Source: Dendrobates tinctorius (taxonomy: Eukaryota). From it: a stretch of 64,000 nt of DNA. Below are positions 1 to 64,000 of the stretch, one piece after another. Every line of letters begins with the position of its first letter. Position 1 is the stretch's first letter. The stretch is taken from the NCBI RefSeq assembly GCF_039654945.1, contig NW_027361692.1, positions 2,728,001 through 2,792,000 on the forward strand. Direction: 5' to 3'. The translations under genes were made by a program, and so were the position numbers. The notes below the pieces were generated by a model. The model was not told the DNA's origin. It worked only from the letters and a program-made list of their open reading frames with translations, and searched no databases.

Positions 1-15395: not shown

Positions 15396-16255
15396 GGAAA
15401 CCTGGGCCGAAAGGTGGCAAATGCAGTTTAATAATGATAAATGTAAGGTTATACACAAGGGAAGAAGGAATCAATATCACCATTACACACTGAATGGGAA
15501 ACCACTGGGTAAATCTGACATGGAGAAGGACTTGGGGATCCTAGTTAATGATAAACTTACCTGGAGCAGCCAGTGCCAGACAGTGGCTGCCAGGGCAAAC
15601 AGGATTATGGGGTGCATTAAAAGAGGTCTGGATACACATGGTGAGAGCATTACACTGCCTCTGTACAAATCCCTGGTTAGACCGCACATAGAGTACTGTG
15701 TGCAGTTTTGGGCACCAGTGCTCAGGAAGGATATAATGAAACTAGAGTGAGTACAAAGGAGGGCAACAAAATTAATGAAGGGGATGGGGGAACTACAACA
15801 CCCAGAGAGATTAGCAAAATTAGGATTATTTAGCCTTGAAAAAAGACGACTGAGGGGCAATCTAAAAACTATGTATAAGTATATAAAGGTGACAATGCAA
15901 ATATCTCTCTGAGGATCTGTTTAAACAAAGGAAGGTGACGGGGGCATTCTCTGCATCTGGAGGAGAGAAGGTTTTTCCACCAACATACGATTTTCCACCA
16001 ACAGAGGATTCTTTACTGTTGGGGCAGTGAGAATCTGGAATTCCTTGCCTGAGGAGGTGGTGATGGCAAACTCAGTCGAAGGGATCAAGAGAGGCCTGGA
16101 TGTCTTCCTGGAGCATAACAATATTATATCTTACAGTTATTAGGTTCTTTAGAAGGACGTAGATCTGGAGATTTATTCTGACAGAACATAGGCTGAACTA
16201 GATGGACAAATGTATTTTTTCAGCCTTGCTAACTATGTTACTATGTTACTATGTT
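15396..16255 (+). mobile_element. 5'-truncated CR1 LINE (ORF2 C-terminus, 3' UTR, (CTATGTTA)n tail)
   Basis: WAERWQMQFN..KCKV..EKDLG..YKSLVRPHIEYCVQFWAP; 3' end CTATGTTACTATGTTACTATGTT. Confidence 0.9.
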
Positions 16256-18320
16256 AATTCCTCAAGAAGTTTATTTTCCAAAATGGGTGTTTCTGCTGTT
16301 TTGGCATGTCAGGGGCTCTTCAAATGTGACATGGCATCAGCAATCTATTTCAATATTAAGCTGAATCAACATTTAAGCTGAATTTTGTGTATTTTTTTCA
16401 TTTTCATGGCTCAATGTAATAAAATTCTGTGAAGAACCTGTGGGTTTAAGGTGCTCACCACAGCTCTAAATAAATTGTTTAATGGGTGTAGTTTCCAAAA
16501 TTGTGATGTTTAGTCATATCAGGGGCTCTGCAAATGTGACATGGCGTCCATTATCTATTCCAGCCAATTCTGCACTCCAAAAGTCAAATTTCCTTGCCAA
16601 GCCCTACTGTGCACTCAACCAGTAGTTTTCCACCACATATGGGATATTGGTGTACTGAAGAGAAATTGCATAAGAAATTGTTTAGTTTATTTTCTCCTAG
16701 TAACATTGTAAAAATGCTAAATTTGGGTGACAGTCAATCATAACTGTGTTTTTTTGGGCTCTCTTTAACAAAGACGGATTACACCTTTTTCTTTAGTTTT
16801 GTAAAAAATGAAAATAGCCTGTTCCTTTTTGAAGGGGCTGTTTGAAAATTGCAATTTCCAATGAAGCATTGCAAGGCCTACTGTATAAAGCTACATAGAC
16901 TGACTTGGCACTCTCCACAAGAAGAAACTTTACCCTCTACACTTCCCTAGAGAACAGCTGAAACACTAGCAAGGGACAATAAAACTTATGGCTTGCTGAA
17001 GAACTTTGAACGAGGCATTGAATGGTTATCTAGTTGTCAGTGTGTGTGAGTGAAGAGGCCTAAATCATAGTTTGAACATCTTGTAACTAGAAGGCCTTTA
17101 TAACTTGATTGGTAAAGAGAAGTTTGAAAGGCAGAACCCTTTAAAACTTAACCTTTCAACAGTAACAGAGAGTTTATTAAAAGTGACAAATAGGCATGAT
17201 GGTTCAGCAGGGTATCGTTACATATAGGCGTAGCCCTTGAAGAGAGAATCCAATTAGATTCCTCCTTAAAAAACACAAAACATTGCATACAGTAGCTATC
17301 ATTATAAAATGAATAATAACGAAAAACATCAAAGGCATAAGGAAGTATGCTCACCTCACCATACGCAGTTCCAAAGTATGGTAAATCATCTGCAGCTTGA
17401 CACAAAATTCAGTCATAACAACTGCCTGTTCACCATTTCAAAGAGTTGTGTGGACCTGGAACCAATACAATGATGACTTATCTCTAGAATATGTTATCAA
17501 TATCACATCAGGGGGATCTGACATGCAACAGTCCCACCAATCATCTGTTATTTGTTCAAGTGTCTTCAGATTTAAATAATTGGAAAGAAGTTGCAAAAAA
17601 TGGCTTCATTCAATATGTAGCAATAGCTTTTGGGTACTGTAGAACAGCTCCTATTCAAAGTAATAGCAGCTGTTCTGCAGTACTGAAAAGTTGCGGCTAC
17701 ACATTTGAAGCAAATTGCTGTCAAGTGTATATGGCTGGTATAGGATAGGTTTTTAATTTGCTGTGATGGGACAATCCCTTTAAGTATAATTTCTCATCAG
17801 GGCATTGTAAAGAATATACCTCATGTGCCTATTAAATTAACAGTACCACTTTTCTTGCCGTCAAATCTAGTAAAGCTTTGTTGCATCTTTCTTTAAGGTT
17901 ATCGATACCTTTTTGTCCCATGTTAAAAAGTAGTCATTGGAAAAAATTTCACTTATTAAGGGATAAAAATACATTTGCCGCAATCTCAACAATAAAATGT
18001 GCAAAGCCTTAAAAGCAGAATTGTGAAAACACATCTGCAAATAAAATCCTGACACTTACGGACTTAGCATTGACTCTAAAACATATTTAAAATTTCCTTG
18101 AAAATGTGTTTTCATTGTTTCATTAATGCAACTAAGGTGACGAAAGATATTAACCTATCTAAAGATTTAGATATTCTGTTTAATTTGTTATTCTGGTAAA
18201 GGTTCGACACTGATTGAGACCTCCATCAAGGAAAAAATTGCACAAAAATAGCATATTTAATATTCCATACACAATTTTTCAATTCAGCAAATATGTCTAA
18301 CTTTGGATAGTCTCATAATA

Positions 18321-18716
18321 GAAGTAGAAGCAAAAACATACAGCAATTTGAATGTGAAGTTTTAGCAAAAATATAAAAAAGATGAGGAAGAGTTTAATTG
18401 GAGTACTTCCAGCTGGATTTAATAATCAATCTGTTACCTTTCACGTTTCACAGATTCCTTCTTGTAAATTTGGGTTTCTGATTAGATAGCACAATCTTGA
18501 TTAATAAATCAGTTCAGCCTCTCTCCAACTGCAAATCACAAAAGGGAAGTGACGGGATAAAGTATTTGTTCTCTTGATGTACAGGTGTTGGGTTTTAATT
18601 GTGAAACATCCCTCAAAAATGCAAGAGTTTTCAACCATTTCTAAAAATAATTCATCTACTTTAACTATTATGCATTTGGTTTAAAAAAAATAACAAAATC
18701 ACCAATTTGACTTTAA
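18321..18716 (-). repeat. ~400-bp inverted duplicate of 8629-8675 + 10348-10691
   Basis: The reverse complement aligns by eye at roughly 88-90% and is colinear once the DD35E element is removed. Confidence 0.85.
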
Positions 18717-18801
18717 TAGTGGCATATTATCAAAGAAAACATATGGCAAAAGCATTTGGGAAAGCAAATCTGCTGAAATAGTGGAAGACATGCCAACATG
18801 T

Positions 18802-20279
18802 TGTTAGGCGTTGGGATTCTCTCTCTGCACAGGATGGATCCCGAACCTTATTTTCTCCTGCGGTCTCCTATTCAGTCTCGACTGCAGTAGATACTGCTCA
18901 GCAAAGACGTCGGTCTCAGCGTCTTGTTCAGACTTGGGCTGTGAGCATTGTTACCGCTGCCTCTCCAGGTTCAGCTATGGTAACTAACAACAGACAGCAG
19001 TGAGCAGTCATTCCTGACACTAAGTCCAGGATTTGCTCTACTGAGCATGCTCGTGAGGTGGTGGCCTCTCATTGGTGGTCATTGTCAGCTGCTCAAGTCC
19101 TGTGCTGGCTACAGATTGACCCGCGATCAAGGCCCTGTCTGATTGGCACAGTCTATAAAAGGATCTTTGGCATGCACATCAGTGCGTAGGATCATGCTTA
19201 TTTGCTCTGTGTGTTGGTGGGCCAGTTACCACCCTGTATGCACGTGTGTCGCTAATAGCACTACGAGTGTGATTCTAGACAGGCAGTATAGGGTGGGAAC
19301 TCCAGCTTGAACTTAGCGTCTGTACCAGGCATCCTCAGGAGCAGGTTCAAAAGCCACCGTGTGTCAGATCAGGTCCAATCGCCAGCGTAATGGGGGTGAG
19401 TTATAGGGACCCCACTATCGTCGATTCCACTATACTCCTGTGACATCTAATGGCATAGCTTAGAGTGCTCTCAGTTTTCATACTGCTCTGTGGAGTAACA
19501 GTCAGGTGCTTTGCACTCTGTTCACACCAAGTGGCATTTGCAACCTACAAAAACAAAGGAGCATAATACCCTCAAAGACAAATACAATCTTAAATTCAGT
19601 AGATTAAAAATACCTTTTATTGCACAAAACCCAAAAAAAGACAAAAAATGAACACAAAAAATAATAATAATAATGGTGACAGTAACAACATAGTAATGGT
19701 GAGGATACAAAAAGTATAAACCTGGACCAAGCCTCTAAGCACAATACTAAGACACAATACCTTAGTTACCCCAAGATTTGCATATATAAAGAGTCATCTG
19801 AATCGAGTCACACCAGGGTTAAAAAAAAAATTAAATAACAGTGTGAATGCAAGGCAACAGAGGGATCAAGAATCAGCTGAACTAAGTGATACTCCTTTCC
19901 AAAAAGTTAAATAGTTGAGGCTAAGAAATATATCTGATCTAATGATCAGTGTTGCCCAAGAAAGGAAAAAGGCAAAAAAAGGGGGAAGGGGCCGCTATTC
20001 CCTAGTTAAAGTGCGGGACATAGTGCGGACAAGGTAAAAAGTGCATATGAGTGCTTACCCATGTGGGTGATTGTGCACGATGATCAGTTAGGACCGTGCT
20101 CCAATGCACGTTTTGCTCACTGGGCTTCCTCGGTGTAACTCGGTGTTTACGGTGCTTACTCGCATCTACAGCACACTTCGCCATTGTTCTCTAGCTGCAG
20201 TTCCTTCATCACTGCACGGTGGACCCCGTGTTGCGATCGCACCATCTCATACATTTGGTGCGATCCGCAAACCCCAACA
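18802..20279. mobile_element. Solo LTR (TG...CA) with an AT-rich internal insertion (~19545-20000)
   Basis: TGTTAGGCG...CCCCAACA flanked by 5-bp TSD CATGT; homologous to the rc of 57085-58003. Confidence 0.75.
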
Positions 20280-22322
20280 CATGTGTTTTTAACTATACTC
20301 GATAACATTTTTTAACATGCATTTTAAGACCTCACTCAAAAGCCTGTTTTTTTGCATATGTGTTGCTTCTATGTTTTTCACTGTTTGAACAAGACCCCAT
20401 TATAGCCTATGAGACTATTCACATGGTCCGCTTTTTTTTGTAGACTGCTTGTCCACAAAAATAACGACCTGTCTGTTTTTGATTAAAGCTATGAATCCAA
20501 GTTGCCAATGCAACTCTTTGGTCCATAAGAAATTTGAACAGCGCACTATTGCATCATAGTTGTATACTAGTTATTTCTATTTTTCACTGACTGCTAGCTG
20601 GGGAAGTATGAAAAACATTCATCATTTTTTTTGTTCCAATAAGAAAACCTGATGAAATACTTATTGTAGAGTGATTTAGAAGAAAAATTATACAAGTCAT
20701 GCACCATAATTGTTATTCTTCTAAATGGGGAGGTATGCTTAAGGCTGTGGTCACATCTGTTTGTGGTTTCCACTATAAACAGAAGTCATGATTGCACGAT
20801 GGACACTGGTGTTGTTGATAGATCATATTCACTTATAATAAAGTCTATTAACTTCTGCCACAGCGTCTGGCGAGTTCTATGCTATGCAGCACTATTTTTA
20901 TTGGCAAAATAACATAATATATTCATCATTTGTGTTTTTTTCCTTTTTTGTCTTATGGTATTAGTTGCCTCTCTTGGTGCCAAATTCTTCAAAATGGTGC
21001 ACGCAATTCATGAATTTGAACGTCAACAATGTACTTTCTTTCTGATTTGAACTGTTTTTATGACTTTTGGTACCAAAAGTCACAAAAAATGCTCCAAATA
21101 GAAACTTGCTCCAAAATACACCGGGGATGGGGGGGATGACTAGAGTGAAGTTGCAACTTTTTAATATGCTGCAATTATTTAATCAAGCTAAAACATCTGC
21201 ATTTTGTAGACTCTGCCCACATATAATATAAACTTTAGAAAAGGAGCAAATAGAATTATTAATTAAGTGCAAGCAAAAAAGGTGCCCAACTCACAAAGCT
21301 AGACAAAAAAACGGCCCAAAGGCAATGATGAAGCGGAGACAAATTCTATTGGTGCCCAGAAAGAATAATGTACTGCACACCAGATTTGTGGTGTATTTCA
21401 AATGCATCATTGCATATATTAAATGTAGCCATTTTATTATGCTTTTTTACAGTGTATATTTAGCTGAGAGAATGCTACCAACTCATGGGTCATCATTGGG
21501 GCTGCATTGAGGCTTCCTACTTCAAGGCTGTGTTCTGACTCATCCTAGAAGCTTGAAGCCTAACTGCATCTCCAAAACACATCAGAATCCAGCTGTCGAT
21601 GGAACAAGAACCTAACACATCAACTGGCAAGCGATAATGATGAGCTTTCCAAGAAACACATACTCCAATATTGTTACGGCTTTTATCTATCTACTGACAG
21701 TGTTTAGAGGAGAAATTACTCATATTTAGATTGATGTGTATGTTATATTTTTTTATTTTATATGTTTTTAAGTAAAATATTTACTTTAGTCTATGTGTAA
21801 ACGGAGTGTTATAAAGACGGTCAAATACAATGAGATATCTAACAGGAACCACCATGCATGCTGTATAGCCTAATTATAGCGGCACTGTATGTTATAATTC
21901 CATGCAGATTTCACAGACAATATGTATGAACAATATAAATAGGGGTCTCTACACTAACATTTTGTGGGCACTGGATTGAAATAGAATTGGTAAGCTTTAT
22001 GCCATCAATACTTTGGTATTATATGATATCCAAAAAAAATAGTGAAATGATTTAGAAAACTTGAGAAATGACCTCTTAATTATTCATTCACCTTGGGCCA
22101 CTCAATATACATGCCAAAGCTTATCAAAGCGAGGGAACTGCTCCTACCCACCAACCAAAAACAAACAATTGAGGCCATTAGTTTAGGATTTTTAAACCAT
22201 AATATTAAAAATAGGGATTCCCATAAAGAACATCCTTACAGTGAAATTTAATGACAAACTATATACTAGGTATCCACTGATAATAGGTTGCTGCCAAACT
22301 AATAGCTTTATGTATACTGTAA

Positions 22323-22717
22323 AGGTACTGTCACACTAAGCAATATCGCTAGCAATATCGCTATAGCTTGTGACGTTATAGCGATATTGCTAGCGACATC
22401 GCTGTGTCTGATACTTACCTACAACCGGCTCCCCCGCTGGTTATCGCTGATCGCGCGAGAACGTTCAGGACCGCTTCTCGTCGTCAGCTTCCTGCGGCGC
22501 TTCCTGTGGAGAGACGAGCGACGCGTGGAGCCGGGCGGGAGGACGCAGGATCGCCTAGTGTGACAGGTAAGTAGTGACCCCCGTCCCCAGCGATGTCGCT
22601 GGTGAGATCTGCCTGTGTGGCAGCTCACTAGCGACCACTTAGCGATGTACCAGCAATCCTGACCGCGTCATATCACTGGTCGGGATCGCTGGTACATCGC
22701 TAAGTGTGACAGTACCT
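22323..22717. mobile_element. Harbinger-type MITE
   Basis: TIR AGGTACTGTCACACT / AGTGTGACAGTACCT with TAA/TTA flanks; internal ATCGCT/AGCGAT repeats. Confidence 0.8.
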
Positions 22718-23511
22718 TTAGCTAAGTTAAAAAGGGGGCTATACTACAGACATTCAAGTATATAGGCTACAATGAGGGTTTTCTTGTGCCCCACACTTTT
22801 ATTATGGCCAAAGATAAATAATATACCATAATTTAGCTACATACATGCTGCACATGCTTACTGCGGTACATAAGTATATTTTGCTGACTACTTACATATG
22901 ACTGTTCTTTATGCCTTGATGATAATGCATTGTAGCCTATATACCGTGCTTGTATATTAGTTTTGCAGCAACCTTTTGTCAGTGAATACATGGTTTATAA
23001 TTTGGTAACTCTACTTCTCTGTATCCTCTTTCAATATAATATAGCTGTGCATTATATTTACACAAAGGGCTTTGCTATACACATTGAGCAGTCATTTTGG
23101 TCTATAATCTGGTATTGGCAGATATACTTCTCTGCACCCCTTTTGATATGGCATAACTGTGTATTCCATTTATATATAAAGGGCTCTGTTCTATACATTG
23201 TGTGGTCATTTTGATCTATTACTTGGACTATAATACCTCTTTGGATTTTACTTTTTGGAATATCTATTCTATTTTGTGCTTTTTATGTCTTTTTCCCATG
23301 TTACCTTTCCATTTTTTGTATATAACTAATTAATCCATTTTGTATTATATATTGCTATTTTTTTATCATTTGTTTTGTATAATTTTCAATAAACAATTTT
23401 TGATACATGATAAAGCCGCCCCCTCTATGTCTCTGTAGGTTCACAGTTTTACACCATGATAGTCTGTTTTTAGACAATAATAGAGTTATCATCCATGTCC
23501 TTGAACTCTGA

Positions 23512-23558
23512 GGTGTGTGCACACGTTGCGGACTAATCCGCAACGTGTGCACATACCC
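23512..23558. mobile_element. 47-bp minimal MITE (two TIRs joined by a 4-nt loop)
   Basis: GGTGTGTGCACACGTTGCGGA-CTAA-TCCGCAACGTGTGCACATACC, with TGA on both sides. Confidence 0.7.
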
Positions 23559-24751
23559 TGAAGGATCATTACTTTTCCGTCACTTGCAGTCTATGTAAGC
23601 TGGTAAGTCCATTCTATCTTCTAATCTAAATACTTACTTTTTAATCCAAATATCTTAATATTTAGGTTTGTTTTCTTTTTTTTACTGTACAGTACATATA
23701 TTACAATTATACCTACACATAACCTCACAGTGATATAAGGGCAACCATCAAACAATGTTAAAAACTAGACAGACCAAATGTGCCTCAAAGACATAGAAAA
23801 TAATGTAAAACTGGAAATAGAAGAAGCAAGAGTACAAGAGTACAGTAGTTTATTACAGTACATTATTGTACTCTGCGGCATTTTTTTTCTATTTCCATTT
23901 CTTTATCCAACTTAGTTCTCTTTGTCTCCCAGGTCTATTTTTATCTATCTTGACCGTAATTGATATCTTTATTTTTATCCCGTTTGTACAATGTATATGA
24001 CTAACTTTCTCATCTTAATAAAAAATGATATTTTTTTATAGCAACTTGAGCATTTATTCTCTTTTTCTTTTTGTGAATTGGTATGTAGGTGTAGTATAAT
24101 AGTTTGGGTTTGTTTTATGATAGAAAATGCCTCTTACAATAGAAAAAGATTACAAGTATTATAGCATAAAAATGTATGACCATTGCATGAAAAGATAAAG
24201 TGTAGGTGTCATCAGTACTTGGGCTGTTCATTTATTAATTTATATTCTTAGCTTGATAGTTGCTCATATATGAGCAGGAATCCTGATCCAGGTGCATTGT
24301 GCTCAATTTAGGGGTATAACTAATGGCTTGTAAGACTTGGCAATGAAGTAATGCAGATTATATCCCCTTCCCAAGTTATACCCTTTTTACCTTGCCGTGG
24401 CAAATGTGGCATCACTAGTGTGTTAATGCGGGAAAGGGTTTAAAAGATGTCTCTAATCTGCTGTAATACTTATTCTCATTGGCCACATTTATTTTTCCAT
24501 CAGCTTGACAAGCCCTTAGAGGGAGTTTTTCTTACAAAAGACATTTATCCTAATTTATCATTTAAATGTGATTTGGAATAACTTCTCAGTCTCCAAAGGA
24601 TGAAGTAACAACTTTCTCTATAAATTAAAGAAAGTTTATTGTAGCTACAAGATCCCTGATCATTGATTGAACAGAACTAGCTCCATTATATTAGAGACAA
24701 ATTATTATAGTAAAATTACGATAGAGTGTACAACACTTTCGGCCATGACTG

Positions 24752-24785
<34 letters not shown>
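24752..24785. repeat. (TA)n microsatellite between two Tc1 TIR ends
   Basis: TA run preceded by CAACACTTTCGGCCATGACTG and followed by ...ATGGCCGAAAGTGTTGG. Confidence 0.85.
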
Positions 24786-24787
<2 letters not shown>

Positions 24788-26972
24788 ACAAAATATGGCC
24801 GAAAGTGTTGGAACCCTTCACATTTTTCCAGAAAGTCAAGTATTTCTTCCAGAGAATTATTGCAATTACAAGTTTTGTTATACACATGTTTATTTCCTTT
24901 GTGTGTATTCTATAGAGCAAAAGAAAGAGAAAGTTCACCTTGTGTAGATCACAACAGACAAAAGGAAAAAACAAAACAAAAAAAACTGATGCTGAAAGTG
25001 CTCACCTGAATAGGTTGTGCAGCTGCAGGCACAACACTGAGCAAGGTAGGACATGTATTCCACTGGCTGCTGTTCCACCATGCTGGTCCAGATATGTAAT
25101 CCAGGGAAAAGCGAGAGTGGCTGAGTATAGCGCTGCCGGTAAGGATTAACATGCCACCAAATGTATTGTAAAACTTGTTTTTTATTTAATGCTATGCATT
25201 TCTGAGCTGGTCCAGCTCCTTTCCCAGGCAATTATCCATACAAAATTCTTTAAAAACATTATATACACTCCCAAAAGGACGTTATCAAACAGGTTCATTG
25301 TTGGTATTAATTACTGAAAATCTGCAGCATTAATGAATAATGGACCGATTTAATATGACTAAGATACATATATAAAGCAACCTGTGCTATAAATATTACA
25401 GCCTAACAATATTACAATGGGATATAAAATCCTTTTAGATACCCCTGTATCGAGAAATCAAAATACTTCATGTTAAATGTTCTCTAATTCTATGCTGTGT
25501 GGTCTATGCACTCGTTCAAACCATTGGGTTTGAGTATGTAAAGCGTAAGTATCCAATAGGACTCTCTATTGATAAGACTTTGTAATCTGTTGGATACATT
25601 GTCAGGTACTTGTTCAAGTATGGTGAGGTGCAGGTTCTTGGGGGTCTCTATTGTGCTCAGTGAGAAAATGCCTAGAAAGGCTATGGCACATAATACCTTT
25701 GCTAATGTTATGTCTATGTCCATTCATCCTGATATGTATTGCTTTGGTCATCCATCCTACATACTGTAATTTACATTCACACTATTAAAAAAATTACAAA
25801 ATCAGAGTTGCAGTGGGCAAAATGTTCAATTGGGAACATTTCTGTGGATGTGGAAGAAAAGAATTTCCTCTCATTTCAAATTATTTTGCAGCAAAGACAA
25901 GTTTTGTATTGTACAGATAAGAACCTATAAATGCAAAATATGGAATTAATGAACAGGACCTCTGTGGCTTGCTAGTTGTAATTCTGCTGGGAGCAATGTG
26001 ATTCTTTTGGTTCATGGTCCTACAGAAGATAATATTGGACTGAACACAGTAATCTTTCTCGCTTGTATGGGATCATTGGTAAGGAGTACCCAGTATTTGG
26101 AAAGAACCTCTGATATTGTTCTATGAGATTGGTTGTAAGTCGTTATGAAACTGTATTTGATCTTTTTCTTTAGTTCCATGTTGCTTACTGTTGATTGTTT
26201 ATATATTTTGATTTCACTAGACAATCTTTTTGTTGTAATCTGAATGTACATTTGAAGACATCATCTAGTAATTTTTTGTGGAAAACTTAGGAAATCTATA
26301 TTGGTTGTCCAGTTTTTTCGTATTCTCCTTGCCTGAGGAAGGAGATAGGACAGCCCTGAAATGCGTAGTAAAAATTAAAAACAAGTTTTATAAGTTTTAT
26401 AATACATTTGGTGGCATCATAGTAATCCTTACCAACAGCCCTATACTCAGCCACTCTCTCTTTTCCCTGGCTTTGTGTGTATTGGAACAACACAAAAAAT
26501 AAGAAAAAAAGGTTAGTTGGACATAATTTCACACAAAACACCCAAAATTGTTGGCATCCCCAACTTAATATTTGCTTGCACACCATTTGGAATAAATAAC
26601 TGCAATCAATCGCTTCCTGTAACCATCAGCATGCATCTTTCACCTTTCAACTGGAATTTTAGACCACTCTTCTTTTACCAACTGCTCCAGGTCTCTCATA
26701 TTTGAAGAGTGCCTTCTCCATACAGCAATTTTAAGATCTCTCCACATGTGTTCAATGGGATTTAGATCAACTTTCTGATCTGGACTTTCCTGCCTTGAAA
26801 CCTTTCATCAATTTTTCTCTGCCATCCATGTCCGGGGATATTAGCTACAGTGCCATGGGTTGTAAACGTCTTGATTATATTGCACACCATGGACAAAGGG
26901 ACATCAAGATCTCTAGAGATAGACTTGTAACCTTGAGATTGTTGATGTTGTTCAATAATTTTGGTTCTCAAG
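24786..26972 (-). mobile_element. Degraded Tc1 relic, left part (continues at 53262-53400)
   Basis: TIR-like start. 26550-26970 resembles the Tc1 at 13329 (GYKSISRDLDVPLS...HGTVAN). Split by the Penelope and hAT insertions. Confidence 0.8.
24910..26470 (-). mobile_element. Penelope-like element remnant (GIY-YIG-end fragments, inverted terminal ~130-bp repeats)
   Basis: Minus-strand peptides FITTYNQ..LSKYWVLLTNDP and LINRESYWILTL..LKPNGLNE. 25100-25230 is the rc of 26330-26470. CTTTGTGTGTATT is duplicated at 24897 and 26471. Confidence 0.7.
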
Positions 26973-28219
26973 TAGAGTTGAGCGACTTTTGCTTTTTTAT
27001 GGTCGAGTTTCGTTTCATGAAACCCGACTTTTCCAAAAGTTGGGTCGAGCAAAATCGGCCGACTATAGGGAAAAGTCGGGGATCCGACTGAAACACGAAA
27101 CCCAATGTAAGTCAATGGGGAATTAAAGTCGGCAGTGAGAGGAGGACAGGAAACACACCTACAGTGCCCATTTGAATGCCAAAAGCATCAATTCTTCTTA
27201 CTTAAGCTTGTCAACCTTAATTAACTTCATAATACTAGTTACGCACTGAAAAATGGGGGTTATTTGGCTAAAGTTGTGGGGGGGTAGGGCTGGCTCCAGG
27301 TTTTCATGTGCCCTGGGCAAAAGAGTGCCCCTTTAACACATACCACAACTCATGATGCTCCGATACGGCAGAGAAATAGCGGTATAGTACAATGAAAAAT
27401 ACTTCACTTTTTACATCTCATGACGAGGCCTATCTATTTCTCCATACAGAATCATTGGTCCCATATAATGTTTGAAATAGTATATGATGAGCTCCACATA
27501 ATGCTACAGTACATGTTGGTCCCCATGGATGAAGCTCCACTGTCTTATGGGCCCAAATAATGCTCCAAACATAATGGGCCCCATTTCTAATGCTCTAGTG
27601 TATAATGGGCCCTTTAAATGCTGCTCCAGTGTCTGATGTCCACCTTTGAAATGTTCCAGTGTATGGTGGGCCCCATCTATGATTCTCCAGAGTATAGTGC
27701 TCCCCAAAAATTGCTGTCCCAACATTGAAAACAATGGAATAAGTCTCCTCGCTAGGGAATCCCTGTAATAGTCTGGACTCCTCGTCGTCCCCATCTTCCA
27801 TCTCACTGCACAGTATTTCAACCTTGCAAGTGCTGTGATCCTGAGCAAGCAGGGGGGGCCCACTCATTGGCTACGGCACTGGCACAGGGTCCCTGATAGT
27901 ACGGTGGTGTGTCTGATGGCGGGTGGGCCGAACCTGCACTTTCATCTGCAGCTTCCTCTTTGTCACCGTGTAAGATGGAACTGTATATGGGAAGGGTAAC
28001 CTGAGTTTCATCAGGGTCAGATTCAGGCCGTGTAGCATGCGAGGGGAATGTAGTGGTCTGGGTCAATGTACCAGCAGATTCATCAAGCAGTGGCTGGGCA
28101 TCAGTGCACTTGTGTCGCCCCCAGGAGTACGGTCGCCACAGTGGCATTACCTTCCTCCTAGGGAGTGTGATGTCATGCTTGGGAGCAACGAAGGATCTCT
28201 CTAGCAGGTTAACTGATTG

Positions 28220-28329
28220 GGCGACGTTATTACCACGAGTCACAACCCTCCAAACAGCGTTCATGAAGGCAAAGTGTTTGTTTTACGTGGGCAGTATGGT
28301 TGCAAAGCTGAACCTTAAAGGAATGTCCA

Positions 28330-28360
<31 letters not shown>

Positions 28361-28715
28361 GTAATTTGACTCAACACGGGCAACCTCAACCATCCAACAA
28401 CAAAAAAGATGCACACATTGCAAGCTTAATTCCGTTAACGAACGAGACTTCGTCATGCCCCGCGGTCCGAGTCCGGCTTACTAGAGGGACACGCGAGGCT
28501 CTGGCACATGAGATTGGCCAATAACTGGTGTGTCAAGCCCTTACATGTCCGTGGCTGCATGTGCGCTACACTGAAAAGGCCAGCATTTTTCACTTACAGG
28601 TGCAGATAACCCGCTGAACAACGTTACTGATGGGGATCTGGGATTACAATTATTACCAGCGAACGATGATTTCCCAGTAAGTGCAGGTCAACTGCAGTTC
28701 CAGAATTAGGCCTAA
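28220..28715 (+). pseudogene. Degenerate 18S rRNA fragment (3' half, roughly V6-V8) captured inside the hAT element
   Basis: Colinear SSU motifs: AGTATGGTTGCAAAGCTGAA, AAGGGCACCACCAGGAGTGGAGCC, AATTTGACTCAACACGGG, TTAATTCCG.TAACGAACGAGAC, GCGCTACACTGA, GATGGGGATC..GGATT.CAATTATT, TTCCCAGTAAGTGC.GGTCA. Many substitutions and an internal deletion. Confidence 0.9.
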
Positions 28716-28798
28716 CCGTCATTCCTGAAAAAATGAAAAACTTACGTGTGCAAACCACAGGTGCTGTAGCTTGCTTAACAGCTCGCCAACTGTTCTCA

Positions 28799-29414
28799 GG
28801 CCCAGTATGGATTACACGTGATTTCACAAAGGTGAGAAAGGGTACCGTATCCCCGGATAACATGTATGGATAGCATAGTGTACACATTCAAAATATATGT
28901 CTATAGATCAGGAGGCAGGCTCAAACGGTGTCAGGCCCAGTATGGATTACACGTGATTGCACAAAGGTGAGAAAGGGTACCGTATCCCCGGATAACATGT
29001 ATAAATAGCATAGTGTACACATTCAAAATATATGTCTATAGATCAGGAGGCAGGCTCAAACGGTGTCAGACCCAGTATGGATTACACGTGATTGCACAAA
29101 GGTGAGAAAGGCTACGGTATCACCGAATAACATGTATGGATAGCATAGTGTACACATTCAAAATATATGTCTATAGATCAGGAGGCAGGCTCAAACGGTG
29201 TCAGGCCCAGCATGGATTACACGTGATTGCACAAAGGTGAGAAAGGGTACCGTATCCCCGGATAACATGTATGGATAGCATAGTGTACACATTCAAAATA
29301 TATGTCTATAGATCAGGAGGCAGGCTCAGACGGTGTCAGACCCAGTATGGATTACACGTGATTGCACAAAGGTGAGAAAGGGTACCATATCCCCGGATAA
29401 CATGTATGGGTAGC
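28799..29414. repeat. 135-bp tandem array, segment 1 (~4.6 units)
   Basis: Unit GGCCCAGTATGGATTACACGTG...CAAACGGTGTCA; period 135 (28801 to 28936). Confidence 0.95.
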
Positions 29415-29933
29415 TGTCATGCGGGGCTTAGTTCAACTAAGGCTGAAATACCCGGGGCCCCTGTGATGTCCCTTTAACTAGGGGAAACCCTGTCTGACCC
29501 TCAACCCAGGGTTTTTGCTGATGATGACCCTCCACCCTCCACCCAGTGAGGAGACACACCACCAAAGCCCCCACACAAATAATGACAGACAGGGAGAACT
29601 TAAACTGCACTGCGCCGCACACACAGAGGAATATACAGTAATGTGAACAGGGCACAACTAAACACAAATATGGGAAGGAGAAAGGATAACAACGGCTCAT
29701 ACGCCACCAGATACGAATCTCTCTCTCTTCAACACCTCCACTCCAGACAGGAACCATAGGCCAGCATGACTATTTAAAGACCATGGGCGTGACTAACCAT
29801 CCAACCTGGTCTCCAGCAAGATTAACCCCCGAGAGCCTGAAGATCAAGCCGGCGCCACTGAGGCTATAGTGGATGGAGGTGGAACTACCTCTGCCTGCCG
29901 GACGCTGTGGTGTGAACAGCGTCCGACATGACA
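29415..29933 (-). repeat. 3' LTR (519 bp; two internal deletions of ~50 and ~37 bp relative to the 5' LTR)
   Basis: Direct repeat of 34130-34735 with about 7 substitutions by eye. Confidence 0.92.
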
Positions 29934-32900
29934 TTACCCCGTCTTCTACGAGGGACCCCCGGACCCTCAAGACTCATAGGACCCGGCTTGTCCGGATGAC
30001 GATGGTGAAAGGAACTGACCAGCCGATTCGCATGTATGTCTGAGGCTGGAACCCAAGACCTCTCCTCCGGACCATACCCCCGCCAGTGCACCAAATACTG
30101 AAGAGTATGGCGTACTACTTGAGAGTCCACTACCTTGGCAACCTCAAACTCTAAATCGCCCTCCACCATGACTGGAGGTGGCATCGGCGTCGTGTCCACC
30201 AAGCCTACCACCTTTTTCATTAAAGCCCTGTGAAACACCTTGTGTATCTTGTACACCGCAGGAAGTTCCAACCGATAAGCCACTGGGTTAATGATGGCAG
30301 AAATCCTAAAAGGCCCAATAAACCTTGGACCCAGTTTTAAAGATGGAATTTTGAGTTTTATGTTCTTCGTAGCTAACCACACCCATTCACCCACACACAG
30401 GTCCGGACCTGGCACGCGTCTACTGTCAGCCACCCGTTTGTACCTAGCACTCATGCTCAACAAGCGCTGTTTCACCCTCCTCCAGACCGATGACAATTGG
30501 GCTCCTAGCTGATCCTCCTCCGGGACACCCCCCGAGTCAACCTGACGTAAGGTACAAAACTGAGGATGTTGACCGTACACACAAAAGAATGGAGACTCTC
30601 CCGATGACTCTTGGCGGTGATTATTTAATGCGAATTCGGCCAGAGGAAGGAAAGTAGACCACTCCTCCTGGTTGTCGGACACAAAGCATCGTAAATACTG
30701 TTCTAGATTTTGGTTCATGCGCTCAGTTTGTCCATTAGACTGTGGATGAAACGCCGATGAATGTGACAACTTGATCTCCAAACGTGAGCAAAACGCTTTC
30801 CAAAACCTCGCCACAAATTGTGTACCCCTATCAGATACTATGTCCGACGGAACTCCGTGGAGTCTGACCACCTCCTTCACAAATACCTGGACCAACGTCT
30901 TTGCATTGAGCAATGAAGACAATGCCACAAAATGCGCCATCTTTGAAAAACGGTCAACCACCACCAGGATGACCGTGTTCCCCGCCGAGGCTGGCAAGTC
31001 AGTGATGAAATCCACGGAGATTTCTGTCCATGGCCTATTGGGTACCCCCAGAGGCTGTAGCGTGCCAGCAGGACAGGTTCGGGGTGACTTAGCCCTAGCG
31101 CACGTGATGCAAGCTGCCACGTATGAGACCACGTCCTGCCGAATTTTGGGCCACCAGAAACGACGCGATACCAGCTCTAAGGTGCCCTTCACCCCTGGAT
31201 GACCAGCCAGTACCGAGTCGTGGTGTTGCTTCAACACCTTAAGCCGAAGATGCAGGGGTACAAATGATTTGTTGGCGGGAAGTCCTGGCAGTACCTCCTC
31301 TTGGGCCTCAGCAATCTCCGCCTCTACCTCCGTCGTGAGAGCCGAGACCACTACCCCTTCCTGGAGGATGGGTACAGGCTCTTCCGAGGTTCTCCCCCCG
31401 GAAAACACCTAGACAAAGCATCCGCCTTGGTGTTTTTAGCCCCGGGACGGTAAGTCACAAGAAAATTGAAACGAGTAAAAAACAATGCCCAGCGGGCCTG
31501 CCTAGGAGACAGACGCTTGGCCGACTCCAGACATAGCAGATTCTTATGGTCGGTGATGACTGTGACCTGGTGAGCCGCCCCCTCCAAGAAGTGTCGCAAT
31601 TCCTCAAAAGCCAATTTGATGGCCAACAACTCCCTGTTGCCGATATCATAATTCCGTTCGGCCGGCGACAGCTTCTTGGAGAAGTAGGCGCATGGATGCA
31701 TCTCGCTCAAGGACGAGCCTTGAGACAGTACTGCCCCCACTCCCACCTCCGACGCATCAACCTCCACCACAAAAGGTTTAGACACGTCTGGTTGCACCAG
31801 AATGGGGGCTGAAGCAAAACTATTCTTCAGATGCTCAAATGGACGTATAGCCACTTCAGGCCAGCTCGCCAGATCGGCACCTTTTTTGTCATGTCCGTGA
31901 GCGGTTTGGCGATAGTCGAAAAGTGTTTTATAAATTTCCTATAATAATTTGCAAACCCAAGGAACCGCTGGAGTGCTTTCAGACTCTCCGGCCTCTCCCA
32001 TTGCAGCACCGCTTGCACCTTAGTGGTGTCCATTTTAAACCCGGCTGCGGACACAATATATCCCAAAAAGGGCAACTCCTGGACAAAAAATAAACATTTT
32101 TCCAGCTTAGTATAGAGCTGGTTCTCCCGGAGCAACTGTAATACCTGCCTGACATGCTCCAAATGAGTGTCCCGATCGCTAGAATAAATGAGGATATCAT
32201 CCAGGTATACAATCACAAATCTCCCCAGGACATGAGCAAATACATCATTAATAAAATGTTGGAAAACGGCAGGCGCGGTGGTCAACCCAAACGGCATAAC
32301 CAGATTCTCAAAATGACCCTCAGGAGTGTTAAACGCCGTCTTCCACTCATCCCCCTGAAGGACCCTTATGAGGTTATACGCCCCCCCTGAGGTCCAGCTT
32401 GGAAAACCATTTCGCCCCCGCTACCTGGTTGAACAAATCCGGGATCAACGGCATTGGGTAGGGATCACGGATAGTAATCTGGTTTAACTCTCGGAAATCC
32501 AGACACGGGCGTAACCCCCCATCTTTCTTCTTAATGAAGAAAAACCCCGCGGCTACAGGCGAGGACGAAGGCCGGATGTGTCCTTTGCTCAGACTCTCCA
32601 TGATGTAGTCTTTCAGAGCTTGTCTCTCAGGACCAGAAATATTAAACATCCTGGCCTTAGGTAATTTGGCCCCGTGTTTAACCTAATCGCACAGTCATAG
32701 GCTCTATGTGGAGGCAGTTCTGAGCAACCCTTCTCAGAGAAAACATCCGCGAAATCCTGCAAAGCCTCCGGCAGGCTGGGCGTCATGGTGGACACACATG
32801 TGGCCAAGGAATTGTCTTGGCAGAAACCACTCCATTGTACTATGTCCTGAGTTTTCCAATCAATTACCGGGTTGTGCCTGGGCAACCATGGAAAACCCAG

Positions 32901-33236
32901 GACCATTTGTGCTGGGAGATTACGGAGGACCCTACATGTAACCGACTCAGAATGTAGGACCCCAATGTAGAGTTTCACCTCTGCCACAAACTCCATAATC
33001 TCCCCTTGAGGGAGGGGAACAGCATTAATGGTAACCACCTGTATGGAGTGAGGAAGTCTTTCGATCTTAAACCCGGCGGTGTGTGCAAACTCCTCATCTA
33101 TGAGATTGGTGGCGGAACCGCTATCCACAAACACTGATATTGGTAGCTCTCTGCCCGCGATAATAACCTTGGCAGGGAGCATACATTGAGATACCATCAT
33201 GGAGGATATGCATACGCTCAGTTGGGTCTCCTCCAT
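29885..33236 (-). pseudogene. pol: Gypsy pol (PR-RT-RH-IN-chromodomain), several frameshifts
   Basis: FVDSGS protease; YLDD RT; VEVDAS RNase H; HHCC plus VDFIT/SDRG/E integrase; C-terminal chromodomain FEVAKVVD..YLVHWRGYGPEERSW. Confidence 0.92.
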
Positions 33237-33247
33237 ACCCTCTGAGC

Positions 33248-34099
33248 TTAACAGTTTTCCGCCGGTGTGACCCTCTTAGGTAGTACTGGGCAAACGTTAA
33301 CATAATGACCTCTTTTACCACAGTAGAAACATGCTCCGGGCTTCCGGAATCCCGTAGCGCGACGCTTAACCTGTGCCACGCCAGCAATCTGCATAGGTTC
33401 TGGGGACTCATCTACTTCAACCACACTTGAACCTCTGCTTTCCCCCAGAGGTAGCGTCTCCTGTGCCCCCTGATGAAAACGGCGATCAATACGTATCACC
33501 AAACTCATGGCAGACTCCAACGATGCCGGAGTCTCATACATCAGGAGGGCTTGTTTAACCTTCCCTGATACCCCATGAATAAACTGGCTCCGCAGTGCTG
33601 GGTCATTCCACTGTGTGTCTATGGCCCAACGGCGAAATTCCGAACAATAGTCCTCTGCCAAGCGCTCCCCCTGGCGGAGGGTGCGGATTTTAGATTCCGC
33701 TAGAGCCAGTCGGTCAGGATCATCGAAAATGAGCCCGAGGGCAGAAAAAACATTATCGACAGAATGAAATGTAGCAGAGTCAGCTGGTAAGGAAAATGCC
33801 CATGCTTGGGGGTCACCACTCAGTAATGACAACACCAGCCCTACCCGCTGGGCCTCATTACCTGAGGAGATAGGGCGCATGCGGAAGTATAACTTGCAGG
33901 CCTCCTGAAATACGACAAATTTGCTGCGATCCCCTGAAAATCGTTCTGGCAGCGGAAACTTCGGCTCTGCACCGATACCTGCAGATGCCGTTTGCACCTT
34001 CGCTACTACCAGGCCCTGCTGCTGAACTGCCCCTTTCAACTCGGAGACTTGTAAGGACAGCGCCGCCAACTGGCGGGTTATGGAATCTAATGGATCCAT
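33248..34099 (-). CDS. gag: Gypsy Gag (283 aa) with CCHC zinc knuckle
   Basis: LPERFSGDR, LRQG, CFYCGKRGHYVNVC; ends at GGAAAAC, a possible -1 slippery site, just before the stop. Confidence 0.88.
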   Translation of the reverse strand: MDPLDSITRQLAALSLQVSELKGAVQQQGLVVAKVQTASAGIGAEPKFPLPERFSGDRSKFVVFQEACKLYFRMRPISSGNEAQRVGLVLSLLSGDPQAWAFSLPADSATFHSVDNVFSALGLIFDDPDRLALAESKIRTLRQGERLAEDYCSEFRRWAIDTQWNDPALRSQFIHGVSGKVKQALLMYETPASLESAMSLVIRIDRRFHQGAQETLPLGESRGSSVVEVDESPEPMQIAGVAQVKRRATGFRKPGACFYCGKRGHYVNVCPVLPKRVTPAENC

Positions 34100-34129
34100 G
34101 GACTCCTGAAAAATGTGGGCCGATTATAA

Positions 34130-34735
34130 TGTCATACGGGGCTTAGTTCAACTAAGGCTGAAATACCCGGGGCCCTGGTGATGTCCCTTTAACTAGGGGA
34201 AACCCTGTCTGACCCTCAACCCAGGGTTTTTGCTGATGGTGCAAATGCCTGAGCCTCCAACCTTTCCTTATCTCCTGCTCAGCCCTGCACATAACCCTCC
34301 ACCCTCCACCCAGTGAGGAGACACACCACGAAAGCCCCCACACAAATAATGACAGACAGGGAGAACTTAAACTGCACTGCGCCACACACACAGGAATATA
34401 CAGTAATGTGAACAGGGCACAACTAAACACAAATATGGGAAGGAGAAAGGATAACAACGGCTCATACGCCACCAGATACGAATCTCTCTCTCTTCAACAC
34501 CTCCACTCCAGACAGGAACCACTTGGTATGAAACACAAGCTATAATCGGCGACGCCCATAGGCCAGCATGACTATTTAAAGACCGTGGGCGTGACTAACC
34601 ATCCAACCTGGTCTCCAGCAAGATTAACTCCCGAGAGCCTGAAGATCAAGCCGGCGCCACTGAGGCTATAGTGGATGGAGGTGGAACTACCTCTGCCTGC
34701 CGGACGCTGTGGTGTGAACAGCGTCCGACATAACA
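34130..34735 (-). repeat. 5' LTR (606 bp)
   Basis: TG...CA; TATA-like TTTAAATA at 34580-34573 on the minus strand. Confidence 0.92.
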
Positions 34736-35548
34736 ATAGCATAGTGTACGCATTCAAAATATATGTCTATAGATCAGGAGGCAGGCTCAAACGGTGTCAG
34801 GCCCAGTATGGATTACACGTGATTGCACAAAGGTGAGAAAGGGTACCGTATCCCCGGATAACATATATGGATAGCATAGTGTACACATTCAAAATATATG
34901 TCTATAGATCAGGAGGCAGGCTCAGATGGTGTCAGGCCCAGTATGGATTACACGTGATTGCACAAAGGTGAGAAAGGGTACAGTATCACCGAATAACATG
35001 TATGGATAGCACAGTGTACACATTCAAAATATATGTCTATAGATCAGGAGGCAGGCTCAAACCGTGTCAGGCCCAGTATGGATTACACGTGATTGCAAAA
35101 GGTGAGAAAGGGTACCGTATCCCCGGATAACATGTATGGATAGCATAGTGTACACATTCAAAACATATGTCTATAGATCAGGAGGCAGGCTCAAACGGTG
35201 TCAGGCCCAGTATGGATTACACGTGATTGCACAAAGGTGAGAAAGGGTACCGTATTCCTGGATAACATGTATGGACAGCATAGTGTACACATTCAAAATA
35301 TATGTCTATAGATCAGGAGGCAGGCTCAGACGGTGTCAGGCCCAGTATGGATTACACGTGATTGCACAAAGGTGAGAAAGGGTACCGTATCACCGGATAA
35401 CATGTATGGATAGCATAGTGTACACATTCAAAATATATGTCTATAGATCAGGAGGCAGGCTCAGACGGTGTCAGGCCCAGTATGGTTTACACGTGATTGC
35501 ACAAAGGTGAGAAAGGGTACCGTATCCCCGGATAACATGTATGGATAG
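34736..35548. repeat. 135-bp tandem array, segment 2 (~6 units)
   Basis: Same unit; resumes in register after the Gypsy TSD. Confidence 0.95.
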
Positions 35549-35621
35549 AATCATAGAATCGTAGAGTTGGAAGGGACCTCCTGGGCCATCTGGTCCAACC
35601 CCCTGCTCAAAGCAGGATTCG

Positions 35622-37830
35622 CTAAATCATCCCAGTCAGATGTCTGTCCAGCCTCTGTTTGAAGACTTCCATTGAAGGAGAACTCACCACTTCTCGTGGC
35701 AGCCTGTTCCACTCATTGATCACTCTAACTGTCAAAAAGTTTTTTCTAATATCTAATCTGTGTCTCCTCCCATTCAGTTTCATCCCATTGCTTCTAGTCT
35801 TTCCTTGTGCAAATGAGAATAAAGTTGATCCTTCTACAATGTGACAGCCCTTTAGATATTTGTAGACAGCTATTAAGTCTCCTCTCAGTCTTCTCTTTTG
35901 CAAACTAAACATTCCCAAATCCTGCAACCTTTCCTCATAAGACAGGGTATCCAGACCGGTCACCATTCTGGTCGCTCTTTTCTGAACTTGCTCCAGTTTG
36001 TTGATGTCTTTTTTAAAATGTGGTGCCCAAAACTGGACACAATATTCCAGATGAGGTCTGACCAAAGAGGAGTAGAGGGAAATAATGACTTCACGTGATC
36101 TAGACTGTATGCTTCTGTTAATACATCCTAGAATTGCATTTGCCTTTTTTGCTGCTGCATCACACTGTTGACTCATATTCAGTCTGTGATCTATTAGTAT
36201 ACCCAAGTCTTTTTCACATGTGCTGTCACTTAGCCCTATTCCTCCCATTCTATATTTGCTTTTTTCATTTTTATTGCCCAGATGTAGTACTTTGCATTTC
36301 TCCCTGTTAAAAACCATTCTGTTAGTTGCTGCCCACTTCTCCAGTTTATTTAAATCTTTTTGAATCCTCTCTCTCTCTTCTCTAGTATTAGCTATCCCTC
36401 CTAGCTTTGTGTCATCAGCAAATTTAATCAGTTTACCCTCAATTCCTTCATCTAAATCGTTGATAAAGATGTTGAACAATACAGGGCCCAGGACAGAGCC
36501 TGGACCCTGGAGACTTGAATTCATTTAGGTTAGCTAAGTGTTTCCTCACTATCTTTCTGTTTATAGATATCCTGGATTCTTCTATTCCCTTAATAGGACA
36601 GTGAATAACAGTTGATGTTACATTTCCTTTCTGAGAGAAAACAGATGCAAAATAGGAATTTAAAAGTTCAGTCTTCTCAACATCCTGTCTTACCATTTCA
36701 TTATTTTCATCCTGTAAAAATCCTATAGCATCTTTGACTTTTCTTTTACTTTTGACATATCCCCAAAATCCTTTATTATTTCTTTTGACATCTCTTGCAA
36801 GCCTCAATTCATTTTCAACTTTAGCTAATCTGATTTGTGCCCTGCAGGTTCTGCAGACAGCATTATATTCTTCTTTAGATATGCCTCCCTCTTTCCATTT
36901 TATAAACATTTTTTTCTTCCTTTTTAGCATGTGCTTAAGTTCTGTGTTCATCCATCCTGGTTTCCTTAAATGCTTCCTATTCTTCCCTCTTTTCGGAATT
37001 GTTAACAACTGTGCTTTGAGAATTTCATTTTTCAAGATTTCCCATCCTTCCTGGACATTTTTGTCTTTAAGGATATCCAGCCATTGGATCCCTCCAATTC
37101 TCTTTCTGAATCCCTTAATATCTGCATTTCTGAAATCTAACCTTGACGTCTGAGTCTTCACAGGTCTTCCGCCTCTAGTTATCCAAAATTCTAAAATAGC
37201 ATGGTCGCTACATCCTAGGGTCCCAGCCACTTTTACCTCCTCAACCATTTCCTCCCTGTTTATAAGGATTAGATCCAAGGTAGCAGTTCCCCTTGTTTTC
37301 TCCCTTACCTTTTGGAAGATAAAGTTGTCAGCAAGAGAGGATAAGAATTTCCTTAACCTGTTAGTTTTGCCTGAGAGAGATTCCCAGCAAATGTCTGAAT
37401 AGTTGAAATCTCCCATGACAACTATGTCATATTTTTTGGAGAACTTGGCCATTTAATGCATAAAGAGTTCATCCATATCCTCAGCTTGCACAGGCGGCCT
37501 GTAGTAAATGCCTACAATGGTGTCCTTTCCATTGTTCTGTCCTTGTATTCTTACCCAAACAGTTTCCACAGAACTCCCAGTCTCTGAAGCTTCAATCTCT
37601 GTGCAGATATACACGTTTCTAACATACAATGCGACACCCCCTCCTCGTTTATCAAGTCTGTTTCTTGCAAATAAGTTGTATCCTTCTAGTCTTGTATTCC
37701 AATCATGTGTGTTGTCCCACCAAGTTTCAGTGATTCCAATGACATCATATTTCTTTTCCTGTGTTAGTAGTTCCAATTCTCCTTGTTTGTTGCCCATGCT
37801 TTGTGCATTAGTATAGAAACAATTTAGTTT
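35622..37830 (-). pseudogene. CR1 ORF2 (APE endonuclease + partial RT)
   Basis: IGITETW, RGGGVALY, GIYYRPP, MGDFN, SDH; RT KFADD. In-frame stop at 37453. A junction near 36505 joins KSPG to GSVLGP, removing the N-terminal RT motifs. Confidence 0.88.
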
Positions 37831-37976
37831 GTGATTGGTTTCTCTTTCTCCAATATTTTTATTAATTAGATTCTTTCGTCTTTTTTCTTCCTTTCCAATT
37901 CTAATAGCAGAGTTCTCAATAGCATTTGTCAGGTGTATGGCTTTTTCTGGTCTTTTGCTTCCCTTCCCATGTTGCT

Positions 37977-38934
37977 CTAGTTTAAAGCTCTTCTTACAAG
38001 TGTAGCAAGGCGACTTCCAAATACATGCTTTCCAGTCTTCGTAAGGTGCACCCCATCTCTAGCAAGTAGTCCATCGTATAAGTAGTTCACTCCGTGATCC
38101 AGAAATCCAAATCGTTGCTGACGGCACCATCGACGTAGCCAGTTGTTCACTTGCAGAATCTTATTCCACCTCCTTGTTCCATGGCCATCCACTGGGAGGA
38201 TGGAAGAGAAGACCACCTGCGCTCCCAGTTCTTTCACTTTCTTGCCTAAGTCTTCAAAGTCTCTGCAGATTGTTTCCAGGTCGTTTCTTGCGGTGTCATT
38301 TGTCCCCACATGTAGTAGCAGGAATGGGTAGTCATCTGTAGGTCTGAAGAGTCCTGATATCCTGTCAGACACATCTTTAATTTTTGCACCTGGAAGACAG
38401 CACATTTCTCTTGAAGTTATATCTGGTCTGCAGATAGCGGCCTCTGTTCCTCTCAACAGGGAATCCCCCATGACCACCACTGTCCGTTTCTTCTTCACAA
38501 CATTTTTCTTTCTCCATCCAGGAGGACTCTGAGGGCGTACAAGGTTGCTGTTTGTGGGCAAAGTCTTATCCTGATGTATTTCTTCATCGTTGCGTGAGAG
38601 CCTGGTACTGGTTCCTGAGAAGTATGGGTGCTGACTGCCTCCTGATCCTCCTGCTTCTCTGGGTCACATGTCTCCATTCCTCTGTTTCTTCAGGTGCACT
38701 TCGAATTTCTTCTCTTTCTGTAACATGAAGAGATAATTCTGCTCTGTCCAAGAACTCTTCACCTTCCTTAATGATCTTCAATGTAGCTAACCTCTCTTCG
38801 AGATTTTGCAACTTTTCCTCCAACAGGGACACAAGCTTGCATTTGTGGCATGTGAAGTTTGGCTTTTCCACTGGTAAATCTGTAAACATGTAGCAAGAAA
38901 TGCAGCTCACCAAATGGCTCCTGGCCTCTTCCAT
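37977..38934 (-). pseudogene. CR1 ORF1 (zinc finger/coiled coil + SGNH esterase), frameshifted
   Basis: CISC...CHKC followed by a leucine-rich helix; VVMGDS, HVGTND, DGVHL (GDSL/SGNH blocks). Confidence 0.85.
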
Positions 38935-39010
38935 CTTGAGTTTCTTAAAAACGATGAAAGATGAGCCAAAATTTGCGCGTGCGGCTTTTCCGATTTCCTC
39001 TTTTCATCTG

Positions 39011-42000
39011 ATAGCATAGTGTACACATTCAAAATATATGTCTATAGATCAGGAGGCAGGCTCAAACGGTGTAAGGCCCAGTATGGATTACACGTGATTG
39101 CACAAAGGTGAGAAAGGGTACCGTATCCCCGGATAACATGTATGGACAGCATAGTGTACACATTCAAAATATATGTCTATAGATCAGGAGGCAGGCTCAA
39201 ACGGTGTCAGACCCAGTATGGATTACACGTGATTGCACAAAGGTGAGAAAGGGTACCGTATCACCGGATAACATGTATGGATAGCATAGTGTACACATTC
39301 AAAATATATGTCTATAGATCAGGAGGCAGGCTCAGACGGTGTCAGGCCCAGTATGGATTACACGTGATTGCACAAAGGTGAGAAAGGGTACCGTATCACC
39401 GGATGACATGTATGGATAGCATAGTGTACACATTCAAAATATATGTCTATAGATCAGGAGGCAGGCTCAAACGGTGTAAGGCCCAGTATGGATTACACGT
39501 GATTGCACAAAGGTGAGAAAGGGTACCGTATCACCGGATAACATGTATGGATAGCATAGTGTACACATTCAAAATATATGTCTATAGATCAGGAGGCAGG
39601 CTCAGACGGTGTCAGGCCCAGTATGGATTACACGTGATTGCACAAAGGTGAGAAAGGGTACCGTATCACCGGATGACATGTATGGATAGCATAGTGTACA
39701 CATTCAAAATATATGTCTATAGATCAGGAGGCAGGCTCAAACGGTGTAAGGCCCAGTATGGATTACACGTGATTGCACAAAGGTGACAAAGGGTACCGTA
39801 TCACCGGATAACATGTATGGATAGCAAAGTGTACACATTCAAAATATATGTCTATAGATCAGGAGGCAGGCTCAAACGGTGTCAGGCCCAGTATGGATTA
39901 CACGTGATTGCACAAAGGTGAGAAAGGGTACCGTATCACCGGATAACATGTATGGATAGCATAGTGTACACATTCAAAATATATGTCTATAGATCAGGAG
40001 GCAGGTTCAAACGGTGTAAGGCCCAGTATGGATTACACGTGATTGCACAAAGGTGACAAAGGGTACCGTATCACCGGATAACATGTATGGATAGCAAAGT
40101 GTACACATTCAAAATATATGTCTATACATCAGGAGGCAGGCTCAAACGGTGTCAGGCCCAGTATGGATTACACGTGATTGCACAAAGGTGAGAAAGGGTA
40201 CCGTATCCCCGGATAACATGTATGAATAGCGTAGTGTACAGATTCAAAATACATGTCTATAGATCAGGAGGCAGGCTCAAACGGTGTCAGGCCTAGTATG
40301 GATTACACGTGATTGCACAAAGGTGAGAAAGGGTACCGTATCCCCGGATAACATGTATGGATAGCATAGTGTACACATTCAAAATATATGTCTATGGATC
40401 AGGAGGCAGGCTTAGACGGTGTCAGGCCCAGTATGGATTACACGTGATTGCACAAAGGTGAGAAAGGGTACCGTATCACCGGATAACATGTATGGATAGC
40501 ATAGTGTACACATTCAAAATATATGTCTATAGATCAGGAGGCAGGCTCAAACGGTGTAAGGCCCAGTATGGATTACACGTGATTGCACAAAGGTGAGAAA
40601 GGGTACCGTATCACCGGATAACATGTATGGATAGCATAGTGTACACATTCAAAATATATGTCTATAGATCAGGAGGCAGGCTCAAACGGTGTCAGGCCCA
40701 GTATGGATTACACGTGATTGCACAAAGGTGAGAAATGGTACCGTATCACCGGAAAACATGTATGGATAGCATAGTGTACACATTCAAAATATATGTCTAT
40801 AGATTAGGAGGCAGGCTCAAATGGTGTCAGGCCCAGTATGGAATACACGTGATTGCACAAAGGTGAGAAAGGGTACCGTATCCCCGGATAACATGTATGG
40901 ATAGCATAGTGTACACATTCAAAATATATGTCTATAGATCAGGAGGCAGGCTCAAACGGTGTCAGGCCCAGTATGGATTACACATGATTGCACAAAGGTG
41001 AGAAAGGGTACCGTATCACCGGATAACATGTATGGATAGCATAGTGTACACATTCAAAATATATGTCTATAGATCAGGAGGCAGGCTCAAACGGTGTAAG
41101 GCCCAGTATGGATTACACGTGATTGCACAAAGGTGACAAAGGGTACCGTATCACCGGATAACATGTATGGATAGCAAAGTGTACACATTCTAAATATATG
41201 TCTATGGATCAGGAGGCAGGCTCAAACGGTGTCAGGCCCAGTATGGATTACACGTGATTGCACAAAGGTGAGAAAGGGTACCGTATCACCGGATAACATG
41301 TATGGATAGCATAGTGTACACATTCAAAATATATGTCTATAGATCAGGAGGCAGGCTCAAACGGTGTAAGGCCCAGTATGGATTACACGTGATTGCACAA
41401 AGGTGACAAAGGGTACCGTATCACCGGATAACATGTATGGATAGCAAAGTGTACACATTCAAAATATATGTCTATGGATCAGGAGGCAGGCTCAAACGGT
41501 GTCAGGCCCAGTATGGATTACACGTGATTGCACAAAGGTGAGAAAGGGTAACGTATCCCCGGATAACATGTATGGATAGCATAGTGTACAGATTCAAAAT
41601 ATATGTCTATAGATCAGGAGGCAGGCTCAAACGGTGTCAGGCCTAGTATGGATTACACGTGATTGCACAAAGGTGAGAAAGGGTACCGTATCCCCGGATA
41701 ACATGTATGGATAGCATAGTGTACACATTCAAAATATATGTCTATAGATCAGGAGGCAGGCTCAAACGGTGTAAGGCCCAGTATGGATTACACGTGATTG
41801 CACAAAGGTGAGAAAGGGTACCGTATCACCGGATAACATGTATGGATAACATAGTGTACACATTCAAAAATATATGTCTATAGATCAGGAGGCAGGTTCA
41901 AACGGTGTAAGGCCCAGTATGGATTACACGTGATTGCACAAAGGTGACAAAGGGTACCGTATCACCGGATAACATGTATGGATAGCATAGTGTACACATT

Positions 42001-45000
42001 CAAAATATATGTCTATAGATCAGGAGGCAGGCTCAAACGGTGTAAGGCCCAGTATGGATTACACGTGATTGCACAAAGGTGACAAAGGGTACCGTATCAC
42101 CGGATAACATGTATGGATAGCAAAGTGTACACATTCAAAATATATGTCTATGGATCAGGAGGCAGGCTCAAACGGTGTCAGGCCCAGTATGGATTACACG
42201 TGATTGCACAAAGGTGAGAAAGGGTAACGTATCCCCGGATAACATGTATGGATAGCATAGTGTACAGATTCAAAATATATGTCTATAGATCAGGAGGCAG
42301 GCTCAAACGGTGTCAGGCCTATTATGGATTACACGTGATTGCACAAAGGTGAGAAAGGGTACCGTATCCCCGGATAACATGTATGGATAGCATAGTGTAC
42401 ACATTCAAAATATATGTCTATAGATCAGGAGGCAGGCTCAAGCGGTGTAAGGCCCAGTATGGATTACACGTGATTGCACAAAGGTGAGAAAGGGTACCGT
42501 ATCACCGGATAACATGTATGGATAGCAAAGTGTACACATTCAAAATATATGTCTATAGATCAGGAGGCAGGCTCAAACGGTGTCAGGCCCAGTATGGATT
42601 ACACGTGATTGCACAAAGGTGAGAAAGGGTACCGTATCACCGGATAACATGTATGGATAGCATAGTGTACACATTCAAAAATATATGTCTATAGATCAGG
42701 AGGCAGGTTCAAACTGTGTAATGCCAGTATGGATTACACGTGATTGCACAAAGGTGACAAAGGGTACCGTATCACCGGATAACATGTATGGATAGCAAAG
42801 TGTACACATTCAAAATATATGTCTATAGATCAGGAGGCAGGCTCAAATGGTGTCAGGCCCAGTATGGATTACACGTGATTGCACAAAGGTGAGAAAGGGT
42901 ACCGTATCCCCGGATAACATGTATGGATAGCATAGTGTACACATTCAAAATATATTTCTATAGATCAGGAGGCAGGCTCAAGCGGTGTAAGGCCCAGTAT
43001 GGATTACACGTGATTGCACAAAGGTGAGAAAGGGTACCGTATCACCGGATAACATGTATGGATAGCAAAGTGTACACATTCAAAATATATGTCTATAGAT
43101 CAGGAGGCAGGCTCAAACGGTGTCAGGCCCAGTATGGATTACACGTGATTGCACAAAGGTGAGAAAGGGTACCGTATCACCGGATAACATGTATGGATAG
43201 CATAGTGTACACATTCAAAAATATATGTCTATAGATCAGGAGGCAGGTTCAAACTGTGTAAGGCCAGTATGGATTACACGTGATTGCACAAAGGTGACAA
43301 AGGGTACCGTATCACCGGATAACATGTATGGATAGCAAAGTGTACACATTCAAAATATATGTCTATAGATCAGGAGGCAGGCTCAAACGGTGTCAGGCCC
43401 AGTATGGATTACACGTGATTGCACAAAGGTGAGAAAGGGTACCGTATCCCCGGACAACATGTATGGATAGCATAGTGTACAGATTCAAAATATATGTCTA
43501 TAGATCAGGAGGCAGGCTCAAACGGTGTCAGGCCTAGTATGGATTACACGTGATTGCACAAAGATGAGAAAGGGTACCATATCCCCGGATAACATGTATG
43601 GATAGCATAGTGTACACATTCAAAATATATGTCTATAGATCAGGAGGCAGGCTCAGACGGTGTCAGGCCCAGTATGGATTACACGTGATTGCACAAAGGT
43701 GAGAAAGGGTACCGTATCACCGGATAACATGTATGGATAGCATAGTGTACACATTCAAAATATATGTCTATAGATCAGGAGGCAGGCTCAAACGGTGTAA
43801 GGCCCAGTATGGATTACACGTGATTGCACAAAGGTGAGAAAGGGTACCGTATCACCGGATAACATGTATGGATAGCATAGTGTACACATTCAAAATATAT
43901 GTCTATAGATCAGGAGGCAGGCTCAAACGGTGTCAGGCCCAGTATGGATTACACGTGATTGCACAAAGGTGAGAAAGGGTACCGTATCACCGGATAACAT
44001 GTATGGATAGCATAGTGTACACATTCAAAATATATGTCTATAGTTTAGGAGGCAGGCTCAAACGGTGTCAGGCCCAGTATGGAATACACGTGATTGCACA
44101 AAGGTGAGAAAGGGTACCGTATCCCGGGATAACATGTATGGATAGCATAGTGTACACATTCAAAATATATGTCTATAGATCAGGAGGCAGGCTCAAACGG
44201 TGTCAGGCCCAGTATGGATTACACATGATTGCACAAAGGTGAGAAAGGGTACCGTATCACCGGATAACATGTATGGATAGCATAGTGTACACATTCAAAA
44301 TATATGTCTATAGATCAGGAGGCAGGCTCAAACGGTGTAAGGCCCAGTATGGATTACACGTGATTGCACAAAGGTGACAAAGGGTACCGTATCACCGGAT
44401 AACATGTATGGATAGCAAAGTGTACACTTTCAAAATATATGTCTATGGATCAGGAGGCAGGCTCAAACGGTGTCAGGCCCAGTATGGATTACACGTGATT
44501 ACACAAAGGTGAGAAAGGGTAACGTATCCCCGGATAACATGTATAAATATCATAGTGTACACATTCAAAATATATGTCTATAGATCAGGAGGCAGGCTCA
44601 AACGGTGTAAGGCCCAGTATGGATTACACGTGATTGCACAAAGGTGAGAAAGGGTACCGTATCCCCGGATAACATGTATGGATAGCATAGTGTACACATT
44701 CAAAATATATGTCTATAGATCAGGAGGCAGGCTCAAACGGTGTAAGGCCCAGTATGGATTACACGTGATTGCACAAAGGTGAGAAAGGGTACCGTATCCC
44801 CGGATAACATGTATGGATAGCATAGTGTACACATTCAAAATATATGTCTATAGATCAGGAGGCAGGCTCAAACGGTGTAAGGCCCAGTATGGATTACACG
44901 TGATTGCACAAAGGTGAGAAAGGGTACCGTATCACCGGATAACATGTATGGATAGCATAGTGTACACATTCAAAATATATGTCTATAGATCAGGAGGCAG

Positions 45001-45974
45001 GCTCAGACGGTGTCAGGCCCAGTATGGAATACACATGATTGCACAAAGGTGAGAAAGGGTACCGTATCACCGGATAACATGTATGGATAGCATAGTGTAC
45101 ACATTCAAAATATATGTCTATAGATCAGGAGGCAGGCTCAAACGGTGTAAGGCCCAGTATGGATTACACGTGATTGCACAAAGGTGACAAAGGGTACCGT
45201 ATCACCGGATAACATGTATGGATAGCAAAGTGTAGACATTCAAAATATATGTCTATAGATCAGGAGGCAGGCTCAAACGGTGTCAGGCCCAGTATGGATT
45301 ACACGTGATTGCACAAAGGTGAGAAAGGGTACCGTATCACCGGATAACATGTATGGATAGCATAGTGTACACATTCAAAATATATGTCTATAGATCAGGA
45401 GGCAGGCTCAAACGTTGTCAGGCCCAGTATGGATTACACGTGATTGCACAAAGGTGAGAAAGGGTACCGTATCACCGGATAACATGTATGGATAGCATAG
45501 TGTACACATTCAAAATATATGTCTATAGATTTGGAGGCAGGCTCAAACGGTGTCAGGCCCAGTATGGAATACACGTGATTGCACAAAGGTGAGAAAGGGT
45601 ACCGTATCCCCGGATAACATGTATGGATAGCATAGTGTACAGATTCAAAATATATGTCTATAGATCAGGAGGCAGGCTCAAACGGTGTCAGGCCCAGTAT
45701 GGCTTACACGTGATTGCACAAAGGTGAGAAAGGGTACCGTATCACCGGATAACATGTATGGATAGCATAGTGTACACATTCAAAATATATGTCTATAGAT
45801 CAGGAGGCAGGCTCAAACGGTGTAAGGCCCAGTATGGATTACACGTGATTGCACAAAGGTGACAAAGGGTACCGTATCACCGGATAACATGCATGGACAG
45901 CATAGTGTACACATTCAAAATATATGTCTATAGATCAGGAGGCAGGCTCAGACGGTGTCAGGCCCAGTATGGAT
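39011..45974. repeat. 135-bp tandem array, segment 3 (~52 units)
   Basis: Highly homogeneous units with recurrent diagnostic variants. Confidence 0.97.
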
Positions 45975-46393
45975 TTGACGGCCTAGAGTACACAGCGGAG
46001 GAGCAAGGAGAGGTAAAGATTGCAAATGCTGGGGCCCTGCCCAAGCAAGGGGGGCCCACTCCTGGGCGTCGGTACTGGCACTGGGCCCCTCATAGTACGG
46101 CGGTGTGTCTGACGGCGGGTGTGCACCACCACCGTCAGAGACACTTGATTGCACTATGAGGGACCAGGTGCCAGTGCCCGCGCCCAAGAGTCGGCCTACC
46201 CACCTGTCCAGGGCAACGGCACTCACACGGTTTCGTGCGCTAGGTGGTGACCCCGGCCATGGGGGGGAAGCAGCACAGTTAGGGAGTTTTAGAAAGTGGC
46301 ATATGTTGATGTTGGACATTCAGCTGATGCAAAAGGCGAAATTGTTCAAGTCCCAGGAAGAAGAGGACCAAAGCAAGCCATTTTTCTGTCACC

Positions 46394-49300
46394 CTATGTG
46401 TCATCAGGGGAAGGTCGGACAAAATCCTTGGAAACCCATGCATGGTTCATTTTAATGAAGGTTAGATCATCCACATTTTGGGTTGACAGACGGGTCCTTT
46501 TTTCTGTCAGGATTGATCCAGCTGCACTGAAGACTCTTTCCGATAGCACACTTGCAGCTGGGCAAGCGAGCTCCTGTAAGGCATATTGTGCCAGGTCAGG
46601 CCAGGTGTCCAGTTTAGCGGCCCAATAGTCAAAGGGGAATGACCTGTGCGGGAGAACATCGATATTGGAGGAAACGTTGTTTGTAACCATAGTTGACAAC
46701 TGCTATCTCCTGTCACTTTCCATCGATGCATTATTACCAGTTGTGTGAGCGGTACTTGAAAAATCAGTCCACAACATTGTCATGAAACCCCTGTCTCCAA
46801 CGCCACTTCTGCTGTGTGCACCACGAACACCTCTGCCAAGCTGCCCCCGGCCCGTACGGCTCGTGTTAGAACCATCACCACTGCTGTGTGCTGGGAATGC
46901 CTCAACCAACCGGTTTACCAGAGTTGCTTGTTTATTAGCCAATATTAGGTCAAGGTTCTCGTGTGGCATGATGTTTTGTAATTTGCCTTTATAGCGTGGA
47001 TCCAGGATGCTGGCCAACCAGCAGTCGTCATCGCTCATCATTTTGGCAATGCGGGGTCCCTTTTTAGGATCTGCAAGGCATAACCTGACATGTGGGCCAA
47101 TGTTCCTGGTGTCAATGATGCACTGCGAGTGCTGGTTGAAGGAGCACTTTCTGGCAAATCCACATCCCTCCAGTCACGCACAAACCCTGTACCAGACCTT
47201 GCCACGCCAACATTTTCACTTGCCCCACGAGATGCATCCTCCTCCCCTAAGTAATCATCCCCATCATCATCCTCCTCCTCCTCTTCTTCCTCCACCTCGT
47301 CCAGGAGAGGTCCCTGAGCAGACAATGGCTGAATGTCATCAGGGATTCCCTCCACCTCTTCCTCCTCGTCAACATTGGCTGCAGACGCCTGCTCCTTAAG
47401 GTGCGTCAAAGTTTGCATGAGCAGACGCATAAGTGGGATGCTCATGCTTAGGATGACGTCGTCTGCGCTTACCAGCCGTGTGCATTCCTCAAAACACTGA
47501 AGGACTTTACAGAGGTCTTTCAGCTTCGACCACTGCACACCTGTCAACTCCATGTCTGCTCTCAAAGTGCCTGGCCGTGTATCCTCCCACAAATGCATTA
47601 TGGCCTGCCTCTGTTTGCACAGCCGCTTAACCATGTGCAGGGTGGAGTTCCACCTTGTTGCAATGTCGATAATGAGGCGGTGGTTGGGAAGGTGGAGCAA
47701 TCGCTGCAGCTTCTGCATACGAATGGAGTGTACAGGCGACCGGCGGATGTGCGCGCACAGTCTTCGCACCTTCTGGAGCAGGGCTGTTAACTCCGGATAA
47801 TTGCTGAGGAAGCACTGCACCACCAGGTTCAAGGTGTGAGCCAAGCAAGGTATGTGGCTGAGTTTTGAAAGGGCTATGGCTGCCACAAAATTACGGCCGT
47901 TATCACTAACTACCTTGCCTGCCCCAAGATGTATACTGCCCAGCCATGACTCAGTTTGTCGCTGAAAGTACTCGGCAAGCACCTTCGCGGTATGTCTGTC
48001 GCCCAAACACATCTTCTGCAACACAGCCTGCTGACGTTTTCCACTAGCTGCTCGATAGGGGGACACCTCGTGTGCAACAGTGGCAGCTGCAGATGGAGTG
48101 CTCGTACGACTGCGCTCTGTGGACGAGCTTTCGCTTCTGGAGGAGGAGGAGGAGGGTTGAACGCCTACAGCCAACTGTTTCCTATACCGTGGGCTAGGCA
48201 GCACTGTCCCACCACCGCTGTCCCCTGTGGACCCTACATCCACCGCATTAACCCAGTGCGCAGTGATGGACACGAAACAGCCCTTGCCATGCCAACTGGA
48301 CCATGCATCTGTTGTGAGGTGCACCTTTCCACTCACTGACTGCTTGAGTGCATGGACAATGCGGTCTTTCACATGATGGTGGAGGGCTGGGATGGCTTTG
48401 CGAGAGAAGAAGTGGCGACTGGGTAGGTCATAGCGTGGTACTGCATAGGCCATGAGTTCGCGGAAAGCTGCGCTTTCCACCAACCGATAGTGCATCATCT
48501 CTAATGAGATTAGTTTGGCAATGTGGGCGTTCAAACCCAGTGTACGCGGATGAGAAACTGAGTACTTTCTTGACCTACTCATAATCTCTGGGAGGGTGAG
48601 CTGGACTTGAGAGCTGCATATGGTGGAACTAGCGGTGGACAGGGCGGACTGAGAGAGGGTTGATGATGGTGATGGAGTTGGTGTTCTTTCTGATGGCCTA
48701 GATTCAGTCTTTCGTTGATATAACAGTGGGATTCCCTGACTGCTTTGGCCTTTCAACGACACCTCAACATTTGCTGCTGTGCTAACCAGTGGGCTTACAG
48801 TGGGGGGAAACAATGTAGTGTTGCTGACTACCTTCTTTGTGATCAGTTGCACATGTGGTACTTGAGGTTTGGTGTTGTGTCCACGCTTGCAAGTGCATGC
48901 TGGTTAAATGTCTAAGCATGCAACTGGTATTCAAATTTTTCCGATTTTTCCCTCGGCTAAAGGTCTTTGCGCACTTCTTACAGATAACCTTGGCCTGATC
49001 ATGAGGATTTTGTTCAAAAAAGTGCCACACTGCACTTTTCCCACTTTGGAAGACATTTTGCGGCCTAGCACGCTGTGCTATTTTGACCGTCTGGACAAGC
49101 TGTCCACCAACTCTTTTGATTTTTGGAACCTGTCTTTGGAGTGCTCCGGGCCTGCCAGATAACAGCTGTTGTGATGTCGATGTCTGCTGTGGATGCTCCT
49201 CCTCCTCATCTGAGGTATTGGAAGCAGCACCCTCTTCCCCCAATGGATGCCAATCTGGGTCAACAACTGGGTCATCCATCACCTCCTCTTCAATGTCATG

Positions 49301-49936
49301 TGCACCTTCCTCTGTGTCACCGTGTATGGTGGTATAGTATGCGGGAAGGGGCACCTGAGTCTCATCAGGGTCAGAATCTGACTCATTGCACTGCGAGGAC
49401 AATGTAGTGCTCTGACTGAATGTACCAGCAGAATCATCTGTCAGTGGCTGTGCATCAGTGCACTCCATGTCAGATTCATCTTGGCCTGGGTAATTCACCA
49501 TTTCACTTGATAACCCAGGCATGGTATGTGAAAACAGCTCCATGGAGTAATCAGTTGTATGGCCTGTGTCATCCTTCAATCTTGGTTGGGGTGAAGGACA
49601 CAAGGAAAGGTGTGGTTCATGAACATGACCCTCCAATGACGACTCAGTGCTTTTATTTTTTACAACTTCAGAAGAGGAGGCGATAGAGCTGGAGGCTGAG
49701 TCAGCAATGTAAGCCAAAACTGTTTCCTGATGCTCTGGCTTTAAAAGCGGTTTGCCAACTTCTAGAAAACTAAGCCTTCGAGGCCTTGTGGAGCCAGACG
49801 ATGACGCAGGCTCAACACCTCCTGCATTCGTTCCTATTTTGCTTTTGCCACTACCATCAGTTCCACCACCAACACCATCATTACCAGCTGGCAACCCCCG
49901 CCCAATTACACGGCCTCTTCCACCAGCCTTCCTCAT
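46394..49936 (-). pseudogene. hAT transposase (ZBED-like: BED finger, DDE core, hATC dimerization domain), 2 frameshifts + 1 stop
   Basis: SAVWHFF...CKKC...MLRHLTSMH (BED); LTTDAWS, VSDNG, CLAH, TRWNST; YW..LA..LACPAASVLSERVFS. Spread over ORFs 48782-49936, 47038-48852, 46703-47041 and 46394-46699. Confidence 0.92.
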
Positions 49937-50002
49937 TTTTGGTAAAAATGTACACAAAATCCCACAAACTATATAGTAATGTAAAACAAGGTACAAGGTG
50001 TA

Positions 50003-51655
50003 TATAGGACAGGGGAGACGTAGAATTTCTGAACACACTTGTGGACACTGTTGGATTGTGTGAGGCCCAGTTAATATCACACCGCTATGTCACAGGCTCA
50101 ATGTCGCAGGTGTGAAAAATGTCACTATAGGACAGGGGAGATGTAGAATTTCTGAACACACTTGTGGACACTGTTGTGTGAGGCCCAGTTAATATCACAC
50201 CGCTATGTCACAGGCTCAATGTCGCAGGTGTGAAAAATGTCACTATAGGACAGGGGAGATTTAGAATTTCTGAACACACTTGTGGACACTGTTGGATTGT
50301 GTGAGGCCCAGTTAATATCACACCGCTATGTCACAGGCTCAATGTTGCAGGTGTGAAAAATGTCACTATAGGACAGGGGAGATGTAGAATTTCTGAACAC
50401 ACTTGTGGACACTGTTGTGTGAGGCCCAGTTAATACCACACCGCTATGTCACAGGCTCAATGTCACAGGTGTGAAAAATGTCACTATAGGACAGGGGAGA
50501 TGTAGAATTTCTGAACACACTTGTGGACACTGTTGGATTGTGTGAGGCCCAGTTAATATCACACCGCTATGTCACAGGCTCAATGTCGTAGGTGTGAAAA
50601 ATGTCACTATAGGACAGGGGAGATGTAGAATTTCTGAACACACTTGTGGACACTGTTGGATTGTGTGAGGCCCAGTTAATATCACACCGCTATGTCACAG
50701 GCTCAATGTCGCAGGTGTGAAAAATGTCACTATAGGACAGGGGAGATGTAGAATTTCTGAACACACTTGTGGACACTGTTGTGTGAAGCCCAGTTAATAT
50801 CACACTGCTATGTCACAGGCTCAATGTCGCAGGTGTGAAAAATGTCACTATAGGACAGGGGAGATGTAGAATTTCTGAACACACTTGTGGACACTGTTGT
50901 GTGAGGCCCAGTTAATATCACACCGCTATGTCACAGGCTCAATGTCGTAGGTGTGAAAAATGTCACTATAGGACAGGGGAGATGTAGAATTTCTGAACAC
51001 ACTTGTGGACACTGTTGTGTGAGGCCCAGTTAATATCACACCGCTATGTCACAGGCTCAATGTCGCAGGTGTGAAAAATGTCACTATAGGACAGGGGAGA
51101 TGTAGAATTTCTGAACACACTTGTGGACACTGTTGTGTGAGGCCCAGTTAATATCACACCGCTATGTCACAGGCTCAATGTCGCAGGTGTGAAAAATGTC
51201 ACTATAGGACAGGGGAGATGTAGAATTTCTGAACACACTTGTGGACACTGTTGTGTGAGGCCCAGTTAATATCACACCGCTATGTCACAGGCTCAATGTC
51301 GTAGGTGTGAAAAATGTCACTATAGGTCAGGGGAGATGTAGAATTTCTGAACACACTTGTGGACACTGTTGGATTGTGTGAGGCCCAGTTAATATCACAC
51401 CGCTATGTCACAGGCTCAATGTTGCAGGTGTGAAAAATGACACTATAGGACAGGGGAGATTTAGAATTTCTGAACACACTTGTGGACACTGTTGTGTGAG
51501 GCCCAGTTAATATCACACCGCTATGTCACAGGCTCAATGTCGCAGGTGTGAAAAATGTCACTATAGGACAGGGGAGATGTAGAATTTCTGAACACACTTG
51601 TGGACACTGTTGGATTGTGTGAGGCCCAGTTAATATCACACCGCTATGTCACAGG
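50003..51655. repeat. 118/123-bp tandem array (~14 units)
   Basis: Unit AGGCCCAGTTAATATCACACC...; two lengths differing by a 5-bp indel (50063, 50181, 50304...). Confidence 0.95.
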
Positions 51656-51730
51656 CAGAAATTGACTAGTGTATGACAAACTACAAGGTGTATATAGAAT
51701 TGGGCAGAATAGGAATCTCCCTAGAGTGTA

Positions 51731-52630
51731 GGTCTGTAAGAACGGAACATGTCCTCAACTTATCCTTACAGAGTGACACACAGATAGCTTCACTGTGGCC
51801 CTGATAACAGCTGTTACACGGTACTGAGAGAGGAGCGCGCACGTACACCGCTGTCCGGTGTCCGTAAAATTGTCAAGCTCCGTGTTTTTTAAGTATACGG
51901 ACTGACACACGCTGTCTCTCTATAGTTTTGAATGTGATCAAACAGCAAATATACTTAACTGTTTGAAAAGCAGACAAAACTAGAAGGTGGAGGTCTGTAA
52001 GAACGGAACATGTCCTCGACTTATTCTTACAGAGTGACACACAGATAGCTTCGCTGTGGCCGTGATAACAGCCATTACACGGTACTGAGAGAGGAGAGTG
52101 CACGTACACCGCTGTCCGGTGTCCGTAAAATTGTCAAGCTCCGTGTTTTTTAAGTATACGGACTGACACACGCTGTCTCTCTATAGTTTTGAATGTGATC
52201 AAACAGCAAATATACTTAACTGTTTGAAAAGCAGACAAAACTAGAAGGTGGAGGTCTGTAAGAACGGAACATGTCCTCGACTTATTCTTACAGAGTCACA
52301 CACAGATAGCTTCACTGTGGCCGTGATAACAGCCGTTACACGGTACTGAGAGAGGAGCGTGCACGTACACCGCTGTCCGGTGTCCGTAAAATTGTCAAGC
52401 TCCGTGTTTTTTAAGTATACGGACTGACACACGCTGTCTCTCTATAGTTTTGAATGTGATCAAACAGCAAATATACTTAACTGTTTGAAAAGCAGACAAA
52501 ACTAGAAGGTGGAGGTCTGTAAGAACGGAACATGTCCTCGACTTATTCTTACAGAGTCACACACAGATATCTTCACTGTGGCCATGATAACAGCCGTTAC
52601 ACGGTACTGTGTGAGGAGCGTACACCGCTG
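51731..52630. repeat. 261-bp tandem repeat (~3.4 units)
   Basis: GGTCTGTAAGAACGGAACATGTCC at 51731, 51992, 52253 and 52514. Confidence 0.93.
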
Positions 52631-52954
52631 TATGGTGTGAAAAAATGCACGCTCAGTACCTCACCAGGACAAAAAAAAAAAATTTGGATTGCTTTTAAAA
52701 AAGCAGTTTGCAGAGCAGTGGGAAAACAGCAATGCAGCTATCAGGAAGCCTTATAAGGCAGCCTAACAACCAACACAGCTGATCCAGCAAAATATAGCCT
52801 CCACTTGCACTGCACACACAGTGACTGGTGTGTTGCACAGGCAAAATCGCTAGCAGCAGAAGCAGTTTTTGGTGTCTTCTTCCCTGCCTAATGCTCTCCC
52901 TACAGAATCAGCCGCAGCAGCAGCTGCTCTCCCTATTCTGATATCAGCATGAGT

Positions 52955-53100
52955 AACATGGCGGTCGGCGTGCACGCCCTTTTATACCCCCTGTGACGCC
53001 CCCCAAAGCAAGCCAATCACTTGCATGCCCTTCTCAAAAATGGTGGTGACCCCTGCCTATGTCATCACGTTGCCCACAGTGTCCGTGGATCCTGATTGGC
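52955..53100 (-). promoter_or_regulatory. Putative Pol II promoter of the hAT transposase
   Basis: Two CCAAT boxes, TATAAAA (52986-52980) and a YY1-like GCCATGTT (52962-52955), oriented toward the transposase. Confidence 0.55.
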
Positions 53101-53261
53101 TGAAAAAGGGCGGAAAACAAACTTTTGAAATGCGACTTTGGCGCTAAAGTCGCCGAGCTCGTGGCCGACCTCACCCTAGGGTCGGGTTTCGTTTCATGAA
53201 ACCCGACTTTACCAAAAGTCGGCGACTTGTGAAATTTTTTGACCCGTTTCGCTCAACTCTA

Positions 53262-53400
53262 TTCTCAAGTCCTCTGATAGTTATCTTCCTCTCTTTCTGT
53301 TTTCCATGATTAGTGTGGCACACAGACGCACAATGCAAAGACTGAATCAACTTGTCATCTTTTTATCTGGTTTCACATGTGATTTTCATATTGCCCACAC
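53262..53400 (-). mobile_element. Tc1 relic, right part (5' end of the transposase region)
   Basis: TTCTCAAGTCCTC..TTTTCCATG..TGTGGCACACA parallels 14537-14600. Confidence 0.75.
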
Positions 53401-54007
53401 ATGAGCACAACGGGCCCACCAGAGTTGATGTGCAAGGCTAGAGTGGAGTTGTTGTGATGAACAAGCTCGAAAAATCAATACAGTACATAAACACACATGT
53501 AGTCTCCAGCAGTGTCATTTAGCAAACAACCAATCATCATTACATGATGTGCTTTCAAAAAATCATGGTTACATCCCATTATGACAATTAGAAGATGTTA
53601 TGTGGTATCTATAGTCCAAAGTTTTTCCTGAAGCCACTGTGACCTTAAAGCTCATGGTGACCCAAGATAATCGGCTTCAGTAAATGCTACAACTTTACTT
53701 AGTCATTAATCATTTTTCTTCCTACCATGGAATGTGTGGTTTTCTAAGCTGAATTATCTTTAGTTATTTTAAGCTATGACTAAGTAAAGTAAAGGCGTAT
53801 CTAAAGGGATATGTGAAAGGGTATTTATTATATAGTAATTAATTGTCCCACCACTGGGACCATTGAGGTGTGTAAGAACATGCAGGTTCCTCTTCTGTTA
53901 GCCTTTCCCCTCTCTTCATCCCGCTGTACATGAACAGTCAGCAGTCCAGAAATGCATTTATTAGTAAAAAAGGCTTAAGTACATGTATACAATTTTCGTT
54001 TATGTAA

Positions 54008-54522
54008 AAGGAACCTGTCATGTAAAACAATGCTATTAACCTGCAAATATGGGGGATAATCTGCAAATTAATAGCGTTCTGACACCGTGCAGTGCCTGGA
54101 ATGAGAGCCTCATTGCTGGGAGGAAATTAACTTTTTTGCTCCCCACAGCTTCGCTCTATCAGTCATGGGGTTGTACCTTCACAGTAACCGTGTCCCCGGC
54201 ACTGAATGACAGCAGGCTCTAATGCTGAGCTCTCAGTGAGTGACAGGGCATGGTTACAGCTGCTGCTATCTACTGTATATACAGAGCGGTGGCTAAAAAT
54301 GTGTTGGCACCACCCCATGACTGAAAGAGCGAAGTTTCTGTGGGGAATAATGTACAGCACCATGGAATCAATGGTGCTATATAAATAAATAATAATAATA
54401 ATAATTTCCTCCCGGCAGCAGTACTCTCAGTGCCGACGCTGCACGGTGTCAGAACGCTATTAACATACAGATTAAACACCATATCTGCATTTTGATAGTG
54501 CTATTTTACCGACAAGTTCCCT
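54008..54522. mobile_element. T2/Kolobok-type palindromic MITE
   Basis: AAGGAACCTGTCA ... GACAAGTTCCCT followed by TTAA; long internal inverted symmetry. Confidence 0.7.
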
Positions 54523-55863
54523 TTAAGATGAATAAGATTTTCAATATTCTATTTAGAAGCCAGATTAGTATATTACACAAAGTTAGATTTCGACTTGCTG
54601 CAATACTTGCTGAAAATTCCTCCAAGGCTGGACTATCCATTTATTATATACAGTATACTGTATGAGATCTTTCAACTGTACTAACCATGTAACTGTGTGT
54701 CATATTCATTGATGGTTATTTTTCTAGGCAGCTTTATATATAAAACCAATATGGCATTGATTCCAAGAGAGATATGTTTTGATCTAAGCAATACTGTTGG
54801 ATTGTATATACAGGTTTGCTTTCTACCTGATCTTAATTTGAAAACCATGCCTTATTATCATGCAAAATGCATTTTTTGATGCCTACACACCATCTGCAGT
54901 TGGCATAGTTCTTTCAAACAGATTACATTGCTTATTAGAAAAAGCTGCAAAAAAAAGAAAAAAATTGTAAAGAATTGATAAGCTTTAGATTTTATTAATG
55001 ATGAAAACTTATAAAAGATAAACTTTAATGGCAAACAAATCCTAATGTTACATAGTGTGCCATTGTGTGAATTTTGGAAATTATATTACTTAATACAAAG
55101 AAAATATTCATTTTAGTTGAAAAGGAAACAAAATCCAATTCGAAATGTGAAATTCACCTATACACTATGTACACTATATTATAAAGACATAGAACATGGC
55201 AACACTGACTATTTGTTACTATTGTATCAGGCGATAAAGCCTTTTATTTGTAGATATTGTTCTGTAGTCAAAAGTTATTGTCTCTCATTGAAAAATGTAC
55301 TTTTCACTAAATAATTAAAAAATGCTTATTTAAGTTACATGAAGGGTATTTTTCCTGATTATATTTATGAGGAAATTTTCAGGTTTTTAATTAGCAATAT
55401 TTATTTATATAGTTAGAGAATTTCAAGTTATACAAGTTGTTGGTTGCTTTTTCATGGCTTCTATTATTTAAATCTCTGTTACATAGTCATGTCTCCTCTT
55501 AGACCTACCAGTTTAGAAGTCTACCAGTTTAGAAGTCAATGTGATGCTTGCTCTACACTTCTCTTGATGTTCCAGCTGATATAAATGTGCGTTCACCATC
55601 TCCTATCAGACATATAGACGTGCAAGCTGCAAGTAAGAAAATTCAGCTCAGAAATCGCCTTCAAGGGAATAAGTACTGCTGACCAGGAACTAAATACAAA
55701 TGCCATTCCAAAGTGCAAATGTAGGAAGACTGGGTGGTTGAGAATATGGAGGAGGGAATATAGTAACTACAGAACAAAACTATACATAGGATTGTTTCTG
55801 TATTTGTATTTTACAAATGCTAGGGTATTTGTATTGATGACTGTTTGCAAAATGCTACATCTA

Positions 55864-56782
55864 GGCTGTGTGCCCAAGTTGCATTTTTTAAGCGTTTTTG
55901 CTGCTTTTTTCCGCAGCAGAAACGCTTAAAAAACGCTAACAAAATGCATCCCATGCAATCCTATGGAATTCCGCAGTTGTGCCCATGCTGCGGATTTTAT
56001 CGCTGCGGAACCGCATAGAGGTAAAATCCACAGCATGTTCATTATTTCTGCAGAATCGTGGTGATTCCGCTGCCATGGGATTGCATTGAAACGCTCACCT
56101 TATGCATGTGGCTATGCCCACCATGCATAAAGTGAGCGCTTCATGTGCGGATGGTACCCAGGGTCTGGAGGAGAGGAGACTGTCTCCATGACCTGGGTAC
56201 CATATACCTCTAAAAAATAGAATTAAAATAAAAAACCTGGATATACTTACCCTCTGATGGTCCCTGGAGCTATCCCGCCTCTTAGCCACGCTGCCAGCAT
56301 CTTCCGCTCCCAGGGATGCATTGCGCGAATCACCCCAGATGACGTCACAGTCGCGTGACTGCTACGTCATCTGAGGTGATTCTCGCAATGCATCCCTGGG
56401 AACGCCACTTGCCGACAGCGTCGCTGAGGGCCGGGGGGGCCGACAGAGGGTAAGTATATCCCTATATTTTTTATTTTTTTATTATTTTTTACATTCTATC
56501 TTTTACTATTGATGCTACATAGGCAGCATCAATAGTAAAAAGGTGGTCACACGTGTCAAGCACTATGCTTGACAAGTGTGACCAACCTGTTAATCACCTT
56601 TCAAAGCGATGCTTCAAATCACTTGGAAAAGCGCAAGCATTCTGCAAGCTAAAAATGCTTGCAAAACGCTTGTGTTTTGTGGGAAAATGCATGCGAATTC
56701 CGCATGCGTTCTACCCACAGCAGGGACTTGCGGAAATGCTGCGGACATTTCCGCAGCATTTCTGCAATGTGGGCACTTAGCC
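55864..56782. mobile_element. Harbinger-type MITE with internal palindromes
   Basis: GGCTGTGTGCCCA ... TGGGCACTTAGCC with CTA/TTA flanks; central hairpin GGGATGCATTGCG...CGCAATGCATCCC. Confidence 0.75.
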
Positions 56783-57084
56783 TTATAATGTATAAAACTA
56801 TACAGACCTTTTAAATGGATTTTATCATTCTATACTGACTGAGGCCTAAGCTAAAAATATAACCTGTTAGGGCGGATGTAGATGAAAAAAAATCATATTC
56901 TCTACCTTTATTATGGAGATCTGAAGTTTAATCAAATAGAGTCCTTGATGCACCCTTGGTGTGCTTAAACAGCTTATTGCACCATTCTGCCTACATGTCT
57001 TGCCTCTGCCTCTCTCACTGGTGACTGATAGCACTTGCTTGCCTGGAGCAAGCAATGTCTGCACAGAATGCTCAGATAAGCCAG

Positions 57085-58003
57085 TGGTAGGGTGGGCAGA
57101 TCGCACTAAATAAAATAAATAATAAAGTGCAATCGCAACCCGGGGTCCACTGTGCAGAGATGTAAAACTGCAGCTAATGTGACCAATGATGAACAAAAGA
57201 CAGTGAGCAAACTCCTTAATAGGACTGCTTTAACTTCACGCAGTATGAACAGAATGCACAATACTCAGTTCTGTTAGCTTCACAGAGAGGTAGAACTAAA
57301 GGGTTGCGCTCACTCTGTAACTGACCCATGCCAATCACACACGTGGCTGAAACAGATGCTGAATCACAAAAAAAATACAAAAACTGATGCTAACTACAAA
57401 CCCTATAGACTTCACAGGGGAGCACAGCTCTATGGTAGAAACTTGCCCTGTATGTCCACTGTGCTAACTGCACACATGTGGGAAACAAATGCTAAGCCAA
57501 GCGGGTGCAAAAAGCCCTAACTGGCTAAAACTCAAGAGGTAATTAATCACACACATGCATACAGAGTGGTAGCGTATCCACTCACACACACCAACCATTA
57601 ATGACACTAGTGCACCGGCGTGCACCTTTGAGAGCCTTTTATACATTAGGCTCATGTCCAGACGAACAGGACCTTGCCTGTGGACCAATACGGGGCAGCC
57701 ATATCACCTGAGCAGCTGACGTCCGACCTCCATTAGGAAGACGCCACATCACGGACATGCTCAGTAAGAAGATTTCTGGACTTAGACTCCAGAGGGTAGG
57801 GCTGCCTCTGTATACCACTGGTTACCATAGACTTAACTGGAGACCCAGCAACAACCAAGAGTGTTGCACTAGTCTCAGTAAGATGCTGGGACCGACATCT
57901 GTGCTGAGCATCAATCTGAGCGACCGAACCCGAATGGGAGACCACAGAGACAGATAAGGCTTGGGATCCATCCTTTGCAGTGGGAAAATCATGGCGCCTA
58001 ACA
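57085..58003. mobile_element. Solo LTR, same family as 18802-20279, opposite orientation
   Basis: Ends ...GGCGCCTAACA; CCAG(T) on both sides; both ends align with the rc of the 18802 copy. Confidence 0.72.
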
Positions 58004-60383
58004 CCAGTGCTGTCAATCACCAATGACGGAGCTAGTGGGTGTGCTACAATGGTGCATCTAGTTTCTTGGTTACTTGAAGGGTGCACGAAGCATATTTGAT
58101 TAAACCTTGCAGACTGGAGGTGGTGATTCGAGCACTAAAAAAGGATTTTTAAAGGGGCTATAGCTGGGTGCTTTGATAGTACTGTCAGTGTGGGCTGGAA
58201 GACCTCCTAAAAATCTGAAGTTTAGAAATGAGTGAATCTGACAAAATTCTAATAAACCAAATCATGTCGATTTTACAGGGAAATTTTATTTGCAGCCAAG
58301 ATATTTACTGTGAATTGAATGTTCCTTACAGTACACTAATGTATTGCTAAACTCTGGAGAAAAAGAAATGTATGATGTAACAAAAAACAGAACAAACTTA
58401 CTGCTTACCTGTCCTACCATCCTTGCACTCTTCTTCTTCTTTGGCCATCATGCACATTCATTTCCCATCCTGTCCATACCTATTGGCCATCACACCCGCC
58501 GTCTCCATCCAAGACTGGTATGGTAGATTGATTAGGTCTCACAGGTCACTGTGTACCATGACTTCAGCCGAGTAATGCACATCGTGATGCCTTACATTCT
58601 GACAACATGTGACGCATTGGCCTAGTTGACCTGGAAGACCTGTACGGTAAGACCCTGGAGAGAATGTGTGCCACATCTGTATAAGATGGTGGGACAGCTG
58701 AGCAGTGAGGTGAGTATTTTTATAACTTTGTTTTAACTATTTAAGTGGACCTTTATGATTAAGCAAAACTGGCATAAAAGCTTTGAAATGTTGCTAAGGA
58801 GAGTTGAATATTTTTTTTATTTTTTTGACTATTGACATGTTCACGATAGTTTTAATAAGCTCTGTTAAAATGGGCAAAGCTGGGGAAGAGCTGAAATTGG
58901 ACTAGGGCATGTCTGCCCATCAAGTCATCAACGATGAATGATGGCATTTTTGTTCCCAGAAAAGCTACTCCTTCTCCCTGACTTGAGTAGCATTTATGGC
59001 GAGGCACACGGAAGCACACACCACTCAGAAGAGATGCCATATTCATTAAGAAGCTTTTGACTCCTTCTGAATTTGTCATTTTCTACTCCAGCAAAACTTA
59101 CATAGAGCAAGCGTATGCTATGCCAGTCTTGAGGAATCTGTGCTGTCATCCTTTACCTGCATTGACCTAGAAAGAAATGCAATAATCTAATGCAAAGGGT
59201 GAACAAAATAAGAATTATATATAAAGAGAATAATAACATGGTTGACTAGGAATTAGATATTGATGGTCTAACCTTAAATTATGTCTTCAGTGTTAGTGAT
59301 AAAGCTGACACCCCTATCTAGCAGCTGTTTGCAGGACCTTTTTATCAGCTAGAGGTAAAGAATGTATGGAACCAACACACCACAGGTTTGTACACTGAAT
59401 ACACAATGGGGACACAACAGTGACAGGCACCAGCTGATTTGTGAAGGTGCATGGTGTCGGACCTGTGTCAATTTGATATTAATAAAATCTATCAAGGATC
59501 TATCAGTATCTATGCCCTGGACAGCAGCTTATTGAACACATTTTTTACCATAATGAAACAATACATTTTTTTATTATATTATTCAATTTTCATGTTTTTG
59601 TAAATAACAAAAATGGGAAAAAAATCAAAATAATAAAAAGGAAACCACAGAACTGTTGTTGGCAAACACATATTAGCAATTTCAGTACATATCTGCTAGC
59701 TCTCTGTCCTTGAGGTCTGAGACATCAACACTGACATCATAAAAGTTTTATTGCCTTCAGCTCTTGTCTCCAAGGGATGCAAAAAGAGAATGAAGGTGGA
59801 CAATAAAGGTATTTTTTTCTGATAATGGATGTAAATTAACCTCATATTTTATAAATGGAACAATTCCACTTTTTATCTTTAGTTGTGGTCATTTTACCTT
59901 ACCTAATGTGATTTATTTAGTGGATACATATTAAGAAGCTGGTAGCAAGCCCATTACTGAAGACCACTTCCAGAAGTTGTAAATTATTAACTAGTGGTTG
60001 ATCGATAAATGTCAGACATGCAGTATTTGGATAATATACTGTACCATTCACTTCATGCTAATATAATAAGGTACAACATTGTGAATGCTTTTTTTTGTGG
60101 CGCAATGGTCTTTTTCAATAATTAATTACCTGTTATTGGTCACCTGAAAGTCAGGGTTTGGAGCCCTGTTGAATCAAATTATTGGTGAATAAATGAAAAT
60201 GGGGCATTTATCTAATAGAATAAAAATGTCTTATGCCTTGGGACGGAAATATTTATTAAATCTAATATTTTCTTAATCTTCCATATTGTACCTCTTTATT
60301 TCACTTTTTGTATTCATCATAACAACATCCTTGGAAAAGCTTCTCTCTGAAAATATTCTCTAAAATTGCCTCAAAGTACGCAT

Positions 60384-60980
60384 TGTAACAATTGTACTCA
60401 CTCAGCTGCGTAGGAGGAAACAGGAGGCACATTCTCTTCACCGTCCATGTGAGTTTATTTGCTCCATAAACCATCAAATCCACAACAAATCCACAACAAA
60501 AGAGGTTAACAACAGTCTTTACATCAGGCAGACACTGCATCAATGTCCATAGGATTCTCCTTCTCTGAACACAGACCACTCTGTAGTGTCCCACCTGGAC
60601 ACATGGAAATCTGTGCACACTGCCAGACTCCCAAACACTAACTGCCCAGTGCTAAACACACCTCAATTACATAACTGGTAACCACACCCACAGGTGAGGT
60701 ATGGATCACATGGGCTGTCACATGGTTATGACCTCACTGGAGGTCCTGAAACTTACAACCACACAGGCTTCATTAGGTATTCAGACACACACCCCTTGGG
60801 TGGGTATGTAGGTGACTGGACCCACCCATATCTCCAAGTCACCTGGAAGCCTTCCAATGTATAGCAAAAACCCTCAGCAGTAGATCTGCTGAGCAAAACA
60901 TGCCCAGGATTCCATCACAGGGCCACCCACTTCTGCGATACACACTGCCCATCAATGACATGACCAGTCATCATGCCACA
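60384..60980 (-). repeat. Putative 3' LTR (597 bp) of an FXR1-carrying retroelement
   Basis: The minus strand begins TGTGGC immediately after the purine tract AGAAGGGGGAAA (60994-60983), contains AATAAA (~60458) and ends TTACA. Confidence 0.6.
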
Positions 60981-61294
60981 TATTTCCCCCTTCTGTTTAA
61001 ACCTGTGGGGTTGAACACTTGTACTAAACCGAGGGCATCGAGACAGGGCACCCATGTCACCTTGCCCTACAAGTCAAAAAGACCATCTCAGTCTGTTTTG
61101 GACGTCATTCAGCATCACATCTTTGTTAGGCCACCCCCACCTCCAGCGGTCAGTATGTCGGCCTTGGGCTTAAGCCTTGGAGTCACCATCTGCCTGTGTC
61201 ACCAGACCCTTTTTAGTCAACCTACTTTCCAAATGTGCCTTTTCACATGACCTTTCTTTCCATGGCCGCTTCCCACGGTTGTTGTGGTCATGAG

Positions 61295-62623
61295 TAGGGA
61301 TGAGCGAGTATACTCATTAGGATTCGGTACTCACTGAGTAATGCAGTACTCGCGGGACTTGAATCCTGGCTAGTAAATTTCACTACTCTCCTCTCAATAT
61401 TTGGCACAGCCTGCATAGTCCCCGCACAGCCCAGCACAGTCCCACACAGCCCAGCACAGTCCCCGCACAGCCTGGCACAGTCCTGCACAGCCTGGCACAG
61501 TCCCGCACAGCCCGGCACAGTCCCGCACAGCCCGGCACAGTCCTGCACAGCCCAGCACAGTCCCGCACAGCGCCGCACAGTCCCCACACAGTCTCCGCAC
61601 AGCCCGGCACAGTCCCGCACAGCCGGCACAGTCCCCGCACAGCCCTGCACAGTCCCGCACAGTTCCTGCACAGTCCCTGCACATCCCGGCACAGTCCCGC
61701 ACAGCTGGCTCAGTCCCCGCACAGCCCAGTACAGTCCCGCACAGACCGGCACAGAGCCCACACAGTCCCTGCACAGCCCAGCACAGTCCCCACACAGTCC
61801 AGCACAGTCCCGCACAGCCCAGCACAGTCCCCACACAGCCCGGCACAGTCCTGCACAGCCTGGCACAGTCCCGCACAGCCCGGCACAGTCCCGCACAGCC
61901 CGTCACAGTCCCTGCACAGCCCAGCACAGTCTCCGCACAGTCCGGCACAGTCCCGCACAGCCGGCACAGTCCCCGCACAGCCCTGCACAGTCCCGCACAG
62001 TTCCTGCACAGTCCCTGCACATCCCGGCACAGTCCTGCACAGCTGGCTCAGTCCCCGCACAGCCCAGTACAGTCCCGCACAGCCCGGCACAGAGCCCACA
62101 CAGTCCCCGTACAGCCCAGCACAGTCCCCGCACAGCTCAGCATAGTCCCACACAGCCCAGCACAGTCCACCTACAGCCCAACACAGTCCCACACAGCCCA
62201 GCACAGTCCCCGCACAGTCCCGCACAGGCCGGCACAGTCCCCGCACAGCCCAGCACAGTCCCGCACAGCCCGGCACAGTCCACGCACAGCCCAGCACAGT
62301 CCTGCACAGCCCGGCACAGTCCCTGAACAGTCCTCGCACAGCCCAGCAAAGTCCCGCACAACCCGGCACAGTCCCCGCAAAGCCTAGCACAGTTCCGCAC
62401 AGCCCGGCACAGTCCTCACACAGTCCCGACACAGCCCAGCACAGTCCCGCACAGCCCAGCACAGTCCCGCACAGGCCAGCACAGCTCCGCACACACATAG
62501 CCCAATAATCGCATTTCCCATAGACTTACATTGGACTCGCTACTCGTAACGAGTACCCAAGTATTTGGAGCTACTCATAATGAGTACAGCGAGTCTGAGT
62601 ATTTCACTACTCGCTCATCCCTA
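61295..62623. mobile_element. Non-autonomous hAT element filled with a minisatellite
   Basis: TIR TAGGGATGAGCGAGTA / TACTCGCTCATCCCTA; 8-bp TSD GTCATGAG. Confidence 0.9.
61404..62490. repeat. 10/11-bp GC-rich minisatellite (GCACAGTCCC / GCACAGCCCG)
   Basis: About 100 degenerate units; explains the spurious Cys/Gly/Ala-rich ORFs. Confidence 0.95.
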
Positions 62624-62639
62624 GTCATGAGTCCACCAT

Positions 62640-63879
62640 CCATTCGAGCCTACTGGCTAATCTGAGTCTGACCCTTTGTCACTACGTCCACTACCTGGTC
62701 TCTTGCTTAAGCTACTGAGCCCTGAGTTAACAGAGGAATCACCACCTTTAACCCCCTTTGCTTCAGACCACGTACTGCCAGTCTCAAGAGAAACCCCTCA
62801 TCTCTCCATGTCCTGGGCTGGAAGCAGTCACCATCTTCTTTCCAACTCCTGTAGCTGTATATTAATCTGCATTTTTTCCCAGATCAGCTGCTCTACCTCT
62901 TGTAGGTACGTCAGCCGATATTCCAGGAGCATGCGGAGGTTCCTAATGTTTTCCACTGAGCCAACAACAACAAAAGGAACCATGTCATCTTCCCCAGCTA
63001 TCTGGACTTAAGTCACCAGTGGAATCTTCACTCTCACCACACCAGATCTATTCACACGCTCTTGCATCACCTTTCCAAGTCTTCCAATGACTTTCCCCAC
63101 CAGATTTCTGGATACCGGAATGATGTCTTCCACAAAGCGATTTTGAGCTTCCCTTGGAAGCTCCAGATGTCGAGTGGATTCCTTATTCCTTAACATGATC
63201 ATCTGTTTCATGTGGAGGCATTGTAGTTGCATATCCTTCAGGACAGCCACCCGCTTCACTGTGACTTCACTAGTCGACAGTACGACCTACTGCTGAGTCT
63301 CAGGCGCCCAGTGCACACTACATGCTTTGACCACCTTTTTAAAGGCCTCATGCACATCCTTAGTGGCACGCGGTTCTCGCATGTCTTCTCGCATGCACTT
63401 GAAACCAGAAGTCTTACCTTCTTGAACATACTGTTGGACCACCTCGTCCTGAGAGTCAGCACAGTTTTCCAAGATATCGATCTCCCTTGTGTGGCCGTCT
63501 GCATGGCAATTTCCCTGCTGCATTCTTTCCCTGGGGAGGCCCCTTCTTTGGTCAGCCTCTCCAGCTCACTCTCCTTCATTGCGATCAGATCGGGACAGTG
63601 CAACAGTTTGATTTCCCAGTCATCCGTGGATTTCTGGAGCTGGGCATTAGTCTCCTCTATTTTGAGCTCTCGGAGAACTTTATCTCTCTCCTCTGCCAGG
63701 CAGTGATGCTCATCCTCTCTCTGGAGAAGCTCCAGCTCATGCTTCTCTTGGGCCTCTCTGAGCACCTCCATATCTTTCATTATGGCCTTATTCATAGTTT
63801 GACACTCTGACAGGTGACCTCTTAACTCAGAGACTTCCTTCTCCAGCTCATCCACTCTGTGCTCAGCTGCTTGTCTTAA
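62640..63879 (-). pseudogene. FXR1-like: Intronless FXR1/FMR1-family-derived ORF (KH0, KH2, NES, part of C-core) fused to an N-terminal coiled coil; in-frame stops and one frameshift
   Basis: One frame reads FKC..EDMRE...HEAFKKVVKAC..PETQQ*VVLSTSEVTVKRVAVLKDM..RNKESTRHLE..FVEDIIPVSRNLVGKVIGRLGKVMQE.V..SGVVRVKI...MVPFVVVG..ENIRNLRMLLEYRLTYLQEVEQL..EKMQINIQLQEL, colinear with FXR1 as I recall it. Confidence 0.85.
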
Positions 63880-64000
63880 GCCCCCGTCACACACGGCGAT
63901 CTCACTAGCGAGATCGCTGCTGAGTCACAAGTTTTGTGATGCAACAGCAATCTCACCAGCGAGATCGCTGTGTGTGACACCTATCAGCGACCGGCCCCCC
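63880..64000. mobile_element. Start of a Harbinger-type MITE (truncated by window end)
   Basis: GCCCCCGTCACACAC...AGCGAGATCGCT motifs similar to 22323-22717. Confidence 0.6.

What the first reader, a model, noticed from the sequence alone, without database searches (positions are those of the whole stretch)
26973..53261. 26-kb hAT transposon acting as a cargo and satellite vehicle
Seen: matching 13-bp TIRs and a perfect 8-bp TSD bracket 26.3 kb, and the interrupted Tc1 rejoins exactly. Removing the nested Gypsy and CR1 leaves ~17.5 kb, of which ~11 kb is three internal tandem arrays around a ~6.5-kb core with promoter, transposase, rRNA fragment and duplicated coding module. Known: typical autonomous hATs are a few kb. 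Inference: a family of giant hATs that generates and disperses satellite DNA and contributes to genome expansion.
Basis: partly seen in the sequence, partly recalled or inferred. Interest (0 to 1): 0.8.

Follow-up and report, generated by a model that had tools for sequence, protein, structure and literature searches.

The report
Large frog hAT transposon carrying satellite arrays
This is a real but dead 26-kb copy of a very abundant poison-frog cut-and-paste (hAT) jumping gene, about 11 kb of it tandem repeats; it is a large, clean example of transposons carrying satellite-like DNA, which is already known, and this scan has seen the same family elsewhere in this genome.

Summary
Exact 13-bp inverted ends (26973-26985, 53249-53261) are flanked by a perfect 8-bp duplication, TTCTCAAG. 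Removing the element rejoins a Tc1/Sleeping-Beauty-type transposase gene without a gap. Inside is a hAT transposase gene on the minus strand, with BED finger, D-D-E motifs and hATC domain. It is broken by two frameshifts and one stop.

The element holds three arrays:
- one 135-bp array of about 62 units, split by a nested Ty3/Gypsy element and a CR1-like LINE;
- a 118-bp array;
- a 261-bp array.

It also holds a decayed antisense 18S rRNA fragment and a chimeric "duplicate" module.

Contigs of public runs show the transposase core at very high copy number in three organisms, with the 135- and 118-bp units present in all three. The chimeric module is an old internal-deletion junction, also present in a second species. 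The module and the 18S piece are far more diverged than this copy is young, so they are inherited parts, not fresh cargo. Not shown: that the family creates satellites, that the monomers occur outside such elements, or any sizeable part in genome expansion.

The parts
26543..26972 (-). Left half of the interrupted Tc1/Sleeping-Beauty-type element (host of the insertion); the last 8 bp are the left TSD copy TTCTCAAG (26965-26972)
   Evidence: Similar to other Tc1-like copies at 13526-13745 and 14360-14545. HTH_SB domain E=5.6e-11 up to the junction. TSD read.
26973..26985 (+). Left (3'-side) terminal inverted repeat TAGAGTTGAGCGA
   Evidence: Exact 13/13 inverted match to 53249-53261.
26986..27130 (.). 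Left subterminal region with a cluster of short motifs (CGACTTT / AAGTCGG / GGTCGA) and the 21-mer TTTCGTTTCATGAAACCCGAC
   Evidence: The motifs cluster only at the two ends of the element. The 21-mer occurs only at 27008 and 53187, with 0 expected.
27824..28110 (-). Chimeric module: remnant of an internal-deletion derivative. The N-terminal coding piece (like 49288-49464) is joined to a piece that lies 3' of the stop codon (like 46020-46124).
   Evidence: 80% and 83% identity. tblastn with P0001 residues 27-82. The same junction with matching filler (30/33) is in an organism B contig.
28289..28719 (+). Decayed fragment of 18S rRNA (model positions 1118-1666), antisense to the transposase
   Evidence: Rfam RF01960, 120.8 bits, E=4e-32. 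The alignment shows many substitutions and internal deletions.
28796..29414 (.). 135-bp array, segment A (4.6 units)
   Evidence: TRF. Same register and same similarity as segments B and C.
29415..34735 (-). Nested Ty3/Gypsy (chromovirus-type) LTR retrotransposon. LTRs at 29415-29933 and 34130-34735. gag, protease, RT, RNase H, integrase and chromodomain lie in several broken frames.
   Evidence: Pfam hits. LTR pair with 9 mismatches in 517 bp. Flanking (A/G)TAGC duplication in the monomer.
34736..35548 (.). 135-bp array, segment B (6.0 units)
   Evidence: TRF.
35549..39009 (-). Nested CR1-like LINE with esterase-type ORF1, endonuclease and RT; its 3' end lies at 35549
   Evidence: Pfam Lipase_GDSL_2, Exo_endo_phos and RVT_1. 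GATAG duplication on both sides.
39010..45975 (.). 135-bp array, segment C (51.6 units)
   Evidence: TRF score 12953. Units are 98% identical to their consensus and 96.6% pairwise, with no higher-order period.
45976..46393 (-). Non-coding stretch 3' of the transposase stop codon
   Evidence: The stop is at 46394-46396 of the hATC frame. Covered by family contigs in all four runs.
46394..49938 (-). hAT transposase gene, about 1,180 codons, broken by a frameshift near 48791-48828, a frameshift near 47040-47104 and an in-frame stop at 46703-46705
   Evidence: zf-BED E=1.8e-11. Dimer_Tnp_hAT E=1.4e-12. 70% identical to Ranitomeya variabilis 'ZBED4-like' P0001. Motifs TTDAWSS, VSDNGRNF, CLAHTLNL, RWNS and LSERVFSAAG.
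49939..50002 (-). 64-bp stretch between the 118-bp array and the transposase ATG
   Evidence: Sequence read. No ATG on the sense strand.
50003..51656 (.). 118-bp array (13.8 units, also reads as 241-bp dimers), just upstream of the transposase ATG
   Evidence: TRF. Shares a core of about 25 nt with the 135-bp unit. No sense-strand ATG. X14 contig record 16 bridges 49792-50065.
51726..52625 (.). 261-bp array (3.4 units)
   Evidence: TRF, 97% matches.
52626..53248 (.). Right (5'-side) subterminal region with the same short motifs and the 21-mer
53249..53261 (-). Right terminal inverted repeat
53262..53600 (-). Right TSD copy TTCTCAAG (53262-53269) and the rest of the interrupted Tc1-like element

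Best explanation
A single cut-and-paste insertion of a large member of a dendrobatid-frog hAT family put the element into a Tc1-type element and made the 8-bp duplication. The TSD is of the Ac type.

The family's build, read in the sense of the transposase:
- 5' end
- 261-bp array
- 118-bp array
- transposase of about 1,180 codons
- short 3' stretch
- 135-bp array
- old antisense 18S fragment
- old deletion-junction module
- 3' end

The arrays sit in the non-coding stretches on both sides of the gene. The 135- and 118-bp units share a core, so they descend from one older unit multiplied by slippage or unequal exchange. They travel because they lie between the ends that the transposase recognises.

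After the 135-bp array had formed, a Gypsy element and a CR1-like LINE landed in it, and the transposase gene took three disabling changes. This copy can now move only with transposase supplied by other copies.

Shown here: the ends, the TSD, the empty site, the domains, the breaks, the arrays, the nesting, and the family's abundance in three organisms. Inferred: that the arrays and modules were already in the element when it inserted, how the arrays grew, and that the chimeric module and 18S piece came from template switching during gap repair.
For: Ends, TSD and empty site.

Only one pair of ends. The subterminal motifs and the 21-mer lie at the two ends only, and there is no internal TIR remnant.

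hAT domains and D-D-E motifs. Nearest relatives are Ranitomeya proteins at 55-71% identity.

The breaks were mapped with relatives. At all three breaks a large share of the family's contig depth differs from this copy: about 100% at the stop, and 29-100% and 32-100% at the two frameshift sites. So the breaks do not belong to the family as a whole.

Family abundance:
- 69,944, 40,415, 158 and 6,162 contig pieces of four runs from three organisms lie on 45750-50300.
- All 30 bins are covered, including the 135- and 118-bp units.
- An X14 contig bridges the core/118 junction.
- In another X14 contig the core is preceded by a diverged unit with the same CCCAGT core.

The 135-bp array predates both retroelements. 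It resumes in register, and segments A, B and C are equally alike, at 0.960-0.967.

The modules are old. The chimeric module is 17-20% diverged from the resident gene, and its junction occurs in organism B. The 18S piece is heavily decayed.

That is a lead, not a test.
Against:
- No listed contig demonstrably bridges the 135-array/core junction at 45975/45976. One X14 contig has a different neighbour there, and another has a different neighbour at 50003.
- Contig depths are not copy numbers.
- The Gypsy and CR1 elements could have been carried in rather than inserted later.
- The length of the 7-kb uninterrupted array rests on the assembly alone.
Confidence: 0.75

Rival explanations
1. The hAT insertion is real, but the arrays, above all the 8.4-kb 135-bp array, grew in place after insertion from one or a few units. 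On this reading the great length belongs to this locus and not to the family, and the element did not carry a satellite.
For: - The units are very uniform: 98% to their consensus, with no decay of similarity with distance.
- An X14 contig shows a different, diverged unit next to the core at 45971.
Against: - Segments A and B are cut off from C by the retroelements, yet are as similar to C as C is to itself. So the array was complete before the Gypsy insertion, whose LTRs are 1.74% diverged.
- The 135-bp unit is present at 85% likeness or better in many distinct contigs of all three organisms: 111, 59, 4 and 24 contigs at position 45863.
Confidence: 0.15
2. The element is a chimera or macrotransposon. 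An autonomous element (right part) and a diverged deletion derivative (left 1.8 kb) became joined, with host DNA between them (the 18S piece, perhaps the 135-bp satellite), and then moved once as a unit from the two outer ends.
For: - The left part holds a deletion-junction module 17-20% diverged from the resident gene.
- A fragment of a host rRNA gene lies between it and the array.
- Filler DNA at the junction is what abortive gap repair leaves. This rests on my own knowledge of Ac/Ds derivatives.
Against: - No internal TIR or subterminal motif cluster is left anywhere inside.
- The junction is old and present in a second species.
- So any chimerism happened in an ancestor of the family, not at this locus.
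Confidence: 0.07
3. Assembly artefact: two different hAT copies were joined through a collapsed or mis-extended repeat array.
For: - The window has assembly gaps at 3852-4316 and 4345-4734.
- 7 kb of 96-98% identical units is hard to assemble.
Against: - The two outer flanks are the two halves of one Tc1 gene with a matching 8-bp TSD. Both ends therefore belong to one insertion.
- Only the number of units could be wrong.
Confidence: 0.03

Closest known systems
Tandem repeats riding on frog MITEs: Xmix/Xstir in Xenopus laevis, miDNA4 in X. tropicalis (listed in the review PMC9659126)
   Same: A cut-and-paste DNA transposon of a frog holds an internal tandem array between its inverted ends and spreads it by transposition. 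Array length varies between copies.
   Different: Those are small non-autonomous elements of a few hundred bp, of Tc1-mariner or unassigned type. Here it is a transposase-encoding hAT element of 17.5 kb with three arrays on both sides of the gene.
FEDoR, a ~3.5-kb non-autonomous dispersed element of Rana temporaria with internal tandem-repeat motifs, inverted repeats and TSDs (PMC12054243)
   Same: A frog DNA-transposon-like element built largely of internal tandem repeats. Short similarity to hAT was reported in its flanking region.
   Different: FEDoR has no ORF and no assigned superfamily. Here the superfamily, the transposase and the ends are all identified. No sequence relation was tested.
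Satellite-like arrays carried by Helentron/Helitron non-autonomous elements (oyster, PMC7492417; Drosophila DINE, PMC9659126 Table 1)
   Same: Many dispersed short arrays arise because a mobile element carries a central tandem-repeat block.
   Different: Those move by rolling-circle transposition, without TIRs or TSDs.
En/Spm (CACTA) elements with tandem repeats in the 5' UTR giving rise to satellites (ENSAT1 of Arabidopsis; Jozin of Chenopodium; PMC9659126 Table 1), and the foldback element Tetris (PMC4079207)
   Same: Autonomous-type class II elements with tandem arrays in non-coding internal or terminal parts that seed satellite DNA.
   Different: Other superfamilies. In Tetris the repeats lie inside the long TIRs. 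Here the arrays lack the subterminal motifs.
Ac/Ds internal-deletion derivatives with filler DNA, made by abortive gap repair (my own knowledge of the maize literature, not checked here)
   Same: The chimeric module joins an N-terminal coding piece to a piece 3' of the stop codon, with a few extra bases at the junction and no splice-site dinucleotides.
   Different: Here the derivative's junction lies inside a larger element that also has a full-length, though broken, gene.

Membership tests
hAT superfamily of DNA transposons | 8-bp target site duplication | tested here: met
   TTCTCAAG on both sides. One copy restores the paralogous Tc1 sequence.
hAT superfamily of DNA transposons | Short terminal inverted repeats (about 10-25 bp) | tested here: met
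   13/13 exact. Begins TAG, like the Ac ends as I recall them.
hAT superfamily of DNA transposons | Transposase with an RNase-H-like D-D-E core and a C-terminal hAT dimerisation domain (often an N-terminal BED finger) | tested here: met
   zf-BED E=1.8e-11. PF05699 E=1.4e-12. Motifs TTDAWSS, VSDNGRNF and LSERVFSAAG. Relatives annotated ZBED4/6-like with BED and hATC. The sequence match to Hermes is only weak, E=0.16.
hAT, Ac-type subgroup | TSD pattern nTnnnnAn (pattern recalled from the hAT literature, not checked here) | tested here: met
   TTCTCAAG has T at position 2 and A at position 7. So does GTCATGAG of the small element at 61295-62623. No phylogeny was made.
Autonomous (self-mobilising) element | One uninterrupted transposase reading frame | tested here: not met
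   Two frameshifts and one in-frame stop.
Transposon-borne satellite DNA ('satellite vehicle') | Tandem arrays lie between the element's ends and are mobilised with it | tested here: met
   All three arrays lie inside the TIR/TSD pair.
Transposon-borne satellite DNA ('satellite vehicle') | The same arrays are present in independent copies of the family | tested here: inconclusive
The units and the core/118 junction are found in contigs of other runs and species, but no second full copy was read.
Transposon-borne satellite DNA ('satellite vehicle') | The monomers also form arrays outside the elements (a true satellite derived from the TE) | not tested
   None in the rest of this window. A genome-wide search is not possible with these tools.
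Composite / macrotransposon | Inner pair of element ends retained between the outer ends | tested here: not met
   No TIR within 2 mismatches inside the element; the only 3-mismatch hit (36372) lies in the CR1 element, at chance frequency. There is no internal subterminal motif cluster.

The most novel reading that the evidence does not exclude
The arrays may be working parts of the family rather than passive passengers. The 118-bp array, with no ATG on the sense strand over the 1.79 kb upstream of the start codon, could be a long leader of the transposase message. The downstream 135-bp array could be a transcribed 3' module. On this reading the giant hAT family would be a main, regulated source of dispersed satellite DNA in the expanded genomes of dendrobatid frogs.
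Probability: 0.15. Interest if true: 0.65.

Novelty: new variant of a known kind. Interest (0 to 1): 0.35.

Why it matters
Transposons that carry tandem arrays are a recognised route by which satellite DNA is born and scattered. The described cases are mostly small non-autonomous elements or Helitrons. The review of giant eukaryotic transposons read here (PMC6431247) does not mention hAT at all.

A hAT family with a transposase gene, 13-17 kb long, about two-thirds arrays, and abundant in several poison-frog species would extend that picture. It would give a concrete unit for asking how much repeat DNA in 6-12-Gb frog genomes arrives by cut-and-paste elements.

This single copy adds the largest example so far in this scan. 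It also gives a clean order of events: array first, then two retroelement insertions. It does not show a new mechanism.

Tried and rejected
- **Fetching other copies.** A protein scan of metagenome contigs found no relative. A TIR pattern scan there gave 120 loci, none with any similarity to the element, so they are chance matches. The search of earlier findings by sequence was blank for the 135-bp unit and the transposase, which means nothing.
- **Composite with inner ends.** Rejected.
- **Chimeric module as a spliced second product.** Rejected. The skipped stretch does not begin and end with splice dinucleotides on the sense strand, one arm lies 3' of the stop codon, and there is filler at the junction.
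- **Arrays as multiplied transposase-binding subterminal motifs.** Rejected. None of the motifs occurs in the arrays.
- **Structured-RNA reading of the units.** 135- and 118-bp units folded on either strand are no more stable than shuffles, with z from +1.32 to -0.43. The shared GTGT..ACAC hairpin core is real but has no energetic support here.
- **ATG-free leader.** There are 0 ATG in 1,787 bp on the sense strand against 54 on the other strand. The effective sample is a single 118-bp unit, for which I estimate a chance of roughly 0.2, so this is weak.
- **Pfam on the 604-aa catalytic ORF.** No hit even at E=10. The relatives' precomputed PF27039 did not hit in this scan.
- **Depths.** Not used as copy numbers, as the tool warns.
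- **Eukaryotic promoter claim.** No tool here tests it.

Full report
**1. The observation**

The 13-base sequence TAGAGTTGAGCGA stands at 26973-26985 on the plus strand and at 53249-53261 on the minus strand. Within two mismatches, only one other pair exists in the window, at 61295 and 62611, and it belongs to a different small element. With three mismatches, nothing above chance appears inside the element.

The eight bases TTCTCAAG precede the left end and follow the right end. I joined the flanks with one TSD copy kept. The join aligns without a gap across the junction to a paralogous Tc1-like copy near 14,500, which has the same TTCTCAAG. It scores 134, against 120 with both TSD copies and 103 with none. 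The left-flank reading frame matches the Sleeping Beauty transposase HTH domain up to the very junction.

So the ends, the TSD and the rejoining of the interrupted Tc1 are all confirmed. Both ends belong to one insertion event. This also removes most of the worry about a mis-join: only the number of repeat units could be wrong.

**2. Anatomy**

Tandem Repeats Finder gives these arrays:

| Unit | Position | Units |
|---|---|---|
| 135 bp | 28796-29414 | 4.6 |
| 135 bp | 34736-35548 | 6.0 |
| 135 bp | 39010-45975 | 51.6 |
| 118 bp | 50003-51656 | 13.8 |
| 261 bp | 51726-52625 | 3.4 |

The three 135-bp stretches are one array cut twice.
- A Ty3/Gypsy element lies at 29415-34735. It has TG..CA LTRs and encodes gag, protease, RT, RNase H, integrase and a chromodomain in several broken frames. 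It is flanked by (A/G)TAGC.
- A CR1-like LINE lies at 35549-39009, with esterase-type ORF1, endonuclease and RT. It is flanked by GATAG.
- After each insertion the array goes on in register.

The LTRs differ at 9 of 517 aligned bases, 1.74%.

The 59 whole units are 98% identical to their consensus and 96.6% pairwise. They show no higher-order period and no decay of similarity with distance. Units left of, between and right of the retroelements are equally alike, at 0.960-0.967. The array was therefore complete before both retroelements arrived.

**3. The transposase**

The gene lies on the minus strand from the ATG at 49938 to the stop at 46394, about 1,180 codons.
- It has a BED finger (E=1.8e-11).
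- It has a catalytic part with the hAT blocks TTDAWSS, VSDNGRNF, CLAHTLNL and RWNS.
- It has a hAT dimerisation domain (PF05699, E=1.4e-12) with LSERVFSAAG.

The nearest proteins are Ranitomeya variabilis and R. imitator predictions at 55-71% identity. Other dendrobatid, ranid and hyperoliid 'ZBED4/6-like' hAT proteins are at 34-47%.

Mapping two relatives onto the DNA shows three breaks:
- a frameshift near 48791-48828;
- a second frameshift near 47040-47104;
- an in-frame stop at 46703-46705.

This copy cannot make transposase.

**4. Ends and inner parts**

Short motifs (CGACTTT, AAGTCGG, GGTCGA) and a 21-mer cluster within about 150 bp of each end and nowhere else in the element. There is one pair of ends and no remnant of inner ends. 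The arrays do not contain these motifs, so they are not multiplied transposase-binding sites.

The 'duplicated coding module' at 27824-28110 has two arms:
- one is 80% identical to 49288-49464, the N-terminal coding region;
- the other is 83% identical to 46020-46124, which lies 3' of the stop codon.

It is thus the junction of an internal deletion of about 3.2 kb. It is not a duplication made in this copy.

The 18S fragment (28289-28719, plus strand, 120.8 bits) has about 12% substitutions even in its best block, and large internal deletions. For so conserved a gene, that means long neutral decay.

**5. Other copies**

Metagenome scans gave only chance hits.

Public runs were more useful. The stretch 45700-53400 is held by runs of three coded organisms: A at 0.67 of sampled words, B at 0.39, and C up to 0.25. 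Very small runs of organism A still hold a third of its words.

I laid the contigs of four runs on 45750-50300 at 85% likeness.

| Run | Organism | Contig pieces laid |
|---|---|---|
| X1 | A | 69,944 |
| X5 | B | 40,415 |
| X14 | A | 158 |
| X17 | C | 6,162 |

What the laid contigs show:
- All 30 bins are covered in every run. The core is a very high-copy family in all three organisms.
- The bins that lie wholly in the 135-bp and 118-bp units are covered too. At 45863 there are 111, 59, 4 and 24 distinct contigs.
- At each of this copy's three breaks a large share of the family's contig depth differs from it. The share is about 100% at the stop, and 29-100% and 32-100% at the two frameshift sites. 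The consensus-like X14 contigs differ at all three. The breaks therefore do not belong to the family as a whole.
- An X14 contig runs from 49792 to 50065, across the junction of core and 118-bp array.
- One X5 contig of organism B joins 46121 to 49315 with 34 extra letters. 30 of 33 of these match the filler of the window's chimeric module. That junction is old and shared between species.
- At 45971 another X14 contig is preceded not by the 135-bp unit but by a diverged sequence with the same CCCAGT core. At 50003 one contig has another neighbour. The arrays therefore vary between copies.

All of these are contigs. Their depths are not copy numbers, and the 'RNA' label of X14 and X17 is a guess. 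Nothing is claimed about expression.

**6. Relation between the arrays**

The 135- and 118-bp units share a core of about 25 nt, GTGTnAGGCCCAGT..AT.ACAC. This fits descent from one older unit, and the 'hairpin-core' arrays noted elsewhere in this genome.

Single units folded on either strand are no more stable than shuffled sequence, with z from +1.32 to -0.43.

The 1,787 bp upstream of the start codon has no ATG on the sense strand and 54 on the other strand. This stretch comprises the gap, the 118-bp array and the spacer. It agrees with earlier notes that call the upstream array a start-codon-free leader. But the effective sample is one 118-bp unit, so the evidence is weak. The 261-bp array has sense-strand ATGs.

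**7. What it is**

It is a genuine but defective large copy of an abundant dendrobatid hAT family of the Ac type, judged by its TSD pattern. Its non-coding parts on both sides of the transposase gene are tandem arrays.

The 18S piece and the deletion-junction module are much more diverged (12-20% and more) than this copy is from its family. So they were part of the element long before it inserted here.

The likeliest origin of those two modules is template switching during repair of an excision gap in an ancestor. That is inference from what is known of Ac/Ds derivatives.

The arrays move because they lie between the ends. Nothing shows that they are made by the transposase.

**8. Comparison with what is known**

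Transposon-borne tandem arrays are well described:
- frog MITEs (Xmix/Xstir, miDNA4), En/Spm 5' UTR repeats and Helitron DINEs (review PMC9659126);
- oyster Helentrons (PMC7492417);
- Tetris (PMC4079207);
- FEDoR, a 3.5-kb repeat-filled element of Rana temporaria (PMC12054243).

A review of giant eukaryotic transposons does not mention hAT (PMC6431247). The Dendrobates tinctorius genome paper gives hAT as 3.91% of the assembly and does not discuss tandem repeats (PMC11152451).

So a transposase-encoding hAT of this size, about 63% arrays, is a new variant of a known kind, not a new kind.

The scan itself found the same thing before on other DNA of this genome: s1-381462 (same modules, 13.7 kb), s1-382824, s1-386068 and s1-362235.

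**9. Verdict**

The element is a vehicle for arrays. It has not been shown to generate satellites or to drive genome expansion.
- Interest is moderate to low.

Noticed in passing
window 61295-62623: A second, small hAT-type non-autonomous element. Its TIR is TAGGGATGAGCGA at both ends, with a perfect 8-bp TSD, GTCATGAG. About 82% of its 1,329 bp is a (GCACAGCCCC)n minisatellite at 61404-62493. It lies inside the stretch another first-reader note calls an LTR element with FXR1 cargo.
   Followed up: partly
window 29410-29415, 34736-34740, 35544-35548 and 39010-39014: The Gypsy element and the CR1-like LINE entered the 135-bp array at almost the same place in the unit. Their target duplications, TAGC/ATAGC and GATAG, lie within GGATAGCATAG. 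By my estimate the chance of such a coincidence is roughly 0.04. It might point to a preferred site or structure in the unit.
   Followed up: no
window 49939-51725 (minus strand): There is no ATG on the transposase sense strand over the 1,787 bp upstream of the start codon, against 54 on the opposite strand. This agrees with earlier notes on a start-codon-free leader, but rests on one repeated 118-bp unit.
   Followed up: partly
window 45750-46053, in run X14: In the small run X14 of organism A, the 135-bp unit bins have summed contig depths of 1018 and 494, against about 50-150 over most of the transposase gene. Either the unit far outnumbers the gene, or, if the run is RNA, it is more abundant as transcript. 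The run's kind is only guessed.
   Followed up: no
window 3852-4316 and 4345-4734: Two runs of N, which are assembly gaps or masked stretches. They were left untouched.
   Followed up: no
window 8674-8893 / 10138-10349 and 10350-10691 / 18321-18672: Two inverted repeat pairs of 220-350 bp at 91-92% identity. There are also several Tc1-like copies at 13,000-15,100. They are probably further transposon copies and were not examined.
   Followed up: no

Follow-up and report, generated by a model that had tools for sequence, protein, structure and literature searches.

The question raised by this locus is whether a minus-strand segment resembling FXR1, a gene of the Fragile-X family, is a processed copy that happens to lie beside a long terminal repeat (LTR) or the cargo of a retroelement, and, if it is cargo, why it has been kept. 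The window, that is the whole stretch of Dendrobates tinctorius DNA analysed (64,000 nucleotides), ends inside the structure, and the sequence continuing past its edge is called L011. The earlier note had proposed a non-autonomous LTR family that captured an FXR1 cDNA and joined it to a coiled coil, and the LTR-flanked layout, found in many copies, agrees with this proposal. The window copy has decayed; it comes from a non-autonomous LTR element of Ty3/gypsy (Gmr1-like) type that has a single ORF (Table 1).

Table 1. Features of the window copy and of its continuation in L011.
Feature	Position	Strand	Remarks
3' LTR	60384..60980	-	597 bp, TG...CA ends, AATAAA at 60459
Polypurine tract	60981..61000	-	resembles that of autonomous Gmr1-like elements
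ORF 3' end	60981..61294	-	degenerate tail like the end of Gmr1 Pol (weak, E 0.001)
Later insert, MITE presumed to be of hAT type	61295..62623	.	internal ~10-bp minisatellite
FXR1 exons 12-14	62624..62842	-	diverged remnants (low-complexity tail), stops present
FXR1 KH2 and coiled coil CC2, exons 9-12	62843..63136	-	one stop, 63008-63010
FXR1 KH0 and coiled coil CC1, exons 5-7, then KH1-less junction	63137..63415	-	one stop, 63287-63289
Element coiled coil and linker	63416..63879	-	frameshift before KH0 in this copy
Later hairpin-rich insert, ~670 bp	63880..64000, then on to L011:548	.	splits coiled coil
Protease-like remnant	L011:1314-1688		outside window
Primer site	L011 ~3434		outside window
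5' LTR pieces	L011:3435-3691 and 4322-4407		outside window

The TG...CA unit with its AATAAA was found next to the purine tract, as had been described, and it is repetitive: when 40 of 4015 first-look candidates were scored, 47 matches were obtained. Remnants of the 5' LTR and the primer site lie 3.4-4.4 kb past the window edge; the window 3' LTR is 88.5-93.9% identical to three 5' LTR remnant pieces in L011. The first 72 bases of that 5' repeat did not turn up when 20 kb past the window were searched. The MITE said to interrupt the spacer is indeed there, with 16-bp terminal inverted repeats and an 8-bp target duplication, a length typical of hAT elements, on which the hAT label rests. The coiled-coil ORF claimed upstream of the FXR1 part was right as to the coil, but its first codons (63880-63924) belong to the second insert, and the coil resumes at L011:549. 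Between the coiled coil and KH0 the window copy carries a frameshift near 63520-63560.

Aligned with the spliced exons of host FXR1, the window DNA scored 466, whereas the best of 30 shuffles scored 136; exons 5, 6, 7, 9, 10, 11 and 12 are contiguous, at 62-79% identity, and the absence of introns noted earlier was thus verified. Searches with the FXR1 part returned the Pfam families KH_9 (E 5.6e-5) and FXMRP1_C_core (E 0.004) and the FMR1 structure 2qnd (E 3.6e-11). The cargo consists of intronless FXR1 exons 5-12 encoding KH0, KH2 and both FXR1 coiled coils; the KH0, KH2 and C-core features of the FXR1/FMR1 family are present, and FXR1 was chosen as the donor paralogue from the match lists and by-eye comparison with FMR1 and FXR2 exons. 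The asserted colinearity holds for the order of the exons but not for their completeness, since exon 8 (KH1) has been lost almost entirely and there is no Tudor part; the main lineage as a whole lacks KH1 and the tandem Tudor domains. (A Tudor family search of the genome gave no match anywhere, controls included, and was hence uninformative.) Loss of KH1 by exon-8 skipping, for which a natural isoform (P0009) exists, and deletion within the element fit about equally. The fusion junctions, with 65-70% DNA identity, are too diverged for exact placement. In the annotated chimeras KH2 is 43-61% and CC1 27-60% identical to the host protein. Both glycines of the KH2 loop are kept in nine of ten annotated chimeras, the first is absent in the group C copies examined, and the window copy has GRLG versus GKNG in the host.

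As to the vector, the element is a non-autonomous derivative of Gmr1-like Ty3/gypsy elements from which gag, integrase (IN) and reverse transcriptase (RT) are missing. In its ORF a protease-like part, degenerate and of one or two domains, is followed by a long coiled coil, then by the piece of spliced FXR1 mRNA and an RNase-H tail. In an Atlas search the matches of the coiled coil were weak and under the recognition mark; of the 12 representatives matched, 11 share this element framework and the other is a generic coil. Protease-like matches of the Gmr1 type (E 1e-3 to 7e-13) were obtained in all 11 sequences (6 elements and 5 proteins), and two of the 11 also showed, in the 300-bp spacer, a weak likeness to the C-terminal end of Gmr1 Pol (E 0.001); these two kinds of match were all that these sequences contained of a Gag-PR-IN-RT-RH polyprotein. 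Ten chimeric proteins or frames had no Pfam match to retroviral gag, pol or env, and the remnants match a gypsy polyprotein, unlike an endogenous retrovirus. The earlier note was thus right that cargo and LTR are not separated by any RT, IN or env; the spacer there shows the weak likeness to the Gmr1 Pol tail. RT and IN frames inside another locus (L013) are on the opposite strand; they were read as a nested element and excluded.

A primer-binding site, in two variants, and a polypurine tract are present in the copies, and both are common to the FXR1-carrying and the autonomous Gmr1-like elements. The primer site, which we take to match tRNA-Ala, occurs 1173 times as a 17-base pattern; no primer tRNA gene was found in the four loci scanned, and the pattern search gave primer sites of another family. 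The order IN before RT is the hallmark of Gmr1-like elements, and it is present in the candidate helper type, L138. Four elements with the same primer site encode SCAN-gag, protease, integrase, RT and RNase H, in order. Comparison with one autonomous Gmr1-like family revealed neither a similar LTR nor other DNA similarity.

The family is large. In the genome an 18-mer from KH2 occurs 815 times and a 20-mer of the young subfamily 667 times. At most of 29 other loci the FXR1-like segment is followed by the same spacer, a purine tract and an LTR. Young copies, which were chosen for long ORFs or open frames, have LTRs 97-99.7% identical and ORFs of 870-923 codons, with an exact 4-bp target duplication in 13 of the 17 scored; in intact copies the ORF continues through the purine tract into the LTR. 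Of the 20 copies fetched, 18 scored with LTR pairs of 90.8-99.7% identity, one more was tandem, and one, missed by the LTR script, gave 96.3% in a separate comparison. The element has radiated into at least five subfamilies, the youngest of which inserted recently. These five or more lineages have differing LTRs and a mosaic domain content. Four of the seven KH1 matches in the genome are element copies, and the KH1-keeping lineage has five copies, all broken, versus at least 815 in the KH1-less lineage; the two share 11 of 34 changes (7.7 expected, P 0.13), which fits one capture or two. In a sister lineage, which lacks KH domains and numbers at least 221 copies, the FXR1 slot is occupied by a myosin-9 tail. 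Since that lineage reached such numbers without KH, the FXR1 piece is dispensable for spread. When a young copy was compared with the contigs of four runs, whose RNA status is a guess, two runs from a second organism filled 28-29 of 30 bins at a likeness of at least 90%.

Selection was estimated over 179 codons in 62 copies of five groups. Net dN/dS between groups was 0.39 (0.29-0.53) and 0.46 (0.34-0.64), so that the proposed evolution of the cargo under selection in the element is measurable as ratios below 1; within two large old groups dN/dS was 1.0-1.2. Four of the five other reading frames were above 1, the mirror frame being at 0.51. Comparison of 0-fold with 4-fold sites in the KH part gave 0.33 (0.17-0.63) for transversions and 0.40 (0.26-0.64) for non-CpG changes, and in the ORF tail 1.0. 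In the dN/dS analysis, 79 codons remained once every codon column in which some copy had a CpG was removed, and the ratio was then 0.77 (0.48-1.45). Among the domains, KH2 (0.40) and KH0 (0.52) were constrained, the protease-like domains gave 0.52 (0.26-1.20) and 0.57 (0.28-1.31), with intervals spanning 1, and the interval for the coiled coil was 0.22-2.46. The KH region contained no stops in 21 young copies (picked for open frames), and 25 of the 41 older copies had stops there. Between subfamilies, purifying selection acts on the FXR1 part but not on the tail, which is neutral; the decay of old copies is likewise neutral. The sole myosin-9 pair (0.106 vs 0.125) showed no clear constraint.

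In the model of P0001, KH0 and KH2 were predicted with pLDDT about 90, followed by a helix (287-408), and the best fold matches were to FMRP. According to the available text of one study, the CC helices with N202 and V361 drive FXR1 dimers, and the network formed by FXR1 is disrupted when KH1 carries a point mutation (PMC10635158). In the annotated chimeras N202 is kept in nine of ten, and V361 is V or I in all ten. Modelled as a complex, cargo CC1 on host FXR1 CC2 scored 0.69, the best of three controls scoring 0.00; 51 of 78 solved pairs attained the mark used, as did 2 of 108 mismatched ones. In the runs at least 90% of the contacts agreed, partner pLDDT was at least 81, and this pairing was the only one that appeared. 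The cargo is closely related to the true partner, and the score therefore measures likeness rather than binding.

We propose that the element is transcribed from its LTR and, because primer site and purine tract are common to both, that its RNA would be copied in trans by autonomous Gmr1-like elements. The chimeric protein made from that RNA may oligomerise via the added coiled coil and hold RNA by KH2, and the retained CC1 and CC2 helices could pair with host FXR1, FMR1 or FXR2. Its own RNA would be its main target: as an adaptor, the protein would bring that RNA into FXR granules for protection, translation or a meeting with helper particles. We give this prediction, that the cargo is kept as an adaptor for the element's own RNA, a probability of about one half. 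The wider picture is offered tentatively: a gag-less, cargo-swapping vector of poison frogs, selected at the level of the element and still spreading, whose FXR1 fragment docks on host Fragile-X proteins and either brings RNA into granules or blunts silencing.

A fragment that dimerises could also act as a decoy, poisoning host FXR1/FMR1 complexes and weakening germline silencing or a translational block to the gain of related elements. Its domain content is that of a dominant-negative fragment, with the helices kept and Tudor, KH1 and most of RGG absent; the few broken copies of the KH1-keeping lineage and the predicted fit of cargo CC1 to host CC2 point the same way. In flies, as far as the accessible text reports, transposon silencing involves an interaction of the FXR/FMR1 orthologue with Aubergine and Piwi (PMC5454977), which also favours the decoy. 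However, a benefit shared in trans would be expected to be poorly retained on a non-autonomous element, KH2 is constrained as strongly as KH0, and frog data tying FXR1 to transposon silencing were not found in the literature searched. We consider the decoy somewhat unlikely. If, instead, selection were for any uninterrupted soluble ORF that stabilises the RNA by escape from NMD, the identity of the cargo would be of minor importance. That FXR1 and myosin-9 are exchangeable, that both are in frame at both junctions of an ORF passing the purine tract, and that the one myosin-9 pair lacks clear constraint would suit this explanation, but avoidance of stops alone would not yield the contrast between a constrained KH part (0.33-0.40) and a neutral tail, and we think it improbable.

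It is less probable still that the frog itself benefits from one or a few master copies, which host selection would conserve in a role such as that of a restriction factor or germline RNA regulator, the remaining copies being a by-product. The gene annotations of Dendrobates and Ranitomeya include several copies, and in the available text on crocodilian endogenous retroviruses captured mRNAs are also under purifying selection, with exaptation left open (PMC4299795). Against this stand the five or more lineages with their differing LTRs and mosaic domains, and the 40-49% identity of the annotated frog proteins to the query, which is that of diverged subfamilies rather than of orthologues. A processed FXR1 pseudogene beside an unrelated solo LTR, to which the stops, frameshift and inserts of the window copy might have pointed, is refuted and has next to no probability, given hundreds of LTR-flanked copies with the same layout and target duplications. 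The earlier note had named a single-copy segment, an ordinary retrocopy, a missing 5' LTR and an unrelated solo LTR as signs against capture; what was found is a multi-copy segment, LTR-flanked with target duplications, a 5' LTR remnant in L011, and the same order of spacer, purine tract and LTR at most other loci.

Several known systems resemble the proposed adaptor-bearing element in part. The LINE-1 ORF1 protein consists of a coiled coil and an RNA-binding domain, a layout that may be a parallel to the FXR1 chimera for acting on its own RNA; sequence and element class are unrelated, and the likeness is one of resemblance only. Maize Bs1 is a plant copia-like element of low copy number with enzyme-fragment cargo, whereas the FXR1 element is an animal gypsy derivative with RNA-binding cargo and hundreds of copies. 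In both, captured host exons in a non-autonomous LTR element form a hybrid protein (Bs1 as cited in the available text of PMC5131818). The animal cases of LTR-mediated retroposition in the same text (Tan et al. 2016, PMC5131818) share the replacement of internal genes by spliced host mRNA and mobility as a non-autonomous unit, but these are young retrocopies at one or few insertion sites. The FXR1 element, by contrast, numbers at least 815 copies in several subfamilies and combines a long chimeric ORF, joined in frame, with purifying selection; neither 'Frog' nor 'Xenopus' occurs in that text as available. CrocERV29 (KIT-ligand, 9 copies) and CrocERV31 (nectin3, 6 copies) are likewise vertebrate LTR elements that replicated a captured host mRNA under purifying selection; in the text available they are retroviruses with a separate ORF for an extracellular protein (PMC4299795), unlike a gag-less gypsy derivative with in-frame RNA-binding cargo and hundreds of young copies. 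With Gmr1-like Ty3/gypsy elements, as described in the accessible texts, the FXR1 element shares the protease family, primer site, purine tract, TG...CA ends, 4-bp AT-rich target and read-through of the ORF into the 3' LTR (PMC4131045, PMC3424704), but it is without SCAN/gag, integrase and RT.

The FXR1-carrying element adds a variant to known LTR gene capture, which in animals is known mostly from few-copy cases: an RNA-binding cargo is kept under protein-level selection across several subfamilies and hundreds of insertions by an element encoding neither capsid nor polymerase. The Gmr1-like vector with its protease-like remnant, the KH1 loss, the young intact subfamilies and the myosin-9 sister lineage go beyond the earlier note. 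No description was found in the main texts searched, 'fragile', 'FXR' and 'FMR1' having 0 occurrences in that of a dendrobatid genome paper, and the element may be catalogued in Repbase or Dfam. The system allows testing of how a non-autonomous element is selected to keep a protein and of the part of vertebrate Fragile-X proteins in germline transposon control; if the proposal is true, it would be a retrotransposon-encoded, host-derived adaptor or counter-defence. Copies are annotated as 'fragile X messenger ribonucleoprotein 1 homolog', 'restin homolog' or 'myosin-9-like', and in the dendrobatid frogs studied they could pass for gene-family expansions or skew FXR1 read counts.

The 597-bp unit described in an earlier note as an LTR was confirmed at 60384-60980 (minus strand): it ends in TG...CA, contains AATAAA at 60459 and is preceded by a purine tract. 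The likeness to FXR1/FMR1 also held, minus-strand frames at 62843-63415 matching KH0 and KH of FMRP and the FXR C-core. The segment had been said to lack introns, and host exons 5, 6, 7, 9, 10, 11 and 12 were indeed joined in it end to end (62-79% identity; alignment score 466, at most 136 in 30 shuffles). The host FXR1 gene lies on a different contig, contains introns and has exons that match the annotated poison-frog protein P0081 exactly. This intronless end-to-end match indicates that the segment is derived from spliced mRNA. The claimed colinearity stood for exons 5-7 and 9-12, which follow each other, and has to be corrected for exon 8 (KH1), which is almost wholly missing.

The 5' LTR and primer site expected beyond 64000 were found there, the LTR as three pieces 88.5-93.9% identical to the window 3' LTR, together with the coiled-coil continuation and protease-like remnant of the same copy; the first 72 bases of the LTR had no match within the 20 kb searched. 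At least four later inserts interrupt the window copy. As judged from sequence, the observation made in the note is real.

Features of the window copy and of other elements in the window and in locus L012
Feature	Position	Strand	Remark
MITE-type insert, 1329 bp	61295-62623		inverted ends, 8-bp target duplication
Stops in window copy	63287-63289, 63008-63010, 62828-62830	-	minus-strand frame
Frameshift in window copy	near 63520-63560
Separate broken Ty3/gypsy element	29888-34123	-	gag (Pfam Retrotrans_gag E 6e-9), RT, RNase H, then integrase
hAT-like transposase frame	47041-50089	-	label by eye; no Pfam match for 47041-48903 at E 0.001
hAT-like transposase frame, open 1036 codons	L012:3612-6719	-	label by eye
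Tandem arrays, 118/123-bp and 261-bp units	50003-52640
Frame resembling CR1-type LINE endonuclease/RT	35625-37452	-	label by eye
Frame resembling Tc1 transposase	13551-14639	-	label by eye

LTR and cargo are both multi-copy: genome searches returned 4015 and 3910 first-look candidates, respectively, which are not copy numbers (40 of each were scored). Exact pattern counts, which are floors, gave 815 for an 18-mer of KH2 that 40 of the 62 copies of the selection set contain, and 667 for a 20-mer specific to the young group, with controls at 0. By eye, 132 of the best 150 protein matches were stop-free, in a ranking that favours intact copies. Twenty copies, chosen mostly for long frames, were retrieved (two of the loci were the same insertion filed twice), and 16 were 4.7-5.1 kb long, with a single 870-923-codon ORF and two LTRs 96.9-99.7% identical to each other. 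The target-site duplication sought by the earlier note was seen as an exact 4-bp repeat in 13 of 17 young copies scored. These data indicate recent activity of the family. In older groups LTR pairs are 90-95% identical, and several LTR types occur. ORF length varies because the number of short degenerate peptide repeats at the ORF start (in L113 rich in Q, K, G, V and T) is variable. Locus L130 (G000:C23:777500-787499) is a tandem of two complete units with a common middle LTR, 99.8% identical.

Annotated proteins of the same layout were found in Dendrobates tinctorius, Ranitomeya imitator and R. variabilis; the 120 hits listed included no chimera from any other genus, a weak indication of range. 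Another young intact lineage is suggested by a second set of annotated proteins, 690-881 aa long and nearly identical to one another (96-99.6%). In this set (P0129-P0137, P0038) two different protease-like domains stand in tandem and subfamily parts are mosaic, which suggests recombination between lineages.

To assess selection, natural copies were compared pairwise across 179 codons; with three duplicates and three unclustered copies left out, the set comprised 62 copies, which fell into five groups. For the FXR1 part, dN/dS was 1.0-1.2 among members of the two large old groups, as copies that decay once inserted should show, and below 1 between groups: 0.39 (0.29-0.53) or 0.46 (0.34-0.64) net, and 0.30-0.55 in all ten group pairs, which are not independent, making the intervals optimistic. 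Other frames gave 1.2-2.7, and the mirror frame, which has third positions in common with the true frame, 0.51. Removal of all columns with CpG in any copy left 79 codons and 0.77 (0.48-1.45); two CpG-avoiding measures that keep columns gave 0.33 (0.17-0.63) and 0.40 (0.26-0.64), and for the ORF tail 1.00 and 0.99. For the coiled coil and the protease-like domains the intervals spanned 1. Against host FXR1, dS was 0.8-1.0 and dN 0.3. The values argue for an old capture, after which the sequence changed fast but under constraint.

FXR1 dimers form by heteromeric CC1-CC2 pairing, and changes at N202 or V361 disrupt this pairing (PMC10635158). Both helices are retained in the cargo, with N202 in 9 and V361 (as V or I) in all of 10 annotated chimeras. 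The AlphaFold model of one annotated chimera (mean pLDDT 56.7) has a helix of 120 residues, and its KH0 and KH2 are well folded (pLDDT about 90); the protease remnant forms a tentative beta domain, and much of the chain is disordered. Cargo CC1 modelled on host CC2 scored 0.69 (best of three controls 0.00; 51 of 78 solved pairs reached the mark applied, as did 2 of 108 mismatched ones), with at least 90% of contacts agreeing between runs and partner pLDDT of at least 81. Since the modelled partner is closely related to the true one, the model shows likeness, not binding. With a probability of roughly one half, we favour the reading that the chimeric protein would act as an adaptor on the element's own RNA, a cis step that we infer, because a cis benefit most easily explains selection on the protein of a non-autonomous element. 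A dominant-negative decoy is less likely, at about half that weight; selection for an open frame that stabilises the RNA is distinctly less probable, and a master gene kept by the host is slightly less probable still.

Integrase before RT is a mark of Gmr1-like elements, and the cargo elements are presumably primed by tRNA-Ala. Through the primer-site pattern (1173 occurrences) an autonomous family was reached that encodes SCAN, zinc knuckle, protease, integrase, RT and RNase H and has LTR pairs 93-99% identical. Loci L137-L140 represent this young Gmr1-like gypsy family (460-bp LTRs; a 1465-codon frame in L138). SCAN occurs in Gmr1-like elements (PMC3424704, PMC4131045). Primer site and purine tract resemble those of the cargo elements; the protease matches the remnant in all 11 cargo sequences compared and the Pol tail, weakly, in two. 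Since gag, integrase and RT had no match in these 11 and no DNA similarity to cargo elements was found, the family would represent the helper type, not the helper. The protease motif is DSE for DSG in the young group and nearer the norm in others. Directly after the 5' LTR in L113-L132, two primer-site variants occur side by side in one young subfamily; the second may fit a different tRNA or have arisen by drift.

LTR-mediated retroposition is a known process (PMC5131818), Bs1 is a known host-gene capture by an LTR element (cited in PMC5131818), and crocodilian ERVs that captured KIT-ligand (9 copies) and nectin3 (6 copies) show purifying selection on these genes (PMC4299795). The frog element differs from these in scale, gag-less gypsy vector, in-frame fusion, RNA-binding cargo, cargo exchange and recent activity. 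No description of it was found in the papers searched or in the main text of a dendrobatid genome paper.

Five broken copies (L163-L167) retain KH1, both KH loops being degenerate; a shared-capture test against the main lineage gave P 0.13, and L163 seems to contain a KH1-less element inside the KH1-keeping copy. In a sister lineage a C-terminal myosin-9 tail (Myosin_tail_1 E 9e-75; best structure match myosin-9) takes the place of FXR1, the reading frame running on from the same coiled coil on one side and into the same tail on the other. A search gave 101 matches from 96 candidates scored, and a lineage 20-mer occurred 221 times, corresponding to at least 221 copies. Of two copies retrieved, one retained an LTR pair (94.7%) and a 4-bp duplication, and its primer site was that of the FXR1-carrying elements. 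The spread of this lineage shows that FXR1 is not required for spread. In L168 (G000:C309:2302547-2303857), L169 (C22:22635913-22637220) and ~100 further places from the search just named, the myosin-9 tail has an internal deletion of ~20 residues; such copies are annotated as 'myosin-9-like'.

Follow-up and report, generated by a model that had tools for sequence, protein, structure and literature searches.

A KH1-less FXR1 segment in a non-autonomous LTR retrotransposon (SCAN/Gmr1 type) of poison frogs

Background

The domain order protease, integrase, reverse transcriptase (RT), RNase H (PR-IN-RT-RH) is a hallmark of Gmr1. In oncogene-transducing defective retroviruses, a spliced host mRNA replaces pol and is fused in frame, its domains are trimmed, and propagation depends on a helper. 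SCAN-bearing Gmr1-like Ty3/Gypsy elements are described from frogs in parts of PMC4131045, and parts of PMC13534243 treat Drosophila TART and telomeric elements with fragments of nxf2, piwi or aub. While gene capture by retroelements is already known, an FXR1 module that is trimmed and under constraint, carried by a vertebrate LTR element that is amplifying, appears to be new: a literature search yielded no description of an FXR1-carrying LTR retrotransposon of frogs (supplements, repeat libraries and subscription journals, which lay outside its scope, could name it), and the main texts of two papers on frog transposons (PMC11152451, PMC4131045) make no mention of FXR or fragile terms.

The stretch of DNA analysed here, called the window in the following, comprises 64,000 nucleotides of a Dendrobates tinctorius contig (NW_027361692.1); positions refer to the window.

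Results

Organization of the copy in the window

An LTR retrotransposon of poison frogs, ~5 kb long, non-autonomous and of the SCAN/Gmr1 type, is present on the minus strand of the window as a dead copy. Its 5' part lies outside the window, where a protease-like remnant, the primer-binding site and the 5' LTR are found beyond a later insertion of about 660 nt overall, of which positions 63885-64000 fall within the window. On the inner side of this insertion follow an element-specific coiled coil and an acidic linker (63404-63884) and then the FXR1-like run, which begins near the end of Agenet 2 and encodes KH0, CC1, KH2 and CC2 (63403-62843) without KH1. The part with KH0 (Pfam KH_9, E 5.6e-5) and the CC1 helix (63161-63403) ends with RHLE (63172-63161) and is followed by eight residues, i.e., the 24 nt of the KH1-deletion junction (63137-63160; the first three host exon 8 codons plus exon 9 from codon 7), and by the only canonical KH domain, KH2 (62903-63136). 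The latter starts with FVED (63136-63125), and its GxxG loop reads GRLG (63085-63074; GKNG in the host), just as first annotated. A further helix (EVEQL...QLQEL, 62843-62899), which we take to be NES-like, concludes the run; its position is that of CC2 as given in parts of PMC10635158.

The copy carries one frameshift near 63530, within the coiled-coil region, and three stop codons, situated in KH0-CC1 (63289-63287), in KH2 (63010-63008) and behind the CC2 helix (62830-62828); an in-frame loss of 9 nt is found near 63386. The initial annotation had the module kept in frame from KH0 through KH2 to the NES, which holds for the junction, whereas KH2 is cut and the NES/CC2 stretch sits downstream of a stop codon. 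The 3' part of the element is split by another later insertion (61296-62623), element homology ending at 61295 and restarting at 62624. This insertion has short inverted ends and a GC-rich internal minisatellite core and is probably a non-autonomous DNA transposon. The polypurine tract (60981-60997) immediately precedes the 3' LTR (60384-60980), at the same place as in young copies, and pieces of 87-197 nt of this LTR are 88-94% identical to the 5' LTR beyond the window end.

Several other mobile elements are present in the window, named by eye except for the protease and the BED finger, both identified by Pfam: a separate Ty3/Gypsy element with pieces of gag, protease, RT, RNase H, integrase and a chromodomain-like ORF (29885-34123, minus strand), a CR1-like LINE (35622-38663, minus), a hAT-like transposase with a BED finger (46703-50089, minus), and Tc1-like transposases at 9388-9963 (plus) and 13548-14639 (minus).

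The LTR element and its candidate helper

In a search of the genome with the element protein P0276, 92 of 9,042 candidates were scored; all 92 are KH1-less copies of 95-100% identity, 90 of them without a stop codon in the match. Young copies are 95-100% identical to a protein named Dendrobates tinctorius, and at least 92 young KH1-less copies compare with five KH1-retaining ones. In all 15 young copies fetched, the two LTRs of ~570 bp are 99.5-100% identical, and the sense ORF, 1,033-1,206 codons long, extends in most cases into the 3' LTR. It is the only long sense ORF inside the element. Those with resolved ends (13 of 15) measure about 5.0-5.2 kb (~5.07 kb); they end in TG..CA and carry a purine tract as well as a TGG primer site. 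Target duplications of 4 bp are clear in 6 of the 15, most of the others lying in AT or other microsatellite flanks.

Concerning the coding content, no Pfam family for RT or integrase was found in the ORF scanned (L102). The N-terminal part of the ORF exhibits one or two degenerate retropepsin-like domains (recognized as a look-alike with a score of 0.95; E 0.08-0.16 in Pfam), the catalytic motif of which, read by eye, is altered in the young subfamily. With this domain as query, no homologue outside the element was retrieved, and a search of the PDB by sequence gave no match. For the coiled coil, the corresponding search yielded only element proteins, with no match in four KH1-retaining copies or in the candidate helper described below.

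Many open frames of 1,433 codons were detected in the genome by a search for SCAN. Eight of these loci were fetched: five are complete elements of ~5.13 kb with LTRs 96-99.8% identical, one is partial, and two belong to another family. The ORF (1433 aa) comprises SCAN, a zfCCHC zinc knuckle, protease, integrase, RT and RNase H; the SCAN gag and the PR-IN-RT-RH order of autonomous Gmr1-like elements are thus present in this related family and absent from the FXR1 element, which is a Gmr1-like derivative and not an autonomous member. Both elements are 79-83% identical over 83-92 nt at the U5/primer-site and purine-tract stretches, and their protease regions are 31-43% identical (E 1e-13 to 1e-20 in 6 of the 8 SCAN loci fetched). 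Because the 3' end of the element ORF matches the end of the SCAN element's pol, the FXR1 segment seems to have taken the place of the integrase-RT-RNase H part, i.e., of most of pol. The young autonomous SCAN family is the likely helper that would mobilise the FXR1 element in trans.

The primer site of the FXR1 element is presumably of the tRNA-Ala type; a pattern search for a complementary tRNA gene found none. Two variants of this site follow the 5' LTR in the young copies (L093-L107), one of them that of helper copy L131 and the other altered, and other helper copies carry a third variant. Beside one element copy, outside its LTR, an envelope-like ORF (identified by eye; L037 1-1092, plus strand) of an apparently unrelated endogenous retrovirus is situated.

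Extent and origin of the KH1 deletion

A DNA search of the 6.36 Gb genome gave 50 matches from the 40 scored of 6,801 first-look candidates, and KH1 is missing from all 30 loci returned, the window copy included. The deletion is family-wide and not private to the window copy, a point on which the first reading of the locus had depended. Absence of KH1 itself, as initially annotated, is borne out by Pfam, which recognizes KH0 and then one KH domain, and by the alignment of a sibling copy to PDB 2QND, where KH0 and the KH2 part of FMRP are matched and nothing corresponds to the KH1 core. When aligned with two KH1-retaining element proteins and a further 53 proteins of the FXR family, the KH1-less form exhibits a clean gap of 60 residues.

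The spacer between LE (of HLE) and FVED comprises 24 nt in the window copy, 30 nt in 27 of the 29 other loci and 32 nt in one, the stretch being missing in the last. The initial annotation emphasized that the eight residues leading into KH2 equal the host spacing into KH1; because 27 of 29 other copies carry 30 nt, this spacing is a 6-base loss private to the window copy. The ten-residue spacer is also found in proteins named R. imitator, R. variabilis and D. tinctorius, and in the PDB alignment it falls onto the last helix of FMRP KH1.

In host FXR1, exon 7 ends with HLE, exon 8 (171 nt) extends from CTK to YGE, and exon 9 starts with SAEAVKKARSF. The family deletion of 60 codons (180 nt) is in frame and has its ends inside exons 8 and 9, without coinciding with exon borders: the element retains the first three codons of exon 8 and picks up at codon 7 of exon 9, within the last helix of KH1. 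In a young copy, the three codons after HLE share 5 of 9 bases with the host exon 8 start, 6 of 9 with a KH1-retaining copy and 2 of 9 with exon 9 codons 4-6. The reading CTK of the young copy P0274/L081 was disregarded as evidence on the ancestral state, since it is present in only 1 of 30 copies.

About 3 bases are shared in register at the junction, and KH1 was probably deleted by a short-homology jump during reverse transcription. A derivation of the KH1-less form from a host isoform skipping exon 8, or from a template switch between the similar KH1 and KH2 starts as initially proposed, is highly improbable. Host exon 8 is in frame and spans most of the deletion, and the spacing of the window copy is that between HLE and KH1 in the host; but 13 residues would remain after skipping and 8 after a start-to-start switch, against the 10 of the family, and the codons after HLE resemble the start of exon 8 more than exon 9 codons 4-6. 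In addition, KH1-retaining relatives occur on the same element chassis, and host FXR1 in four RNA runs, over a stretch that excluded exon 7, exhibits only the normal exon 8-9 joint. The deletion also matches no known exon-skipping host isoform.

KH1-retaining relatives, donor and history

With the KH1 stretch as query, three host paralogues were found, together with four intron-less, broken element copies that retain KH1 (41-50% identity); a DNA query raised the latter to five. Among the 150 matches listed of the 246 obtained with a KH1-containing query, none crosses KH1. Host FXR1 differs very little from a protein named Ranitomeya imitator. The third host paralogue (L041, G000:C2:836946-840116) is probably FXR2, and its divergence from salamander FXR2 seems to exceed that between the FXR1 and FMR1 exons and their respective counterparts. 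KH0-KH1-KH2 without a Tudor domain is found in two proteins named Anomaloglossus baeobatrachus.

The KH1-retaining copies start at the same point as the others, within exon 5 and close to where Agenet 2 ends; two also share with the KH1-less copies the protease-like remnant upstream. The tandem Agenet/Tudor domains are indeed absent from the element module, as initially described, with homology starting near the Agenet 2 end and a coiled coil upstream; they were likely never captured, rather than removed, since the KH1-retaining copies have the same start. A search of the genome with the Tudor_FRX1 family gave no match, its controls being silent as well. KH0 and KH2 are present, KH1 is absent, and the module tail has no RGG. 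FXR1 was captured as a spliced, intron-less segment from the middle of exon 5 onward. The GxxG loop of KH1 is destroyed in all six KH1-retaining sequences aligned, with xALR, xSLR, xARK or xAFR in place of GTHG. The precise domain surgery of the first description was overstated, its 5' edge being a mid-exon capture boundary and the KH1 loop having been lost already in these six.

Tree and alignment place the descent of the module with FXR1, the donor named at the outset, rather than with FXR2 or FMR1. In the tree, calculated on 193 columns with 22 of the 33 aligned rows kept, the KH1-less copies form a clade (100/100), as do all element copies (99/98), and the element is sister to frog FXR1 (100/98). 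The KH1-retaining copies are weakly paraphyletic (84/62), and their single clade is not rejected by the AU test (p 0.30). A single capture of spliced FXR1 appears well supported, with the caveat that long branches may inflate this support, and would have preceded the split between Anomaloglossus and dendrobatids. We favour the order in which the GxxG of KH1 was lost first and the domain deleted second. Copy L058 (5660-9660; G000:C308) comprises a KH1-less copy nested in a KH1-retaining one, each with its own purine tract, which suggests that the KH1-less lineage was active later.

Several database entries named 'fxr1-like' or 'fragile X homolog' (P0121, P0122, P0125, P0126, P0267, P0276) group with or match the element; they are probably transposon copies and not host paralogues, which would explain such entries in these frogs.

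Selection on the module

Comparisons of a young copy with KH1-less copies by the Nei-Gojobori method gave omega (dN/dS) values of 0.27-0.52 (15 comparisons). Under a codon model with kappa, omega for the FXR1 module is 0.33-0.57 in six comparisons between a young copy and other subfamilies (p 1e-6 to 0.05), and 0.41-0.63 when CpG codons are excluded (five of the six still with p<0.05); the omega comparisons share one reference copy and are not independent, and values of 0.3-0.6 stand for moderate constraint only. Between subfamilies, selection seems to have preserved the module, as had been supposed from the window copy. Four pairs of dead copies, including that of the window, yielded 0.85-1.5, and the in-frame tail yielded 0.48-1.25, never significantly different from 1 in eight comparisons. 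With 0.41-0.51, the first, degenerate protease-like domain is similarly constrained, i.e., the FXR1 part is not uniquely selected.

Among 30 young copies, variants affect 5 synonymous and 15 non-synonymous codons, as expected after insertion. Between subfamilies (the L102 ORF versus L001-L029), synonymous distance is about 0.2 in the coil and about 0.75 in the FXR1 part; because these distances differ so greatly, recombination or module swapping between subfamilies is suggested. The dS between the element piece and host FXR1 is about 1.9.

Predicted structure and transcripts

AlphaFold2 predicts for P0276 a helix of 134 residues, a disordered linker, KH0, a continuous junction helix (286-328), KH2 and a long CC2 helix (pLDDT mostly >90 in folded parts, pTM 0.42), with an rmsd of 1.1-1.3 A between predicted KH0 and FMRP. 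KH0 and KH2 are thus predicted to fold cleanly and normally, joined by one continuous helix, and a structure model of this kind had been asked for at the outset.

According to parts of PMC10635158, human FXR1 dimerises via CC1 (around N202) and CC2 (around V361), the Tudor domains are dispensable on overexpression, the KH1 mutation G266E abolishes mRNA binding, and N202S disrupts the FXR1 network. Because both coiled coils reported there as necessary for dimerisation are retained, the element module could plausibly oligomerise with host FXR proteins. It is doubtful that KH2 could bind RNA by itself, because human FXR1 needs an intact KH1 to bind mRNA (PMC10635158). The asparagine of CC1 equivalent to N202 is replaced in the young subfamily (LGKKEA versus SRNEEA), and an estimate by eye puts KH2 and CC2 at only some 50-60% identity with the host. 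Long ORFs from three named species preserve the glycines of the KH2 GxxG loop and the CC2 helix.

Spliced host FXR1 contigs identify four sequencing runs as RNA. Three of these contain contigs nearly identical to the young element (e.g., 965 nt with 5 differences); in the fourth, from another organism, the element contigs are more distant. These transcripts may reflect passive read-through, as intronic repeats are covered as well.

Discussion

Our confidence in the anatomy and history of the element is high, and far greater than that in its function. In our reading, the non-autonomous SCAN/Gmr1-type element carries in its single ORF an intron-less FXR1 segment with a shared KH1 deletion; KH1 would first have lost its GxxG loop and then been deleted by a short-homology jump in reverse transcription. 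An autonomous SCAN element sharing its LTR ends, primer site and purine tract would mobilise it in trans. The protein of intact copies would join the RNA granules of host FXR1, FXR2 and FMR1 through CC1 and CC2, and the module would favour the element's own RNA via its one KH loop. The benefit would fall for the most part to the encoding copy itself, in cis: were the product to act purely in trans, copies without the cargo would profit as well, and selection could hardly maintain it. Whether the protein does enter the FXR granules of the host and give preference to its own RNA is, in our judgement, evenly balanced. A broader reading is possible but rather doubtful: that the lineage gave up its own enzymes in exchange for an RNA-granule scaffold of the host, reduced to a dimerising core and one KH domain, as a selfish FXR1 mimic entering or subverting germ-line RNP granules, and that the loss of KH1 and gain of the coiled coil allowed it to expand to thousands of copies in poison frogs, whereas the forms with KH1 became extinct.

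Alternatively, the module might act in trans as a decoy that heterodimerises with host FXR, poisons its RNA network and weakens transposon silencing for all elements. CC1 and CC2 are kept while KH1, Tudor and RGG are gone, KH1 or CC mutants break the human FXR1 network (parts of PMC10635158), and in the fly dFmr1 is needed, together with Aubergine and Piwi, for transposon silencing (parts of PMC5454977). Such a shared good would, however, be hard for selection to maintain in a non-autonomous element, an argument also made for TART in parts of PMC13534243. A literature search found no role of vertebrate FXR1 in LTR-element silencing, and the host would be expected to suffer from poisoned FXR1, although many copies are still open; we regard a decoy as unlikely. 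Counter-silencing at the RNA level, as in TART, with piRNAs from the captured piece knocking down host FXR1, is very improbable. Although fragments of piRNA-pathway genes have been captured repeatedly, the TART-type fragments are 140-235 bp long and 76-95% identical to the host gene (both points from parts of PMC13534243), whereas the FXR1 piece extends over ~600 bp or more in frame at the dS to the host given above; its best 28-mer against host FXR1 has 4 mismatches, and only five host 28-mers reach that.

The cargo could also be a passenger, its frame open only for translation to the end or for RNA stability, or its constraint a relic, with the KH1 loss a neutral shortening toward helper length. 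The ORF does run into the 3' LTR, element and helper are nearly equal in length (5.07 versus 5.13 kb), the variation among the 30 young copies looks neutral, and omega in the window copy's own subfamily is near 1. But maintenance of the frame alone cannot lower omega, which is near 1 in the same-frame tail and 0.33-0.57 in the module. The glycines of the KH2 loop and the CC2 helix are kept in three named species, and every model predicts neutral variation once copies have inserted; on balance a passenger role seems improbable. Should the proposed entry into host granules with preference for the element's own RNA apply, FXR granules would be linked, in a testable way, to the success of LTR elements in the very large genomes of poison frogs. 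The natural deletion series of a fragile-X-family protein, from a KH1 with a dead loop to no KH1, points to a minimal interacting core, and it is unusual, for vertebrates, that a captured protein module stays in frame and constrained, is shared across frog genera and is carried by a non-autonomous element that has amplified recently.

Comparison with known systems

The FXR1 element is similar to the SCAN-bearing Gmr1-like Ty3/Gypsy elements of frogs (parts of PMC4131045), compared here through the autonomous SCAN element of this genome, in its TG..CA LTRs, primer site, purine tract, 4-bp duplication and homologous protease region. It differs from them in lacking the SCAN capsid, integrase, RT and RNase H, in its one or two protease-like domains being degenerate, and in the replacement of pol by a coiled coil and the FXR1 module. 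With host FXR1 it shares the order KH0, CC1, KH2, CC2, whereas introns, the Agenet pair, KH1 and the RGG box are missing, and it is multi-copy, mobile and on much longer branches.

Concerning the Drosophila elements with nxf2, piwi or aub fragments (parts of PMC13534243), both cases combine a retroelement with a piece of a host gene from a silencing-linked family, and in both the families with the capture reach higher copy numbers. The fragments there are short and thought to act via piRNAs, whereas a long in-frame module under amino-acid constraint is found here, in a vertebrate LTR element.

To the oncogene-transducing retroviruses, finally, the FXR1 element can be likened in the spliced mRNA in place of pol, the in-frame fusion, the trimming and the presumed helper. 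Despite this similarity, it has no envelope and is a parasite of the germ line, and its cargo is an RNA-granule scaffold that has persisted across frog genera.
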